DNA of 64,000 nt from Rhynchobatus australiae (taxonomy: Eukaryota): contig JAUZTB010000087.1 of NCBI GenBank assembly GCA_034780895.1, positions 44,753,795-44,817,794 on the forward strand, read 5' to 3'. The notes beneath the pieces are model-generated. The model was given only the letters and a program-made list of their open reading frames with translations. It did not search any database and was not told where the DNA came from. Positions 1-64,000 of this stretch are shown here, one piece after another; positions within the stretch are counted from its first letter, which is position 1, and every line of letters begins with the position of its first letter. A program made the translations under genes and the position numbers.

Positions 1-879
1 CTCAGTTAACTGAGCTTTTTTGTCTTCTGTTCTCCCTTACTTTGTGCACCATGCCATTCCTTTGCCATAGACAAATATAAAAAATCCTATCTGTCTTTTG
101 TCCTCAAGCAATAGCAAGATACAACAATTGTGCTTTAGAAACTTGTATTGATTTTGATTTTTTTTCCATCACTCACTTGTTCATTTTTACTTGCTTTCAG
201 AATTTATCTTGTCTGTCCTGTTTTATGTAAATGCTTTTTGAGCTCAATGTATTTTTGATATTATGCTAGTAGTAAATAATATTCAAATTTGATAGATGTT
301 CTATACTTAATGTGGCCAATTATAACTTTCTGTGATAAACAAACATGAAACAGTAATGGCCACAAAATGGAATTGGTAATCTCACTATTCCAATGGACAC
401 TGCCATCTTAATAAGGCTGCATCACTGGATGTCCAAAACGCTACCTGTTTTAGACAAAAGATTCCTATCGATGTGGAAATCAAAGGTCATAAAATGCATA
501 TAGGCCTTTAATTGCCACTTTAATCACCACTGTGTCGACAATCTAACCAATTTGCTGGTGATAATTTTACTGGGGATAGAGGTGAAGAGTTTGTAGAAAG
601 CCTTAGTTACTTTTGTGATGAGATGAAGAGCAGGAGGAGGGCTTCTCTGGGCCATAGAAATGAGCTGGCCTGCTGCCAAGCCAGACTTTGCCCCTCGATC
701 TTGCACTCCATGCTGGGATGGATGTGCCCACCTCCAACAAATCTTCATAATGGGAAGGATGCTATTCAACCAATGGTGTTCACACTCCAGAATAAAGGTC
801 ACCTCAGTCTTAGAATTTATGCATGTTTGTGTGTCTTGATAGCTCCAAGCTATCATTAACTCATAAAATTAAAAAAACC

Positions 880-1920
880 AGATGATGGGCCTTTAACTCA
901 ACAACTACAAAGCAAAGATCTTCCTGTTGTACAACCTGCCCCTGCTGTACAAAATTGTTCTTTGACATTAGAGGTTCACAGTGAAACCCTGGAAAACAGG
1001 AACACTTCTCATACCTCAGGAGCCACCTCTCAGTGAAGGCAGACATCAATGATGGAAGGTATAGNNNNNNNNNNNNNNNNNNNNNNNNNNNNNNNNNNNN
1101 NNNNNNNNNNNNNNNNNNNNNNNNNNNNNNNNNNNNNNNNNNNNNNNNNNNNNNNNNNNNNNNNCTCAGTGAAGGCAGACATCAATGATGGAAGGTATAG
1201 TGCCTTCAATTTGCCACGAGGAAAAGGGTGTTTGAAGATCAAGACCTCAGACCTGGTACAAAACCCATGCTCATCCAGGCAGCAGTAATCACTGAAATAA
1301 AAACAGAAAATGCTGGAAACACTCAGCAAATCAGATTGCACCTGTGGAAAGAGAAGTAGTTAGCAGTACAGGTCCAGGAAAAGGTCAGAATTGGGAAAGA
1401 GATAAAAACAAGTTAGGACAGAAGGTCAGAGAGGGATGGGTAGAACAAAGGGAATATTCTTGGGAGGGCAATACCAAGTGGGTTAATTAGTACAATTATA
1501 AGCACATTAAGTTTCTGTAATTACAGTTAATGGCAGGGCTGTGGGAATGTGCCCAGGTGGCCAGATTGTACAAATAAAAAAAAGTGAGAAGGATGACAGG
1601 CAGTGATCCCTGCCCTCCTACATGGTTCTGAGACTGAGACTCCAGGCAGGCATTGGAAAAAATACCAGCAACACCATCTCCACGAAGTCAATTAAATGCA
1701 TTCAAAGGATAGTCACACCCACAACAGTGTCCCAGACCATTCTCCCCAGCACTGAATCTTCAATTACACTGAATCAGCTCCATCAGGCAGGGCACATCTT
1801 TCGTATGCTCGAAACCAGACCCCTAAAGCTCCTATTCCAAGCTCTGTCACAGGAAGAGATTATCAGGCAGACCGAGGGAATCATTCCAAAGCCTTCTTGA
1901 AATGAATATACAACATTTGC
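880..1920 (+). mobile_element. Decayed RTE-clade LINE fragments, interrupted by a Penelope-like copy (about 1290-1600)
   Basis: Translated remnants resemble the RTE RT C-terminus (ETLEN..YL.S.LS..ADI; KRVFEDQDL; ITLNQL.QAGHIFRM.ETR). Boundaries are approximate. Confidence 0.6.
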
Positions 1921-2172
1921 TCTGGGACAACACACACAAAATGCTGGAGTACCTTGGCAGGTCAGGCAGCATCTACATGTTCTCCCCATGTGTTTACGTG
2001 GGTTTCCTCCGGGTGCTCTGGTTTCCTCCCACATTCCAAAGACGTACAGGTTAGGAAGTTGTGGGCATGCTNNNNNNNNNNNNNNNNNNNNNNNNNNNNN
2101 NNNNNNNNNNNNNNNNNNNNNNNNNNNNNNNNNNNNNNNNNNNNNNNNNNNNNNNNNNNNNNNNNNNNNNNT

Positions 2173-2500
2173 AGACTCCCCCCACCCTGTAAAATAGACT
2201 TTTACCTTCCACCTTATCCACGCCTCTCATAATTTTAAACACTTCTATCAGGTCGCCCCTCATTCTCCTACATTCCAAGGAATAAAGACCCAGCCTGACC
2301 AACCTCTCCCTATAACTCAGGCCCTCGAGTCCTGGCAACATCCTTGTAAATTTTTTCTGCACTCTCTCCAGTTCAACTACATCTTTCCTATAACAGGGTG
2401 ACCAGAACTGTGCACAGTGCTCCAAGTGTGGCCTCACCAATAACTTGTACAACTGCAATGTAATGTCCCAACTCCTGTGCTCAGTGCCCGGACTGATCTG
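2173..2500 (-). mobile_element. CR1-type LINE ORF2 C-terminal fragment, well preserved
   Basis: ORF 2051..2458 reads [70 protein letters not shown]. Confidence 0.92.
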
Positions 2501-3609
2501 ACTAATAGTCTGGTGTTTGTATTCCTGCAGTGTATAGACAACATTCGGTGCAATGGCCTAATGACCAATGTCTTTGAGGAATATTCAAAAGTGACTGTGC
2601 CTCATATGATAAGGTAAGTGTTTTGCAGCGATGATTCCTGCCAAAGTAGATTCAGTGGGAGAGCACTGAGAGAGATCTCACACGTGCCGTTCACAATTCT
2701 CATGATACATTTCCTGCAAGGGCCATTGCTTACTGAGAGTGCCAGATTATACAGCAACAGGTTGAAGCTTTCTGGTCAACTGGACAGCCCCTCTGGCCCA
2801 GCATGTTTTGAATCTGTAGGACAGATCTGTACTAAATAACTAATTCTAAGGGAGATCCAAAATTAACCAAGATCTGAACTAACCTGTAGATAGTTAACCT
2901 ACCAGTGTAACTTTTGTGATCTCAGCCGATAGCATTTCCAACTTACAGAAACGTCAAGTTACCAACAATTCTCAGAACCCTTACGTAACCCAGGGAGTGT
3001 CTTTACTTGGAAAGAAGAGTTCTGCTGCCCAGAGGAAGATGATCGGGGAAAACTTCTGTGGTCTGGCACCAGTCAAGTCCCAAGGATGCCAGACTAGAGA
3101 GCTTCAACCTGTATTGATCTATTTCTATCTTCTTATAACAAATAGACTTGCTTGTAGCTACTATCAGCAGCAAGCAAGTTAGGTGGGATGACAAGCAGGA
3201 AGTGCCTTAAATACTCACCATACCAGGAAGCATCTGTGGAGATGGAAGTTGGTTGATGATCAGTCCTGATCATATTGAATGGCAGGACAGGCTCAAATGA
3301 CCTACTCCTGTTCCTATTTTCTGTTGATACTTCTATGTTACATGTCCTGTCATCAAAACTGGGAAGTATCACAAGTTGAAAAGATTTTAAGCATTTAGAG
3401 GCAGGGAGAAGAGAGGGAAGACCCATCAGAGAATGGAACATGTGGTTAAATGTCAGGAAGGATGATGGTGCAGGGCACAAAGGACGGTGAAGAGGTGTAA
3501 AGAAATGACATCAGAAAAGGTGTAAAAAGAAATAGCAGAATAGAATGATAATTCCTTTGGAGATCAAATTTTGTCCCTTGATTTGGAGGAGATGGATCAT
3601 TCCTTGAGA

Positions 3610-3919
3610 GGGCAGGCCCGGTAGTGTAGCGGTGAGCGTAACACTATTACAGCGCCAGCGACCCGGGTTCAATTCCAGTCACTGTCTGTAAGGAGTTTGT
3701 ACGCTCTCCCCGTGTCTGTGTGGGTTTCCTCCGGGTGCTCCGGTTTCCCCCCACATTCCAAAGACGTACAGGTTAGGAAGTTGTGGGCATGCTATGTTGG
3801 CGCCGGAAGTGTGGCGACACTTGCGGGCTGCCTGAAGAACACTCCACGCAGAAGGTGAATTTCACTGTCTCGATGTACACGTGACTAATAAAGAGATCTT
3901 TTCTTTTTTTTCTTTTCTT
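3610..3919 (+). mobile_element. Full-length tRNA-derived V-SINE
   Basis: A-box-like GGTAGTGTAGCGG, B box GGTTCAATTCC (3666-3676), V-domain gtgggtttcctccgggtgctccggtttc, AATAAA and T-rich tail. A partial copy sits at about 1975-2071. Confidence 0.88.
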
Positions 3920-3920
3920 A

Positions 3921-4090
3921 AACAGTGAACGTTTTGGGTCGAGAACCTTCATCAGGACTGGAAAGGAAGAGGGCAGAAGCCAGTATAAGGAGGTCAGGTG
4001 GGGGAGTACATGCAGGAAGGTGATAAGGTGAGTCTGGGTGAGGGGGGAAGGGTTGGAGGGTGGGGGTGGAGGTGGGGGAGGGAGGATTCA
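3921..4090 (-). mobile_element. Penelope-like element terminal fragment with degenerate hammerhead core
   Basis: The - strand reads cagtc-CTGATGA-aggttctcgaccc-AAAA-cgtt-cactg. Same family as the copies at 21.5, 30.1, 55.1, 56.1 and 58.7 kb. Confidence 0.65.
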
Positions 4091-4094
4091 CTGA

Positions 4095-4312
4095 CCCATG
4101 ACTGGAGAAGGAGCACTGGATGGTATCAAGAACCTCGAGGCCCTGTGGCAGGAGCACAAAGGAGTCCTGCAAAATAATGGAACAGACTGCTGCACAGACT
4201 ACACGCCCATTCTGTCAGACACCACCATCCCACCTGTGCAAGCGTCTGTGCTTCACCAGCATGGGACTGGAGAGGAAGCAAGTGATCCTGAATCAGGGAC
4301 TATCTTAGGACA
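4095..4312 (+). mobile_element. RTE-clade LINE 3' end remnant
   Basis: The tail ggaagcaagtgatcctgaatcagggact resembles the RTE-like tails at about 28750-28785 and 63665-63720. Confidence 0.5.
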
Positions 4313-4369
4313 AAGCAACCACACCACCCACGTATCCCCCACCACCAACGAGGAGGAGGGCAAGTCCTG

Positions 4370-5080
4370 CGCGGTCACGTGAGCGATCCATGGGCGGGGC
4401 CACTGCTCGGAGGGCGGAGCCGTGCACGGGAAGGCGGGGTCATTTCAGGCGCGTCAGCACGTAAATTATGATTGAGACAGGTAGGTGCGTCAGGTGGGCG
4501 AGCGAAGGCGGAAGGACCTGCGGCTGTCGGCTGGGTGGGTCATGGGAGGGCGGAGGGGCGCGGCGGAGCGGGAATGAGTGCGCAGCTTCTCTCCATGTCC
4601 CGCGCAGCAGGCTTCCTCCGAGAAGTTGGCTGGCGCTTGAGGTTGGGCAGAAGCTGAGAAGGATTTCCTCGGTACTTCAGCGGCCAAACATGCTTCAGCA
4701 GGTCGACCATCTCTAGGGGAAGCGAGGAGCTGCCAGTCTGCTCGGTGAGAGGAGTTGTCCCCCCTGTCCGTGTGTCCGAGAGAGAAACTGTCAGTGAAGG
4801 TGGAGAGTTGGTGTGCCCTTGGGAAGAAAGCGAACGGTTGCCCAGCCTGACCGCGACAGAGCCAATTCCCAACCTGAGAACAGTCGTGTACCAACAATTA
4901 TGATAGCGAGATGTCGCTGTGCCTGAGGAAGGGTGTCCGGAAAGTTGAAGCAAAGCACAAGACACCACAGGCGAGGTTGTGGATTCAGCCACTGGAAAGC
5001 GTCGGTTGTGAGTGAACGCCAGCTCCGGGGAACTCAAGCATGCTGCCCGCAGCAGTGAAGAGATGGCTCCACAAGCCCAA
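4370..5080 (+). promoter_or_regulatory. CpG-island promoter and 5' leader of the ZFYVE28-like gene
   Basis: GC/CpG-rich stretch in an AT-rich background. GC boxes (GGGCGGGG 4392-4399, GGGCGGAG about 4412) and extended E-box GTCACGTGAG at 4374-4383. Ends at the first coding exon. Confidence 0.75.
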
Positions 5081-5081
5081 A
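5040..5081 (+). CDS. ZFYVE28: ZFYVE28-like coding exon 1 ([14 protein letters not shown])
   Basis: ATG at 5040. The peptide resembles human MMNRFRKWLYKPK. Donor AAA|gtaagg, phase 0, at the end of a CpG island. Confidence 0.88.
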
Positions 5082-8000
5082 GTAAGGGGATGTCTTACAG
5101 TCTGTCCACGTCGGTCAAGTTTTCCCTTCTTTACTACTTCCATTTACGACAAACTTTCAGATTATATTTTAGTTTTGCTGACTTTCCGTTTCCATTGGCA
5201 GGCTTTTCAGCTTTAATTCAGAATTCCAATCCATAGAGATTGGACGTCTACTTCTAAAGAAATTATTCTCTTTGAATCTGTTTAACAGACAAGTTTAGTT
5301 TTATTTCCTTCTCAGAATATCCTTCGGTACTTCAAGTGGGTCTGTCTTTACCTTATTTTTGTTATTCCTAACTGCTTCCTCTTTACTGTTGAAGGGCTTG
5401 GACGTCGTTCGTTTATGTTCCTCACGGCTGGTTGATCACTAACGAGTAGGAACTTGTATGTTGCATCACCTGGGGTAGTTAATGCATTAACCTAACAAAT
5501 ATATTTCATTTTGGGAAGGTTTGAAGCAATTCAATATAGCGTGCGTAATTTTGCGAAAGTCATATTTTGACGACACGAAGGGGGAAGAAACTTGTAACTT
5601 AACTGGATTCAGACTGGAATCTATCTTTCTCTACACTTTGACATTTTCATTTCTCTCACTTCCGTTGACTGCCTAATATCAATAGAAAATATCGTTTGCT
5701 GTCAAATTGGGTTAACTTGTATGCAAGATTACTCGTGACTTTTCGAATCAATCCCGATGACATAATATCTGAATCATCCAGATTGTTTTCTCTATTTCCG
5801 CACATGTGCACTGAGGAAAACTGTTATTCACTGCTGGAGAACTTAGTTAACAAGGATGGAGGTATGTAACGATCTGATTATTGTGCATGGCTGTTCTTCA
5901 GTTGCTCTGCTGGTCATTTCAGTTCTGGGTAGTGAGAAAGCCGTTTCATTTTAACTTGACCATAGCAACTAGCTCTCCCGATTATTATTTCTCTTCTACC
6001 ACCGCCCCACCCCACCCCCCAACTCTTGAAGATGCAAACAGCAGACATCCACAAGCAAGAAGTCCAACATCTTTTCCAAAATAACATTTCAAATGTGAAC
6101 CAAGGTATTTGACCTGGAGGGTTTTGTAGCCAAACCCTTTCACTCCACGTCTACCCAATATGCACTTTTATTTAAAAAAAACCTTTATTCATAAAAAAAT
6201 TGTATAGAAAAGAGTGTATAACTTTTGCATTCATTGTCAGTACATTCAGTAGGGTTAACTTNNNNNNCTTATTTTTTTAAAAAAATACATAACACCATTG
6301 CCACTTATGTGGCAACTGAATAACCTGGGGGAAGCTATAACCTTGAGCAACTTGTTTCTTGCCATGTGGGGTGTTACTCGAGTACTTCCATTTAAATGAG
6401 GGCAAGGGAAATTTCAAGGGAATGTGATTTAAGTTTTCTTTTGAGCATAGACTAAGAATACTATTTCTATTTTCAATAATTCATTACAACTTGCACAATT
6501 GCTTGATACGCAAGTCCAACGTTACTTGTACATTGTTACCAATGAATTGTTGAATAGACAGTAACCAGCCACGTCCTTTCAACTTGTATGACTTTTATTG
6601 TCAACTAGGTATTAGCAGTACAAGTGCTCCTACTTATTAACAATGTGCCATCATTTCAAATGTAAAGAATAAACCCTGACTCCTGTATTTTCTTCATTTC
6701 GCATACCTGCCACTTTGACCATTTGAGTTTGTTTGCTTTCATAATTCAAAGTTAGGCACTGATACCACAGTGGCTGGTGCGTAAAGGATTATGAATGTCC
6801 GAACTCCATTGTAAGATGTTTATTAGTCACATGTACATTGAAACACAGTGAAATGCATCTTTTTGCATTACTGAGAATATCTGGGGGCAGCCTGCAAGTG
6901 TCTCCAGTCTTCCAGTGGCAACATAGCATGCCCACTGCTTGTAACCTGTAAGTCCTTGGAATGTGGGAGGAGACTGGAACACCTGGAGGAAACCCACGCA
7001 GACCCACAGGGAGAACATACACTTCCTACAGACAGCAGTGGGAATGAAACCTGGGTCACTGATACTGTAATAGCATTACACTAACCACCACACTACCATG
7101 CCAAGATGACAGCCTTTCATTCTCCAGGCTGTGATCTAACCTTAATCTTTCCACTCTAGCCTTCTAGAACTGTAAGATCATGGCCACTTAAAATAATGTG
7201 GCAAAGAAAGATTGGCTTTGTGAGTTCTGGTCATTCATTAATCTTGCAACTACTTGAGCTGAAAAAAAGGATGAATCTCATGTGTGGACTATTTGCCAAC
7301 ATGCTGTTCTAATATTGTACCCAGCCCAAGTGCCAACTTGCATTTGGCCCCAAAATGCCAACATTTGATCCCCAACAATAAAATAAATGGGAGCTAATTT
7401 TACCATCCAATGCTTCTAAAGTTGATACTGGTAGCTGTTGGCTCTGAAGGTGATGTCTTCCAGTCCTTCGCACTAAAACTCTTTTGAAATGATTAAGCAA
7501 AGTTTACATGGAGCTTTGTTAAAACAGGATCAGCCTGTAGGTGAGGGGAAATTGGAATCACCACAGAGGGATCTTGTAAGCTGAGGAAGGAGTGCACATT
7601 TACCTAGACTGGTGTGAGTCTAGAAAGGAGGACTAATGATCATTAATATAAGAGAGCTTATTTCAATAGGAACTGGAGCAAAGGTTAGTAAAGATAACTA
7701 CAACAAGATGGGTGGAGCTTGAGCCCATTGTGGTTTCCTCAACAAGACATTTTGTATTGAGAGTGCAAGGTTGTTCTAAGCAATAGTTGGCTCAGTCAGG
7801 CAGACAGCGATGGTGGATCAGGATTGATTGAACACTGTTGACAGTTCAAGTGGCAGTCCTGATGGATAGAAGAGCAGAAGTCATTTTGTGGGTTCAGACA
7901 ACTAGAATTTGTTTGTGTTTCTGATGGGAGAACATCAAAAATGGTAGGAATTGGGACAGAGCAAGCCAACTTCATGATCTCCTGATAGCTTGCTTGGGTA

Positions 8001-11000
8001 AAGAAGGAATGAAATCTATAGGTAATTTTGTTTAATCATAATGAAGTCAGCAGACTACATTGAGTAGGCGGACCAATGATTACTAGCCGCCTCCTGTGGT
8101 GACTTCTGAATCACTTTTCTGGTTTGTCAGGTTCTAAAAGTATGAGTAATGTGAAGGTGTAACCAATCAACACCCTGGGATAGGTATTTCAGTCTGCTGC
8201 TATGGGTGCAGATAAAGTAGTATTCTACTAAAGCCAGTGGTTGAAGCATGCCTGAAACCTGTTCATTATTTCAGTGAATCAGTGTGAGTGCCTGGAAGAG
8301 AGAATTTTTTTACATTTTTTCCTTGTTTATACAATGCTCCATGCTTGACTAGTTGGAGAACAATCAAATTGGTTGATTGAATGAACAATATATTAATTGT
8401 ACCCAAGATCAAGTTTTGCCTTCTGCTCTTACCCACTTTCTGTATAAATCTGAATCTGTTACATTCATTTCAAGCCACATTTCTCCTGTAGGCAGTGGAT
8501 ATATTTTAAGAGCCACATGGGGAAAATATGGGCTTCATTTATGTGCAGTGGTTTTATGTCACCTTTGTGTTCCTTGCATAAATTGTGTAGGAATTTCACC
8601 CCAGTTGTACATACTGAATGTTACATAGTTACAGTTGCATTTAAAATCTAAATTTTGGATGCAGAGCTGCAAGTGCTCTACAATATTGCAAGTAGTAAAC
8701 TTAAATCCTATTGGGTTTTGCTGCCACCAAATGCAAATCTTTTTGGGAAGAACATCATAGACTCCTTGTTAAGTAAAACTTGTGTTAGGTTCCACTAATC
8801 AAAATTATTTTCCTTAAAGGTATTTGCAGAGAATATGGAAACATATTGACTATTTCCCTCTTCAGTTTATCTTCAGATATGGGGTTAGTTAGAAGGCCGA
8901 TTTTATTTATGGCCCATCACTGGTTTCTGTTGAGACTTGAGTGCCTACTAGAGTGTCCTGGGATCAGGATATGCATAGGGATGGCTTAAAGCTTGCTATA
9001 ACTTGGAGAATTTGAGCTGCGCAATATGTACTATGGAAATCTTGGTGAACTCATGATGGTTGGCTGGTATGAAGAGACAATTGCATGGGTACAGTAGAGG
9101 AGCTTATCTTGCATTGTGATATGCTTGATCTGGGTTGTATCTAACCTTGAAAGTAATAAGAAATAGAAAAAGCAGGGTACTTTATTTTGCATTACTTTAG
9201 TATACCATCTTTGAATAGACAAGGGAGTGATTGTAGTGAGATGGGGGTTGCAGAAGTATTTGCTGGTTGATATGACAGGTTGCTCACTATTATTGTGAAG
9301 TGGCGATGTCTCAACTTTGTCAGTCTTGTTCCATGCTTCTTCACTTTACAATGTGTCGTGAAATTTGGAAAATTATCACTGAACCTGTTTTTCTTGTGTG
9401 TCTATGCATTGCAGTAGGTTCCAGACTGTCATTTCTGCAGATGTTTTTTTTTACTTGTGTAATTTGAACTTTTCACCAGACTGCTTTGCAGCCTGCAGAG
9501 GAAACGTGTATTTCTGTAACTGGGTGGGTCTGCACTGGAGGCAAATATTGCGTCAGAAAAATAACAATACAAAGAATTTGTATGCATTCAGCTCCCAGTA
9601 ATGCTTGACTTGATGGTTTGATGTATTTACTTTTTAAGCAAGAGGTGTATGCTGGAAGCCCCAGTTTCCAAACCTTCAAGAGTGCCAGTGGTGCACTGCG
9701 GCTTTTTGTTTTCTCAAAAATTGACATATCAATGAACTTTATACATGCTTCCAGCACTAGTGTCATTTTTTTTTACTTTAATGGGTTGTGATGGATGTTT
9801 TTGATCATTCTGAACACTTCCCTCCCAAACCAATCCTTGCCCCTTTTCACTCAAAATTGAGCTTGTGTGTGTGCTTTGAGTTTCCTTTCCCACATCTAAG
9901 AGTATGGGTGCATCTAGGTTCTGTTAAGCATTTATCTGATGTGATTAAATTTGGGAATTCACCTGCCACATCTCAAGAGTAGCAGTGGTATGCACCAGAC
10001 TGAACAATTGTTCATTTAAAATCTTGAGTCCAAACTTATTCTGATTATTGACCCAGGCAAAATACTTTTTGGCTTAAACCTGTTGTAATANNNNNNNNNN
10101 NNNNNNNNNNNNNTAAAGGTGTGCTTTCACCGTAATGAATTTCAACTAGGGCACAATTTCCATCTTATCTGGAACAAATGCAAATAGTGGTTATTTCACT
10201 GCAGCAGTAGGCATGATAAAGGACATTTCTATTTGCATCTTGATCAAAGGATAAAATGGGATCAATTACATCAGTCTTCACTTCTCTTAAAAGGGAAGTA
10301 AGAGATGACAATTACTTTAGAAAATGAAGTATCACTTCCTTCCAACAGCAGAGTGGAAGTTAATGTGTTAAATACTTGCTACCTGCCTTACATGAAAGAT
10401 TATGATATCTGACAGACAAAAAAATTGAAAAATTCTTTTTAGAAAGAAGAAAATAGGGATCTATGGATCTCCTTGGCCTAACATCAGTAATGGGGGAAAA
10501 GTACTCAAATCTATAATGAAGGATAGAATGACAGGGTGCCATTGTAGTATGGACAAGGTCAGCTTGGATTTGAGAAAGGGAAGTCTCATCTGCCTAATCT
10601 ACTGGGGTCTGAGGATCTAACAAGTAGAATAGATAAAGATGAACCGGTGGATATGATGATCAAGTTTTTGGAAGACTCAATAACATCCTATGTGGGAGAT
10701 TGGTTAGACTACATAGAATTGGAATAATGAATGGTTTTTGGACTGAGAAATTAGTAGGAATAAATGGATCCTTCTCAGATTGGCAGGCTGTGATTTGTAG
10801 GGTACTACTACNNNNNNNNNNNNNNNNNNNNNNNNNCACTATCTTTATAAGTAATTTGGCTGAGGTTGTGTGTCAAATATCCAGATTTGTTGTTGATGCA
10901 ACACTAAACAGGATCAGGAGAAGGCCGTCGAATATAAAGAAGCTTCAAGGGCATTTAGGCACTTTAAGATTAAGTAGGAAGAACATGGCAAATGCAGTGT

Positions 11001-14000
11001 AATGTGGGGGAAAAAAATGTGATTGTTCACAGAATGGAGAAGTGGTGTTTTTTGTTAAATGAGATTATATGATGTTGGGCAGTCAAAAGGACCCAGCTGT
11101 CCTTGTACACAAGCCACAACACCGAAATTTAGGTGTGGCAAGCGATTAGGAAGGTAAATGTTATGTGGATCTTTAAGAGATGATTCCTCAGTGCAGTTAA
11201 ATAGGGCTTTGAGACTGCAGCTGGTGTGTTGAGGTTAGTTTTTGTCTCCTTGGTATGCATCAAAGATCCACTAGGCTGGTTGCTGGAATGGCACGTATGC
11301 CATATGAATGAGTAAAACTGGCCTGCATTCTTTAGAATTGAGAAGAATAAAATATCTCATTGAAATTTAAATTCTTACAGGGTTCACCAAACTCTATGCA
11401 GGGTGATGTTTCCCTGGCTGAGGAGCCTTGAGCCAGGGAGTCCTAGTCTCAATGGTAGGCCATTTAGGACTGAGAAGTTGCTTCAAAAGGTAGCGAATGT
11501 TTTGGATTTCTTTACCCCCGAGAGATATGGAGGCTCGGTCATGGAGTTCATTCAAAGCAGAATCAATTAATTTATGAATATTGAGGGATGTGGGGATAGT
11601 GTAGGAAAATGATGTTGCAGTATATCAGCCCTGATCTTGTTGAATGGCAAAGCGTACTCAAAAGGACCAGATTTACTCCCTGTAATTATTCTCATGTAGA
11701 AGTGTAACAGGAATTTGCAGTGGGAATAATATGAATGCATTTTGCCAGAAGAATAATACCTCTGAACATAAGAGCAGGAGTAGGTCAGTCAGCCCCTTGA
11801 GCCTGCCCTGCCATTCAAAATTATGGCTGATCTGCCCCAAGCCTTGACCTTCCGGTTCCCCGTTGCTTCAATTCCCCAATCTTTCAAAAATTATTTATTC
11901 CTTTTTTAAATGTCCCCAATGATCCATCCTCTACAACCATCCCTGGTAGAAAATTAGAGATTTGCCACCCTGTGAGTGGTGGCTTCATATGAGAGGTGGT
12001 GGACTGTGATCTGACAAATAGGCCTGAACAAGAAAGATCTTGATTTTGTAGCAGGAGGTAGTGAGAGTGGTAGCACAGAAATAGAATGGATGTCATCAAG
12101 GATCACATCACTTGCTCAAAGCTATGGTGGAGGAATTAGATGAGCTTTTGTGCTGATGTTGTCAGTTTAAGGAAGACTGAGAAAGGGCTGGTCTCTGGTG
12201 TAAAGATTGGGAAAAGATGTACTTCAGATAGCAGTGAGACGATTTGTACTTTGAAAAGACCATGACTGGAGAGGTTATTTGAAGACATTTGTCTGGAGCA
12301 TGAAGTTGGAAGCAAATCATTTTGTGTGTCACTCCAAATTATATACCAGCAAGCTGACTTTGCATGCACATCCAAATAGATTTTGGTCAGTACACTCAGT
12401 TACTGAGCTCTAAGGAATTCAACAGCAGAGCACAAACTTGCTGAGGTTTTCAGCAAGAGAGTCTGTTCACAGACCTTGCACCCCCTTGGTTCCTCCCAGA
12501 TGNNNNNNNNNNNNNNNNNNNNNNNNNNNNNNNNNNNNNNNNNNNNNNNNNNNNNNNNNNNNNNNNNNNNNNNNNNNNNNNNNNNNNNNNNNNNNNNNNN
12601 NNAATCTTCCCCTACAGATGTGTATACAGTTACTAATTGTTATGGCATATTTTAGTTTTGCATTCAGGGATTTTTCTTAAATTCTGCATTAAGTCTACTC
12701 TATTATTAGTCCTCTACTTTCAGAACTTTGTACAACAATGGCAGTAAAATTTTACTTGCACTTCCAAAAGGCATCCATTTGCATTGGAGAGAAGAAAGAC
12801 CAAAATCCTGTGAAATGTGCAACCTCAATTTGCATTTCCTCTTTTATGGAACCAGTTTCGGCTCAAAATGCAGCAGCTTTTTCAAGATGTTCTTGAACCA
12901 AGCAAGCTGTTTTGATTATAAACAAGTGTTTTAATCTAGATTTTAAATTTTGTATGCAAATACCAGTGTTTAGCTTTGTTCTCTATTTCCCAATCTCATT
13001 AAGAGCTTTTACATTTACATTATATGAAATGATGCCAACATTTCTTTCTTAAACAATTGAAAGAATAAGCTGTTTTGATAAAGAGCAAATGTATTAAAGA
13101 TTTTCTAATACATTGTACAAGGCAAGTTAGACAACCTCTCCCTCACTGTCAGCAAAACAAAATAGCTGGTCATTGACTTCAGGGATTGGGTGGAACACAT
13201 TCCTCTATGTATCAATAGCACAGGTGAAGGTGGTTGAGATCTTCAAGTTCCTAGGCATAAACATGATCAACCATGTAGATGCCATGGCACAGAAAGCACA
13301 CCAGTGCCTCTTTCCTCAAGGCAAAGGAAATTTGGCATGTTGCCAGCCTCTCCAACTTTTATAGATGTGACATGGAAAGCATCCTGTCTTGTTGTATCAC
13401 AGCTTGGTATGGCAACTGCTCTACTCCAGCTGGCAAGAAATTGCAGAGTTGTGGACATAGCTCAGTCCATGAAAACCAGCCTCCCCTCAATGGACCCCAA
13501 TCTTCCAATTAAACAACATTCACAAAGAATCTGGAAAAAAAAAACCCTCCCAACCCAACAACAGTTTCAACTTCTGAAGTGCTTCTGCTGTAGATAACGA
13601 AACATCTCAAGGCACTCCAAAGGGATACCATCAGTAAGCCATAAGGACATATTGAAGCAGATGATCAAAAAGTTAGTGAAAGTTTTTTAAGGAGACCTTC
13701 AAAGAAAAGGGAGGTGGGGAGGCTTGGAAAGAATTCCAAGAGCTGAGAACCTTGGGAATTGAAGGCACAGCTGCCAAGATTGAGTGGTTTTAAATTTTGA
13801 GGATTAAAGAGCTGGAGGCTCTGTCACTTCAGTGTTCTGATTGCCAGGCTTCACTAGCTGCAGAGCTTCTTCTGCACAGTAGTGTGCAGCTTTAATGGCA
13901 TCAGCTTGGCATCCAGATTCATGGAGAATATTAGAAATGGGAAGGAGTAAGATGGGACCTTGGGGTGGAATTTGTGGGAGGGGGAAGATGATTACTGTTG

Positions 14001-17000
14001 TGACTCCATTTTAAAATGTTAGTGGATGATGTACACTGCTTTTGCATGAGCCAAGTCTGTGGAAAATAGAATAATACATGCTGGTCACAACAAGGAAATG
14101 ATGTTTAACCAATTGCTGCTGCTTTTGAAGTAATGTGCTATAGATAGAGGAACTGGTGGATGTATCATAAATAGCCACAGGCATTTGATAAAATACTGTA
14201 TCAAATGTAATTGTAGAAGCTAAAATCTCATGGTGGAGGTGTATTGGCATAGGTAGAAAATTAGCAGGTTAACATGAAACAGTCAACGTGGATTTTTAAC
14301 TGGGATCAGTGCTGGGACTTCAATATGTCATTGTTATAAATAACTTGGGTGAAGGTCTTGTTGCTTAATTTGCTGATAAGTCAATGTGGGTAGAAAAGTA
14401 GCTTGTGAAGAAGGTACAAGGATGTAACAAAGTAGGTTAAGTAAATGGGCAAAAAGTTTATAAGGTTTAATGTGGAGAAAATGAAATTATCATTTTTGGC
14501 AGGGAAGATTTGTACAAAAGGCTTCTTACCTAAATCGTGAAAGACTGCAGTGGTCTGATGTAGTGAGACCTGTGTTTTCTTGTCATGATTTGCAAAAGGC
14601 TTGTATGCAGGTACAATGAGTAATTAGAGCTAACAAAATGTCAATGCTTTTGCAAAAAGGAATTGAATGCAAAAGTAGGGAGGTTGTTTTTGTATACAGT
14701 GCAATGATGAGACAGCATCTGAGTTACAGTATTTAAGGAAGGATATTAGTTTTGGAAGCACTTTGGGGGGGGGGGGGGAAGAGTTTTCTCAACTAGTAAA
14801 GGATTAAAAATATACAATGTCCTGTGGTACAGGCAGGGTAGATGTGGAAGGATGTTTTTTCCAGTTGGAGAACCTAGAACTAGGTTTCACTGTTTAAAAT
14901 GAGATGAGAATTTTTTTTGAGGGTCATGTGTCTTCAGAATTCCCTTAAAGGTAGAAGAAGCATCCATCATTAAGGCCCTCAAATCCAAGACATGTCCTCT
15001 TCATTATACTACCAGCAGGGAAGAGGTCTAGGAACCTGAAGACCCACACTCGATGCTTCAGGAACAGTTTTTGACCTCCACCATCAGATTTCTGAATGGT
15101 CCATGAACTCTATCTTGTTGTTCCTCTTGTGCACTATTTATTTACTTTTGTAACTTCTTGTCTTGCACTGTACTACTGCTGCAAACTAACATGTTTCATG
15201 ACCTATTAGTCATGATAAACCTGATTCTGAAACAGTGTCTTTGACTACTTCTAAAGTGGAGATAAGAGGATGAAAATCTATTGGTGGGAACAGGGCATGT
15301 AAAGATGAGATTGTAATTAGGTCAGGCATGATTATGTTAAATGGTGGATCAGATTCAAGGGGCCAATTGGCCTACTTGCTCGCTTCTGTGCATGTTCACA
15401 TGCTCCTGATTTGCATGGTATACAGATCCAAGCATGCTTATTAGAGTGGATTAAGATTCTCACGCATTCCTTGGTTCATTTTTATGTTCTTAGTGAGGAT
15501 TAGCTGTTTAATGCAAGCCAGTAATACTTTCAATCTTTTCTGATACTATTGCAACCTTCTGACAGGTAACATTCCACTGCCATAAATTTAGAATGTTCAC
15601 ACAGGGTACTGACATTGCTGTAAGTTCAGTTGGCATATTAAGTAGCATCAGTGGATTGCTGCAGAATAATGTATTTGTGTTGCTGTAAACTAATGCTTTA
15701 AAAGCTCCTCCAAAGCTATATTAAATTGCTGTTTTGTTTAGTAATATTTGAAGGAATGAACTGAATGTGTATAGATAATTTCCCCCAAGTTGTGCCATTT
15801 ATTCTGAGTTCTTTGCTCTCATTACCCTTTCCTGCAGAAGGAATTGCTTGACCTCTTAATGGTTACTTGTCACATATTTAGCTTGTTATGAATCACAGCC
15901 AGCAGAGTTTAGGAGTATTTTCACATGGAGGGAAATGATGCCCCTGTCCTGCTCTCATAATTCTATTTTGTTTCCACAGAGATCTGACCCACACCCATTG
16001 GCTCAATTCTTCTATGCAGATAGGGAGGTGACTCGAGTGATGATAGAGCTGAATAATGTGAACCTTCACAATGACCCCCAAGAGTATGTGTTGCAACTGA
16101 ACAACCTCCGGGCCAGACAGGTCAGTGAGTTGGACTTGGGAAGACAATTTCATGTTGTAGACCTAATCTGAACTTTAAGATATTCTGAAGTTGGGATGTA
16201 CATATTTAATAGTAGCTTGTATTAATCAATTCTGGAGTGGATCAAGTGAGATTTTTGCCAAGCTGTCTTATGATGCAAAGTTGCAATGCAAAATTGAAAC
16301 GCTGCTTAGAGCTGTATTCTTGAAAATCATGATGGGTGCTTTTCTAACAAACATTGGCCTCTATGTAGGATCACATGGTTTTTGTGCTGAGGCAATGTCA
16401 ATACAAAAACAAATATTAAAAACAAAGAAAGATGATGAATCTTTCTCCCTGTGTTTTTTCTTTTCTCCCCACCCCCACCTTGCTTTTCTGGTTCCATGTC
16501 TGATACAACCAAGCTATTTAAAGCATTGACATATGCAGTGGCATCCAACTAGTCACAACCTCTTTATTTCACTCCCTGCTGATCTGCTCCCTATCTCCCA
16601 AAAGTCCAATTGATTCTTTCACCCAACTTGTGGTGGTCCAGCTGACCCTAAGGGACCTGATTATCCCTTGAATGAAGCAAAACCCATGGCTTTCCTCATT
16701 TCCACATTGGCAGAGTAAGATAAAGGTATTTGAGGGTCTAAAACCTTCTCTGCACACTACAGTGTGTCCGGTGCCTTCTCTAGGCTGCCTATGTCTCAAA
16801 TGGTGAGATAGGGAGACTCTGAGCTTTGTCTAGGATTTGACATTTTGATCTTCCTGGTCAAAGGCTGTGCTAACACACCTGAAGGGATGGTGAATTTATC
16901 ATTCTCAATCTCAAAATTTGAGAGAGGGGTAAGTGGTCCAGATTTTCCAGTCTTTATTGATGAGAAAAAGCTGTACAGCAGAGCCTTGTACAGATCTTAA

Positions 17001-20000
17001 GTGCAAGACCCATTTCACACCCCCCCTCAAAGACACTTCAATGACAGTCATTGACTTGGAGCTTGACCTCTGAATATTAGATATGCAAGACACTGGATAG
17101 GTTGGGTGTGTTTTCTCTTGTGAAGATGGTTGAGGGATGACCTGATGAGATGTGTGTTAAATATATTAAAAAAAAAGTTGACAGTCAAAAACAAGAGGGC
17201 ATGATTTTAAGGTGAGGGAGGAGATTAAAAGGGGATCTGAGGAGTAAGTCTCTCGGAGAAGTTGATATCTAGTATGTGCTGCCAGAAGACATAATGGAAT
17301 TGGATACAAACAACATTTTAAGAGCCATTTAAACAGGCACTTCTAGGCAAGGCATTAAAATAGATGGACCTGGGGTGGGCAAGTGGGTTTGTATAGGTGG
17401 GCACAATGGTTGCTATTTCCATGGTCTCTGACATCTATGGTCTGTGTTAGCTGTGTGCAGCAGCCCAGCAGTTGATGGTTCTAGAGTTGAGGTGAAGTAG
17501 GTGGACGTTTGTCCTATTGATTAGCTCCATTCCAGCAGGAAACTTGTTGCGAGTGAGGTGTAGCGTTGTGATGAGAAATCTTGAAATGCTGGGGTGATGA
17601 CAAGTCCATTGTGGGTCTGTTGGTTAAAACAGCAATTTCTATGCCATCATACAGCCATGAAGGATGGAGACAAATTTGAGGGCAGGCAACTTAAAGGATA
17701 CTTCATTGCTTCTTTTATTGATAGTCAATCAAAGCTGTTGTGAATCAAGGATGGCCAAGTATATTGGTAGAGGCTGTTCTGAACACTTCCATTGGAATTG
17801 TTGCTCCATGAAGATAGTGTCTGTTGTGTAGAATCCTACTGCAATTTGGGGAGCAGCTCTTTGGCTACTAGGAAGAGGTGACTGAGGAGGTCTCTGGTGA
17901 CAAACATCCCTGTAGCAGATAGCAGTAAGACACCTCTGTTCCTGCAATTGGATATCCCTCTTATTTTCCTGCAGAGGGATAAAGTTGCAGCACTTCAACA
18001 AAAGAATTCAAAAATATGAGGAGTAGGCTACCCAGCCCCTCAAATCTGTCCTGCAATTCAATATGATTGAACATGACTGATCTATACTGGCCTCAACTCA
18101 TCTTCTGTACCAGTTTCCCTCATGACCCTCAATTCCTCCATCTTTCAAATACTTGTCCATCTCCACAACCCCTGACATGTCCCCCTCCCCCCAGGGTTGG
18201 GAGATGAGGCTGTGAATTTGTTTTCCCTCTGCCTAGTTTCAAAATTTTGGCAGGAGTACTATCTGCTCCTAAGGCTCCCTAGTTTCTCAGTGGAGCTGTA
18301 GCATCTTCACCTTGTCATTCTGGTGTGTAGGCAAAGTGGGACCAGATGGTATGGAGTTGAGGATTGAAGAGCAGTGTCACTGTTGGCCATCTTTTTTGTA
18401 CTCATCCAGTGGGTGCTGACAATTTTTTTTGCCCTTCTGATAACCTCCCCTCCATTCTTGGTTCTGTGGCATGGGACCTTGGGTGTTTGAGCCATAAATG
18501 TTGGTAGCACCAAAGAATATGTTGTGGTTATCAGCAATTTTTTTGAGTCTCTTGTTCCTTTTCCACCCACAATCATTCATTTGGTTGCTAGGATTCTGTT
18601 GGCCCTCAGCCTTTGTGNNNNNNNNNNNNNNNNNNNNNNNNNNNNNNNNNNNNNNNNNNNNNNNNNNNNNNNNNNNNNNNNNNNNNNNNNNNNNNNNNNN
18701 NNNNNNNNNNNNNNNNNCTTGTTCCTTTTCCACCCACAATCATTCTTTTGGTTGCTAGGTTTCTGTTGGCCCTCAGCCTTTGTGTTCCTGCAGAGCAATT
18801 TTATATTTTTCTCTTAATCCTGGTGGATTCCCAATCCAAGAATACCTTGCATTTTGTGGATATTAGCTCTTGAATCTCCTGGTCATGCAATGCACTTTTG
18901 TCAGTTATTCTTGACGGCCAGCCTAATTACAAATTAACTTCGGCAAAATGCTAGACTTCTTGTATATTGAAGTTAAAACTTTTTAATTGTGTAGTTTGTT
19001 TAATAGGGAGCAAGTTGTGCAACTAGTTATACAGCNNNNNNNNNNAATTGGCATTTTCTCTCAATGTGCTGTTGTCTCTCAATGTGCTGTTGTCTCTCCT
19101 TTTCAATCCCATCGTCATTAACTATAATTCCAGTTTCCAGGATTTTTCCAAATTGTAAGAGCACTCTTTTCCTGGTTGTTCTGAATCTTAATCTCACTCT
19201 TGCCTGTATGAAATTTTGAATTGCCATATGCGTTTCTTTTCATTCTTAAAAAGACAGTCAGAAGTTGATGCTGGATGCTAAATGAGGAAAAAGCTACAAG
19301 AAGTATTTGGTAAATCTACAAGTTCTGAATTTTTATTGGTGGATGGAAATTTTCCATTCCTAGTTCAGTATCAAATGATTAATCTCTTGATAAGAGACTG
19401 GCACAAGGACCTAATATCCCTGATAGTGCACATCAGAAATGGGACTGCTAAACTCAGTGTTTTGTTGTTTCTCCTCGATTCAACCATTGCTTTGGGTGCT
19501 GCTCTTCCAAATGCCACAACAATCAAAACCTTAACTGCCCAACCTTTGTGGGGAATTGTATTTGCAAACTGGTACTGCAGCATGAGGATCTTGCTGCATC
19601 TCAATGAAATTGCATATTTGTGGTGGTGTGCCCTTGTATCCTGTTTCATGTTTGTATCCAATAATTGAATACAATGAGACAAATAATTTCCCAATCCACA
19701 CTACATTTTAAAAGCAGTGGTTAAGTGCTCTTTGATCAAAGGACTAAATGTTGTCATCTCTACATCTTTATCAAAATTCAGACATTATTTGTTAATGTTC
19801 TCCCTTTTGTCTTATTAAATATCTTCCCAATGATTTATTGTTGGGTATCAGCTTTTGGTAGGGATACTTCAACTCCATTGTTTTCCAGATTTGAAGCCAA
19901 GTGACCATGCCAAAATGTGACCATGCAACTTGCACTGTTAACCTGACCTTGAGGGGCTACTACATAGGTGTGTTAAACTGTTAAAGCTAGTTCTTCAAGG

Positions 20001-23000
20001 TTCCTGGTTAATGGCTTTATTTTTTGGTTAATTACAATAATTGAAGGATAAGAGACCAAATATTTTAAGAACCACTGTAGCCAGATTAGTGGCTACACTT
20101 GCCAATGTAATATATTGGTATGAGAGGAAGCACTTTGGGTATCCTGAGCACTTGGCAGCTCAACAGAAAGCATTCCTGTATAGGGAAATCTACTATTGTT
20201 CAGATCTCAAATTGCTTAACTGGTTTTGGTCATCAAATTTTGAGCTTCCAAGCTGATGTGACTTACTACTGAGCATGTTTCAGTGAAACAGAACCATTCA
20301 CTATGCCTGCAGAAACTGGTTCTCCTCCAGAAATTATCAAGCAGAAGACTTCAATCTGTAGGGTATTTGCAATAGGATCCTAAACCTACACTTTAATCTT
20401 CTCTTTGCTTTTCAATCCTTCCTCTGATTATCCTACTTTGATTCTTAAAACTCAAGATTAGATCTGACACAACTGGATTAAACTTCAGGCATGGAGTCTT
20501 GATAATAGAAAAGTAAACTTTGGTAGGAAATGAGTGCTATAGTTTTCATGATGGGTTGAAGTTCAGCAAGAAAATCATTGCTTAGTTTGTTTTTGGTGGT
20601 TTATCTTGGTGGTTAGAATGGGGGGAGGCTATTTGCCCATTGGGTCCCTGCTAACTCTCGACAGAGCAGGCCCATAACCCCCTCCCCTGCAACGTGTTCT
20701 CTCTCACACCTATGTACATCCCTTTTTGCTTGTTTGGCCTTTTGTCTACAGTAGATGTTAACCCACAATAGCTAATTGTCCTAGTAACTTGCCTATGGGA
20801 TGAGGGAGGAAATCAGAGAAAGATGAAACTCCACATAATGGCCACAGCTGGGATTAAATGTAGGCCACCTGTGTATNNNNNNNNNNNNNNNNNNNNNNNN
20901 NNNNNNNNNNNNNNNNNNNNNNNNNNNNNNNNNNNNCCCCCAGGAGCAAGGACAAATAATTACAAGGTTGCAAAAGTTTTGGCAGGTGGATCTTCCTCAT
21001 TCTTAAGTATTCAACCACTCTGTAATCTTTTTAAACAAGTGGGGATTCTGATCCTTCAAGATACAAGTCTTTTAATGCATAATAAAAGCAGCACCCTACT
21101 GCTTGCTGCATGACATCTAGATCAGAGTTGATCACTCATCTTTCCAAAGCCTACAATGCTCCGCTCAACAGCTTGTGGTAAATTTAAAATTATTCTCTTA
21201 AATGCCACCCAATAAGGATGACTGAATTTTGCCAGTAAGCCCATTTCTACCTATGGGTATAAAGCATTCATTTGGCATCCTTAACTAGTGACAGAATTGT
21301 GTGGGGAGGAGAAAATGAGCCCAAAAAAAGACCTGCAAGATTTTAAGTGAGCATAGGCTTTCAGCATTTAGAGAATGAGCACTGAAGAAAATGTTGATCT
21401 TTCCACTTGGGTACCTATAGATTCTTCCTTAACACCCTGTATTGTAATGGTCGTGTAGAACGGGCAGCACAGTAGTGTAGCGGTCAGCATACACAAAATT
21501 TTGCAGATGCTGGAATCTGGAGCAATACACAAAGTGCTGGAAGAATTCAGCAGGTCAGGCAGCATCCATGGAGGGAAATAAACAGTTCTCATTTCGGGTT
21601 GAGACCTTTCATCAGGAAATGTTAGCTAATACTATTACAGTGCCAGTGACCCAGGTTCAATTCCTGCTGCTGTCTGTAAGGAGTTTGTTTTTCCTGTATC
21701 TGTGTGTTTCCTCCAGGTGCTTGGGTTTCCTCCCACATTCCAAAAACCTACAGGTTAGGAGTTGAGGGTGTGTTATGTTGGTGCCTCAAGAGTGGCAACA
21801 TTGCTGGGCTGTCCCCCAGCATATTCTTGTTAATACAAAAAGGCACATCACTGTATTTTGATGTACATGTGATTAATACATTTCTTGAGGGGGCATGCTG
21901 AACTATGAGAATCTTAAGTGTTGGTAAATGCATAACTTCTGAGTCACCATCTGTGGAACAGGAGGGCAGTCTGTTTTCAAGTCTGAAAATAGGTTTGCAT
22001 TTTGGACAAAGATAAAACTGTACTGTTTTTTTTTAAATGGGCCTGAGATTTTGTCACAGCAGGTCACGGTTGTGATAGGAGATAATTTTTATGTCTTAAA
22101 GGGTAATGGATTTCTGCTATTTGAAGAAGGCATATCATGCCCTTTGGCTCTTCTTGTCTGTTCCAACCATGATGCCAATTTAAACTAATCCCAGCTGCCT
22201 GTACGTGGTCTATATCCTTCTATGCCCCTGCCTGTTCATGTGCCTGTTTAAATGCCTCTTAATTATTGCTCTCATGTTTCCACCACTCTCCAGGCAGTGT
22301 TGCAGGCACCTACCATTCTGTTTATATTTTTAATAAAACTTTCCTCAGTTCTCCTTTGACACCTCCCCTTTTGCCTTAAAGCTCTGCCNNNNNNNNNNNN
22401 NNNNNNNNNNNNNNNNNNNNNNNNNNNNNNNNNNNNNNNNNNNNNNNNNNNNNNNNNNNNNNNNNNNNNNNNNNNNNNNNNNNNNNNNNNNNNNNNNNNN
22501 NNNNNNNNNNNNNNNNNNNNNNNNNNNNNNNNNNNNNNNNNNNNNNNNNNNNNNNNNNNNNNNNNNNNNNNNNNNNNNNNNNNNNNNNNNNNNNNNNNNN
22601 NNNNNNNNNNNNNNNNNNNNNNNNNNNNNNNNNNNNNNNNNNNNNNNNNNNNNNNNNNNNNNNNNNNNNNNNNNNNNNNNNNNNNNNNNNNNNNNNNNNN
22701 NNNNNNNNNNNNNNNNNATAAAGGCAAGTATGGTATAGCCTTTGTTTTAACCACTCTATTTTCTAGTAGTTCCATTGGCAATGCATATGTGGAGAACACA
22801 TTTATCATATTGAAAGTTTTATTATTTCTGAATGTCATAAAAATGGAATGTTGCAGTGTGGGATGACACATTAGAGATTAGGCTTGGATTACCTAAAGTG
22901 GAGTTGGGATTCCCTGCCCCATTCTCAATAAATCTTTCATCAATATGTAGATGATGCTTAATTTTCATTTTAATTTCAGGACCACTAATTTTCATTTTAA

Positions 23001-26000
23001 TTTCAGGACCACATGCTGCAGATAATTAATCAGATCATGGATGAATGTATCCCCAATGAGCGACCAAATCGAGAGTTCCAAGTCAAGTTCCCTGATGAGG
23101 TTTTGCAGGAACAGCTAGGAGTACATCTCTGGTTTGCTGCTGAGGTAGGCCTTGAGGAGGAGGAGACACCATGCATCCTAAAGCCACAATTTGATCATCT
23201 AACCTGGCATTTATCTGACTTCCTGAGGGGATGATGTAACATTTGGCCATCTTCCATGTAACAAGTTTTTTTTTGGTGTCATCTGGGGCTTTTCACAATT
23301 ATCTATGTTTAAGTCTGTCTCATTTGGGAGAAATAGTTGGTTTGATCTGGTTATCTGCATTAAAGCTCTTTGGAACCTAAACTAACTTTAAAAACAATGG
23401 CTATGCACTATGCACCAATGTATGTGAATAAGGTGTGCCTGGCAATCTCTTTGCAATTGTCAATTAAATACTATCTGTGAAGTAGTGAATGGGGGGTGGG
23501 GTGGGGAAGGAGAAGAGAACAACTTTAAAAGCCTCTATTTTAAAATGTAGAGGCTTGTTGCTTTCAAGAAGGTGAAGTTTGGTGACGTGCTGCATGAAGC
23601 TCCTGAAAGCAATCCCAAAAAAAACCCCAGATAAATGGAGCAATATAATCCAGTTAATCTGACCTATAACATTCCAGAATTCACTAGAGCGTTTGTTCAG
23701 TAACTGCTAATATTATCATTACTCGAGTCTATATATTGCCTTCTACTTTAATGAGTTGACATTGGGAAGTGGAGGTTTGTATTGGTTTGTGAAAGGAGAA
23801 CAAAGAATTTGTGTACTTTAATCAACAGTGTTTGATGGCCGGCTCCCTCATTGAAGTGCATGAATCTGAGATGTTTCTGTTGCGCCCTCTGGCGGAGGAA
23901 CTACTGCACAGTCTGGAGGAGGTGCGATCACTTCTCCGGGAACAGTGTTGCTCTGATTACACTGTCTATACAGATGATATTAAAGCATCTCTTGTTCGGT
24001 TTGACGGGCTCTTTGCTGAGTTTGAATTCAGGTAAGAGGAGCAAAAATAAAGGATGCACACGCTCAGGGCTTCAAATATTTGGAAAATTGCAGTTTAGAT
24101 TTCAAGGAAATTCAGCTAAGACAGAGGATTCTGTGTGACCAAGTTAACAATGGTTTGTACTGGTATTTCTGTAGGATTTTATACACTTCAGAGGGGTGCT
24201 AGAGGTGACTTTGTAGTAATTGTTTTTCTTTCAAAACCGAATAGCAACAACTGTTACCCATTCTCCTTAATGGGAGAGAAGCTGATCAATAACCTGTTTC
24301 CCCTGCTTTGTTTAACATGTGACTCTTGTCAAGATCAGTTTAAAAGTTCTGTCCAAGGTAAAATGCTACATTACTGATGAAACACAGCAATTAGAATTTA
24401 CTCCTGGAACAACTAGCAAAATCAGTACAAATTGCACCCAAAAAATTTGACTAAATTGGATTTTTTTAGCCTATTTTCAGTTTGAGCTCACTAAATTACA
24501 AATGCTGAATGCAAAATCTACTCCAAGGTAATCTGAGTTTTTAAAAAAAAAGTTTATCTGAGTGGTAGTTAAGTGCCAATGTATTTAAAACAGCTGAAAA
24601 TTACTGTATTAGTCATAAGTAAGGGTCTTTGATCTAAGCCAATTGCAGTTGCTCAACTTTAAAAGACCAAAAATTAATTCCTATATTAGTAAAATGCTGT
24701 TTATATTCAAAAGTATTGAAAGCATTTTGATTTGAGTTGTTTCCAAAAGTGTTTTTATCTTGAGTTTCCTTCAAGTCCTTCAAATGAATATGGGCAGAAG
24801 AAATGCACAATGGTGATGGGGCAGTAGGAAGCTGCAAGGTGACCTGTTCTGTGGGTTTGTAGTGCAATGGTTTGCAAACTCAAAGATGGCAGAAATCAGT
24901 TTGGCTGACTTGCAAAACTTGTAATCTTTTGAAAATGTATTTGGGCAGTTTAGACCAATTAAAATTGACAGACCATAATGGGTAGACATTTCTAGCTCTT
25001 TGGAAAGGCAAAATCAACAAAGATTGAAAACTCAGATTTAATATCTGGACACTGATCTGACAGGCAAACAAGCTGACTGAGAACTGTTAGGCATTGTACA
25101 GCGTGAAATAGAAGCCTACATATTTTGTGAGGGATGGAGGAATCTTTTATTGTCATTAATTTAGAATTAATAGTCTAAAGGAAAATGAATTTGGGGAAAT
25201 AAGATCTTTAAACAATTTTTTTTGCTTTTTATCCGGAATCTTCAACATGACACTTGAGAAATTGGATGCAACAGTTGCTTTTCAGTTTGAATCGCATTAT
25301 TAATTCATTTTTAGTGGGCAAACTTTATTTTGAGAGCAGAAAAAACTGCACTGCATAACCGACCATCAGTTCAGTTAGCTTATTATGTTTTGCATTGATT
25401 TGTATGGCATGGTTTACATAGCAAACCTGTTGCACTGCAACCAACCNNNNNNNNNNNNNNNNNNNNNNNNNNNNNNNNNNNNNNNNNNNNNNNNNNNNNN
25501 NNNNNNNNNNNNNNNNNNNNNNNNNNNNNNNNNNNNNNNNNNNNNNNNNNNNNNNNNNNNNNNNNNNNNNNNNNNNNNNNNNNNNNNNNNNNNNNNNNNN
25601 NNNNNNNNNNNNNNNNNNNNNNNNNNNNNNNNNNNNNNNNNNNNNNNNNNNNNNNNNNNNNNNNNNNNNNNNNNNNNNNNNNNTTCTTTAAGTGCCTACA
25701 GTTGAAATACTTTGTCCAGACTGTCCTGCTTAGTGTCTAGATGAAACTGTTGTCCCATCACCATGCTATTGACCTCCTGAGAATGGTGTTTGAGTGTCAA
25801 AAAATGGCTTGCTTTTCCATTAAACTAATGCAGGAGGTACACTGAAATGTTGGACTTGAATTGACCATTCTATTCTGCTTCTTGATGAATACTTTGTTTT
25901 CCACTTGGCCACAGGTGTAATGAAGATCTTGCATTCAAGGAGGACTGGGGAAAATTGGATGGGATAAACCCTCGTCATAGAGATGCACAGAAACAATTCT

Positions 26001-29000
26001 TTAGGCCCACTGAGTTCACGCAGACCATCAACCACCCACTTGCACTAATCCTACATCAATCCTTTTCTTTCATTCTATCGACTTCACTTTGGATTCTACT
26101 ATTCACTTGCACTCTAAAGCAGTTTACAGCAGCCAGTTAACTGAGCAACCTACACATCTTTTGGGTTGTGTGAGGAAATGGGAGCACCCAGTGGGAACTA
26201 TGTTCACAAGAAGAACATAAACTCCACACAGACAGCTGAAGTCTGGATTGAACTGAGGCAGTGGCCATACATAGTGATATATGAAACGCTAAGGAGAAAA
26301 TGCCAGGTTCAACTGAAATATCCCAGGATATCAGAGGAAAGTAGCCATGGTCTGGGCAATTTTCCAATCCTCTGATGCTGTGTAGCAGTGTTGGAGTGCT
26401 AATGTATAGCATTTTATAAAATGCCAACTATAGGCTACTTGGGCTGACCTTGTGGCAGACAAGTAATTGTGCAGGGTGGGGAAGGGGGTAATTCTGAGGT
26501 CCAACATGACTCAAATCTAAGGGCTATGATTAAGAAGTATACAGATCCAAAAATTGCACACGTGGTTGATGAAAAGTTGCTGAAGAGGTGGAAAGACTGG
26601 GGAGCTGAACAGAAAAGTGGAACATGAACTTCAATCCAAAGAAATGGGAAGTAATGCACTTGAGAGCAAATGAGCCACTGGAACTTGATGACTGCTATGA
26701 CTAAAGTTCAAAACAATTATTTCATTAACTGAAATTCACCTAGGACAAGTCCTTCAGTACATCTGTTTTATTTTTGTTTTAACATGTGTTTTTTAACACT
26801 GAGTGAGGTGCTACCACAATCTTAACTATCTTATAAATATTTGTCCTGATTTTTGTGGTATTAAGTAAACAAATTTTGTAAATTTGTGTGATCTATATCA
26901 TTGAACAGTATTAAATTGGTCTTTTGATTTTTCACTTTATCAAAATGCATTTTGAAACCTAATCAACACAGTGAATGCTACAATATATTTTTAATAAAGT
27001 TGGAAAAAATTTGCTGGGCAAAATATTAACTTCAGAACTTCTTAGCAACTGATTTGCTGTTGGGCAGATGCTCATTCTTGTCTATTCTCAGATGGGTTCC
27101 ATTCTTTCACTTGAAGCTGGTGAGCTTCAAGTTTCCTGAAATATTATTTCTATTTCTTGGCATTAGTAAGACCTGATCCTGTGTAATTTGTATTGATCAC
27201 TTCATTAGATCAGCAACTCTGACCCAAATAATTATAGATGTAGACTACATTGCTTTTTGAGATAATTTGATGCTTACCGCATTGCCTTCCCCTATTACAG
27301 GGCACTGAAACTGGGTTACTTGACACAAGAGATGATTGATGGCTTGGAACCTGCACTGATGTTCACCATTCCCCGCCTTGCTATCATTTGGTAAGTCTGA
27401 CGCTAACACCGGAGCTGTGTAGTGTTTTCGTGGGGGGACTCTGGCCTGGTGGTAGTGGTCCATTTCTGTAAATGGAGACCGATCTGCAACCAGTGTTGCA
27501 TTCAACTAGCCAGTTGAACATCTGCTTGCTAGCTGACATCTGATTTTTGAGAAATAAAAATGTCCAGAGATGTAAGTGGTCAGTATTACTGATTGTGGTA
27601 TAATGTTACTTCAGCACACTACCCTGCCTCCCAAAATTCATTGCACATGTTAAATTTAATGCATTGATGGTGCTACAGTCATGTTTTGGCAGTACTGACC
27701 AGTCATAAATGTCTTCACGTTTTAAGCCATTTGCCACTTTGAAACCAAAGTGGTGCCAACTGCTCCAATCTGTTTAATGGCATCCAGAGCAATTTTTTTC
27801 TTTCCAGTGGGCTGATGATCTACCCAGAAGGACCTCTCAACCTAGAGCAGCAACCAGATAACATGTCCANNNTTTTTAAACCTTTCTACGCCCTCTTGCA
27901 AAAAATAAGGTAAGGATTGAGACATAGCACATAAAATGAGTACACTTGATTTGTTGCATGATGCACTAATGACACTTTGTCATGTTTCCCCACATGCCAA
28001 ATTTCATTAACATGAAAGTTCTCATGGTTAACACAAGTGGGCATAATTTTAAGGTGATTAGAGGAAGGTATGGGTGGGGGGAGATGTTAGAGAAGGTTTT
28101 TTTTTGCACAGTGGTGGGTGCATGGAATGCACTGCCAGCAGAGGTTGAGGGCAGATACATAAGGGGCACAACATAGTGGGCTGAAGGGCCTGTACTGTGC
28201 TGTAATGTTCTGTTCTTGGGCTGTATTGGAAGTGCACTACACAAAACTTGGCATCCGGGACCAATTAGAGAGGGAGAGCATGGTCGAGGGTTAGAGCCTG
28301 CAGTTGGGTCACCAAGCAAAATGAGTGGCTGCAGCCTGGTGGAGGAAGTATCTGTGAAGAGGGTTAGCGTCTAGGGATAAAGGTGTGTTAATCTCAAGGT
28401 GTTGAGGCCTGGAACTTGTAAAGGGGAGGGGTTGGCATCTTTCTGCAGTAGGGAGAGAATACTCAAAGGATCTCTACTGAGCAACAGAAGTGAGTTGACT
28501 ATTGGCACTTGGGAGCTTGTGGGAAGATGCTTGCTGCTCTGCTGTCATGCATCGCAGTATAGGAATGGTGGTCAATGTACTTGTAAGCCAAAGTGATCTT
28601 GCCCATTTCATGCCACCCCCCTTCAATCTTGTTAAACTTTCAATTGCTGATCAAGTGCTTGGACCACTTTGATCTCTTGTTGGTTCTAACTACAGTTGAG
28701 TCTCTGTAGACTCACTTTCCCCTGGGGATGGGGAATTGTGTACAGAACCAGACTGGAAGCAAGTCATCCTCAACCCAAAGTGAAGAGGCTGCCTTGTATT
28801 TCGTATAATGTTTACCACACAATCTAGCTTGAAATTTCCTAAATTTAGTTGCACCATTTCTTTGATTAAAGCTGCAGGGAAGCAATTCCACACATGGCTT
28901 ATGAATAACCTTATGTCATTTTACTTTGATTCCTTCTTCCTTTGTTATTCATTGTCTGTGAAGTGTATGAATTTGTGGTTGTCCAAAATGTACCAGTACA

Positions 29001-32000
29001 TACAAACTATTGTCTGATCTATTTTTCTCCTGACATGACCAATAGATGTTCAGATGTCTAAAATGGGTAAATATCTTGCAATATACAAGTCTTTTAACTG
29101 ACAAGGAGGTAGATGTAGTTGAGTTTGAACAGAAGAGACATTGGAAAAACAAGGAAATGCAAATTTAAGATAAAATGTGAGGTCTATTTTTATCTACCAA
29201 AAATAGACCATAAATTTGTAATATGCATTTGAAGTAAAAAAAATTGTTCCATTTGTAAGCTTTCATGATAAGAACAATTTTTCCTTACCATAGTTTTTCT
29301 ATATGCAGGTTCTAGCCCTTGGTGTGTAAAGGGGCTTAAATTGTGTTTCATGTATTGAGGCTTTGTGACAAATACACCAAGCTTGAGTGGATATAGTCCT
29401 GGACCTAGGAATGCCTGTCACAATGTTCCATCATGGACAGTCCCTGGCACTGAAACTAGAAAGTTTCAGGCAAACTAAAAGGGTTTGTTTTGTACCATGT
29501 CAATCACATACCAGCAGCAGGTGATATCTGCCTCCGTGCCATGTAAAGATCTTGTAGAGCACAGAGCCCTGTGTTGGGCAGCTACTCAGGATGAACAACT
29601 ACTAAGCTACNNNNNNNNNNGTATCCTTTTCCAGACCCTCCTGGCAAATCCACATTTGAGGAAATTTGGCTGTTAATTGTTAATGATGATTGATTAGTCT
29701 GCTTACTTGCTTTGCAACACTGACTTTGAACCCATCAGTTTAAATGTAGAAATCCTAACTTTAAGTGGAATGTCAATATTCTCTTTGGGAAACTTTTTTC
29801 TTTCTAATTTGGCTCTTGCTACTGAAAATAAGATTTTGTTGAAGATGTTAAAAGTATATTTAATAATCTATAGGTGATTGGGCTTCAATCATGGGACAGA
29901 TTATAAATGGGATCAGATTTATTATCACTGACTTGTATGATGTGAGATTTGTTTGCAGTTGGTCTTTGCAAAGACATAACATTACTAAATTTAAAAAAAA
30001 AGCAAAAAAATAACAAGGTGTTCATGTATCCATTTGGAAACCTGGCATAGGGGAAGAAACTGTTTCTGAAGCTAGAGAAACAAAGGACTACAGATGCTGG
30101 AACCTAGATGAAAAACGCTATGATGCTGGGTCAACTCACAGGCCAGGCAGCATCCGTGGAGAAAAGCAGGTGGTCAATATTTTGGGTCAGGACCCTTCAT
30201 CCTGAAGGGTCCTCGCCCATAACATTGACCGTGTGCTTTTCTCCACAGATTCTGCCTGGCCTGCTGAGTTGACCCAGCATCGCTGTTTCTGGATCATTGT
30301 TTGGGGCTTCAGGCTCTATCTCCTCCCTGATGGTAATAATGAGAAGGCATGTCCTAGATGGTGAGGGTCCTTGGTGATGAATGCTGCTTCCTTGAGGCAC
30401 TACCTTGATGGTGGGGAGGGTTGTGTTTTTCATAATTTCAAGTATTTGATCATGATTTACTGTAAAATGACCAACTTGGCTCAATATTCTACTTATTTTC
30501 TCAGGGACTTGCTTTATGTCCTCACAGAAGAAGAACTCTCTATGTTGGAGAAGAGCCTCTGTGCTGTAGAATCTGAGGATCTCTTCAATGGCCACACAAT
30601 GTTTCCCAATCTTTCATCTCCTCTTCACAACACCACATTGCCTCATGAAATGCTTGATGAACCTACACGTGCTGGTGGTGGTTCACCTATTCGGCATGAC
30701 AGAGAGGAACTCAAACACCAAGCACCTAATGAGCCATATTGCTTCCAGTCTACCTCAAATGCATCCAATTCAGTGGAGCAAACTTCAAATGAAATACAAC
30801 ATCTTTTGGAGGGTTCTACCTTTATACTTGACAGAGATGAAGTGTGGGGGCAAGAGTTTGGATGGATTGTGAATGTCAGCACACAGGAGGATGCACAGAA
30901 TCAAAACAAGATTATCTACACGGATAGTGCCAGGTCATCTTTATCTACTTTTAATGACAGCCTGACTGATTCCAATAGCATGCAGTGCTATTGTGTTGCA
31001 ATAAACCCTCATTCAGGAACTGACCATCCAGAATTCCTTGATGGGCTTGAAACAGCAGGAGTATCCACAATGACTACCATCCAAGCTCCTAATTCTCCAG
31101 ATAAATGCTATGTGCCAACAACTTCTGAACAAGATAATTTTTCTCATTTAAATACTGATTGTCCAGATGAGCGCACTGAAAATCACAAACCAGTGGCTGC
31201 TTCATTTCTTGGAGCAAATCCACAGCAGAACAGCTGTGGCAGAAGTGTCTCAAATGATCTGGTGCCTGAAGAGCTACACACCAATAACAGCAGGTGAGAA
31301 GGTTAGAGACTTGGGACATTGTTCTTGACAGCACTAATGCTGTTTGGAATGAGATGTGTACAGCTCAAAAATGTTTTTTTAGTTTGGGTCAACTTTCTTT
31401 TGATGTGAATAGTTGGATATAACTATAAAATTTTTGTTTCTTTGACTGAACACTCAGCCGCAGTAAAGGAACTTTAAGTTTTCAGTCACAATCTATTTTT
31501 TGTCTGGAATGTGTTTAGGAATTTATTTGGCAAAATGATTTGTTGTCCCCAACTAATGTTAAATGAATGTTCTGTGTTAGATGCTCCCATTTTAGAGGAA
31601 GAAATAAAGAAAGTAATATTTTCAGTTAACTTGGGTAAAGCATCCAGTCCTGACGGATTTACAGTTGAATTTTTAAAATCTTTTTCTGATATTCTTGTTC
31701 CCTGGTTAGCCAAAATTTGTACCAAACCCAAATAGCTGTTTCAGTAATAAAGTGCAAGCTAGACATTGATTCCAGATCTAATCAAGATGTTAACATTTTG
31801 TTTGCAATTGAATATTTCCTTTTAGAGATGGTGGTTGGAGAAAGGNNNNNNNNNNNNNNNNNNNNNNNNNNNNNNNNNNNNNNNNNNNNNNNNNNNNNNN
31901 NNNNNNNNNNNNNNNNNNNNNNNNNNNNNNNNNNNNNNNNNNNNNTTTCCTGAATTTTTGCAATCACTACTGCAAAGCAACAGGAGTGCCTCATGTTTTG

Positions 32001-35000
32001 GTCAGAAGTTCTTTTCATAATCCACCCATGTAACCCACAAGTAGTGTGATTGGTGAATCAGCCACATCTTCCTCCGAATGATCAAATAAAATCCAAATTT
32101 TCCAGCTTCATGGATGAGACTACTACTTATTACATTGAATAAGACCCACCTTGGTTCAATGGTTACTTTGTGATTGAGGCAGACATCAAATTCTGGTTAG
32201 TTAAGACCATTAAATTCTTTTTTGAAAATAAGATGTGACATTTACAAGGGATTGATCACCCATAATGCCACTGGAGAGAATAATACTGGTGATCCCTGCC
32301 CAGTGGGGTGGGGGTTGTGTTCCTACAAAATCCACGTTGCAATTTTCTGTAATGCAAAGCCACCTCATCTGTACACCAAGAAATACAAGTTGAAGCAAAT
32401 GTACTTTTTTGTTAATTTACTTTTTCCCACAAACTTCATGAGGGCAAATTTTATTTCATCTCAATTTTGGTTGGTGATTTGTGAATTCTATATGGGGCAA
32501 GTTGTCATAACTCTAACAGCTGTTTTTGTTGGAGTTGCTTGCACCAGATTTTACTTCATCCTTTAACAAAATGTGGAATAAATTCTACAAGACAATCTAA
32601 TGGTAGTCACTATATTCACCATGTGTACTTTGGCAGATTGTCTGAAGGAGAAAACGAGTTTCGTGTTATGGATTGGAAAATGGAAAGGCAAGCAGTGCAG
32701 GCTGTGAATGCCTTGGTAAGGGAGGAAATAAGATCACGGTACCGGAACAGTGGCGACATGCTTCATCGGCTCTTTGTTTGTATCTCTGGTATGTTGCTCA
32801 AGGCCTCGCTAGGTTTGGGACACTTGTAATGTTTTTTGCTTTGAGTGTGGCACTAGCAATAATGCTTGGTGCATAGTGTATCAAATGTCCGGGTTTTTTT
32901 TCATGCCCCTCTTTCTGCTGACCTCCTGAATGTGGCCATATTTCTGCGGACTGGGTGATAGGCCAACTTCCCCCAGGTTTTCTATGCACTTCCTGTTGAG
33001 GTTGACTGACAGGATCTAAATCCAATAGCCTTGTTGTGTGGTGAAGCTGGGGGACGAGGCTGTGCTTTCCTCATGCTAACAGTGCTGGGCTGGTAAGAGA
33101 AATAGGTTTCCATTCCCACCAAGATGAAAAGAATTCAATAAATCCAGTTACTCAGGGCTAACGCTAAGTAAGTCGGGGCCTGTCATCAAAACAAAGCTGT
33201 TGCATTCTAATTGTACATCCTCTGCCAGGTCTACTCTTTGACTCTGGATTTAATTACTCTTAATTCCCTCAGAGCAGTTGAGGATGAGTAATTAATACTT
33301 TTCTCCATGTGCTGAGAACATTTTGATCAATGCTAATATTTGATTTATTTTTAATTGCAATTGAGTCAAATACCTCAATCATTAGGTGAGGAAAATGTTT
33401 AGCGCACAGCATGAGAATCTGCAATAATATGCAGAGCTAATGCAATGTTTATTTTAAGCAAATATTGAGTAGATCCTGTGAATGTGTTCAGTAGAAAGCA
33501 CTAAGCAAAGGAAACTTGCCCTCCATTATTTGCTTTATTTTGATTAGCTGCCTTTTGAACATCCATGTAGATGCCATTTTAAACTAATAATTTTTGGCTT
33601 TTGACTATCAAAGTGACATAAAAATATTGATGGGAGCACCACAAGAAATGGTTAACCAGAGTTCTAAAACAATGAAATGGAAGGGGAGGTGCTTCAGGCA
33701 CTACAGTAACAATGTAAGGTAGAGGAGGAATATGAGGAAAATATTGCAACAGAAAGGTGGAATCTTTAGTCAAATAAGCATTGTTTTTACATAAGCATGT
33801 TGAGTAGAAGGAACAAATTGAATTTTGCGAATAACTTGAAGCTATATGTAACTACAAACTTGGGAGAAGGGGCAAATGCTTGCATGGGAAAAGTAGCAAT
33901 AGTGATGAAGTATGATCTGATGTCATGAGAGAAGCAAGTAGTGGGAATGTATTTTAGTGGTAATTGTGAGATGGTAGAATATAGAAATAAAAGGTTCACT
34001 AAAGTTGTGCCATTTTAAATGGAGTTTAACTTCCATGTAAATTGGATTAAGCAGACTTGCTCATGAAATGTAGTTGACTAGGGTGGACAAGATTTTTGGT
34101 TTTGCAGCAATATGCCATTAAAATACAAGTAGAAACTATTATTGGTTTGGTATTTTAAGAAAAATTATTTCAGAATCGGTGTGTAAATGTTTATCCAATA
34201 TAATTGAACTTGGTGTGGTGTTGGAGAGGAGGCTTTACTTCTGGTTATTGCTCATGTAATGAAATGCTGCTTGCATATCTGTTTAAATCATAATTGAAAA
34301 GTTGGAGTTCAAAGAAACTTTTACTGTGTGATGTTTTTTAACTCCCAAGTACTAGAGCTGCAAGTGTAAAACATGCATGGATGACTTGAAGTAAAGGGCA
34401 ACAAATCTAAGAAAATGCTTAGGGCAAAAAACAAATACTAATTTTGTTGACTGGGAGGGAGTGGTGAAAAGTAATGATGGGTTATAAGCACCATAATACT
34501 CAGGATATTAAAATAAACACATTCCTCCTGCCCATCTTTTTTCCTTAACATGGGCAAAGTTGACTTGTCAGAAGTGTTTAGTGGTGATATTTGTATACTT
34601 AAAAACAATAAATTGGCAGATGTGCTGAATAATAACTTTGCATCAGTATTTGTGGTGGTGAAGAACATACCAAGAAAACAAATTGTAAAAGGCAGGGACT
34701 TGCAAAAATTTAAAAGGGAATTGCAGATCAATTAACTTTGAGGAATAAAGCAGAAAATGTTAAAGATCTGGCAAAGCCACATTCAGAATTGAGAAAGGTT
34801 GGAACAGCTTTAGAGATGAAGATTTGCAATAAAATGGAAAGAACAGATTAAATGATAGAAAGATTATGTGCTTGATTTGAATAGATACTTGGATATTAGG
34901 TTTCACCATTTTGTTGAATGCAAAAACATGTCTTCCACATAAAGCTAATATCCAATTTGGGTCCCTGTAAAATAAAAATCTCTCAATTAGCCAATTTGTA

Positions 35001-38000
35001 TCATAAATGGTGAGTGCACTGCAGCAGGATCTGTGGTTCCTGAATGGTCAGCAATGAAGGTTTCCCAATTGCCATGCACAGCTATGACAGTCACTGGGCA
35101 TCAGACCTTAAATGAGTGCCCTCCTTGGGAGCCACAGACTGACTGCAAAAAAGGCTGCTGTGTAGTGAGGGGAAATGAGGGAGCAGTGAGCACCCACCCT
35201 CAGTTTATTGCTGACAGTAGCTATATAACATTGCAAAGTTCAGGATGATCAGTGAGGCAATTAGCACACATTCCTCCTGATTCATGATTAATCAGGATTA
35301 TCTGATTTAATCAGGATTAAATGATGATTAGCTCTGACCTGCATTGTATAACAATGCTATAGTTAGTGATGATGCCAGCAGTGAAGTATCATGAGGACCA
35401 AGGCCAGCAGATACATGTAAGACATTGGTATCAGAATAAATTCTTTAATTGCAACTTTCAGTGTTATATGTGCAACAGACATCTAGAGAATATCAGACAT
35501 GTTAAAGTGAATTGAACTCTGAAGGGCCCTGTTACTTTCCCATGACTTCAAGTGCAAATGACAGAAGGCAAGATCTAACCAAAGTTACTGTCTTTGTGCA
35601 TGCAGTTTCTAGGATCAATGTTGCTTGAGTTAATTTTTCACTTGATTAGTGAGATCAAGCATGGATCTGTAATGTTAAGTCAATCCTCACTGCTACTTGT
35701 TTCTGTGGGTAATTTGTTGGATGGGAATGTCAACTGATATTACTTGTGTAGAATCCAGAAGGCCTCCAATAAAATCCCTCAAGACATTGTTAAAGTTAGA
35801 AATGAACTTGAAGGCAATTTGAAGGAGACAATGTAGAGATATTTGCTCAAAATGGTAGGTTGTGTCCAGTATTTCAATTGAAGTTGTGATCACTTGCCAT
35901 ATTTATGACATTGGAACAGAAATGCCCATAAAACTTCATCAGTTTTTTAAAAACCAAGTTGAACGATATTATAAACATGGATGGCAACAAGAGTAAAGAT
36001 ACAATAGGAAGAGTAAATGGACAAAATTGTGTCAAATCGATTTCTACGTAGGCCTATGTGCAGCACCCAATTTACACCTTAAAAAGTAAAAGGAATGGGA
36101 AGGAGAGGTGGTCTAGGACTAGAACTCTAGGGTGTTACATTCACATTAGAGTTGGTAGTTAAGATCCTGAAAGACAAACTAAAAAAACAACTGAAGGACC
36201 CTTTTGTTATCAATGTAGACATAAAAGTATTGGTTTGGCTCTGTTCTCTTGTCATTCACTTATCAGTTATCATTCTGTGGAACAGGTGTAGCGGATCAAC
36301 TACAGACCAACTTTGCAGGAGACCTTCGGCGGATTCTAAAGACTGTCTTTGAGATTGCAACATCAACACCAGAAAAGAATGAGGATGTTATGGAAGAGGA
36401 AGAAGGTATACTAGATTCAATTAGCCCCTTGTGTGGTCTACAACTTCACACAGATTGGAGCCTCTTATAGGATGATTGAGAAGGCTAAGTGCAAACCACA
36501 TGCACTTCACAGCTTAAATCCCAGAGCTTTGAGATACCACTGAGCCCAGGCTGCACATTATTTGAAATGCATTCAATATTTGTATCAAACCTAGTGTTGT
36601 AGGAGAGTGAAAACTTCAAATGTGCCCCACCTGCTAGCTAGAGACAAAATGGGGATGCCCGAAGTGGCCACAAAGATCAAGTCCTAGGCTATCTCCATTA
36701 TCCATTTGTGTAGGAGAAATGCAGTGAGGAAATAATTGAAATGGATATAAAAACCAGAGTAGATTTATAGGGGAAGCAATCACAGAAACCGTTGCCCAGG
36801 TTGCAGAACTTTGCATTAAATCCTACAATACTTTGTACAGTAATTAAAATACAAATATAGAAAGCCTTTGAATAATGCAATTGTGATTTGTTTGCAGAGG
36901 AGGAGAATGTGAATGCAGAGCCCCCCTTGGAAGATTGTGCACTGTGTCAGGAATCCCATTCATCTAGAACTTCCAATTTAAATAGCAGCAAACCAGAAGG
37001 TACAGTAATAGCCATTTTACAAGGTAAACCTACCCCTGGCCTCATAACCATTTGCCATTTAATGGTGGTGATATTGTTTTTGATATTCATATTTTGATTA
37101 CTGGGTGAAACTGAAATTTGGGAATGTATTTGTTACCTTGCTGAAATTGATTGTTCACAATACCTGGGCAATGTGTGGGAGATACTAACATGTTAAGACC
37201 TTATTGACATTATACATGTTCAATCATTCACTGATGTATTTCATGGTGAATGCTACCATTTAACAATGCAGTTTGCACAAATGTTTCTTGGTCTCAAATT
37301 CATTTTTTTCCTTAAGTCAGGTAAAGTGGTTCATTGGAGATTCCTGGAAATTGTTTTTCTCTCCAATACAGTGCCTCCAGAGTGGATTGCTGACTCTGCC
37401 TGCAACCAATGCATGTCTTGTAAAGCACCATTTACAATTATCAGGAGACGGCATCATTGCAGGAATTGTGGCAAGGTACACTATTTGACTTGTAGAATTA
37501 GAATCGTGTATCAGGCTTTGGATACAGGAAAGAGTAACAAATAGTTGTGTTTTGGATTTTAACTTCAGCTAAAGTTCCACAGCATAAAAAGTAGATGTGC
37601 AATTTCAGCCTCAGCACATCCCCCAAAATGTATTGAGCTTGAATCATTTTGCCAACAGCTGGTGGTTTTAAGGGGATGGCTGGCTCACAGCCGATCTATG
37701 TACAATATGTCTTGGGCTGTGTGATGCTGAAACATGGAATGTCCTGAAGGTCAGATGCAACTGAATCTGATCTCCTCGCTCCTCTGCCACACCATGGCTT
37801 ATAAATGATCACTTTCGTTTCATGAGTTAGCAAACTCCTGTGGGTGAAAAGCAAGTATTTGAACTATTTTACTGTAATGTTCTCAATTACTTGTATTTTC
37901 ATTTTTAAAATGTTAATTATGTAAATCTACTTGAATAGTTTTTTAAAAAAAATCTTGGACATTCAAAAGCCTTTTTGATAGCTGGTGATTTGTCAGAAGT

Positions 38001-39404
38001 GATCTGGGACAAGCCTTCTGCTACTTGCTCCTTGTGGGATTCATCTCCTGGATCTGGGAGGGCAGCCTGTTCTGCTCTCCATATTCAGGGCTAGAATAGT
38101 AGCTCCAGGCAGGTAAGATGAATCAGTGGCAAATCTCAAATGAGCAACCTGTAACTGCTTGCAAACTAGATTTGAAATGTGATTACGGAATGATTTAGTC
38201 TATTTGCATAAAACACTGTGACCTCAACCTATACCCCTCTCAACCTTTTTAGACTCGTAGTTGGACAGCTCAAAGAAGTCCTTCTGCTACCAAGTCCATG
38301 CCAATCGCACTAATCCTGCACAAATCCTATTCTCCCCATGATGACTTAACTGTCCCCACCCACAACCCACCTACAGACTAAGGACAATTTAGTGCCCAAA
38401 TCTTTGAATATGGGAAGAAACCATTGGAGGAAATCTGTGGTCACATGAAAAATGTGCAAACTCCAAGTGGATGGCACCAGAGGTCAGGTTTGAACCCAAG
38501 TTACTGGAGCTGTGAGAAAGTAGCTNNNNNNNNNAGCTTGATTAGCTGTGCAACTGTGCTTCTCAACCTCCTTTTGCTCCAAGATTCCCCAGTATATCCT
38601 TGCAGCTGACCTCTGGAACCATTCTGGTAAACCTGAATGGACAGGCCAGATGCACTTTATGTCACCCTTCAGCTTTATGGTAGCCACAGCTGGCATATCT
38701 AGCAAAGATTCATTTTAATGGGATTGCTGATCTTCATAAGCTATGTGAAGCCAAGTGGCTTGTTGCCCCTTCCCCTCTACTTCAAACATTCTTAATTTGC
38801 ATCTTAAATGTGTTTTTTAAAATGTATTGCTGGTTCTACAACTCAAGAACTTGTATTTATTTTGGATGTTTCTAAATAGAGGTGGTTCCACCACCTGAGG
38901 CCTGGTTGCTGTTTGCAGCCTGATCCATTTCACAGTTGCAACATCTGCAGGACATTGGAGACTGAAGGCACAAAAATGGCTCTAGGGCTTATGGTGTGGG
39001 ACATTCCACATGTGATATGGCCCATCTATATTTCTCAAATTTGATTCCCTTGTCACTGCCCTCTGCAAGGTCTTGCATTTGTAGCCAAGAGCCATGTAAT
39101 GAATGATGTGACTCAAACCAATACAAGTTACCTCTAAAGTGATATTTCTTATTCCTGAATTAGTTTTACTTTGTGCATTGAGACATTTTGGAAAGGAAAG
39201 TGTCCTCTTCCCTTGTTTATCATGCTTTACTATCAGGAAAAGCTCAACCGCCACTATTTGGTTTTGTTTCAGATCTTCTGCTCCCGCTGTTCCTCCCAAT
39301 CAGCTCCATTACCTTGGTATGGACAGATGAAGCCAGTCCGTGTCTGTTCACACTGTTACATGTGTCACCTCACTTCCTACTATTCCAGCACATCTGCATG
39401 CTAG
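5040..39404 (+). CDS. ZFYVE28: Lateral signaling target protein 2 (LST2)/ZFYVE28-like FYVE-finger protein, spliced: join(5040..5081,15980..16120,23007..23144,23829..24031,[exon 5 not seen],27301..27390,27808..27909,30505..31293,32637..32788,36286..36405,36898..36999,37372..37475,39273..39404)
   Basis: All visible exons are flanked by GT/AG and are phase-compatible. They total 2115 nt (704 aa plus stop). The translation is colinear with the LST2 family as I recall it: N-terminal helical domain, low-complexity middle, [17 protein letters not shown] block and C-terminal FYVE. Probably a paralog (ZFYVE28-like). Confidence 0.93.
6819..7102 (-). mobile_element. V-SINE, same family as 3610-3919
   Basis: Reverse complement of head, V-domain and ...gtacatgtgactaataaa tail. 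Confidence 0.85.
10430..11970 (+). mobile_element. Decayed CR1 LINE (RT region to 3' tail), followed by an inverted CR1 tail at about 11765-11970
   Basis: [13 protein letters not shown] and other CR1 RT remnants, plus the typical gatcttgttgaatggc tail. Confidence 0.7.
13120..13500 (+). mobile_element. Rex1/Babar-type LINE fragment
   Basis: Remnants [15 protein letters not shown] and [25 protein letters not shown]. Confidence 0.8.
14200..15380 (+). mobile_element. Decayed CR1 LINE with a Rex-Babar 3' tail inserted (about 14960-15230)
   Basis: CR1-like ggatcagtgctggga and tttgctgat...tttaatgtggagaaa segments. The Rex tail gaagacccacact...cttgcactgtactactgctgcaaa is repeated at 47080-47350, 49270-49540 (-) and about 58430-58590. 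Confidence 0.65.
15980..16120 (+). CDS. ZFYVE28: ZFYVE28-like exon 2 ([14 protein letters not shown]...LNNLRARQ)
   Basis: Acceptor ttttgtttccacag, donor CAG|gtcagt, 141 nt. Matches LST2 RSDPQLLARFYYAD. Confidence 0.93.
18300..18930 (-). mobile_element. Decayed RTE-clade LINE fragment (region between endonuclease and RT)
   Basis: Remnants KAEGQQK..., [21 protein letters not shown] and TKNGGEVI resemble RTE ORF segments. Confidence 0.55.
21462..21880 (+). mobile_element. V-SINE interrupted by a Penelope-like fragment (21491-21620)
   Basis: SINE head gggcagcacagtagtgtagcggtcagc, then the gcagatgctggaatctggagc...tcatcagg insert, then the SINE resumes with B box, V-domain and tail. Confidence 0.8.
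22959..23012 (+). repeat. Perfect 27-bp tandem duplication spanning a splice acceptor
   Basis: taattttcattttaatttcaggaccac occurs twice in tandem (22959-22985, 22986-23012). Confidence 0.97.
23007..23144 (+). CDS. ZFYVE28: ZFYVE28-like exon 3 ([16 protein letters not shown]...HLWFAAE)
   Basis: 138 nt, [11 protein letters not shown] and VKFPDE motifs, donor GAG|gtaggc. Uses the second of two duplicated acceptors. Confidence 0.93.
23829..24031 (+). CDS. ZFYVE28: ZFYVE28-like exon 4 (CLMAGSLIE...[10 protein letters not shown])
   Basis: Acceptor caacag, donor AG|gtaaga, 203 nt. Matches LST2 CLAAGS...RPLAKEL...FAEFEL. Confidence 0.93.
27301..27390 (+). CDS. ZFYVE28: ZFYVE28-like exon 6 ([29 protein letters not shown])
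   Basis: Acceptor cctattacag, donor TG|gtaagt, 90 nt. Near-identical to the LST2 [25 protein letters not shown] block. Not in the ORF track. Confidence 0.93.
27808..27909 (+). CDS. ZFYVE28: ZFYVE28-like exon 7 ([33 protein letters not shown])
   Basis: Acceptor ttttctttccag, donor AG|gtaagg, 102 nt. The frame is kept across 3 Ns. Confidence 0.92.
30122..30281. repeat. Fold-back (inverted) Penelope-like copy, arms about 78 bp with a 3-nt loop, nested in a Rex-Babar tail (about 29910-30420)
   Basis: 30122-30199 (gatgctgggtcaactca...ggacccttca) is the imperfect reverse complement of 30203-30281 (tgaagggtcc...tgagttgacccagcatc). Confidence 0.88.
30505..31293 (+). CDS. ZFYVE28: ZFYVE28-like exon 8, large low-complexity exon ([19 protein letters not shown]...HTNNSR)
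   Basis: Inside ORF 30371..31297. Acceptor ttttctcag, donor AG|gtgaga, 789 nt. The start matches LST2 DLLQTLTEEELHTLERNLC. Confidence 0.9.
31530..31730 (+). mobile_element. L1/Tx1-type LINE ORF2 fragment
   Basis: [16 protein letters not shown]...[24 protein letters not shown] matches the L1 pre-RT (KSPGPDGF..EF.K) region. Confidence 0.8.
32637..32788 (+). CDS. ZFYVE28: ZFYVE28-like exon 9 (...[23 protein letters not shown])
   Basis: Acceptor ctttggcag is phase-compatible with exon 8. HRLFVCIS motif. Donor G|gtatgt. Confidence 0.88.
36286..36405 (+). CDS. ZFYVE28: ZFYVE28-like exon 10 ([23 protein letters not shown]...)
   Basis: Acceptor aacag, donor G|gtatac, 120 nt. Conserved GVADQLQTN motif. 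Confidence 0.92.
36898..36999 (+). CDS. ZFYVE28: ZFYVE28-like exon 11 (...[12 protein letters not shown]...KPE)
   Basis: Acceptor ttgtttgcag, donor G|gtacag, 102 nt. LEDCALCQE motif as in LST2. Confidence 0.9.
37372..37475 (+). CDS. ZFYVE28: ZFYVE28-like exon 12, FYVE N-half ([34 protein letters not shown])
   Basis: WxxD and RRHHCR FYVE signatures, 104 nt, AG/GT flanks. Confidence 0.95.
39273..39404 (+). CDS. ZFYVE28: ZFYVE28-like exon 13, FYVE C-half and stop ([29 protein letters not shown]...SAC*)
   Basis: Acceptor gttttgtttcag, CxxC pairs and RVC motif, TAG at 39402-39404. Confidence 0.95.
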
Positions 39405-41854
39405 CCTGGTGTTAAAATGGACAGATCTTCAAAGGGAAGAGCTCTGGAATAAACCTTCAGTAATTTGGTTTGAGTGTCGCAACAGAATCAACTTTACCAT
39501 TAGCAATCTCATTTCCCTGGTCCAATTTTGTTGTGAAAATCAATGGTTTTGACTGTTTGCAATGCAAATCTATAAAGAACCACTCACGTGAGTTATTTCT
39601 AGAGCACTTTCTAGCATAAAAGAGGATTCTAACTGGNNNNNNNNNNNNNNNNNNNNNNNNNNNNNNNNNNNCCTTCCCATTGGGTAAAGGGAATCAGCAA
39701 TTATTGTGACTTTAAGGGAGTGGATCATCAGAGAATCTAAATTTGACTGTTTACAACAATATAATTTGCCTGAGTTGTTAACAGAAATCCCTAATGCAAG
39801 ACGATCGACTAAGCAATTGGGAAGGAAAGCAGTAAATTTTCCTGGGGTAAATCAAGCACAATGTTTTACAGCTTTACTTCTGATGGGCATATGGTGATCT
39901 ATCTGGATACTTGGACATTATATAATTGCACAAAAACAGACTGCTAACCTCAGATAAAATGCATTAGAACAAAACACTGGAAAACCAGGCACCTTATTTA
40001 CAATTCTCTGATGCCTGCAAAGTTTCCTTTGCTCTATACTGTGAGTGTTAGCAGGAAGAATTGATGTGTTCATTTATTTTCTGAAGCATAAATCAAAATA
40101 GTGAGACTTCCTTTATTCCCATTTTTGTGCAATTTTCAGTAACCTAACTAGTACTTAACTTTAGAGACTTCATAAAAAGTTGAAGGTTACTGGTGGTTTG
40201 ATCATTAATTTGTAATTTTACTGATATTCTCTGGGGAATTTGGCTGTTTGTAATTTGGATAGTATGATATTTGTCCTCTACATAAATCACTACTGGCATC
40301 CTTTTGGTAACAGTGCTCCAGTGAAGCACCTAAAATGTGCTTGTGGCTTTAACCATTTACTGGCATAACTAAACACATTCGTCAACTGGGCGTTCTTCAA
40401 CATTTTAATTGAATGCAAATGGGATTTCCCTCACTTGGACTATGGATGTGATTATTGCAGAATAATATTTGGATTGTGTTTTAGTTGATTGGCAATGCCT
40501 TTGGTTATTTTGCCAGTTTTCTGAAGGGAAATATGGATGGATTAAATGGCTGAACTTTGCACACATCCCAAAAGTTTAGAGATCAATGCTGAACATGGTA
40601 TTGAATTTACTTTGCACTAGCTCATACCTAAATTCAGGCTGGTTTTTACCTGAAGTTGGCATAACATATTAAACTAAATTTGCACAATACCTGTTTAATG
40701 TTGTTCGAAAACCACAGTGCAATTACTTTGGATTTAGTTGTGGTGCATGAATATCTTGATTTGAAACTCAGCCATATTGAATATTCTTTCAGGAAAGATG
40801 CATTTTTTGCACAAATGGGGGTGGGAGAAAACAACTGTTCTTGGGAAAAATGTATTAAAAGCTGGACATTTTCAATTTAGTCAATGGACTACATTTTTTT
40901 CAATGAGTTCCTCAGTCAATGAAAACTGAAGTGCTAATGAAAGTCTTCAAAACCAAATGAGGACTTGGATTCTTTATTGTACTTGCATTCTAACACTTTT
41001 TCCCTGATAAAAGCAGGATACATTAAGTCCCCCATTTTAAGTTTTGATTTTCCATGTAAAATTGGAAGCAATACACATTTTGGTTCTTGAGTTAAAATAA
41101 TTGAAATTTGTATGAAAGTGGGTTTTGTAATCTTTTAGCAATGTTTTGCTTTCAGATAGGATCTGTGATCTTAAAATGCCAGTTCTAACATAGTGCAATG
41201 ATTTTTTTTAAAAGGAATACTGTATCTTTGATCTACCTTGTTTGTCTTCTCCAGGCTTTAGTGTTTTCTATGGTTAATGCACTTCTGGAATATTACCCAA
41301 ATGTGCTGCTAAATATATCCAAAAGATGGCATTGATCCCATTTGAAATTGCAGTTGGGTAACCTTTTTTCACAACTTCCAGCCAACTGTGTAATGGGGAA
41401 GTCACCCAGAGGATGAGCTCCATTCCCTGAATATGCTCTAAATGGTTTTAATTGCAAATTTATTTGGAGTGATCACTGGTTGGAGAGATGGGAGACTTAA
41501 AATTTGCCTTGTAAATATTATACATGCTCTATGGCTCTTTTTCTCCTTTCTCCCTTTTGTCTTCTCTCTCTTTCCCATAATTTTGGATTATTTAAATGGG
41601 TAATTTCCTTTGCCTTGTTTTCTGGAAACACAACCTAATATAGAATTGTCACCAAGGTTGTACTTTGATCTTGTTCTCTTTAAAGGTCACTTGTATCACC
41701 ATTGTGTATATCTGCCAGTTGACTTTTCACTATGTACAGGGGCCTGAGCTCACCTGGATGTACTGAAATTCTTCCTCCAGTTAATTATTTTTAAGGTGAA
41801 TTTGAGCTGGTGTTTGAGAGTCAAAACATCTGGTGTTTTAAGGGTCTATCTAAT

Positions 41855-41975
41855 AATAAACATCTTGCCTAACAAGACTGCTTTGTATGGGTGCTGCATT
41901 TTGTAACTTTCATGATTCCATCTTTTTGAAATTCCACATCTTTCAAATAAAGCAAAGGTGGCCACTTGGTGTCTT
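41855..41975 (+). terminator. Probable polyadenylation region of the ZFYVE28-like gene
   Basis: AATAAA at 41855-41860 and 41946-41951. The second is followed by GT/T-rich ggtgtctttttc. About 2.5 kb of AT-rich, repeat-poor UTR-like sequence lies between the stop and these signals. Confidence 0.45.
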
Positions 41976-44825
41976 TTTCCCCCCCCCCCCCAGTGTTATT
42001 AAGCAGTTTGCTTATTGACTTGGATTGCCATGTTATGGAAGCAAGTGGAAAAGGGATGGAATATTAGTGCTTTTGATAACCTGCTTTAATGACTGCAAGA
42101 AGTGAACCCCTTTATTCATTCTTTACTGTGCTGATGTCTTGCTCAATATTTGCACATTGAAGTTTCAGTTCACTTGTAGCATTTGGAGTTCTATCACCAG
42201 AATGTTTGGAAATGGTTGGATTAAAAATCCTATGGATCAAATGGAGAATAGCACAATAAGGGAGCACTATTGGACTTGTGATCAAGTTTTGTATTGTTTG
42301 AGATGGACAAGGTGAATCTCAACTGAAAGCACTTGGGCTAATTTCAGTGAACTGAGGGGGGCATTTGGTTAAAAGGTCAGCTAGTGTGAATCTATTTACA
42401 ACTCTACTAGGGGAAAGGGAAGATGACCACAGCCTGTGCTCACTGGCTGCAAAAGGCATTCTAGAATTTGAAGCAAGGTGGTTTGATAAATGTCAACTTA
42501 AAGCCACAAGGGAACAATAAGGTGAACACTGTCCAAGAATAGATTAATGGCTAACATAAAAGTGAATCCAGAGGTCCGTTATGTTAATGACATTGCTGTT
42601 GGGAGACAGGTGTGCTGATAAGGATTATTGGTGGAGAAAAAGGGCATGCCTGAAGTACTAAGTGAATGCTTTGCAACAGCAGTTACTAAGCAAGAGGACT
42701 TGGCCCAAACTGCAGCAAATTAAGTTGCTGGAGCACCAGATGAGATGATTGAGAAGCTCTATGCAACTTTAAAATCATTATGATCATGGATTGATGTGAG
42801 AGGTGGAGATTGCAGAGGCTGGCCAGCAGAAATTTTTCCAAAACTTAAACTACAGAAGTAAAGCTTAAGAACAGAAGGATTATAGTGCAATTACTGCCAA
42901 AAACCAATGTTAAATTAAAACCTTGACTTGGTTCTCTTGCATCTGAACATGGCAGTGTTAATTCTCTTCTGAAAGATTTTGTGCATAACTGGTAGTTGGC
43001 AACTTTAAGCCTCTGCCCTGACCTCATAGCTGAGCCTAGCAGTGAGATGTTGTAATAGCACACTGTATGGTGGAGCAGAGTAAATTCAACTACAGTGTAT
43101 GAATTTCTGCATTTACCAGTACTGACATATACTAAAAATTGCTGGCTAACTTATAACCTGCAACAACTCTGCTGTTCTCAGTACTAATTCCAGCCCATGA
43201 TGTGAATGTTGGTTAAATTACACTAGAACAGGGATAAATAGGCCAGAGTATGGGTGCTTGGGAGAGAGGTGGGCGTGGTGGTGATGGGGATGGTTTTGTT
43301 TAGGGAAACTTGTTAGCACAAATTCCCCAACATTGTGAATAAGCTTGGTTGTTTTAGGGTTCTGAATATTTCACTGAAGGAACCTCAAGGTTCCCATTAT
43401 TTCTCTCATCCTATTCTTTGACATGTCTTCCTGCAGTGTAATTTTTTGCCTGGATTTGAAATGAAACATTTTTCCTGAATGTCTATTAAAACAAAAAATG
43501 CAGCAAGCTATGTAACTACTTCAGCTGTCCTATTGGTGGCACTGCTGCCTTTACTGTGATACTCCATGCCATTGGAAATGTGTTGTCATGCCCTCAGGCA
43601 TATTCTTTGAATAAATGGCTAGTTTTCAGTTTAATCATAAAGGCCCTTTGCAGGATCCATCTCATTAAGTTGCTGGTTCCATCCTGGGTTTCACTTTAGC
43701 TGGAGGAGGGGCTGGACAACAGGACTATAGTAGAGGCCTCATAGTTCCTGGCTGCAGCAAATAATCACAATTTTGATATAGGAAACACAGCAGCTAATTA
43801 ACTCGAGTCCCACAGACACCCATACAATTATAACCTGATCAACTGCGCTGATTTGAAATAAGGATAAATTTTGGTTGTAAGATTTGGTACCATGGCATTG
43901 TTTGTCAATCTGAGAAAGATGGTGCCTGAATTTAGTCCCATGGTAAAAATTATGAAATGGGTTCTCTTATTCTTTAGAAATAGAATAATTGATTACATAG
44001 AATTATAGCTCTGTCTCGAGCATTTTTTCAGGAAAATTAAAAGCTTACAATTTTATTCTCCAAAGAGTCAAGATAAAATTAATGAAAGTAAGCACCTGTT
44101 CCACTGCCTTAACTTCACTCTCAATCAACAAGACAAAGTAAATTGTCAGATGGGGAAGAGTTGAAGCTACTATTGTCCATCCACTTGGTTCACAGATTAA
44201 CATTTACCAGAACCTATACTCATAGAACAAAAATCCAGGGAAGTTGAAATGCTTGTTAATTTAATTGGCAGATAATTGATGTATAGGTGTAGTTTAGTAC
44301 ATCAGGGCAGTAGAGAGGGTATGTTACATTATTGGGAGTATGTTCTCAATTGTGATGAGAAACCATTGTTTCTTTTACCTGTAAATAGTGGAAGAGGACT
44401 ATGTAAAGGACCTGGTACTCTTGCTGGCATTCAATTATCAAGTAACACCTCAGAATACAACAGAATGGAATAGTACTGAAATTCCAAATAGAACATTGCA
44501 TCCTCTGCCTCTGACAATCCTGGATGTGCCATCAGCCATGTCAGAACAAGGATGCAAATGCATTTCTAGTTCACTCTTAGAAAATTAAAAATCAGCCCAT
44601 TATACTATTTGGCCATGCAAACTAATCTCCTGTCCAATGAATATCAACATTCCTGTTGCTTTCCTAATTGGATGCTGTGGATAATTGAATAATAGCTCTA
44701 GAATTGAGTAAATCCTATGAAAATCCAGAAAAAAAGGCAGTCATTACTGTGACATTTGAGAAGTTGGTTAAATAAAAGCAGTAGTGAAACTTAAGCCAGT
44801 GTAATAATATGCTAGACAAGTTGTC

Positions 44826-44831
44826 TTTATT
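44826..44831 (-). terminator. Candidate PRELID1 polyadenylation signal
   Basis: AATAAA on the - strand about 1.4 kb past the stop. Another candidate lies at about 45482-45487. Confidence 0.4.
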
Positions 44832-46252
44832 GCAGATTTTGTTTTACAACAGTACCTATTTTTTTTAAGAATTTAAACATTTCTACATTTTTCAGTTTGT
44901 TTCAACCACAGTTGGCAATATGGTTGACAGTACAGTATTTATGTATTTTTTTAAAACCTAGCAGTCATTGATCACATTGCTAGCTAATAAAACAATAAAA
45001 ACAGTAAACACACAGTTTTGGGATATTTCAGTACACAATTGTTGAGATATTTCAGAATCTAAAATGAAAACTAGCCTGAAGAAATCAACAATTTCCCCCA
45101 CCTCCCAATAGTGAGCAAAACATACAGTAATAATATCAGAACCATAGAGAAACATAATAGTGCTCAAGGCGTAATGAGAATGTTGTATTTATAATTTAGT
45201 AAATGCCACAATTCCTGCTGTTTTCCCCCCCCCCCCCCAGAGTTGTTGAGCACATCTATCTGTTGTGCTTTCAACTTGAATTTTAAAGATTTGTCTCCAA
45301 ATTCAACAAAGGCTCTACTTTGATACAGTGCTGAACTTAACAGATGGAGATGTTGAGATGGAACTGCCCATCTTCTGGTGCAAGGAAGGAAAATTCATGT
45401 GGAACTAAAGAGGAAAATCAGAGAGTTACAATTAAATGGAAATACATTACTGGTCCCAAACCAGACTGAAAGAACCTCTAGTTTATTGTGTGAGGTTTTG
45501 TGTGATTTGAGTATTATGGACTCTTACTCTACCACACATCAACAATGAAGCAAATGTTTCCCTATCCCAAAGGTAATTACAATGGAGCTTGGAAAAAGTA
45601 GTAATGTTGATGACAGGTTGAAATGCAGATAAAAATCTTTTGTCACTGTGGGGAACAGATTAGCCAGTTTCTCAGTAGAGGGGGTCATTGAGACAGATAT
45701 GATCGCATTTGCATTCCTGAGTCCCTAACCTATTACAAATTCATTTACAATTATCTAAAGATCATCCAGTTTTGGTAAAGATTCACTAGATAAAAGCATA
45801 CTAACAGTACATGTGTTTAATTATCTTGCATCACAATACTTTTCTCTATTGCACCAACCCACAACCATTTTTTTTCCAAAGAAATGGTTCTCTTATTCTT
45901 CCCACCCCCACCCACTTTTAAAACAAAATTCTGCAAATAAGTTTTTACAAGCTTGCCCAGGGAACAGTTTTTACTTTGAAATACTTAAATAGCTTGAAGA
46001 TATCTTAAATTTGGAAATACCAATTTAAAATTACTTCATTGATTTTTTTTGGTTTCACTTACGATAAATATTTCACAGTGTCAATAGCCTCATTAGGATT
46101 CATTCCACTAAATCCATTGGACTAATTGATTAAATTTCTGCAAAAATTTCAAGTGAAATTGCGTTCAACAGTTGATGGTCATGTGACTGCTCTGCATACT
46201 GGACTCCACTAATTGAGTTTTGCATTTTCTCCCACAATGAAGGGTAAGAGTC

Positions 46253-46392
46253 TTAGACATATTGCTTTTTCTTCTGCGGTCCTGCTTTGCTGGCTAGATC
46301 CTTTGCCTTCTCTGTAGCTGCCAAAGCTGTTTCCTTAGCCTTCTCGGTTGCTTCTTTAGCAGTCTCCCTCAATGTCTTCATTGGTGTTTCAC
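46253..46392 (-). CDS. PRELID1: PRELID1 last coding exon (GETPMKTLRETAKEATEKAK...KQYV*)
   Basis: Acceptor ttttccccct-tcag, LEA-like KE-rich tail, TAA at 46255-46253. Confidence 0.95.
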
Positions 46393-49300
46393 CTGAAGGG
46401 GGAAAAAGAACACTTAGCTTGGGCATTTCCAAATCCATACTAACCACTGGGAAACCATTCCGAATCATGATCCATTCTGATCTGACCTTGCCATATACAG
46501 TAAAACTCTGAATTATTTGACTATTCAGAAATCACAATAGTTCAGCATCCAGACCACCAGGCATTCCCTTTCAACACACCAGGGCTTTGGTTCCCATTCT
46601 CCCTTCCAACTCATAGTGGCCAGTTTCTGTATTCCCTTCTGACTCATTGGAAAAAAAAATGTATTGGGCTATTAACAGGAATAACATTCAGTGGTCTGGA
46701 AACTCTCGGTCTGGCACTGAAGTCCCAGAACACACCAAATTATTGGAATTTTATTTCATTAAACTATTTTGCAGATCAGGTTCATTGGCCAGACTTTGGT
46801 TTCCCAGGCAGAAGCATGGGTGTCACCAATATAATTCTAAAAATTATTGTAATCCAAGTTAGAATTTTAAAATATCCACATCTCTCAAGCCCCAAGTAAT
46901 CAAGAGTCTTTTTATTTAGCAACCATGAAACAAACTAGGGCCACCCTCCCTTGAAGCAAAAAATATTAAGTCTGTATACTGAACACATGCTTTTCAGTGT
47001 GAAACTAAACAACTTCACATAAGAAAGTTATTAAGCCAAATCACCAGAATCAAAAATGATACAAAACAGACAGCTAATACATATCACCACCCAGGACGTG
47101 CCCTCTTCTTGTTACTACCATTGGGAGGAGGTACAGGAGCCTGAAGACCCACACTCAGCGATTTAGGAGCAGCTTCTTCCCCTCTGCCATCAGATTTTTG
47201 AATGCCCCAAGAATACTACCTTGTTATTCCTTTTTTGCTTTATTTATTTTGTATTTCATAGTAATTTTTATGCCTTTGCACTGTACTGCTGCTGCAAAAC
47301 AAATTTCACGACATACAAGTCAATGGTAATAAACCAGATTCTGGTTCTCTCAAACTTCTTTTGCTCCTGTGTTTTTGTGCTTCAGAGCCATTGGTTACAG
47401 GTAACATGAGGCAAGAATTATCTTTATGGAAAAAAAAACAGGCAAAACTTATGAATGGAACTATTACCAACTCTAAACGTATAGGTTATTTGAGTAACAT
47501 TTCATTGATTAGCATCACATTTAAGAAATGACATTTTCCTAGAACAAAAACTAAGTTATTTTTCTCAATCTGGACATTGATGGCAAGGGCAGCATTTATT
47601 ACCCATCCCTAACTGGGCTTTAAACAGTGACAGCGATGGCCTTCCTGGTAAAGGCACTTCCCCCAGTGCTGTTGATTCAGAAGTTCCGTAGTTGGGAGCT
47701 AGTACATATGAAGGAACAGGAATACATTTCCAAGTCAGGATGGTGTGCTACTTAGAGGAAAATACACAGAGGGAAGTGTTCCCATATACGTTCTTTCCCT
47801 TCTTGAAGCTGCAGATTTAGAAGGTACTGTTGGAGGAGTTTAGGTGAGTAACTACAGTGAACTTGTAGATGATGCACACTGTAGACACGGTGCTGATAGT
47901 GGATGAGGTAGTGATCAAGCAAGCTGTTGTTTTGGACAGTGTTGAGCTTCTTGAGGCGTTGTTAGAGCTGCACTCATTCAAACAAGTGGAGAGTATTTCA
48001 TCACACTCCTAACTTGCAGATGGAGTGGAAAGGCTTGTGTGTGTCAGGAGGTATAAACACTTGTCTCAGGACACCCAAACTTTGACCAAGATATTGAGGC
48101 TCGAGATCATGGTAATGACAATGCCAATGCATGTTGAGGGTGAGTGCTTGACTCTTTTTTGTTGGTAATGGTTATTGCCTGGCATAAATGTTACTTGCCA
48201 ATTAAAACAGCTTCTCATTATGCAGCTGCTCCTTATTGCAATTGATCATCTGCTGTACAAAATTACCACAAACAATTCATTATTCCCTTTTCTGGTAGGC
48301 ATTTCAATCCAAATTTGAGCATTGAAACAGAGAGATGAGAAATTAGCAAGCAATTGCTTTGTTCAGGCTTATGGAATGTAGTGGATAATTAAGAATGATT
48401 TTGTTTAAGCAAGATGATCCACTAATTCAGGGAAGTATAGTACATTCATTGTTTTTGTATATTATGCAAAGATGAATTGTACTGATTTAATTATGCAAGT
48501 CCAATCATAAATTTTGCTCTGGTACCTTCACTTGCTGTGAAACAAAGTTTAAATATTTGTACCTGGTCTCAGCCAGCTGGGCATTTTCTTGGTTAGTCAT
48601 CCAAACAAATAAAGGAGTGCGCTCAAGGGTGAGTACAAAAGAAACATTATCCAGTTTGTATAATATGGGAGCGGGGAGGGGTGCACACTGTTACAACAAG
48701 CTATGCTATTAAAAGGTTTAATTGGGCATACTGAGTCAACCGAGGTATACAAGGCAAATGAAAATTGCTTCAAGAATCAAATAACATCATTCAATAAAAG
48801 AAAGTAGCTGTAACTGAACTGAATTTGTCGAAAAACTTTAAAATATCTTCTTTTAATGGCTTAAAGTAGTTTAAAGAAAAAGGAACTGATCGTTTTCATA
48901 CAATTTTGTATTTGTGGGAACTTAGATGGACACATCTATCTTTATGTGGAATGTGATCTCACAAAATGAGATATTTTAACATTAACATTTCAACTTCAAC
49001 ACCAAGTTGACTGAGGTCAATTAGGTTATCTGACTGAACTAGCCATAATCTAACTTGACCACAATACGGACGAAACATAAAGCACTTCCCAACAAAAAAA
49101 TGTATCCCTCTATTTAAAAATAAAGCCATAAAAGAACAATTACATCTCAGATTGTCTTAAATGATTTTTCCCATTACAGAGGTAAATCTACCATGTGTAA
49201 TTGAACAAAAGATGTTGAAATTTCAACTAGCCAAGAAAAGGGATGAGAGGAAAGGAGAAAAGGCAGAGCATTAGAATCAGGTTTATTATCACTGACATAT

Positions 49301-52300
49301 GTCATGAAATTTGTTGCTTTGTGGTAGCAGTACAGTGCAAGACATAAAAATTATAACTTATAAGTGCAATAGAGGAATAATGAGGTAGCGTTTGAGGGCC
49401 ATTCAGAAATCTGATGGCGGAGGGGAAAAAGCCATTCCTGAAACGTTGAATGTGGGTCTTTCAGCTCCTGTACCTCCTCCCTGATGGTAGTAACGTGAAG
49501 AGGGCATGTCCTGGAATGGAAAGGGTCCTTCATGAAGGATTTATTGGTGACAGAAGCTATTCCTTAAAGCTATTTTCATTTGCCTTGTATACCTCAGTTG
49601 ACTCAGTGTGCCCAGTATAACATTTAATAGCATAATCTAGTTCCAAAGAGGGAACGACAGAGGTTTTCACTCGTGGGACAGTCTCAAATGAGGGGCNNNN
49701 NNNNNNNNNNNNNNNNNNNNNNNAATGTATTCCTACAGAGGGTAGTGAATTTATGGGATTCACTACCCCAGACAGTTGTGGAGGCCAGCACATCAGAAAT
49801 ATTTCAAGTGAAGGTAGATACATTTTTGAAAGATTGGGGACTTTACAGCTTTGCAGATCTGGCACCAAGGAGGAGTTGAGGGCTGGGGTAGACCGGCCAT
49901 GATCATACTGAATGAAAAGGCAGGTTTGAGGGGCATGGTGGACAATACTTGCTCCTATTTTCTTGTGTAAAGAGCAAGTAGGAACCAATGGATGTGGCAT
50001 TTGATCTTCACATCTTTGATAAAATTGCACACAGATTTGTGAACAGGAACAGAGCATGAGGAATGGGAAGTAACATTCTTGTGTGGATTAAGTATTGGCT
50101 AACCAAAAAAAAAAGTGGTTCTCAGACTGGTAGGCTGTGACCAGTGAGGAACCACAGAGATCAGGACTTGGGCTCTAACTATTCATCATCTATATTAACA
50201 ATAGGGCCAAGGGGATCAAATACATTTACAAGTCTGCTGATAACAAGAAACTAAATAGGGACGTGAATAATGAAGAAGATGCAAAGAGACTGCAACAGGC
50301 TATAGACAGGCTGAGGGTTTGGGCTAACAACATGGCAGATGGAATACAATGAGGTTATCCATTATGGTATAAAAAAATAGAAATACCAACTCATTTTGAA
50401 ATGGTCAAGGTTGGCAAATATTGATGTTTAAAGGAACCTGGGTGTCCTTGTACATAAGCCACTGAAGCTAATATTCGGGTGCAGCAGGCAATTAATGTTG
50501 GCCTTTAATAAGAGGATGATTAAAGTGGTGTTACTACAATTAGATGTGGACATGGTGGGATCACATCTGGAGTAATGTCCACAATTCACTTGTTGTAGGA
50601 GCAGCAATGTTTCACCAGACTGATTCCTTGGAAAGCAGGTCTATCACATGAAAAATTGAGGCAGCGAGGCATCTGTTCATTACAGTTTAAAAGAAATCAG
50701 GGAGCGATATCATTGAAACATATGAAGTTCCCAGAGGGGCCAACAAGATAGATATTGGGAAGATGTCTCCCTTGGCTGAGGCATCTAGAATTAGGGATTA
50801 CTATTTCAAAATAAGATGCAAACTAATTAGGANNNNNNNNNNNNCTGAAATGAGAAATTTCTTTACTTGGGAGGCAGCAAATTCCTACCCCAGAAGGCTG
50901 CAAAGGCTCTTCATCAATTTCATTTACATTTACAATAGATTTCTGGATATTGGTGGAATCAAGGGATGTGGGGATAGGGCAAAAAAAAATGCTGTTGAGG
51001 TAGAGAAGATCTGCCATGATCTTGCTGAATGGCAGGGTAGGCTTGAGGGGCCAAATGGTCACTCTTGTTCCTATTCCTCAAGTTCTGTATAAGCCAGCAC
51101 CATTTCATTGGTAACAGTACCAGTCTTGTTAAAACGAATTCCATCTTCAGTCAAGTATTCTTTTGAATGTGAAAGTAGAATAATTCCTCAACATGAATGG
51201 GCTCAGTCCAACTACATGTCATTTCCATTTCTATTCCTGATTCAGTTTTTATCTACGTGTCTAGCTACTGCTTTTTAGTTAACTATCAGTCTGATCAGTC
51301 CCATTCCCTTAATTGGAGATCAGCATAACATTGGTGCAGCAAATTTTATGATGCCAGGAAGTGATGGATGCACCTAATTTACAGACATACCGTGCATTCT
51401 AGCCAGAACGTACTCAAAACCTTTCATGGTTTTAGCTATGCTGTTCTTAAAGCTGGCAAGGCCGCATTCCTAAAAAAAATGCAAAAGTAGTACAATTACA
51501 CTCGTGTAGGACACGACAGCTCAACAGTAAACATTCTATCACTTGGTGGATGCTTTGTATTCAAAGCAAACCAGCTGAGTGTGAGGAGCATGAATTATCC
51601 TTGAAATTTGGTGCTTTACACCAACCTCAAGTACTCCACAACACACAGAGACAAGTCAAATAGGCAAAATTATCAGATTCATCTGACTGCTGAACGGGAA
51701 TTAGATAAGGATAGTTAAACATGTCACACAGAAGCCTTAACCATCAGACAGCACAAAACGCTTGCTCTTGTACGTAGACCTCAAATCACTTTACACTTCA
51801 TTTACAGTTGCAATATAGTTAAAAGGATGAAAGCATGTGACTCTCAATGAAAATGAAATCTGAAATATACACACTGACCTGAATAGCAAGTGAGAAGCCA
51901 TACAAGTTTGAAGAAATCCAGGCCTCACGTTTAATTTGAGTCCAGTTCATATTCTCAGGATGTAATCCATACACGCAACACTCCTGTACGACCTGATTCA
52001 AGGCAAAACACAGAGACATTAATAGCAAANNNNNNNNNNNNNNNNNNNNNNNNNNNNNNNNNNNNNNNNNNNNNNNNNNNNNNNNNNNNNNNNNNNNNNN
52101 NNNNNNNNNNNNNNNNNNNNNNNNNNNNNCGCTGCCTCAATTTTTCATGTGATAGACCTGCTTTCCAAGGAATCAGTCTGGTGAAATATTGCTGCTCCTA
52201 CAACAAGTGAATTGTGGACATTACTCCAGATGTGATCCCACCATGTCCACATCTAATAGCACTTAAAATTTCTATCATTTTTCACTTATCCCTTTTCCAC

Positions 52301-55300
52301 TGGCATTGGGCTTCATTAAATCTAAGCCAAGTGGTACTGGATTCTACATAGCTGATGAGCATATTATGTCTCATATGGTGGTATAGAAAATGGTCGAATG
52401 ATCCAACAGAATCTGTGTCTTCTTTTGACTAAAAGGCTTGATGGATCAAATAATTTTTTCCAGGCCTTATTAAATCCATTTGATATCCATTGGTGTCTAC
52501 CTTTCAAATGCACACTATGCGAATCCCAGGGTTGCAGCCCAATTCCATATTCCTTCATCCATCTTTCTTTCAGTCACCTAGTTAACCAATTGCTACATAC
52601 TAAATCAGCTCTGCTTCAACTACTAAATCAAGTGTGCATTCCACAACCTAACTTTCTGACCAAAATCTTTTCAATTTAAAGTTATACCTCTGCTGTCATT
52701 CTAAACCCTTCAATTTTTTAAAATGTAGATTTTGAGAGCATAGCCCTTAGTTTTTCCATGTATATTTCAACTTCCAAAGGCCCTATGCTCCTCCACATTA
52801 TTCAAACGATTCTCCATTCAAAAGTATGATTATTACAAGCATCCTAAAACTTTCTCCTGCGCAGGAAGTCCTTCAAGATTGAGGACTACTTTCATTATAG
52901 TTTTGTGGGTTCTGAGATTAACATGGTTCTCATTGAAGTTAACATGAGAATTGATCCTTCTCCACTTTGAGCAATAATGGGCCAGAGATTCCAGGAATCA
53001 GTGGGGATTGTGAATATCCTTGAATCTTTCCTTCCACCTGACTAGTAATCTCTTCCCGCAGTTAATCATAACAGGCTCTTTTTAAAAATTTTCTCTTTTC
53101 ATCATAAATCAGCAGCTTCTTTGGTTCTTCAGAATTATTTACAATGCCTATTATTTTGTTGTCTGTTAATTTTTTATTGATTATAAACTAAGATATGTAA
53201 CAATCTCTGAAGAGGTTATTATTGTCTAACAACAAATACTAGCAGCTCCATGTCCTTAAAATTTCTATTATATTTTCAAAATTCCAACATGCTTCTATCA
53301 TAGTGAAGTGCTTCACATAGATGGCAAGGAGCCAAGAGGTGACCAAAAATGAAATTGAAGAGATGGGGAGGTTTTGAGGCCAGAAGAGAAACATGGTAAA
53401 GAGGGTTTGAGGGTATGACAATTTCATCTTCTTACTATGTTACTGAAGGTAGAGCATTTGCAGGAGGGGATAAAGAAAACTTACTGGTAAAGAGGGTCAA
53501 GGATTTGAATATGATTCATCAATAGATAGGGAACTGATAGGCATGGCCAATGACAGACATAATCAAAGAATGAGACATGATACAAGAAGGAAAGTGGGAT
53601 GCAGAATTTTGGGCAAGGAAAGTTAAACTGGAGTAGCCTACGGACCGTGATCTAGAACAAGTATTTGTTGGGGTTTAAAACAGCGGCCATTCTGAGACAA
53701 AACCATAAACAGTTTCCTGAAGTTAGTTTGCGTGAAAATGGAAAACCATCTTCAGCTGCTTTGTGAACAGTGATATCTTCTGCAGCCTGCTCCTAAAGGA
53801 ACTTAAAAGATGGAGGATGTACCATAATCCATAAAGCATAATAGCCAGGCCATAACTGATATAATACATTAAATTCTGGGGCCCTTACATTAGAAGAGAT
53901 ATTAAAGCAGTGGAGAAGGTACAATGAAGATTCCTTATGATACCAGATGTGAGAAATTAGGATGTTTTATCAGTTGAGCTAATGAGCCTGAGATTTCATC
54001 GAGTATTATGCAATTAAAGAATTGTTTGAAATAAATGGTACAGGATGCATGGAAATAATATTAGGTAGCTAGCCCCAGCTGAAATTATAGTGGCAGCATA
54101 GCTATAAATTTCATGATTCTATAACTAGCTATTTTAGTGTTATTTAACAAATAATAATCTTCCATATACAGTAAAAGCTCCGATACATGGCACATTCCAA
54201 ATCTGGCAGTGTTGTAGATAATCAAATGTGCCAGTTAATCAAGAGATTGCCCAGCTGCTTCCTCTGAAATGCTGGCTAGTGAAGCGCCAGTTAACTGCAG
54301 CTCGATGCCAGTGTGTTGACATGCCACCAAGCACATCAGGCTCAAGCCAGACACTTCTCAGGTACTCGGCTCCAGGCACTCCAGAGTCGCTGACAAATAA
54401 ATGACTGGTATTTGCTCCAGCACTTGGAACTGCACTGTTTCACACACTTGGTGCTAGAACCAAAATGCAAGAGGTATACAAGATGTCCGTCTCCACATAT
54501 TCCACTGAGGAACAGTTGCTCAGGAAAGCCATAGCAAGAGAAGCAATCAATATAAAAAAAACTTTAAAGGCTATGACATACCATAAGCCTCGAATGATTG
54601 ATGTTCCGGGTAAACGTAGTCAAAGTTTTGTGTTTTAAATCCACTACTGAATCTTCTAGAACGAAGGCTGAGTGGGCAACATTAGAAGGAAATAATCTCT
54701 CTGCCCACCGAGGGACTATACTCGTCTTGGTGAGTAGTCTTCGGGAAATCACTCTGTCAGGTGTTACCTCACGATGGATTACATCCTCTGTAAGTACATG
54801 TTTGCTAAGAGTGAAGAAATAGTGAAGTGTTAATAGTTTAGACTTCAGCTTTAGTTTATCATCAGAATGTTTTCACCTTCAAATATTAGATAATNNNNNN
54901 NNNNNNNNNNNTTCCCTAGCCTGTCTTTTTTCTTCTCGCCATTTTTTTTCTCTCTCCTTTTCCTCTCCTCCCCCCATGCAATCTGCCTCCAGAACTTTGA
55001 CCCATCCCCCGGTGGATCTGTTCTCCCCTCTTGCCTATCACTATCTCTTACCTGCATCTACCCATCACCACCTTGTGCCCACCCTGCCTCCCCTTTTTTT
55101 CCACCTATCACTGCTCTGTCTTCCCCCCCTTTATATTGGGATTCCCCTTTTCCTATCTTCAGTTCTGAAGAGTCCTGACCTGAAATGTTGACCATCTGCT
55201 TTTCTCCACGAATCCTGCCTGACCTGCTGAATTCCTCCGGCATTTTGTTGTTTTTTTCCATCTTGATTCCAGCATCTGCAGTCCTTTGTTTCTAATATCA

Positions 55301-56357
55301 GTTAAAGTTTTGCTTTAGACCTACAGCATTGACCAACATTTCCTCTTAAAATAGGTAAAGGCTAACATGTCATTCATTTAATTTCTAATTGTAGAAAGTG
55401 AAAGGTGCAGAAAAGTGCAGCATCTGCCCAAATCATTGTAGTAATACTTCATAAGTAATGAATTCACTTTTGTCTAAGACATTAAACATCCACATGATGT
55501 CACTATTGTGAGAAAAGTCTATTGTGGGATGGAATCCATTTTTTTCCCACAAGAGAATCAAATAGATAGTAACACTCCTTTGCACTGACAGAAAATATTA
55601 AACTTTAAAAAGCACCATCTCAATGATGCAGTATATTTTTCTTTTCTCATAGAGGTCATCCCAAAGACCTTGCCAAATGTGCCAACTGGTTTTGAACACT
55701 TGAGTTCCTTGTGCACAAAGGTTATCAGAAATTAAGTTAACATTACAACAGCAGAACAAAAACTATGTTGGATTCAAGCCTTAGGTTCCAAAGATGATAA
55801 GTGTGTGCTAACAGTTTTCTAACCTAATCCTGATTGACTCTCGTAATTCAAATGAACAAACAAACCCCGGAAATGGAATAGTGCACTGCATTTGGAGTTC
55901 ACAATGAGGTCACCTCTACACTGGAGAAACCAACGTTGACTGAGTGGCTATTTTGCTGAGTATCTGCATTCAGTGCACAGGGGCAAACCCAAGTTTCCCA
56001 GTGCCTGCCTTCTCAATCCTTAGTTAGACTGTAGCTCATCCCTAAAACATCTCTAGCCTCACCCTATCAGGTACTCCCCTTTGTTCTTTCCACCCTCTCT
56101 GCAACTTATAACCAACTTGTTTTCTCTCTTCCATATCATTGAAACAGTTAACTGTTTCTCTTTCCACAGATGCTGCCTGACTTGTTAACTGTTTCCAGCA
56201 TTTTCTATTGTTATTTCAGATTTCCAGCATCTGTAGCTTTTTTGATTTTCAAAAATTGATCTCACCTGTAAGGGTTGGGATAGCGCTGCCAGAATGCAGC
56301 AAATACTTGGTCCCATGAACTCTTCAGGTCATTCAGACACAGAAAATACTTCACCAT
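46253..56357 (-). CDS. PRELID1: PRELI domain-containing protein 1, mitochondrial (phosphatidic acid transfer protein), 215 aa: complement(join(46253..46392,51391..51469,51879..51992,54582..54804,56266..56357))
   Basis: Five GT/AG exons of 92, 223, 114, 79 and 140 nt total 648 nt and are open. The translation MVKYFLCLNDLKSSWDQVFAAFWQRYPNPYSKHVLTED...ETAKEATEKAKETALAATEKAKDLASKA is clearly PRELID1, with its LEA-like tail. Confidence 0.96.
49590..51080 (+). mobile_element. Two decayed CR1 LINE fragments in the last PRELID1 intron
   Basis: FLQRVVNLWDSLPQ..VEA remnant and tail (49590-49960). RT remnants and tail at 50040-51080 (tggcagatggaatacaat; MRNFFT). Confidence 0.75.
51391..51469 (-). CDS. 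PRELID1: PRELID1 coding exon 4 (ECGLASFKNSIAKTMKGFEYVLARMH)
   Basis: 79 nt, acceptor ttttttag, donor G|gtatgt. KTMKGFEY motif. Confidence 0.94.
51879..51992 (-). CDS. PRELID1: PRELID1 coding exon 3 (VVQECCVY...WTQIKREAWISSNLYGFSLAIQ)
   Basis: 114 nt, AG/GT flanks. Matches human WTEIRREAWVSSSLFG. Confidence 0.94.
54582..54804 (-). CDS. PRELID1: PRELID1 coding exon 2 (KHVLTEDVIHREVT...NINHSRLM)
   Basis: Acceptor cactcttag, donor ATG|gtatgt, 223 nt. SRRLLTKT and PRWAERLFP motifs. Confidence 0.95.
54913..55295 (+). mobile_element. Penelope-like terminal fragment (pyrimidine-rich region and degenerate hammerhead core)
   Basis: CTGAAGA-gtcctgacct-GAAA-tgtt-gacc at 55165-55193, followed by the family tail ctgcctgacctgctgaattcctcc...ttccagcatctgcag. 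Confidence 0.65.
55876..56245 (+). mobile_element. Penelope-like element remnant with GIY-YIG endonuclease trace and family tail
   Basis: 55881 onward translates VHCIWSSQ*GHLYTGET, then a frameshift, then R*LSGYFAEYLHSV. This resembles PLE VYCI.C..CG..YIGET.R.L..RFAEHL. It is followed by the ccacagatgctgcctgac...ttccagcatctg tail. Confidence 0.7.
56266..56357 (-). CDS. PRELID1: PRELID1 first coding exon (MVKYFL...FWQRYPNPY)
   Basis: ATG at 56357 (acaATGG), RYPNP motif, donor AG|gtgag. The exon probably extends 5' to an acceptor at 56448/56449. Confidence 0.95.
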
Positions 56358-57289
56358 TGTTCCCAGAAGATAAGAATAAATCAATAAAAACTGAATTTGG
56401 TTCTTTGGTCAAGTGAGCAGAGATTATCATTCCTTGATGCGAGATGGCCTAGATTGTTTGTAAATAAAGTTAAGCATTAGTTTAGTACTCTAATCAAATT
56501 AATTTATGTACTCTCAATTCCAATCCCACATGACTATTTTCTTCCAGAGACCTAATGTCATATTCCTCTGCACATCAATTTCTGTTGTTGTGTCCCAATG
56601 GTAGCCCCCTCCTCCCCCTCCCACCGACATTGAAAACCTTCCCCAAAGGAATGAAACCTTCCCAATAGCAGTCTCCAGTTCTTTGGAATAGAAAATATAG
56701 CCATGAACCTTTTTGCTTATAGTGATCTTATCAATGCTGCTTGTGCATCAGTGTAACTGATTTATTTTTTTAAAAAAGCAGCTTCTCTACTACGTTCCAG
56801 GAATTGTACTATCCACAAGATATCCACATTCACTATCTCAACTTGAATGCTCCTTGCAGTTGGCACATTATGTGCAGTTGCGGTAGTATTATAGGATGGA
56901 CATTAAAGTTAGGGAAGGGCTACAACAATGATTCACTTGATCAATAAGAATGAAGTTATGATGACTACACTTCACTACCAATCTAACTGATAAAACTTAA
57001 TCTGCACCTCCAAAAATTCAATTCCCAGGTTTTGCCAGACACAATGCATTGGTTGTGGAAATCTTTCGGAGAATTTCCTCACCTATTGTCACCTCTAAGC
57101 TGTTTTTATGCAACGTTATCCCGTGATTTCAATTTCCCCCTTTTCTGAATCTCAGCAAGATGTGCTTTCAAACAAATTAACCAAGCACCCATAGAAACCT
57201 GTTCATTCATTCCATCAGTAATGGTGATGCCAGATAATGGTCACAGTTGCCCTTGAGCCAATGCCGGGCTATTTTAAACAATCATTAAC

Positions 57290-57650
57290 CGAGCCTGCAG
57301 CTGCCCCCGACACATGCGTTGCCTTCATATCATCCTTCTTACTTCAGCCCGGCGACGCCTCCGGCCGAGTGGACCCAGCGGTCACCCTGAACACGGCCCT
57401 GCCGTGCAGACACCTCGGGCTCCGTTAAACCCCAGGGCTCCATCAAACCTCATGCCCACAGCCTCTCACCCTTTCCCCCTTTCCCACGGCGGGTACCGGC
57501 TGCCGCTCACCTGCTTCATGTTTCTTTACAAGCTGGGGCCGCCCATCATCACATCCCCTCCCCATCCTCAGCCTCCCCGTCCTCTGGCGGCGACCCTTCC
57601 ACTTCCGGGGGAAAGGGTACGGGGTTTGCGCAGACGCCCTGTGTTGGTGG
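57290..57650 (-). promoter_or_regulatory. PRELID1: CpG island with probable PRELID1 promoter and non-coding exon 1 (about 57600..57511)
   Basis: CpG-rich. The minus strand has the ETS motif CCGGAAGT (57608-57601) and a strong donor CAG|gtgagc at 57511/57510, about 1.06 kb upstream of the acceptor of the ATG exon. Confidence 0.7.
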
Positions 57651-59398
57651 CTGTGGAGGAGTGAATGAGAGCAACTTGCTGCACCTTCACCTGGGGCAGG
57701 GTGACAAACAACTCGCCAAAGGCAGAGGGGAATTGCTCATCTGAGCAAAACTGCAGACAAATATATTACAAAATAAGGTTAGACCTACTACATATAGTAG
57801 ACAACGCGGAGGCAAAAGGAAATGAAGAACTTAAAACAACATGAGTGGAGAGAGAAAAAAAAACTATAGGGCATTAATTAAAAGGCAATTGAACAGTTAC
57901 ATGGACAGGAAAGATTTAGAAGGTTTTGGGAGAACGCTGGCAAGTGGGACTAGTCTGGATGGGCATCTTGGTCAGCATAGGTTTAGCAGGCCTGTTTCCA
58001 TGCTGTATGAGCCAAAGACTGACAAATTATGTGGACCTGGTGACCTGCACTCTGGTTTTCTAAAAGGGGTTTCTGAAGAGATGGATGTAATATTTGGAAT
58101 CTCCAAAATTCCCTAGATTCTAGAAAACCCCAAATGGATTGGAAAGCAGCAATTTTTAAGTTAAAAAATAATAAATCTGAATATTAAAAATCTCTTAAAT
58201 ATTTATTGTACCCAAAAGAGCAACCTTCGAAATTGCACAATAATGGTTTTAAACTTTGTAATCCCAAGAAATCCCATCACCAAATCATCATCAGTGAACC
58301 ATTTCCCTCTAGTGTCCATGAAAAAGCTGAAAAAGCTCACTGTTTCAACATTGCATTTGTCCTCAATGGCTTCTTCCAAATGATGATATTTACTTGATTT
58401 TTCCATCTTAACAGTGCCCAACAAACCCAAACTATCTACAACTCATTATTCGTTGTTCCTTTTTCCTTGCTCTATTTATTTCTGTAATTTATGGTAATTT
58501 TATGTCTTGCACTGTACTGCTGCCACAAAACAAAAAATTTCATGTCATATATCAGTGATGATACATCTAATTCTGGTTCTGATTCTGAGTCAAGAAAAGA
58601 AAGATAACAGGAAACTGCAGGAATGTTGGATACCTATTTAAAGTGAATACAAACATAAAACATAATTTAAAACAGTACTAGCTAATGGCAGCACGGTTAT
58701 ATGAAGGGAAAAAATAAACTACTGGAAGAACTCATTGGGTCAAGCATCATCTGTGGAGGCAAAGGTGGATGTTTTGGGTCGAGACCGTGCAGCAGGATTG
58801 AGAGTATAGAGGGAAGATATATTAGTAATGAATTATTGATATTTGTTGGTATGATTTATTACTCATGGGAGATAACCTGAAATGTTAACTCTGTTTATTC
58901 CAGTACACCTGCTGCCTCCTGCTGAGTGTTTCCAGCATCTTCTGTTTTTCTTCCTATAGTATTCCAATGAAGCCAATGTAAGCTTGGGCTTCACCTTCTA
59001 ACAAGGCATATTGCAGCCATCGGGACTCACTGTTGAATTCAACAATTTCAGATAACAAGCTTTTCCCGATTGTATCAGGACTGGCTGGTGCTGATGGAAG
59101 GCCATTCAACAGCCACATTAAAAAATTTTAAAACTTAAAATTTTATTTACAGTGTGGTAACAGGCCCTTGTGGCCCAACAAGTCTGCGCCGCTCATTTTA
59201 AACCCCAAATTAAGCTACTCATACGTCTTTAGAATGTGGGAGGAAACCGGAGCACCCAGAGGAAACCCACGCAGACACGGGAGAACGTACAAACTCCTNN
59301 NNNNNNNNNNNNNNNNNNNNNNNNNNNNNNNNNNNNNNNNNNNNNNNNNNNNNNNNNNNNNNNNNNNNNNNNNNNNNNNNNNNNNNNNNNNNNNNNNN

Positions 59399-60095
59399 GT
59401 GTTGTGCCCGTGATGGAGCTGGCTGAGTCTACAACCTTCTGCACCCTCTTTTGATCTTGCACATTGGAGCCTCCATATGAGGAGGTGATGCAACCAGTCA
59501 GAATGCTCTCCACCATACATCTACAGAAATTTGCCAGTCTTTGGTGACATACCAAATCTCCTCAAACTCCTAATGAAGTATGGCTGCTGGCATGCCTTCT
59601 TCATGATTGCATCAATATGTTGGGTCCAGCATAGATCCTCTGGGATGTTGATGTCCGGGAACTTCTCACCCTTTCCACCACTGACCCCCTCAATGAGGAC
59701 TGGTGTGTCTTCTCCCGACCACCCCTTCCTGAAGTCCACAATCAATTCCTTGGTCTTGCTGACTTTGAATGTGAGGTGGTTGTTGTGACACCACTCAACC
59801 AGCCAATCTATCTCACTCCTGCATGCTTCCTTGTCACCATCTGAGATTCTGCCAACAACAGTGATGTCATCGGTGAGTGTGGAGAGTACAGCAGTGGGCT
59901 AAGCACACATCCTTGAAGTGTGCCTGTGTTGAATGTCAGTGAGGAGATGTTATTACAATCTGCATTGACTGTGGTTTCCCAATAATGAAGTTAAGGATCC
60001 ATTTGCAGAGGAGGTACAGAGACTCAGGTTTTGAAGTTTGTTGATTAGTACTGAGGGGATGATGGGCTGAGCTGTAATCGATAAACAGCAGCCTG
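59399..60095 (-). mobile_element. Rex1/Babar-type LINE RT fragment
   Basis: MIVDFRK, EDLCWTQHIDAIMKKA, FIRSLRRFGMSPKT and LANFCRCMVESILTGCIT. Confidence 0.88.
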
Positions 60096-60099
60096 TTGC

Positions 60100-60640
60100 A
60101 GGTCTTTATAAAACAATGGTGAAACCACATCTGGAATATTGCATACACTTTTCATCACCCCAGTACAGAAAAGATGTGATTGCTCTGCAGAGGGTGAAGA
60201 GGAGATTCAACAGGATGTTGCCTGGATGGAGAGTCCCAATTATAAGGAGTGACTTTATCGGCTGGGTTTGATTTCCTGGGAATGGAGAAGACTGAGGGGG
60301 GAACCTGATAAAGGTGTATAAAATTATATGAGGTATGGATAGGGTAGCCAGTAGTAAATTTCTTGCTGTGGCCATAACCAGAGGACATATGTTTAGGGTA
60401 AGGTGTAAGAGGTTTAGAGGGGAGATAACGAAGATTTTTTTTCAGCAAGAGGGTAGTTGGAATGTGTTGCCTGAGAGGGCGCCAGAGGCAGATACTCCTG
60501 CAACATTTAAGTAACTAGATGAGTAGTTGAAATGCCAAGGCATAAAAAGCTATGGACCAAGTGCTGGTAAATAGGATGTGTATAGATGGTCAGCATGGGC
60601 AGAGTGGTCCAAAGGGCCTGTTTCTGTGCTGTATGATTCT
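60100..60640 (+). mobile_element. CR1 LINE 3' fragment with tail
   Basis: LYKTMVKPHLEYC..F.SP.YRKDVIALQRVKRRFNRMLPG remnant and tail aagggcctgtttctgtgctgtatga. Confidence 0.85.
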
Positions 60641-60680
60641 ATTAATGCCCCAACAGTTTTATTTCACTTTTCTTTAATAT

Positions 60681-60965
60681 GGAGTGCAGCTGCCTCACAG
60701 CGCCAAAGACCAGGATTCAATCCTGACGTCTGTGTGTTTCCCCATTCTCCCTGTGAATGCATGGGTTTCCTCCCACAAACCAAAAATATCTGGGTGCGTA
60801 GGTCAATTGGCCACTGTAGATTGCCTTTAACGTGTAAGTGAGTGTTAGAATCCAGGGGAAGTTGATGGCAAACGGAGAGAATAAAACGGGATTACTTTAA
60901 GTAGGTCGACAGTCAGTGTGGACTCGGGGAGTCGAAGGGCCAGTTTCCATGCGGTGTCTCATGAT
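60681..60965 (+). mobile_element. HE1-like SINE with CR1-derived tail
   Basis: Head gctgcctcacagcgcca..gaccaggattcaatcctgac, partial V-domain and tail gaagggccagtttccatgc. Confidence 0.7.
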
Positions 60966-61139
60966 GTTTACTAGTGTAATTTTCTAAGTACAGTAATACA
61001 ATAAAGGTATCACAATGCATGTGGTCCGCGTTGTGCTATGGTATATTGCGGCACCGAGGACTGCACTACAGACTCGTTGCGGATAACAACACAGGTGGAT
61101 GCCACCAAGGCCGCTGGAAATGTTGCCTCCTCCATGTAC

Positions 61140-61720
61140 ATCCCTCCCACTTAACCTTTCCCGCCCTAGTGACGTGGACCTCCGTCGTAGCTCCGCCCCC
61201 TTCGCATCGGGCTGACGCGCCCCCAACCCCCGCCCATTCCCGAAACCCTGCGCTCCGTCTCTTCCCCAGCGGACCCGCCCCCCTCAGTGGCCCCCCGCCC
61301 CCTCAGCTGCACAACTTCCGGTCACGGTTAGCCCCGCCCTGTGTGAGGCTCCGCCGCCGCCGCTGTTTGTGTTTCGTTTGGTGGGGGAGCTCTGGCGGAC
61401 CGAGGGGCTGCGAGTTATTCCCTTGTTACCGGCTGTTAGAGACGCCACTCCGGCCTGCTGTAGCCCCCGCCCTCCATCCCCGGTGTGCTCCAGCATTTCA
61501 GGCCCGGCCCGTGCTGCAGGGAAGGTGAGCGTTACCGTGGGCGGCTTCAGTCGTTGGGAAGGTGCTTCGTCTGGAGTCGGTGGGCCCAGATCCCCCTGTG
61601 CGGAGGGCAGAGGTGGAAGGGTTGCAACATCACGGCGCTTACACGTCAGCGAAGGTGCGTGGCTGGGGCCTCTGGTGACTACCTCACCCCAAGTGTCAAC
61701 CTTCTGTCGGGGCGGCAGAT
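61140..61720 (+). promoter_or_regulatory. CpG-island promoter and probable non-coding first exon (about 61320..61524) of an unidentified + strand gene
   Basis: Several CCGCCC GC boxes, CRE-like TGACGT (about 61170), ETS ACTTCCGG at 61314-61321 and a strong donor AAG|gtgagc at 61524/61525. No recognisable coding exon follows inside the window. Confidence 0.7.
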
Positions 61721-61933
61721 CCGTCCTTGCCCACTGATCATGGCACTCACTCAGTCCTTACAGTCCAGTGAGGAATCAGCGGATGGGAACCCTGGCTCAT
61801 TAGATGCTCTGCAACACCTAATGCACTAAAGTAATACCACCTGGGATGGGATCAGCTAATTCAGCAATCAGCTGGAAAGTCTTCAGTGTTGGATCGTCAC
61901 TGACGATGCATACAGCAGTGGGAGTTACAGAGT

Positions 61934-63440
61934 TCCTTGTGGTTGAATTGTGCTTCGTGGAAGAGAAATCCATCAACAACCCGCAATTACATAGACCCAG
62001 ATGCTTTACCATGATAAACAAAAAGTCGATGCTATTTCAAGTAAACGAATAATGAGCAGGTGACTGAAACTTAGGTGAAATAGAAAGTATGAAGGAATGT
62101 CTGAGAAGAGTGGGAGAATTGCCGATCTTAGCTCGGAATGAGCAGAAGCCTAATTGCTGAGAGGGTTTTTTTTTGATGATGGCCGGGGGGTTGGGCTGGA
62201 GAGGATAGTTGGCAATGGGTGAGATCACAGGATATGAAAGTGAAAAGATTTTAAAATCCAATTTTATCTCCCGTTCCTTACTCTCTATGACAATGACATG
62301 TTTTGTGAACTTCCGCATAGCTGCCAGTGAGGACTGTATTTGAGTGTGGCTCAATTGGNNNNNNNNNNNNNNNNNNNNNNNNNNNNNNNNNNNNNNNNNN
62401 NNNNNNNNNNNNNNNNNNNNNNNNNNNNNNNNNNNNNNNNNNNNNNNNNNNNNNNNNNGTGGCTCAATTGGGAGCCAGTCGTGGTTAACAAGTACAGGAT
62501 GAATGAAACTTTTTCAAGGAGGGACAGAGGTCAGCAAAGTTAAATATTATTTATAGAAAGCTGAATAAGAGAGGTATGTACAAAAGTAATCAAATATAAA
62601 AGTAGCAGGAAATGGTTGACTATTTCAGCAGGAGATGAGCCAAGGCGAGGGCAAAAACTTGATTGGAAGGATTTAAGATGTGTATAAACCTGGAAGATTA
62701 TAAAGTATTCAAATACTTTGTAGAGGAAAAAGAGATTGGAAATGGGGTGCAGTTTGTATGGACTGAGGGGCCAACATTTTGAGAGGGTGATGGCATATTT
62801 GAAAGAGAGGGAACAATACTTGAAGAGAGCTGTCAATTATCATGAGCATATGAAGGGAAATTGGATAGATAGCAGTTTAGTGGGAATTCCTGTGATACAT
62901 TTGACTTGATTAATTGAACATTGCCCTCACTGACATGGTTTGCACTTTGTGAATAGTTGCTCCGTTGCCATCGTCAAGGGAAGAGGCAATGCTTGAATTT
63001 TGGCAATTGTGCCAAAAGGAAGAGAGGGAAGCAAGAGCTGCTAATCAGATAGTAACAGTCTTTGCAACAAAGTTTATGAATTCCTCACAGTTGAGAGTGG
63101 GGAAGATGAGAGTGTTTTAAGATAATTTGCAGTGCAAAAAAAAGTCCTTGTGGTTGAATTGTGCTTCTTCGTGGAAGAGAAATCCATCAACAACCCACAA
63201 TTACATAGACCCAGATGCTTTACCATGATAAACAAAAAGTCGATGCTATTTCAAGTAAACAAATAATGAGCAGGTGACTGAAACTTAAGTGAAATAGAAA
63301 GTATGAAGGAATGTCTGAGAAGAGTGGGAGAATCGGCAATCTTAGTTGAAGATAGGCACGCGGGTGATGGAGCGATTTCATTTCGGAATGAGCAGAAGCC
63401 TAATTGCTGAGAGGTTTTTTTTTGATGATGGCCGGGGTGG
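61934..63440 (+). repeat. Local direct duplication of about 260-295 bp (61934-about 62190 vs 63145-about 63440)
   Basis: tccttgtggttgaattgtgcttc...gagaagagtgggagaat...gatgatggccgggg is present twice, with a few substitutions and an extra segment of about 36 bp in the second copy. Confidence 0.9.
62540..62840 (-). mobile_element. Decayed L2-type LINE RT fragment
   Basis: PISNLFFLYKVFE...SFQSSFCP resembles L2 RPISNLPFLSKVLE...FQSGFRP. Confidence 0.6.
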
Positions 63441-63659
63441 GGGAAGGAAAAAAAAAGGTGTTTTCCTTGCAATGCTGGATGATGCTGGAAAAGAGTGTAG
63501 TTTTGGAAGCTGTGGGGAAGGCCTGAAGTTGTTTAATTTGGTCCAAATTCAATGGCTGACTGCTAAACCAAAAGTTGTTGTATTTGCATCCCTTGATGAG
63601 GGATTGGAATTAAGAGCTCCACCAGGGGAATGATCAGGGTAATAATGAGTCTTCCTCTT

Positions 63660-64000
63660 CAATAATCCCTTTGGTTTGAGGATGATGTGCTTGCACTTTG
63701 GTTCTGTCTTTTCTGAGGTGAGTGATGAGGCAAATGTGGAAACAGAAAACTTTTCCATATGTGGGCCAGGAGGTTGTTGACAGGATGTGTGTGTGGTTGT
63801 AAGAGGGTCTGCTCCTTCTGCCATTGATGCCAGGCTTCTCTGTGCTTCGGATGTACGGACTCTATTCTCAAAATCATCCCAACCACCCCCCCCCCCCACT
63901 CCACTTTGAGGATTATGGGCAAAGGTTCTTGTGAGTCGGTGGGGAAGTTGCACTTTTTTCAAGGAAGCTTTGAGCACAGCCTTAAATCTTTTCCTTTTCA
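63660..64000 (-). mobile_element. RTE-clade LINE 3' end
   Basis: ORF 63549..63977 begins LKASLKK. Remnants of the C-terminal region and a gcaagcacatcatcctcaaacc tail resemble the other RTE-like tails in the window. Confidence 0.55.

Follow-up and report, generated by a model that had tools for sequence, protein, structure and literature searches.

Introduction

How LST2 restrains EGFR and insulin-receptor signalling, and how phosphorylation and ubiquitin switch its FYVE finger, is poorly understood (PMC11348030). The human protein, LST2/ZFYVE28 (887 aa; PDB 9f43 and 9f45; PMC11348030, PMC10603069), combines an N-terminal LST2 domain, a C-terminal block, a FYVE finger and the ubiquitin site K87, all of which are shared by the protein described here. 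Invertebrate LST2 proteins (amphioxus XP_066277015.1, Aplysia, and C. elegans lst-2; PMC11348030) follow the same domain plan; they lie outside the vertebrate duplication and are nearer to ZFYVE28 than is the second vertebrate copy, hereafter the paralog.

The duplicate itself is already in print, unnamed, since 2011: the Fig. 3 legend and text of PMC3177325 mention an unannotated gene resembling ZFYVE28 and in linkage with Mxd3 and Prelid1, “ZFYVE28*”, which is almost certainly the gene studied here and which serves, in that legend and text, as a synteny marker only, with no tree, range, motif or function. In the supplement of the little skate paper (PMC10115646), “Zfyve28-2” occupies the same Prelid1-adjacent position, with promoter bins ~50 kb apart vs. 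51.3 kb between start codons in our window; the main text of that paper makes no mention of ZFYVE. RefSeq models exist as well, and the labels in both sources are automatic ones only. We found no dedicated study of the paralog in the literature searched; the main text of a mammalian gene-loss paper (PMC3296468) mentions neither FYVE nor LST2, and its supplements may list the paralog. What is new here, as read from the protein sequences, is the faster rate of the paralog, its kept K87 and FYVE finger, and the apparent lack of a TOS site.

Gene Structure and Neighbourhood

The window (the whole stretch of ray DNA analysed, 64,000 nucleotides) carries on its + strand an LST2-like gene running from an ATG at 5040 to a stop codon at 39402-39404. 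Its features are listed below; the coding exons of PRELID1 are approximate, three having been read, with the middle exons unmapped.

4300..4700, +, CpG-rich stretch, likely promoter of the LST2-like gene
5040..5081, +, coding portion of exon 1, beginning with ATG (14 aa); outside the stretch covered by reads
15980..16120, +, exon 2, bearing the paralog-type N-domain motif; outside the stretch covered by reads
23007..23144, +, exon 3, also in the relative's spliced contig; codon 23085-23087 is K88, counterpart of the human ubiquitin site K87
23829..24031, +, exon 4, also in the relative's spliced contig
25447..25683, no strand, assembly gap of 237 N, probable site of exon 5
27301..27390, +, exon 6, also in the relative's spliced contig
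27808..27909, +, exon 7, also in the relative's spliced contig; 3 N at 27870-27872
30505..31293, +, exon 8, also in the relative's spliced contig; end of the N-domain and variable linker, with the ray-restricted F-I-L-D-R at 30821-30835
32637..32788, +, exon 9, also in the relative's spliced contig; opens the conserved C-terminal block
36286..36405, +, exon 10, conserved C-terminal block; 5' joint not among the spliced-contig joints listed
36898..36999, +, exon 11, also in the relative's spliced contig
37372..37475, +, exon 12, also in the relative's spliced contig; first half of FYVE (WxxD, RRHHCR)
39273..39404, +, exon 13, also in the relative's spliced contig; second half of FYVE (RVC) and stop
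39405..46252, no strand, region separating the two stop codons, with MXD3 not detected
46253..56357, −, PRELID1, tail-to-tail with the LST2-like gene; coding exons ~56357-56266, 54804-54579 and 46392-46253

The 12 exons recognised are all in phase and have canonical ends (11 GT donors, 11 AG acceptors); they give a frame of 734 aa with 0 internal stops, a 90-nt placeholder standing in for exon 5, and it is this exon that accounts for the range of 704-734 aa given in the preliminary description. The 3 N within exon 7 do not shift the frame. The LST2-like gene is also present in spliced contigs of a close relative, where its exons are joined, and the window protein shares 650 of 699 residues (93%) with the sawfish RefSeq protein XP_051870825.1, whose name, “lateral signaling target protein 2 homolog”, is an automatic label only; with such an identity, the gene is far beyond chance. 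It is a genuine second copy of the LST2 family with an open frame, as first described. At its 5' end, the CpG observed/expected ratio reaches 0.66 in bin 4001-6000 vs. about 0.1 elsewhere. The acceptor of exon 3 is present as a 27-bp tandem copy, and use of the upstream copy would lead to a stop after two codons.

A search of those portions of intron 4 that are sequenced did not find exon 5 (best E 0.15). In the relative's spliced contig, exons 4 and 7 are 180 nt apart, the length of exon 6 plus 90 nt, and the unseen exon probably sits in the 237-N gap, which remains unread because the DNA contigs of run X4, among the pieces listed, end at 25433 and restart at 26027. One could also suppose that the gene is damaged in this genome, exon 5 being deleted, or exon 3 mis-spliced through its duplicated acceptor, with a shortened protein or none as a result. 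We consider this very improbable, as a large-enough gap lies in the correct intron, skipping 90 nt keeps the frame, isoforms devoid of exon 5 are annotated in relatives (P0002, P0003, P0005), and the remaining exons are open and their domains highly conserved.

The tail-to-tail neighbour, PRELID1, also proved to be as initially reported: one of its exons matches human PRELID1 (6i3v, E 3.4e-33), and its stop at ~46253 lies 6.85 kb from that of the LST2-like gene. The mark of a ZFYVE28 ortholog would be linkage to MXD4; the neighbour in the window is PRELID1. MXD3 adjoins these genes in other vertebrates, including beside “ZFYVE28*”, according to the legend and text of PMC3177325, but it was not found between the LST2-like gene and PRELID1 (tblastn best E 1.3), nor was any MXD-type bHLH found by profile in the window (the best of 3778 six-frame pieces having E 0.82); a control profile (same two proteins) recovered 8 LST2-like exons, with E from 2e-5 to 3e-22.

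Protein Domains

The LST2 domain (~290 aa) is present at the N-terminus, with 154/253 identity (61%) to sawfish ZFYVE28; this identity being so low, its partners may differ. The divergence of this domain, noted in the preliminary description, is borne out by comparison with ZFYVE28 proteins and human LST2 (PDB 9f43): the paralog motif differs from ELDSLDGRKDPQ of ZFYVE28. The sawfish ortholog of the window gene matches human LST2 with a phmmer E of 7.8e-177 and 362 bits on residues 6-294. The conserved C-terminal block before the FYVE finger is closer to sawfish ZFYVE28 (33/47 identity, 70%). The finger itself is intact, in agreement with the first reading: exon 12 alone matches Pfam PF01363 (E 6.6e-13), WxxD, RRHHCR and RVC are all present, and the alignment has four CxxC zinc pairs (eight zinc cysteines) in place, with RRRHHC in the window protein vs. 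RRKHHC in human ZFYVE28. The lysine equivalent to K87 is kept in 175/175 parsed paralog proteins (3 unparsed). Taking protein identity by region as a gauge of constraint, we found the conserved parts to be 96-100% identical to the sawfish ortholog vs. 87% in the linker. Around S670, an mTORC1 phosphosite, even human and platypus ZFYVE28 can be aligned only poorly.

Phylogeny and Species Range

The preliminary description proposed a maximum-likelihood tree as a check on its reading. An earlier full-length tree had long-branch warnings, and it was redone on conserved columns (41 proteins x 397 columns). The window protein groups with the paralog clade (22 rows, support 100/100), outside the ZFYVE28 clade (14 rows, 97/97); both are included in a vertebrate clade (100/99), outside of which stand amphioxus, acorn worm and starfish. 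Both genes were found in Pristis, Hemitrygon, Hypanus, Mustelus, Scyliorhinus, Carcharodon, Amia and Anas, the two Pristis genes being on contigs of differing size (120.5 and 104.4 Mb). From the presence of both in sawfish and skates (bowfin and duck have both as well), we infer that ZFYVE28 also exists in the genome of this ray.

That the window gene might instead be nothing more than this ray's own ZFYVE28, grown divergent, or else a duplicate restricted to cartilaginous fish, could be suggested by RefSeq giving the same name to the paralog and to ZFYVE28 products. The closest relative, however, encodes a typical ZFYVE28 separately (P0024), orthologs of the window gene reach marsupials, and the AU test rejects a duplication specific to cartilaginous fish (p-AU 4e-45); barring gross model error, the tree and this test rule out both variants, to which we attach next to no probability.

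Among fishes, the paralog clade includes sharks, rays, basal ray-finned fish and lungfish; among tetrapods, it includes amphibians, reptiles, birds and marsupials. The 120 matches listed contained no paralog from a placental or a monotreme. The paralog was likely lost in placental mammals. The loss proposed in the preliminary description looks placental rather than confined to the human lineage, as marsupials keep the gene. Ohnologs that are unnamed and lost in placentals are common; the paralog adds a probable placental-specific gene loss. One has to keep in mind that chicken, Xenopus, axolotl, opossum and shark datasets contain two genes under one name, so that LST2 orthology and knock-outs in these species can be misread.

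Origin of the Two Copies

Both copies occur in cartilaginous and bony vertebrates, with an invertebrate chordate outside, as expected for a 2R pair. In the little skate (PMC10115646, supplement), Zfyve28-1 maps to 22.63 Mb of chromosome 3, with Mxd4, Add1 and Rgs12 as neighbours, and Zfyve28-2 to 26.00 Mb of chromosome 11, next to Prelid1 (25.95) and Nsd1 (25.78); the latter is tied to the paralog clade by position, not by sequence comparison. Chromosome 11 (= chicken 13) is given in Table 3 of that supplement as 2-beta of linkage groups I/Q, and chromosome 3 carries a question mark as their 2-alpha partner. Going by these published tables, one copy is on an alpha and the other on a beta segment of a single chordate linkage group, the alpha label being tentative. 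It is this location on chromosomes 3 and 11 that makes a 2R origin well supported.

The root-to-tip median is 0.85 for the paralog vs. 0.13 for ZFYVE28, i.e., about six-fold (~6.6-fold), with a long stem of 0.35 ahead of the radiation of the paralog clade, and identity to amphioxus is 48-57% vs. 70-72%. This asymmetry fits the statement of the skate paper that beta copies evolve faster (PMC10115646).

A pair born at 1R, or by an ancient segmental duplication that copied an MXD-LST2-PRELID1 block, has to be weighed here. The tentative alpha label of skate chromosome 3 would allow it, as would the hagfish LST2, a single sequence whose grouping with ZFYVE28 in the unconstrained tree is weak (56/2) and which has two linker blocks in common with ZFYVE28; no lamprey LST2 sequence was identified. 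But placing hagfish outside both clades fits equally (p-AU 0.574, log-likelihood 0.29 higher), so that the tree alone does not separate 1R from 2R; shark paralogs retain a remnant of block 1, which implies that the common ancestor had this block; and the 2-beta listing of chromosome 11 and the beta-like rates also speak against such an origin, which we regard as a slim chance. With the tree, the two genes per species and the skate map in agreement, the retained 2R paralog proposed in the preliminary description is upheld: the window gene is very probably the ZFYVE28 ohnolog of the beta subgenome, which arose when the jawed-vertebrate genome doubled (2R).

Linker and TOS Site

The middle region is shorter than in ZFYVE28, as had been noted: the linker has 269 aa in the window protein (paralog-clade median 113) vs. 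495. The TOS profile and the IAHRTGG block each match 0/178 paralog proteins vs. 71/74 ZFYVE28 proteins, and the SMQYD block matches 3/178 (shark remnants) vs. 71/74, with the qualification that the profiles were built from ZFYVE28 sequences, whose matches hold by construction, and that isoforms and near-identical birds are among the proteins counted. Judging from these profiles, the paralog is devoid of the mTORC1 TOS docking site of ZFYVE28, as is invertebrate LST2 (PMC11348030).

The ray copy might dock mTORC1 through its F-I-L-D-R (aa 375-379 of the window protein), which fits the first four TOS positions, F-x-hydrophobic-D. If it did dock, the ray copy would still be an mTORC1 substrate, regulated much like ZFYVE28; the human site, F401-F-M-D-D405 (PDB 9f43), is also off consensus at position five, and Pristis, Hemitrygon and Hypanus share the ray motif. 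It is, however, replaced by FILNR in skates and missing from the electric ray and every shark examined, the MAFFT alignment does not place it opposite the ZFYVE28 site, any F-x-hydrophobic-D/E occurs in just 7/168 parsed paralog linkers, and a basic fifth residue would be a poor fit for the positively charged RAPTOR pocket. We, therefore, hold an mTORC1-regulated ray copy to be improbable.

Putative Function

Without the TOS docking motif, the paralog would likely act outside mTORC1 control, and it is reasonably probable, by analogy with human LST2 (PMC11348030, PMC10603069), that the ray ohnolog, keeping FYVE and K87, would be an endosomal receptor-sorting factor of this kind. Its FYVE finger would bind PI3P on early endosomes, a step that we consider highly likely for the paralog, and mono-ubiquitination at the K87 equivalent would switch its location and stability. 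Devoid of RAPTOR docking, it would be comparable to LST2-F401A, an endosome-localised mutant, and would route receptor tyrosine kinases towards late endosomes, its control being transcriptional rather than by nutrients. For a receptor-sorting role independent of mTORC1, taken separately, we would give about even chances.

The same ancient paralog may also have taken a new job, its fast N-domain having changed partners, with other endosomal cargo or a tissue-restricted role in place of receptor tyrosine kinase degradation. The long root-to-tip paths and stem, the low identity to amphioxus and the three linker blocks lost or eroded are in line with this, together with a strongly regional expression in the skate pectoral fin, where Zfyve28-2 is about 19-fold posterior-biased (log2FC 4.22 vs. 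1.51 for Zfyve28-1; PMC10115646, supplement). Across the paralog clade, the FYVE pocket is nonetheless kept, as are K87 and the C-terminal block, and invertebrate LST2 does without the TOS site too, which leaves a new job rather unlikely compared with receptor sorting on endosomes.

A natural copy with K87 and FYVE, without the docking site or most of the linker, shows the core parts of LST2 and offers a ready comparison. More speculatively, and with considerable doubt, jawed vertebrates may have had for ~450 million years two LST2 regulators, an mTORC1-gated ZFYVE28 and a TOS-less endosomal twin setting growth-factor receptor levels spatially, regardless of nutrients; loss of the twin in placentals would have left LST2 sorting wholly under mTORC1 feedback. 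As a side observation, Atlas searches returned LST2 clusters only, plus one unnamed fungal cluster at 0.90, to be taken as a lead only.

Two LST2 Genes in Vertebrates

The LST2-like gene of the window (5040..39404, + strand; hereafter, the paralog) is a real, new member of the known LST2 family. Exon 4 and then P0001, the paralog-type protein of sawfish (Pristis), served as queries to gather relatives; among the best 120 of 1536 matches, class profiles assigned 42 to the paralog type and 78 to the ZFYVE28 type. Against P0001, the window's protein shows 93% identity (650/699); against P0024, the second, ZFYVE28-type sawfish protein, it shows 48% (328/690), with 61% in the N-domain, 69% in the FYVE, and 27% in the linker. 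Both types occur in one species in Pristis, Hemitrygon, Hypanus, Mustelus, Scyliorhinus, Carcharodon, Amia, and Anas, and the two genes of the same species sit on contigs of differing size. Further proteins, from lungfish, newt, axolotl, frogs, and alligator as well as hagfish, amphioxus, acorn worm, and starfish, were drawn from the best 150 matches of a profile search against 50%-identity representatives.

The final tree comprised 41 of 50 aligned proteins over 397 columns from three conserved blocks, with Aplysia, one invertebrate, five paralogs, and two ZFYVE28 proteins left out. Support was 97/97 for the ZFYVE28 clade and 100/99 for vertebrates; the window's protein, proposed in the preliminary description to represent a separate second LST2 gene, indeed falls in the paralog clade (100/100), among rays with sawfish nearest, and the reading as a plain ZFYVE28 ortholog is refuted. 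Root-to-tip medians were 0.85 for the paralog versus 0.13 for ZFYVE28. Hagfish LST2, a single sequence, had no firm placement in the tree, and a position outside both clades was not rejected (p-AU 0.574). Forcing the cartilaginous-fish sets together cost 137.5 log-likelihood units and was rejected (p-AU 4e-45).

Gene Structure and Transcripts

The window is vertebrate DNA rich in repeats, in which twelve coding exons were mapped.

Mapped coding exons of the LST2-like gene (window coordinates)
5040-5081, +, exon 1
15980-16120, +, exon 2
23007-23144, +, exon 3
23829-24031, +, exon 4
27301-27390, +, exon 6
27808-27909, +, exon 7
30505-31293, +, exon 8
32637-32788, +, exon 9
36286-36405, +, exon 10
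36898-36999, +, exon 11
37372-37475, +, exon 12
39273-39404, +, exon 13

All their splice ends are canonical (GT donors 11/11, AG acceptors 11/11), and the 734-aa frame, with a 90-nt placeholder standing for exon 5, has no internal stop. The FYVE motifs are all in place and PRELID1 lies tail-to-tail, both as initially claimed; PRELID1 is on the − strand, its stop 6.85 kb off. Exon 5 was not found in the sequenced portion of intron 4, which contains a 237-N gap; local damage to the window's copy is a very unlikely rival reading. No sequencing run catalogued as RNA contains this DNA. Sequencing runs (four of the five listed) were compared with 22800-39600 only, a stretch that excludes exons 1 and 2. 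In X1 and X2, runs of one other organism, a close relative, from one study and of RNA nature by automatic guess, single contigs span exons and omit introns. Displayed joints fall at the mapped ends for exons 3/4, 6/7, 7/8, 8/9, 11/12, and 12/13; the 10/11 joint is displayed with 20 differing letters, and the 9/10 joint is absent among those displayed. One contig carries 180 nt between exons 4 and 7, equal to exon 6 and a further 90 nt; exon 5 is, thus, present in the relative's transcript.

The exon-3 acceptor carries a perfect 27-bp tandem duplication (22959-23012), a polymorphism or an assembly artefact, whose upstream copy, if used, would lead to a stop after two codons. Sawfish and several shark paralog models begin about 9 residues earlier; this extension seems not to be kept in the window's gene, since the upstream frame (5016-5039) reads differently.

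Species Range

With residues 1-130 of the gecko paralog as query, the best 120 of 121 proteins were typed, and all were paralog-type: mostly lizards, snakes, turtles, crocodilians, and birds, along with Xenopus tropicalis, four ray proteins, two unnamed entries, and five marsupial clusters (opossums, koala, wombat, Tasmanian devil, antechinus, tammar, and monito del monte). No placental or monotreme paralog was among these best 120 of 121; as the search relies on shared 5-residue words and ray-finned-fish paralogs escaped it, this absence is suggestive rather than proof. Humans are not known to have more than one LST2 gene, and the paralog was probably lost in placental mammals. Among the matches, the teleosts with the paralog were eels, tarpon, bonefish, bonytongues, and mormyrids.

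Linker length is extremely labile in the paralog: the salamander proteins (newt and axolotl; P0173, P0174, P0312) reach 1300-1600 aa versus about 500-600 aa in lizards, birds, and marsupials, and FYVE is the sole Pfam match in P0173.

Synteny and Subgenome Origin

According to PMC3177325, ZFYVE28 is linked to Mxd4, and Mxd3 to Prelid1 and an unannotated ZFYVE28-like gene termed "an unnamed duplicate". In little skate, chromosome 3 carries Mxd4 (22.47 Mb), Zfyve28-1 (22.63), Add1 (23.11), and Rgs12 (23.65), and chromosome 11 carries Nsd1 (25.78), Prelid1 (25.95), and Zfyve28-2 (26.00); Table 3 of the same paper gives chromosome 11 (chicken 13) as 2-beta and chromosomes 1 and "3?" as 2-alpha of groups I/Q, beta segments showing more gene loss and faster evolution (PMC10115646). 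The same loss asymmetry is reported in PMC7269912, where the alpha-beta event postdates the lamprey split. Published synteny, the skate assignments, and the beta rate and loss pattern, therefore, uphold the MXD/PRELID1/NSD paralogon origin put forward earlier and make a beta-subgenome origin likely, an unlikely rival being a 1R (first doubling) or segmental origin of the pair.

Two bonytongue models, P0045 (Scleropages formosus) and P0171 (bonytongue-like), run through the paralog to just before the FYVE, which is replaced by the MXD3 bHLH-zipper; paralog and MXD3 are, thus, adjacent in bonytongues, the fusions reflecting transcriptional read-through or else an annotation error made more than once. 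MXD3 was not found between the LST2-like gene and PRELID1 (39405-46252), nor was an MXD-type bHLH elsewhere in the 64-kb window. Mxd3 overlaps Prelid1 in every vertebrate sampled in PMC3177325 and has no row in the examined part of the little skate supplement (PMC10115646); it may have been lost or moved in rays.

Motifs and Proposed Function

RAPTOR contacts human LST2 only via residues 401-405, the TOS motif; mTORC1 phosphorylates S670, leading to K87 mono-ubiquitination, stability, and reticular location, and the F401A, S670A, and K87R forms are endosomal and unstable (PMC11348030; numbering from PDB 9f43). We counted motifs in full-length proteins, 178 of the paralog and 74 of ZFYVE28, with profiles built from ZFYVE28 sequences; these numbers include isoforms and near-identical species. 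TOS and the IAHRTGG linker block each match 0/178 paralogs versus 71/74 ZFYVE28 proteins, and the SMQYD block 3/178 versus 71/74. K87 is kept in 175/175 parsed paralogs. Around S670, the sequences vary too much for a comparison, even human and platypus ZFYVE28 aligning poorly there. Hagfish LST2 has SMQYD and IAHRTGG without a TOS match, and shark paralogs retain a remnant of SMQYD; from these sequences, the paralog most likely lost both blocks, and TOS was either lost by the paralog or gained by ZFYVE28 after the split. Against a clean TOS-less picture, F-I-L-D-R stands in the linker of the window's protein, sawfish, and two stingrays, and bichir and lungfish paralogs have other loose TOS matches; the ray copy might keep residual mTORC1 docking, an unlikely rival reading, and the linkers of skates, electric ray, and sharks are without F-I-L-D-R. 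P0205, a divergent ZFYVE28-type protein of Esox lucius, keeps SMQYD with no match to the TOS or IAHRTGG profiles, possibly a teleost-specific duplicate independently losing the same motifs.

The paralog is, thus, an LST2 scaffold with an intact FYVE and K87 but no ZFYVE28-type TOS site. It would bind PI3P on early endosomes, might still be switched by K87 ubiquitin, would not be presented to mTORC1, and would drive activated receptor tyrosine kinases towards degradation, its level being presumably governed by transcription. Less probably, its cargo may have changed. Loss of LST2 itself raises EGFR, FGFR, and IGF1R and lowers VEGFR2 and insulin receptor (PMC11348030), and LST2 acts on the insulin receptor at endosomes in a FYVE-dependent manner (PMC10603069). 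We found no dedicated study of the paralog in the literature searched; subscription papers and supplements, notably those of PMC3296468, may list the gene. The duplicate's existence is already known from a passing mention in print and automatic annotations; its species range, likely origin in the beta subgenome, probable loss in placentals, and lack of a TOS site seem not to have been described before.

Expression in Little Skate Fin

Supplementary Table 5 of PMC10115646 (anterior versus posterior pectoral fin) shows that Zfyve28-2 is expressed in this fin (base mean 3627, log2 change +4.22, adjusted p 5e-69), and gives Zfyve28-1 a base mean of 747 and a log2 change of +1.51. The table gives negative values for Alx4, Pax9, and Hoxa2, which the paper describes as anterior, so a positive change reads as posterior. 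Two points call for caution: the sheet has 6,887 rows, and Hand2, a posterior gene, is negative as well. We regard the posterior bias of Zfyve28-2 as a lead.

PRELID1 Side of the Window

The ORF list revealed no middle coding exons for PRELID1 (46393-54578, − strand), a region with N gaps at 49697, 50833, and 52030. Upstream of PRELID1, a further GC-/CpG-rich stretch (61000-61800, +), in which no coding exon was identified, may be a promoter, either PRELID1's own or that of the following gene, which would be RAB24 by human order. Two mutually similar stretches in the ORF lists (61900-62250 and 63100-63550) are probably a local repeat.
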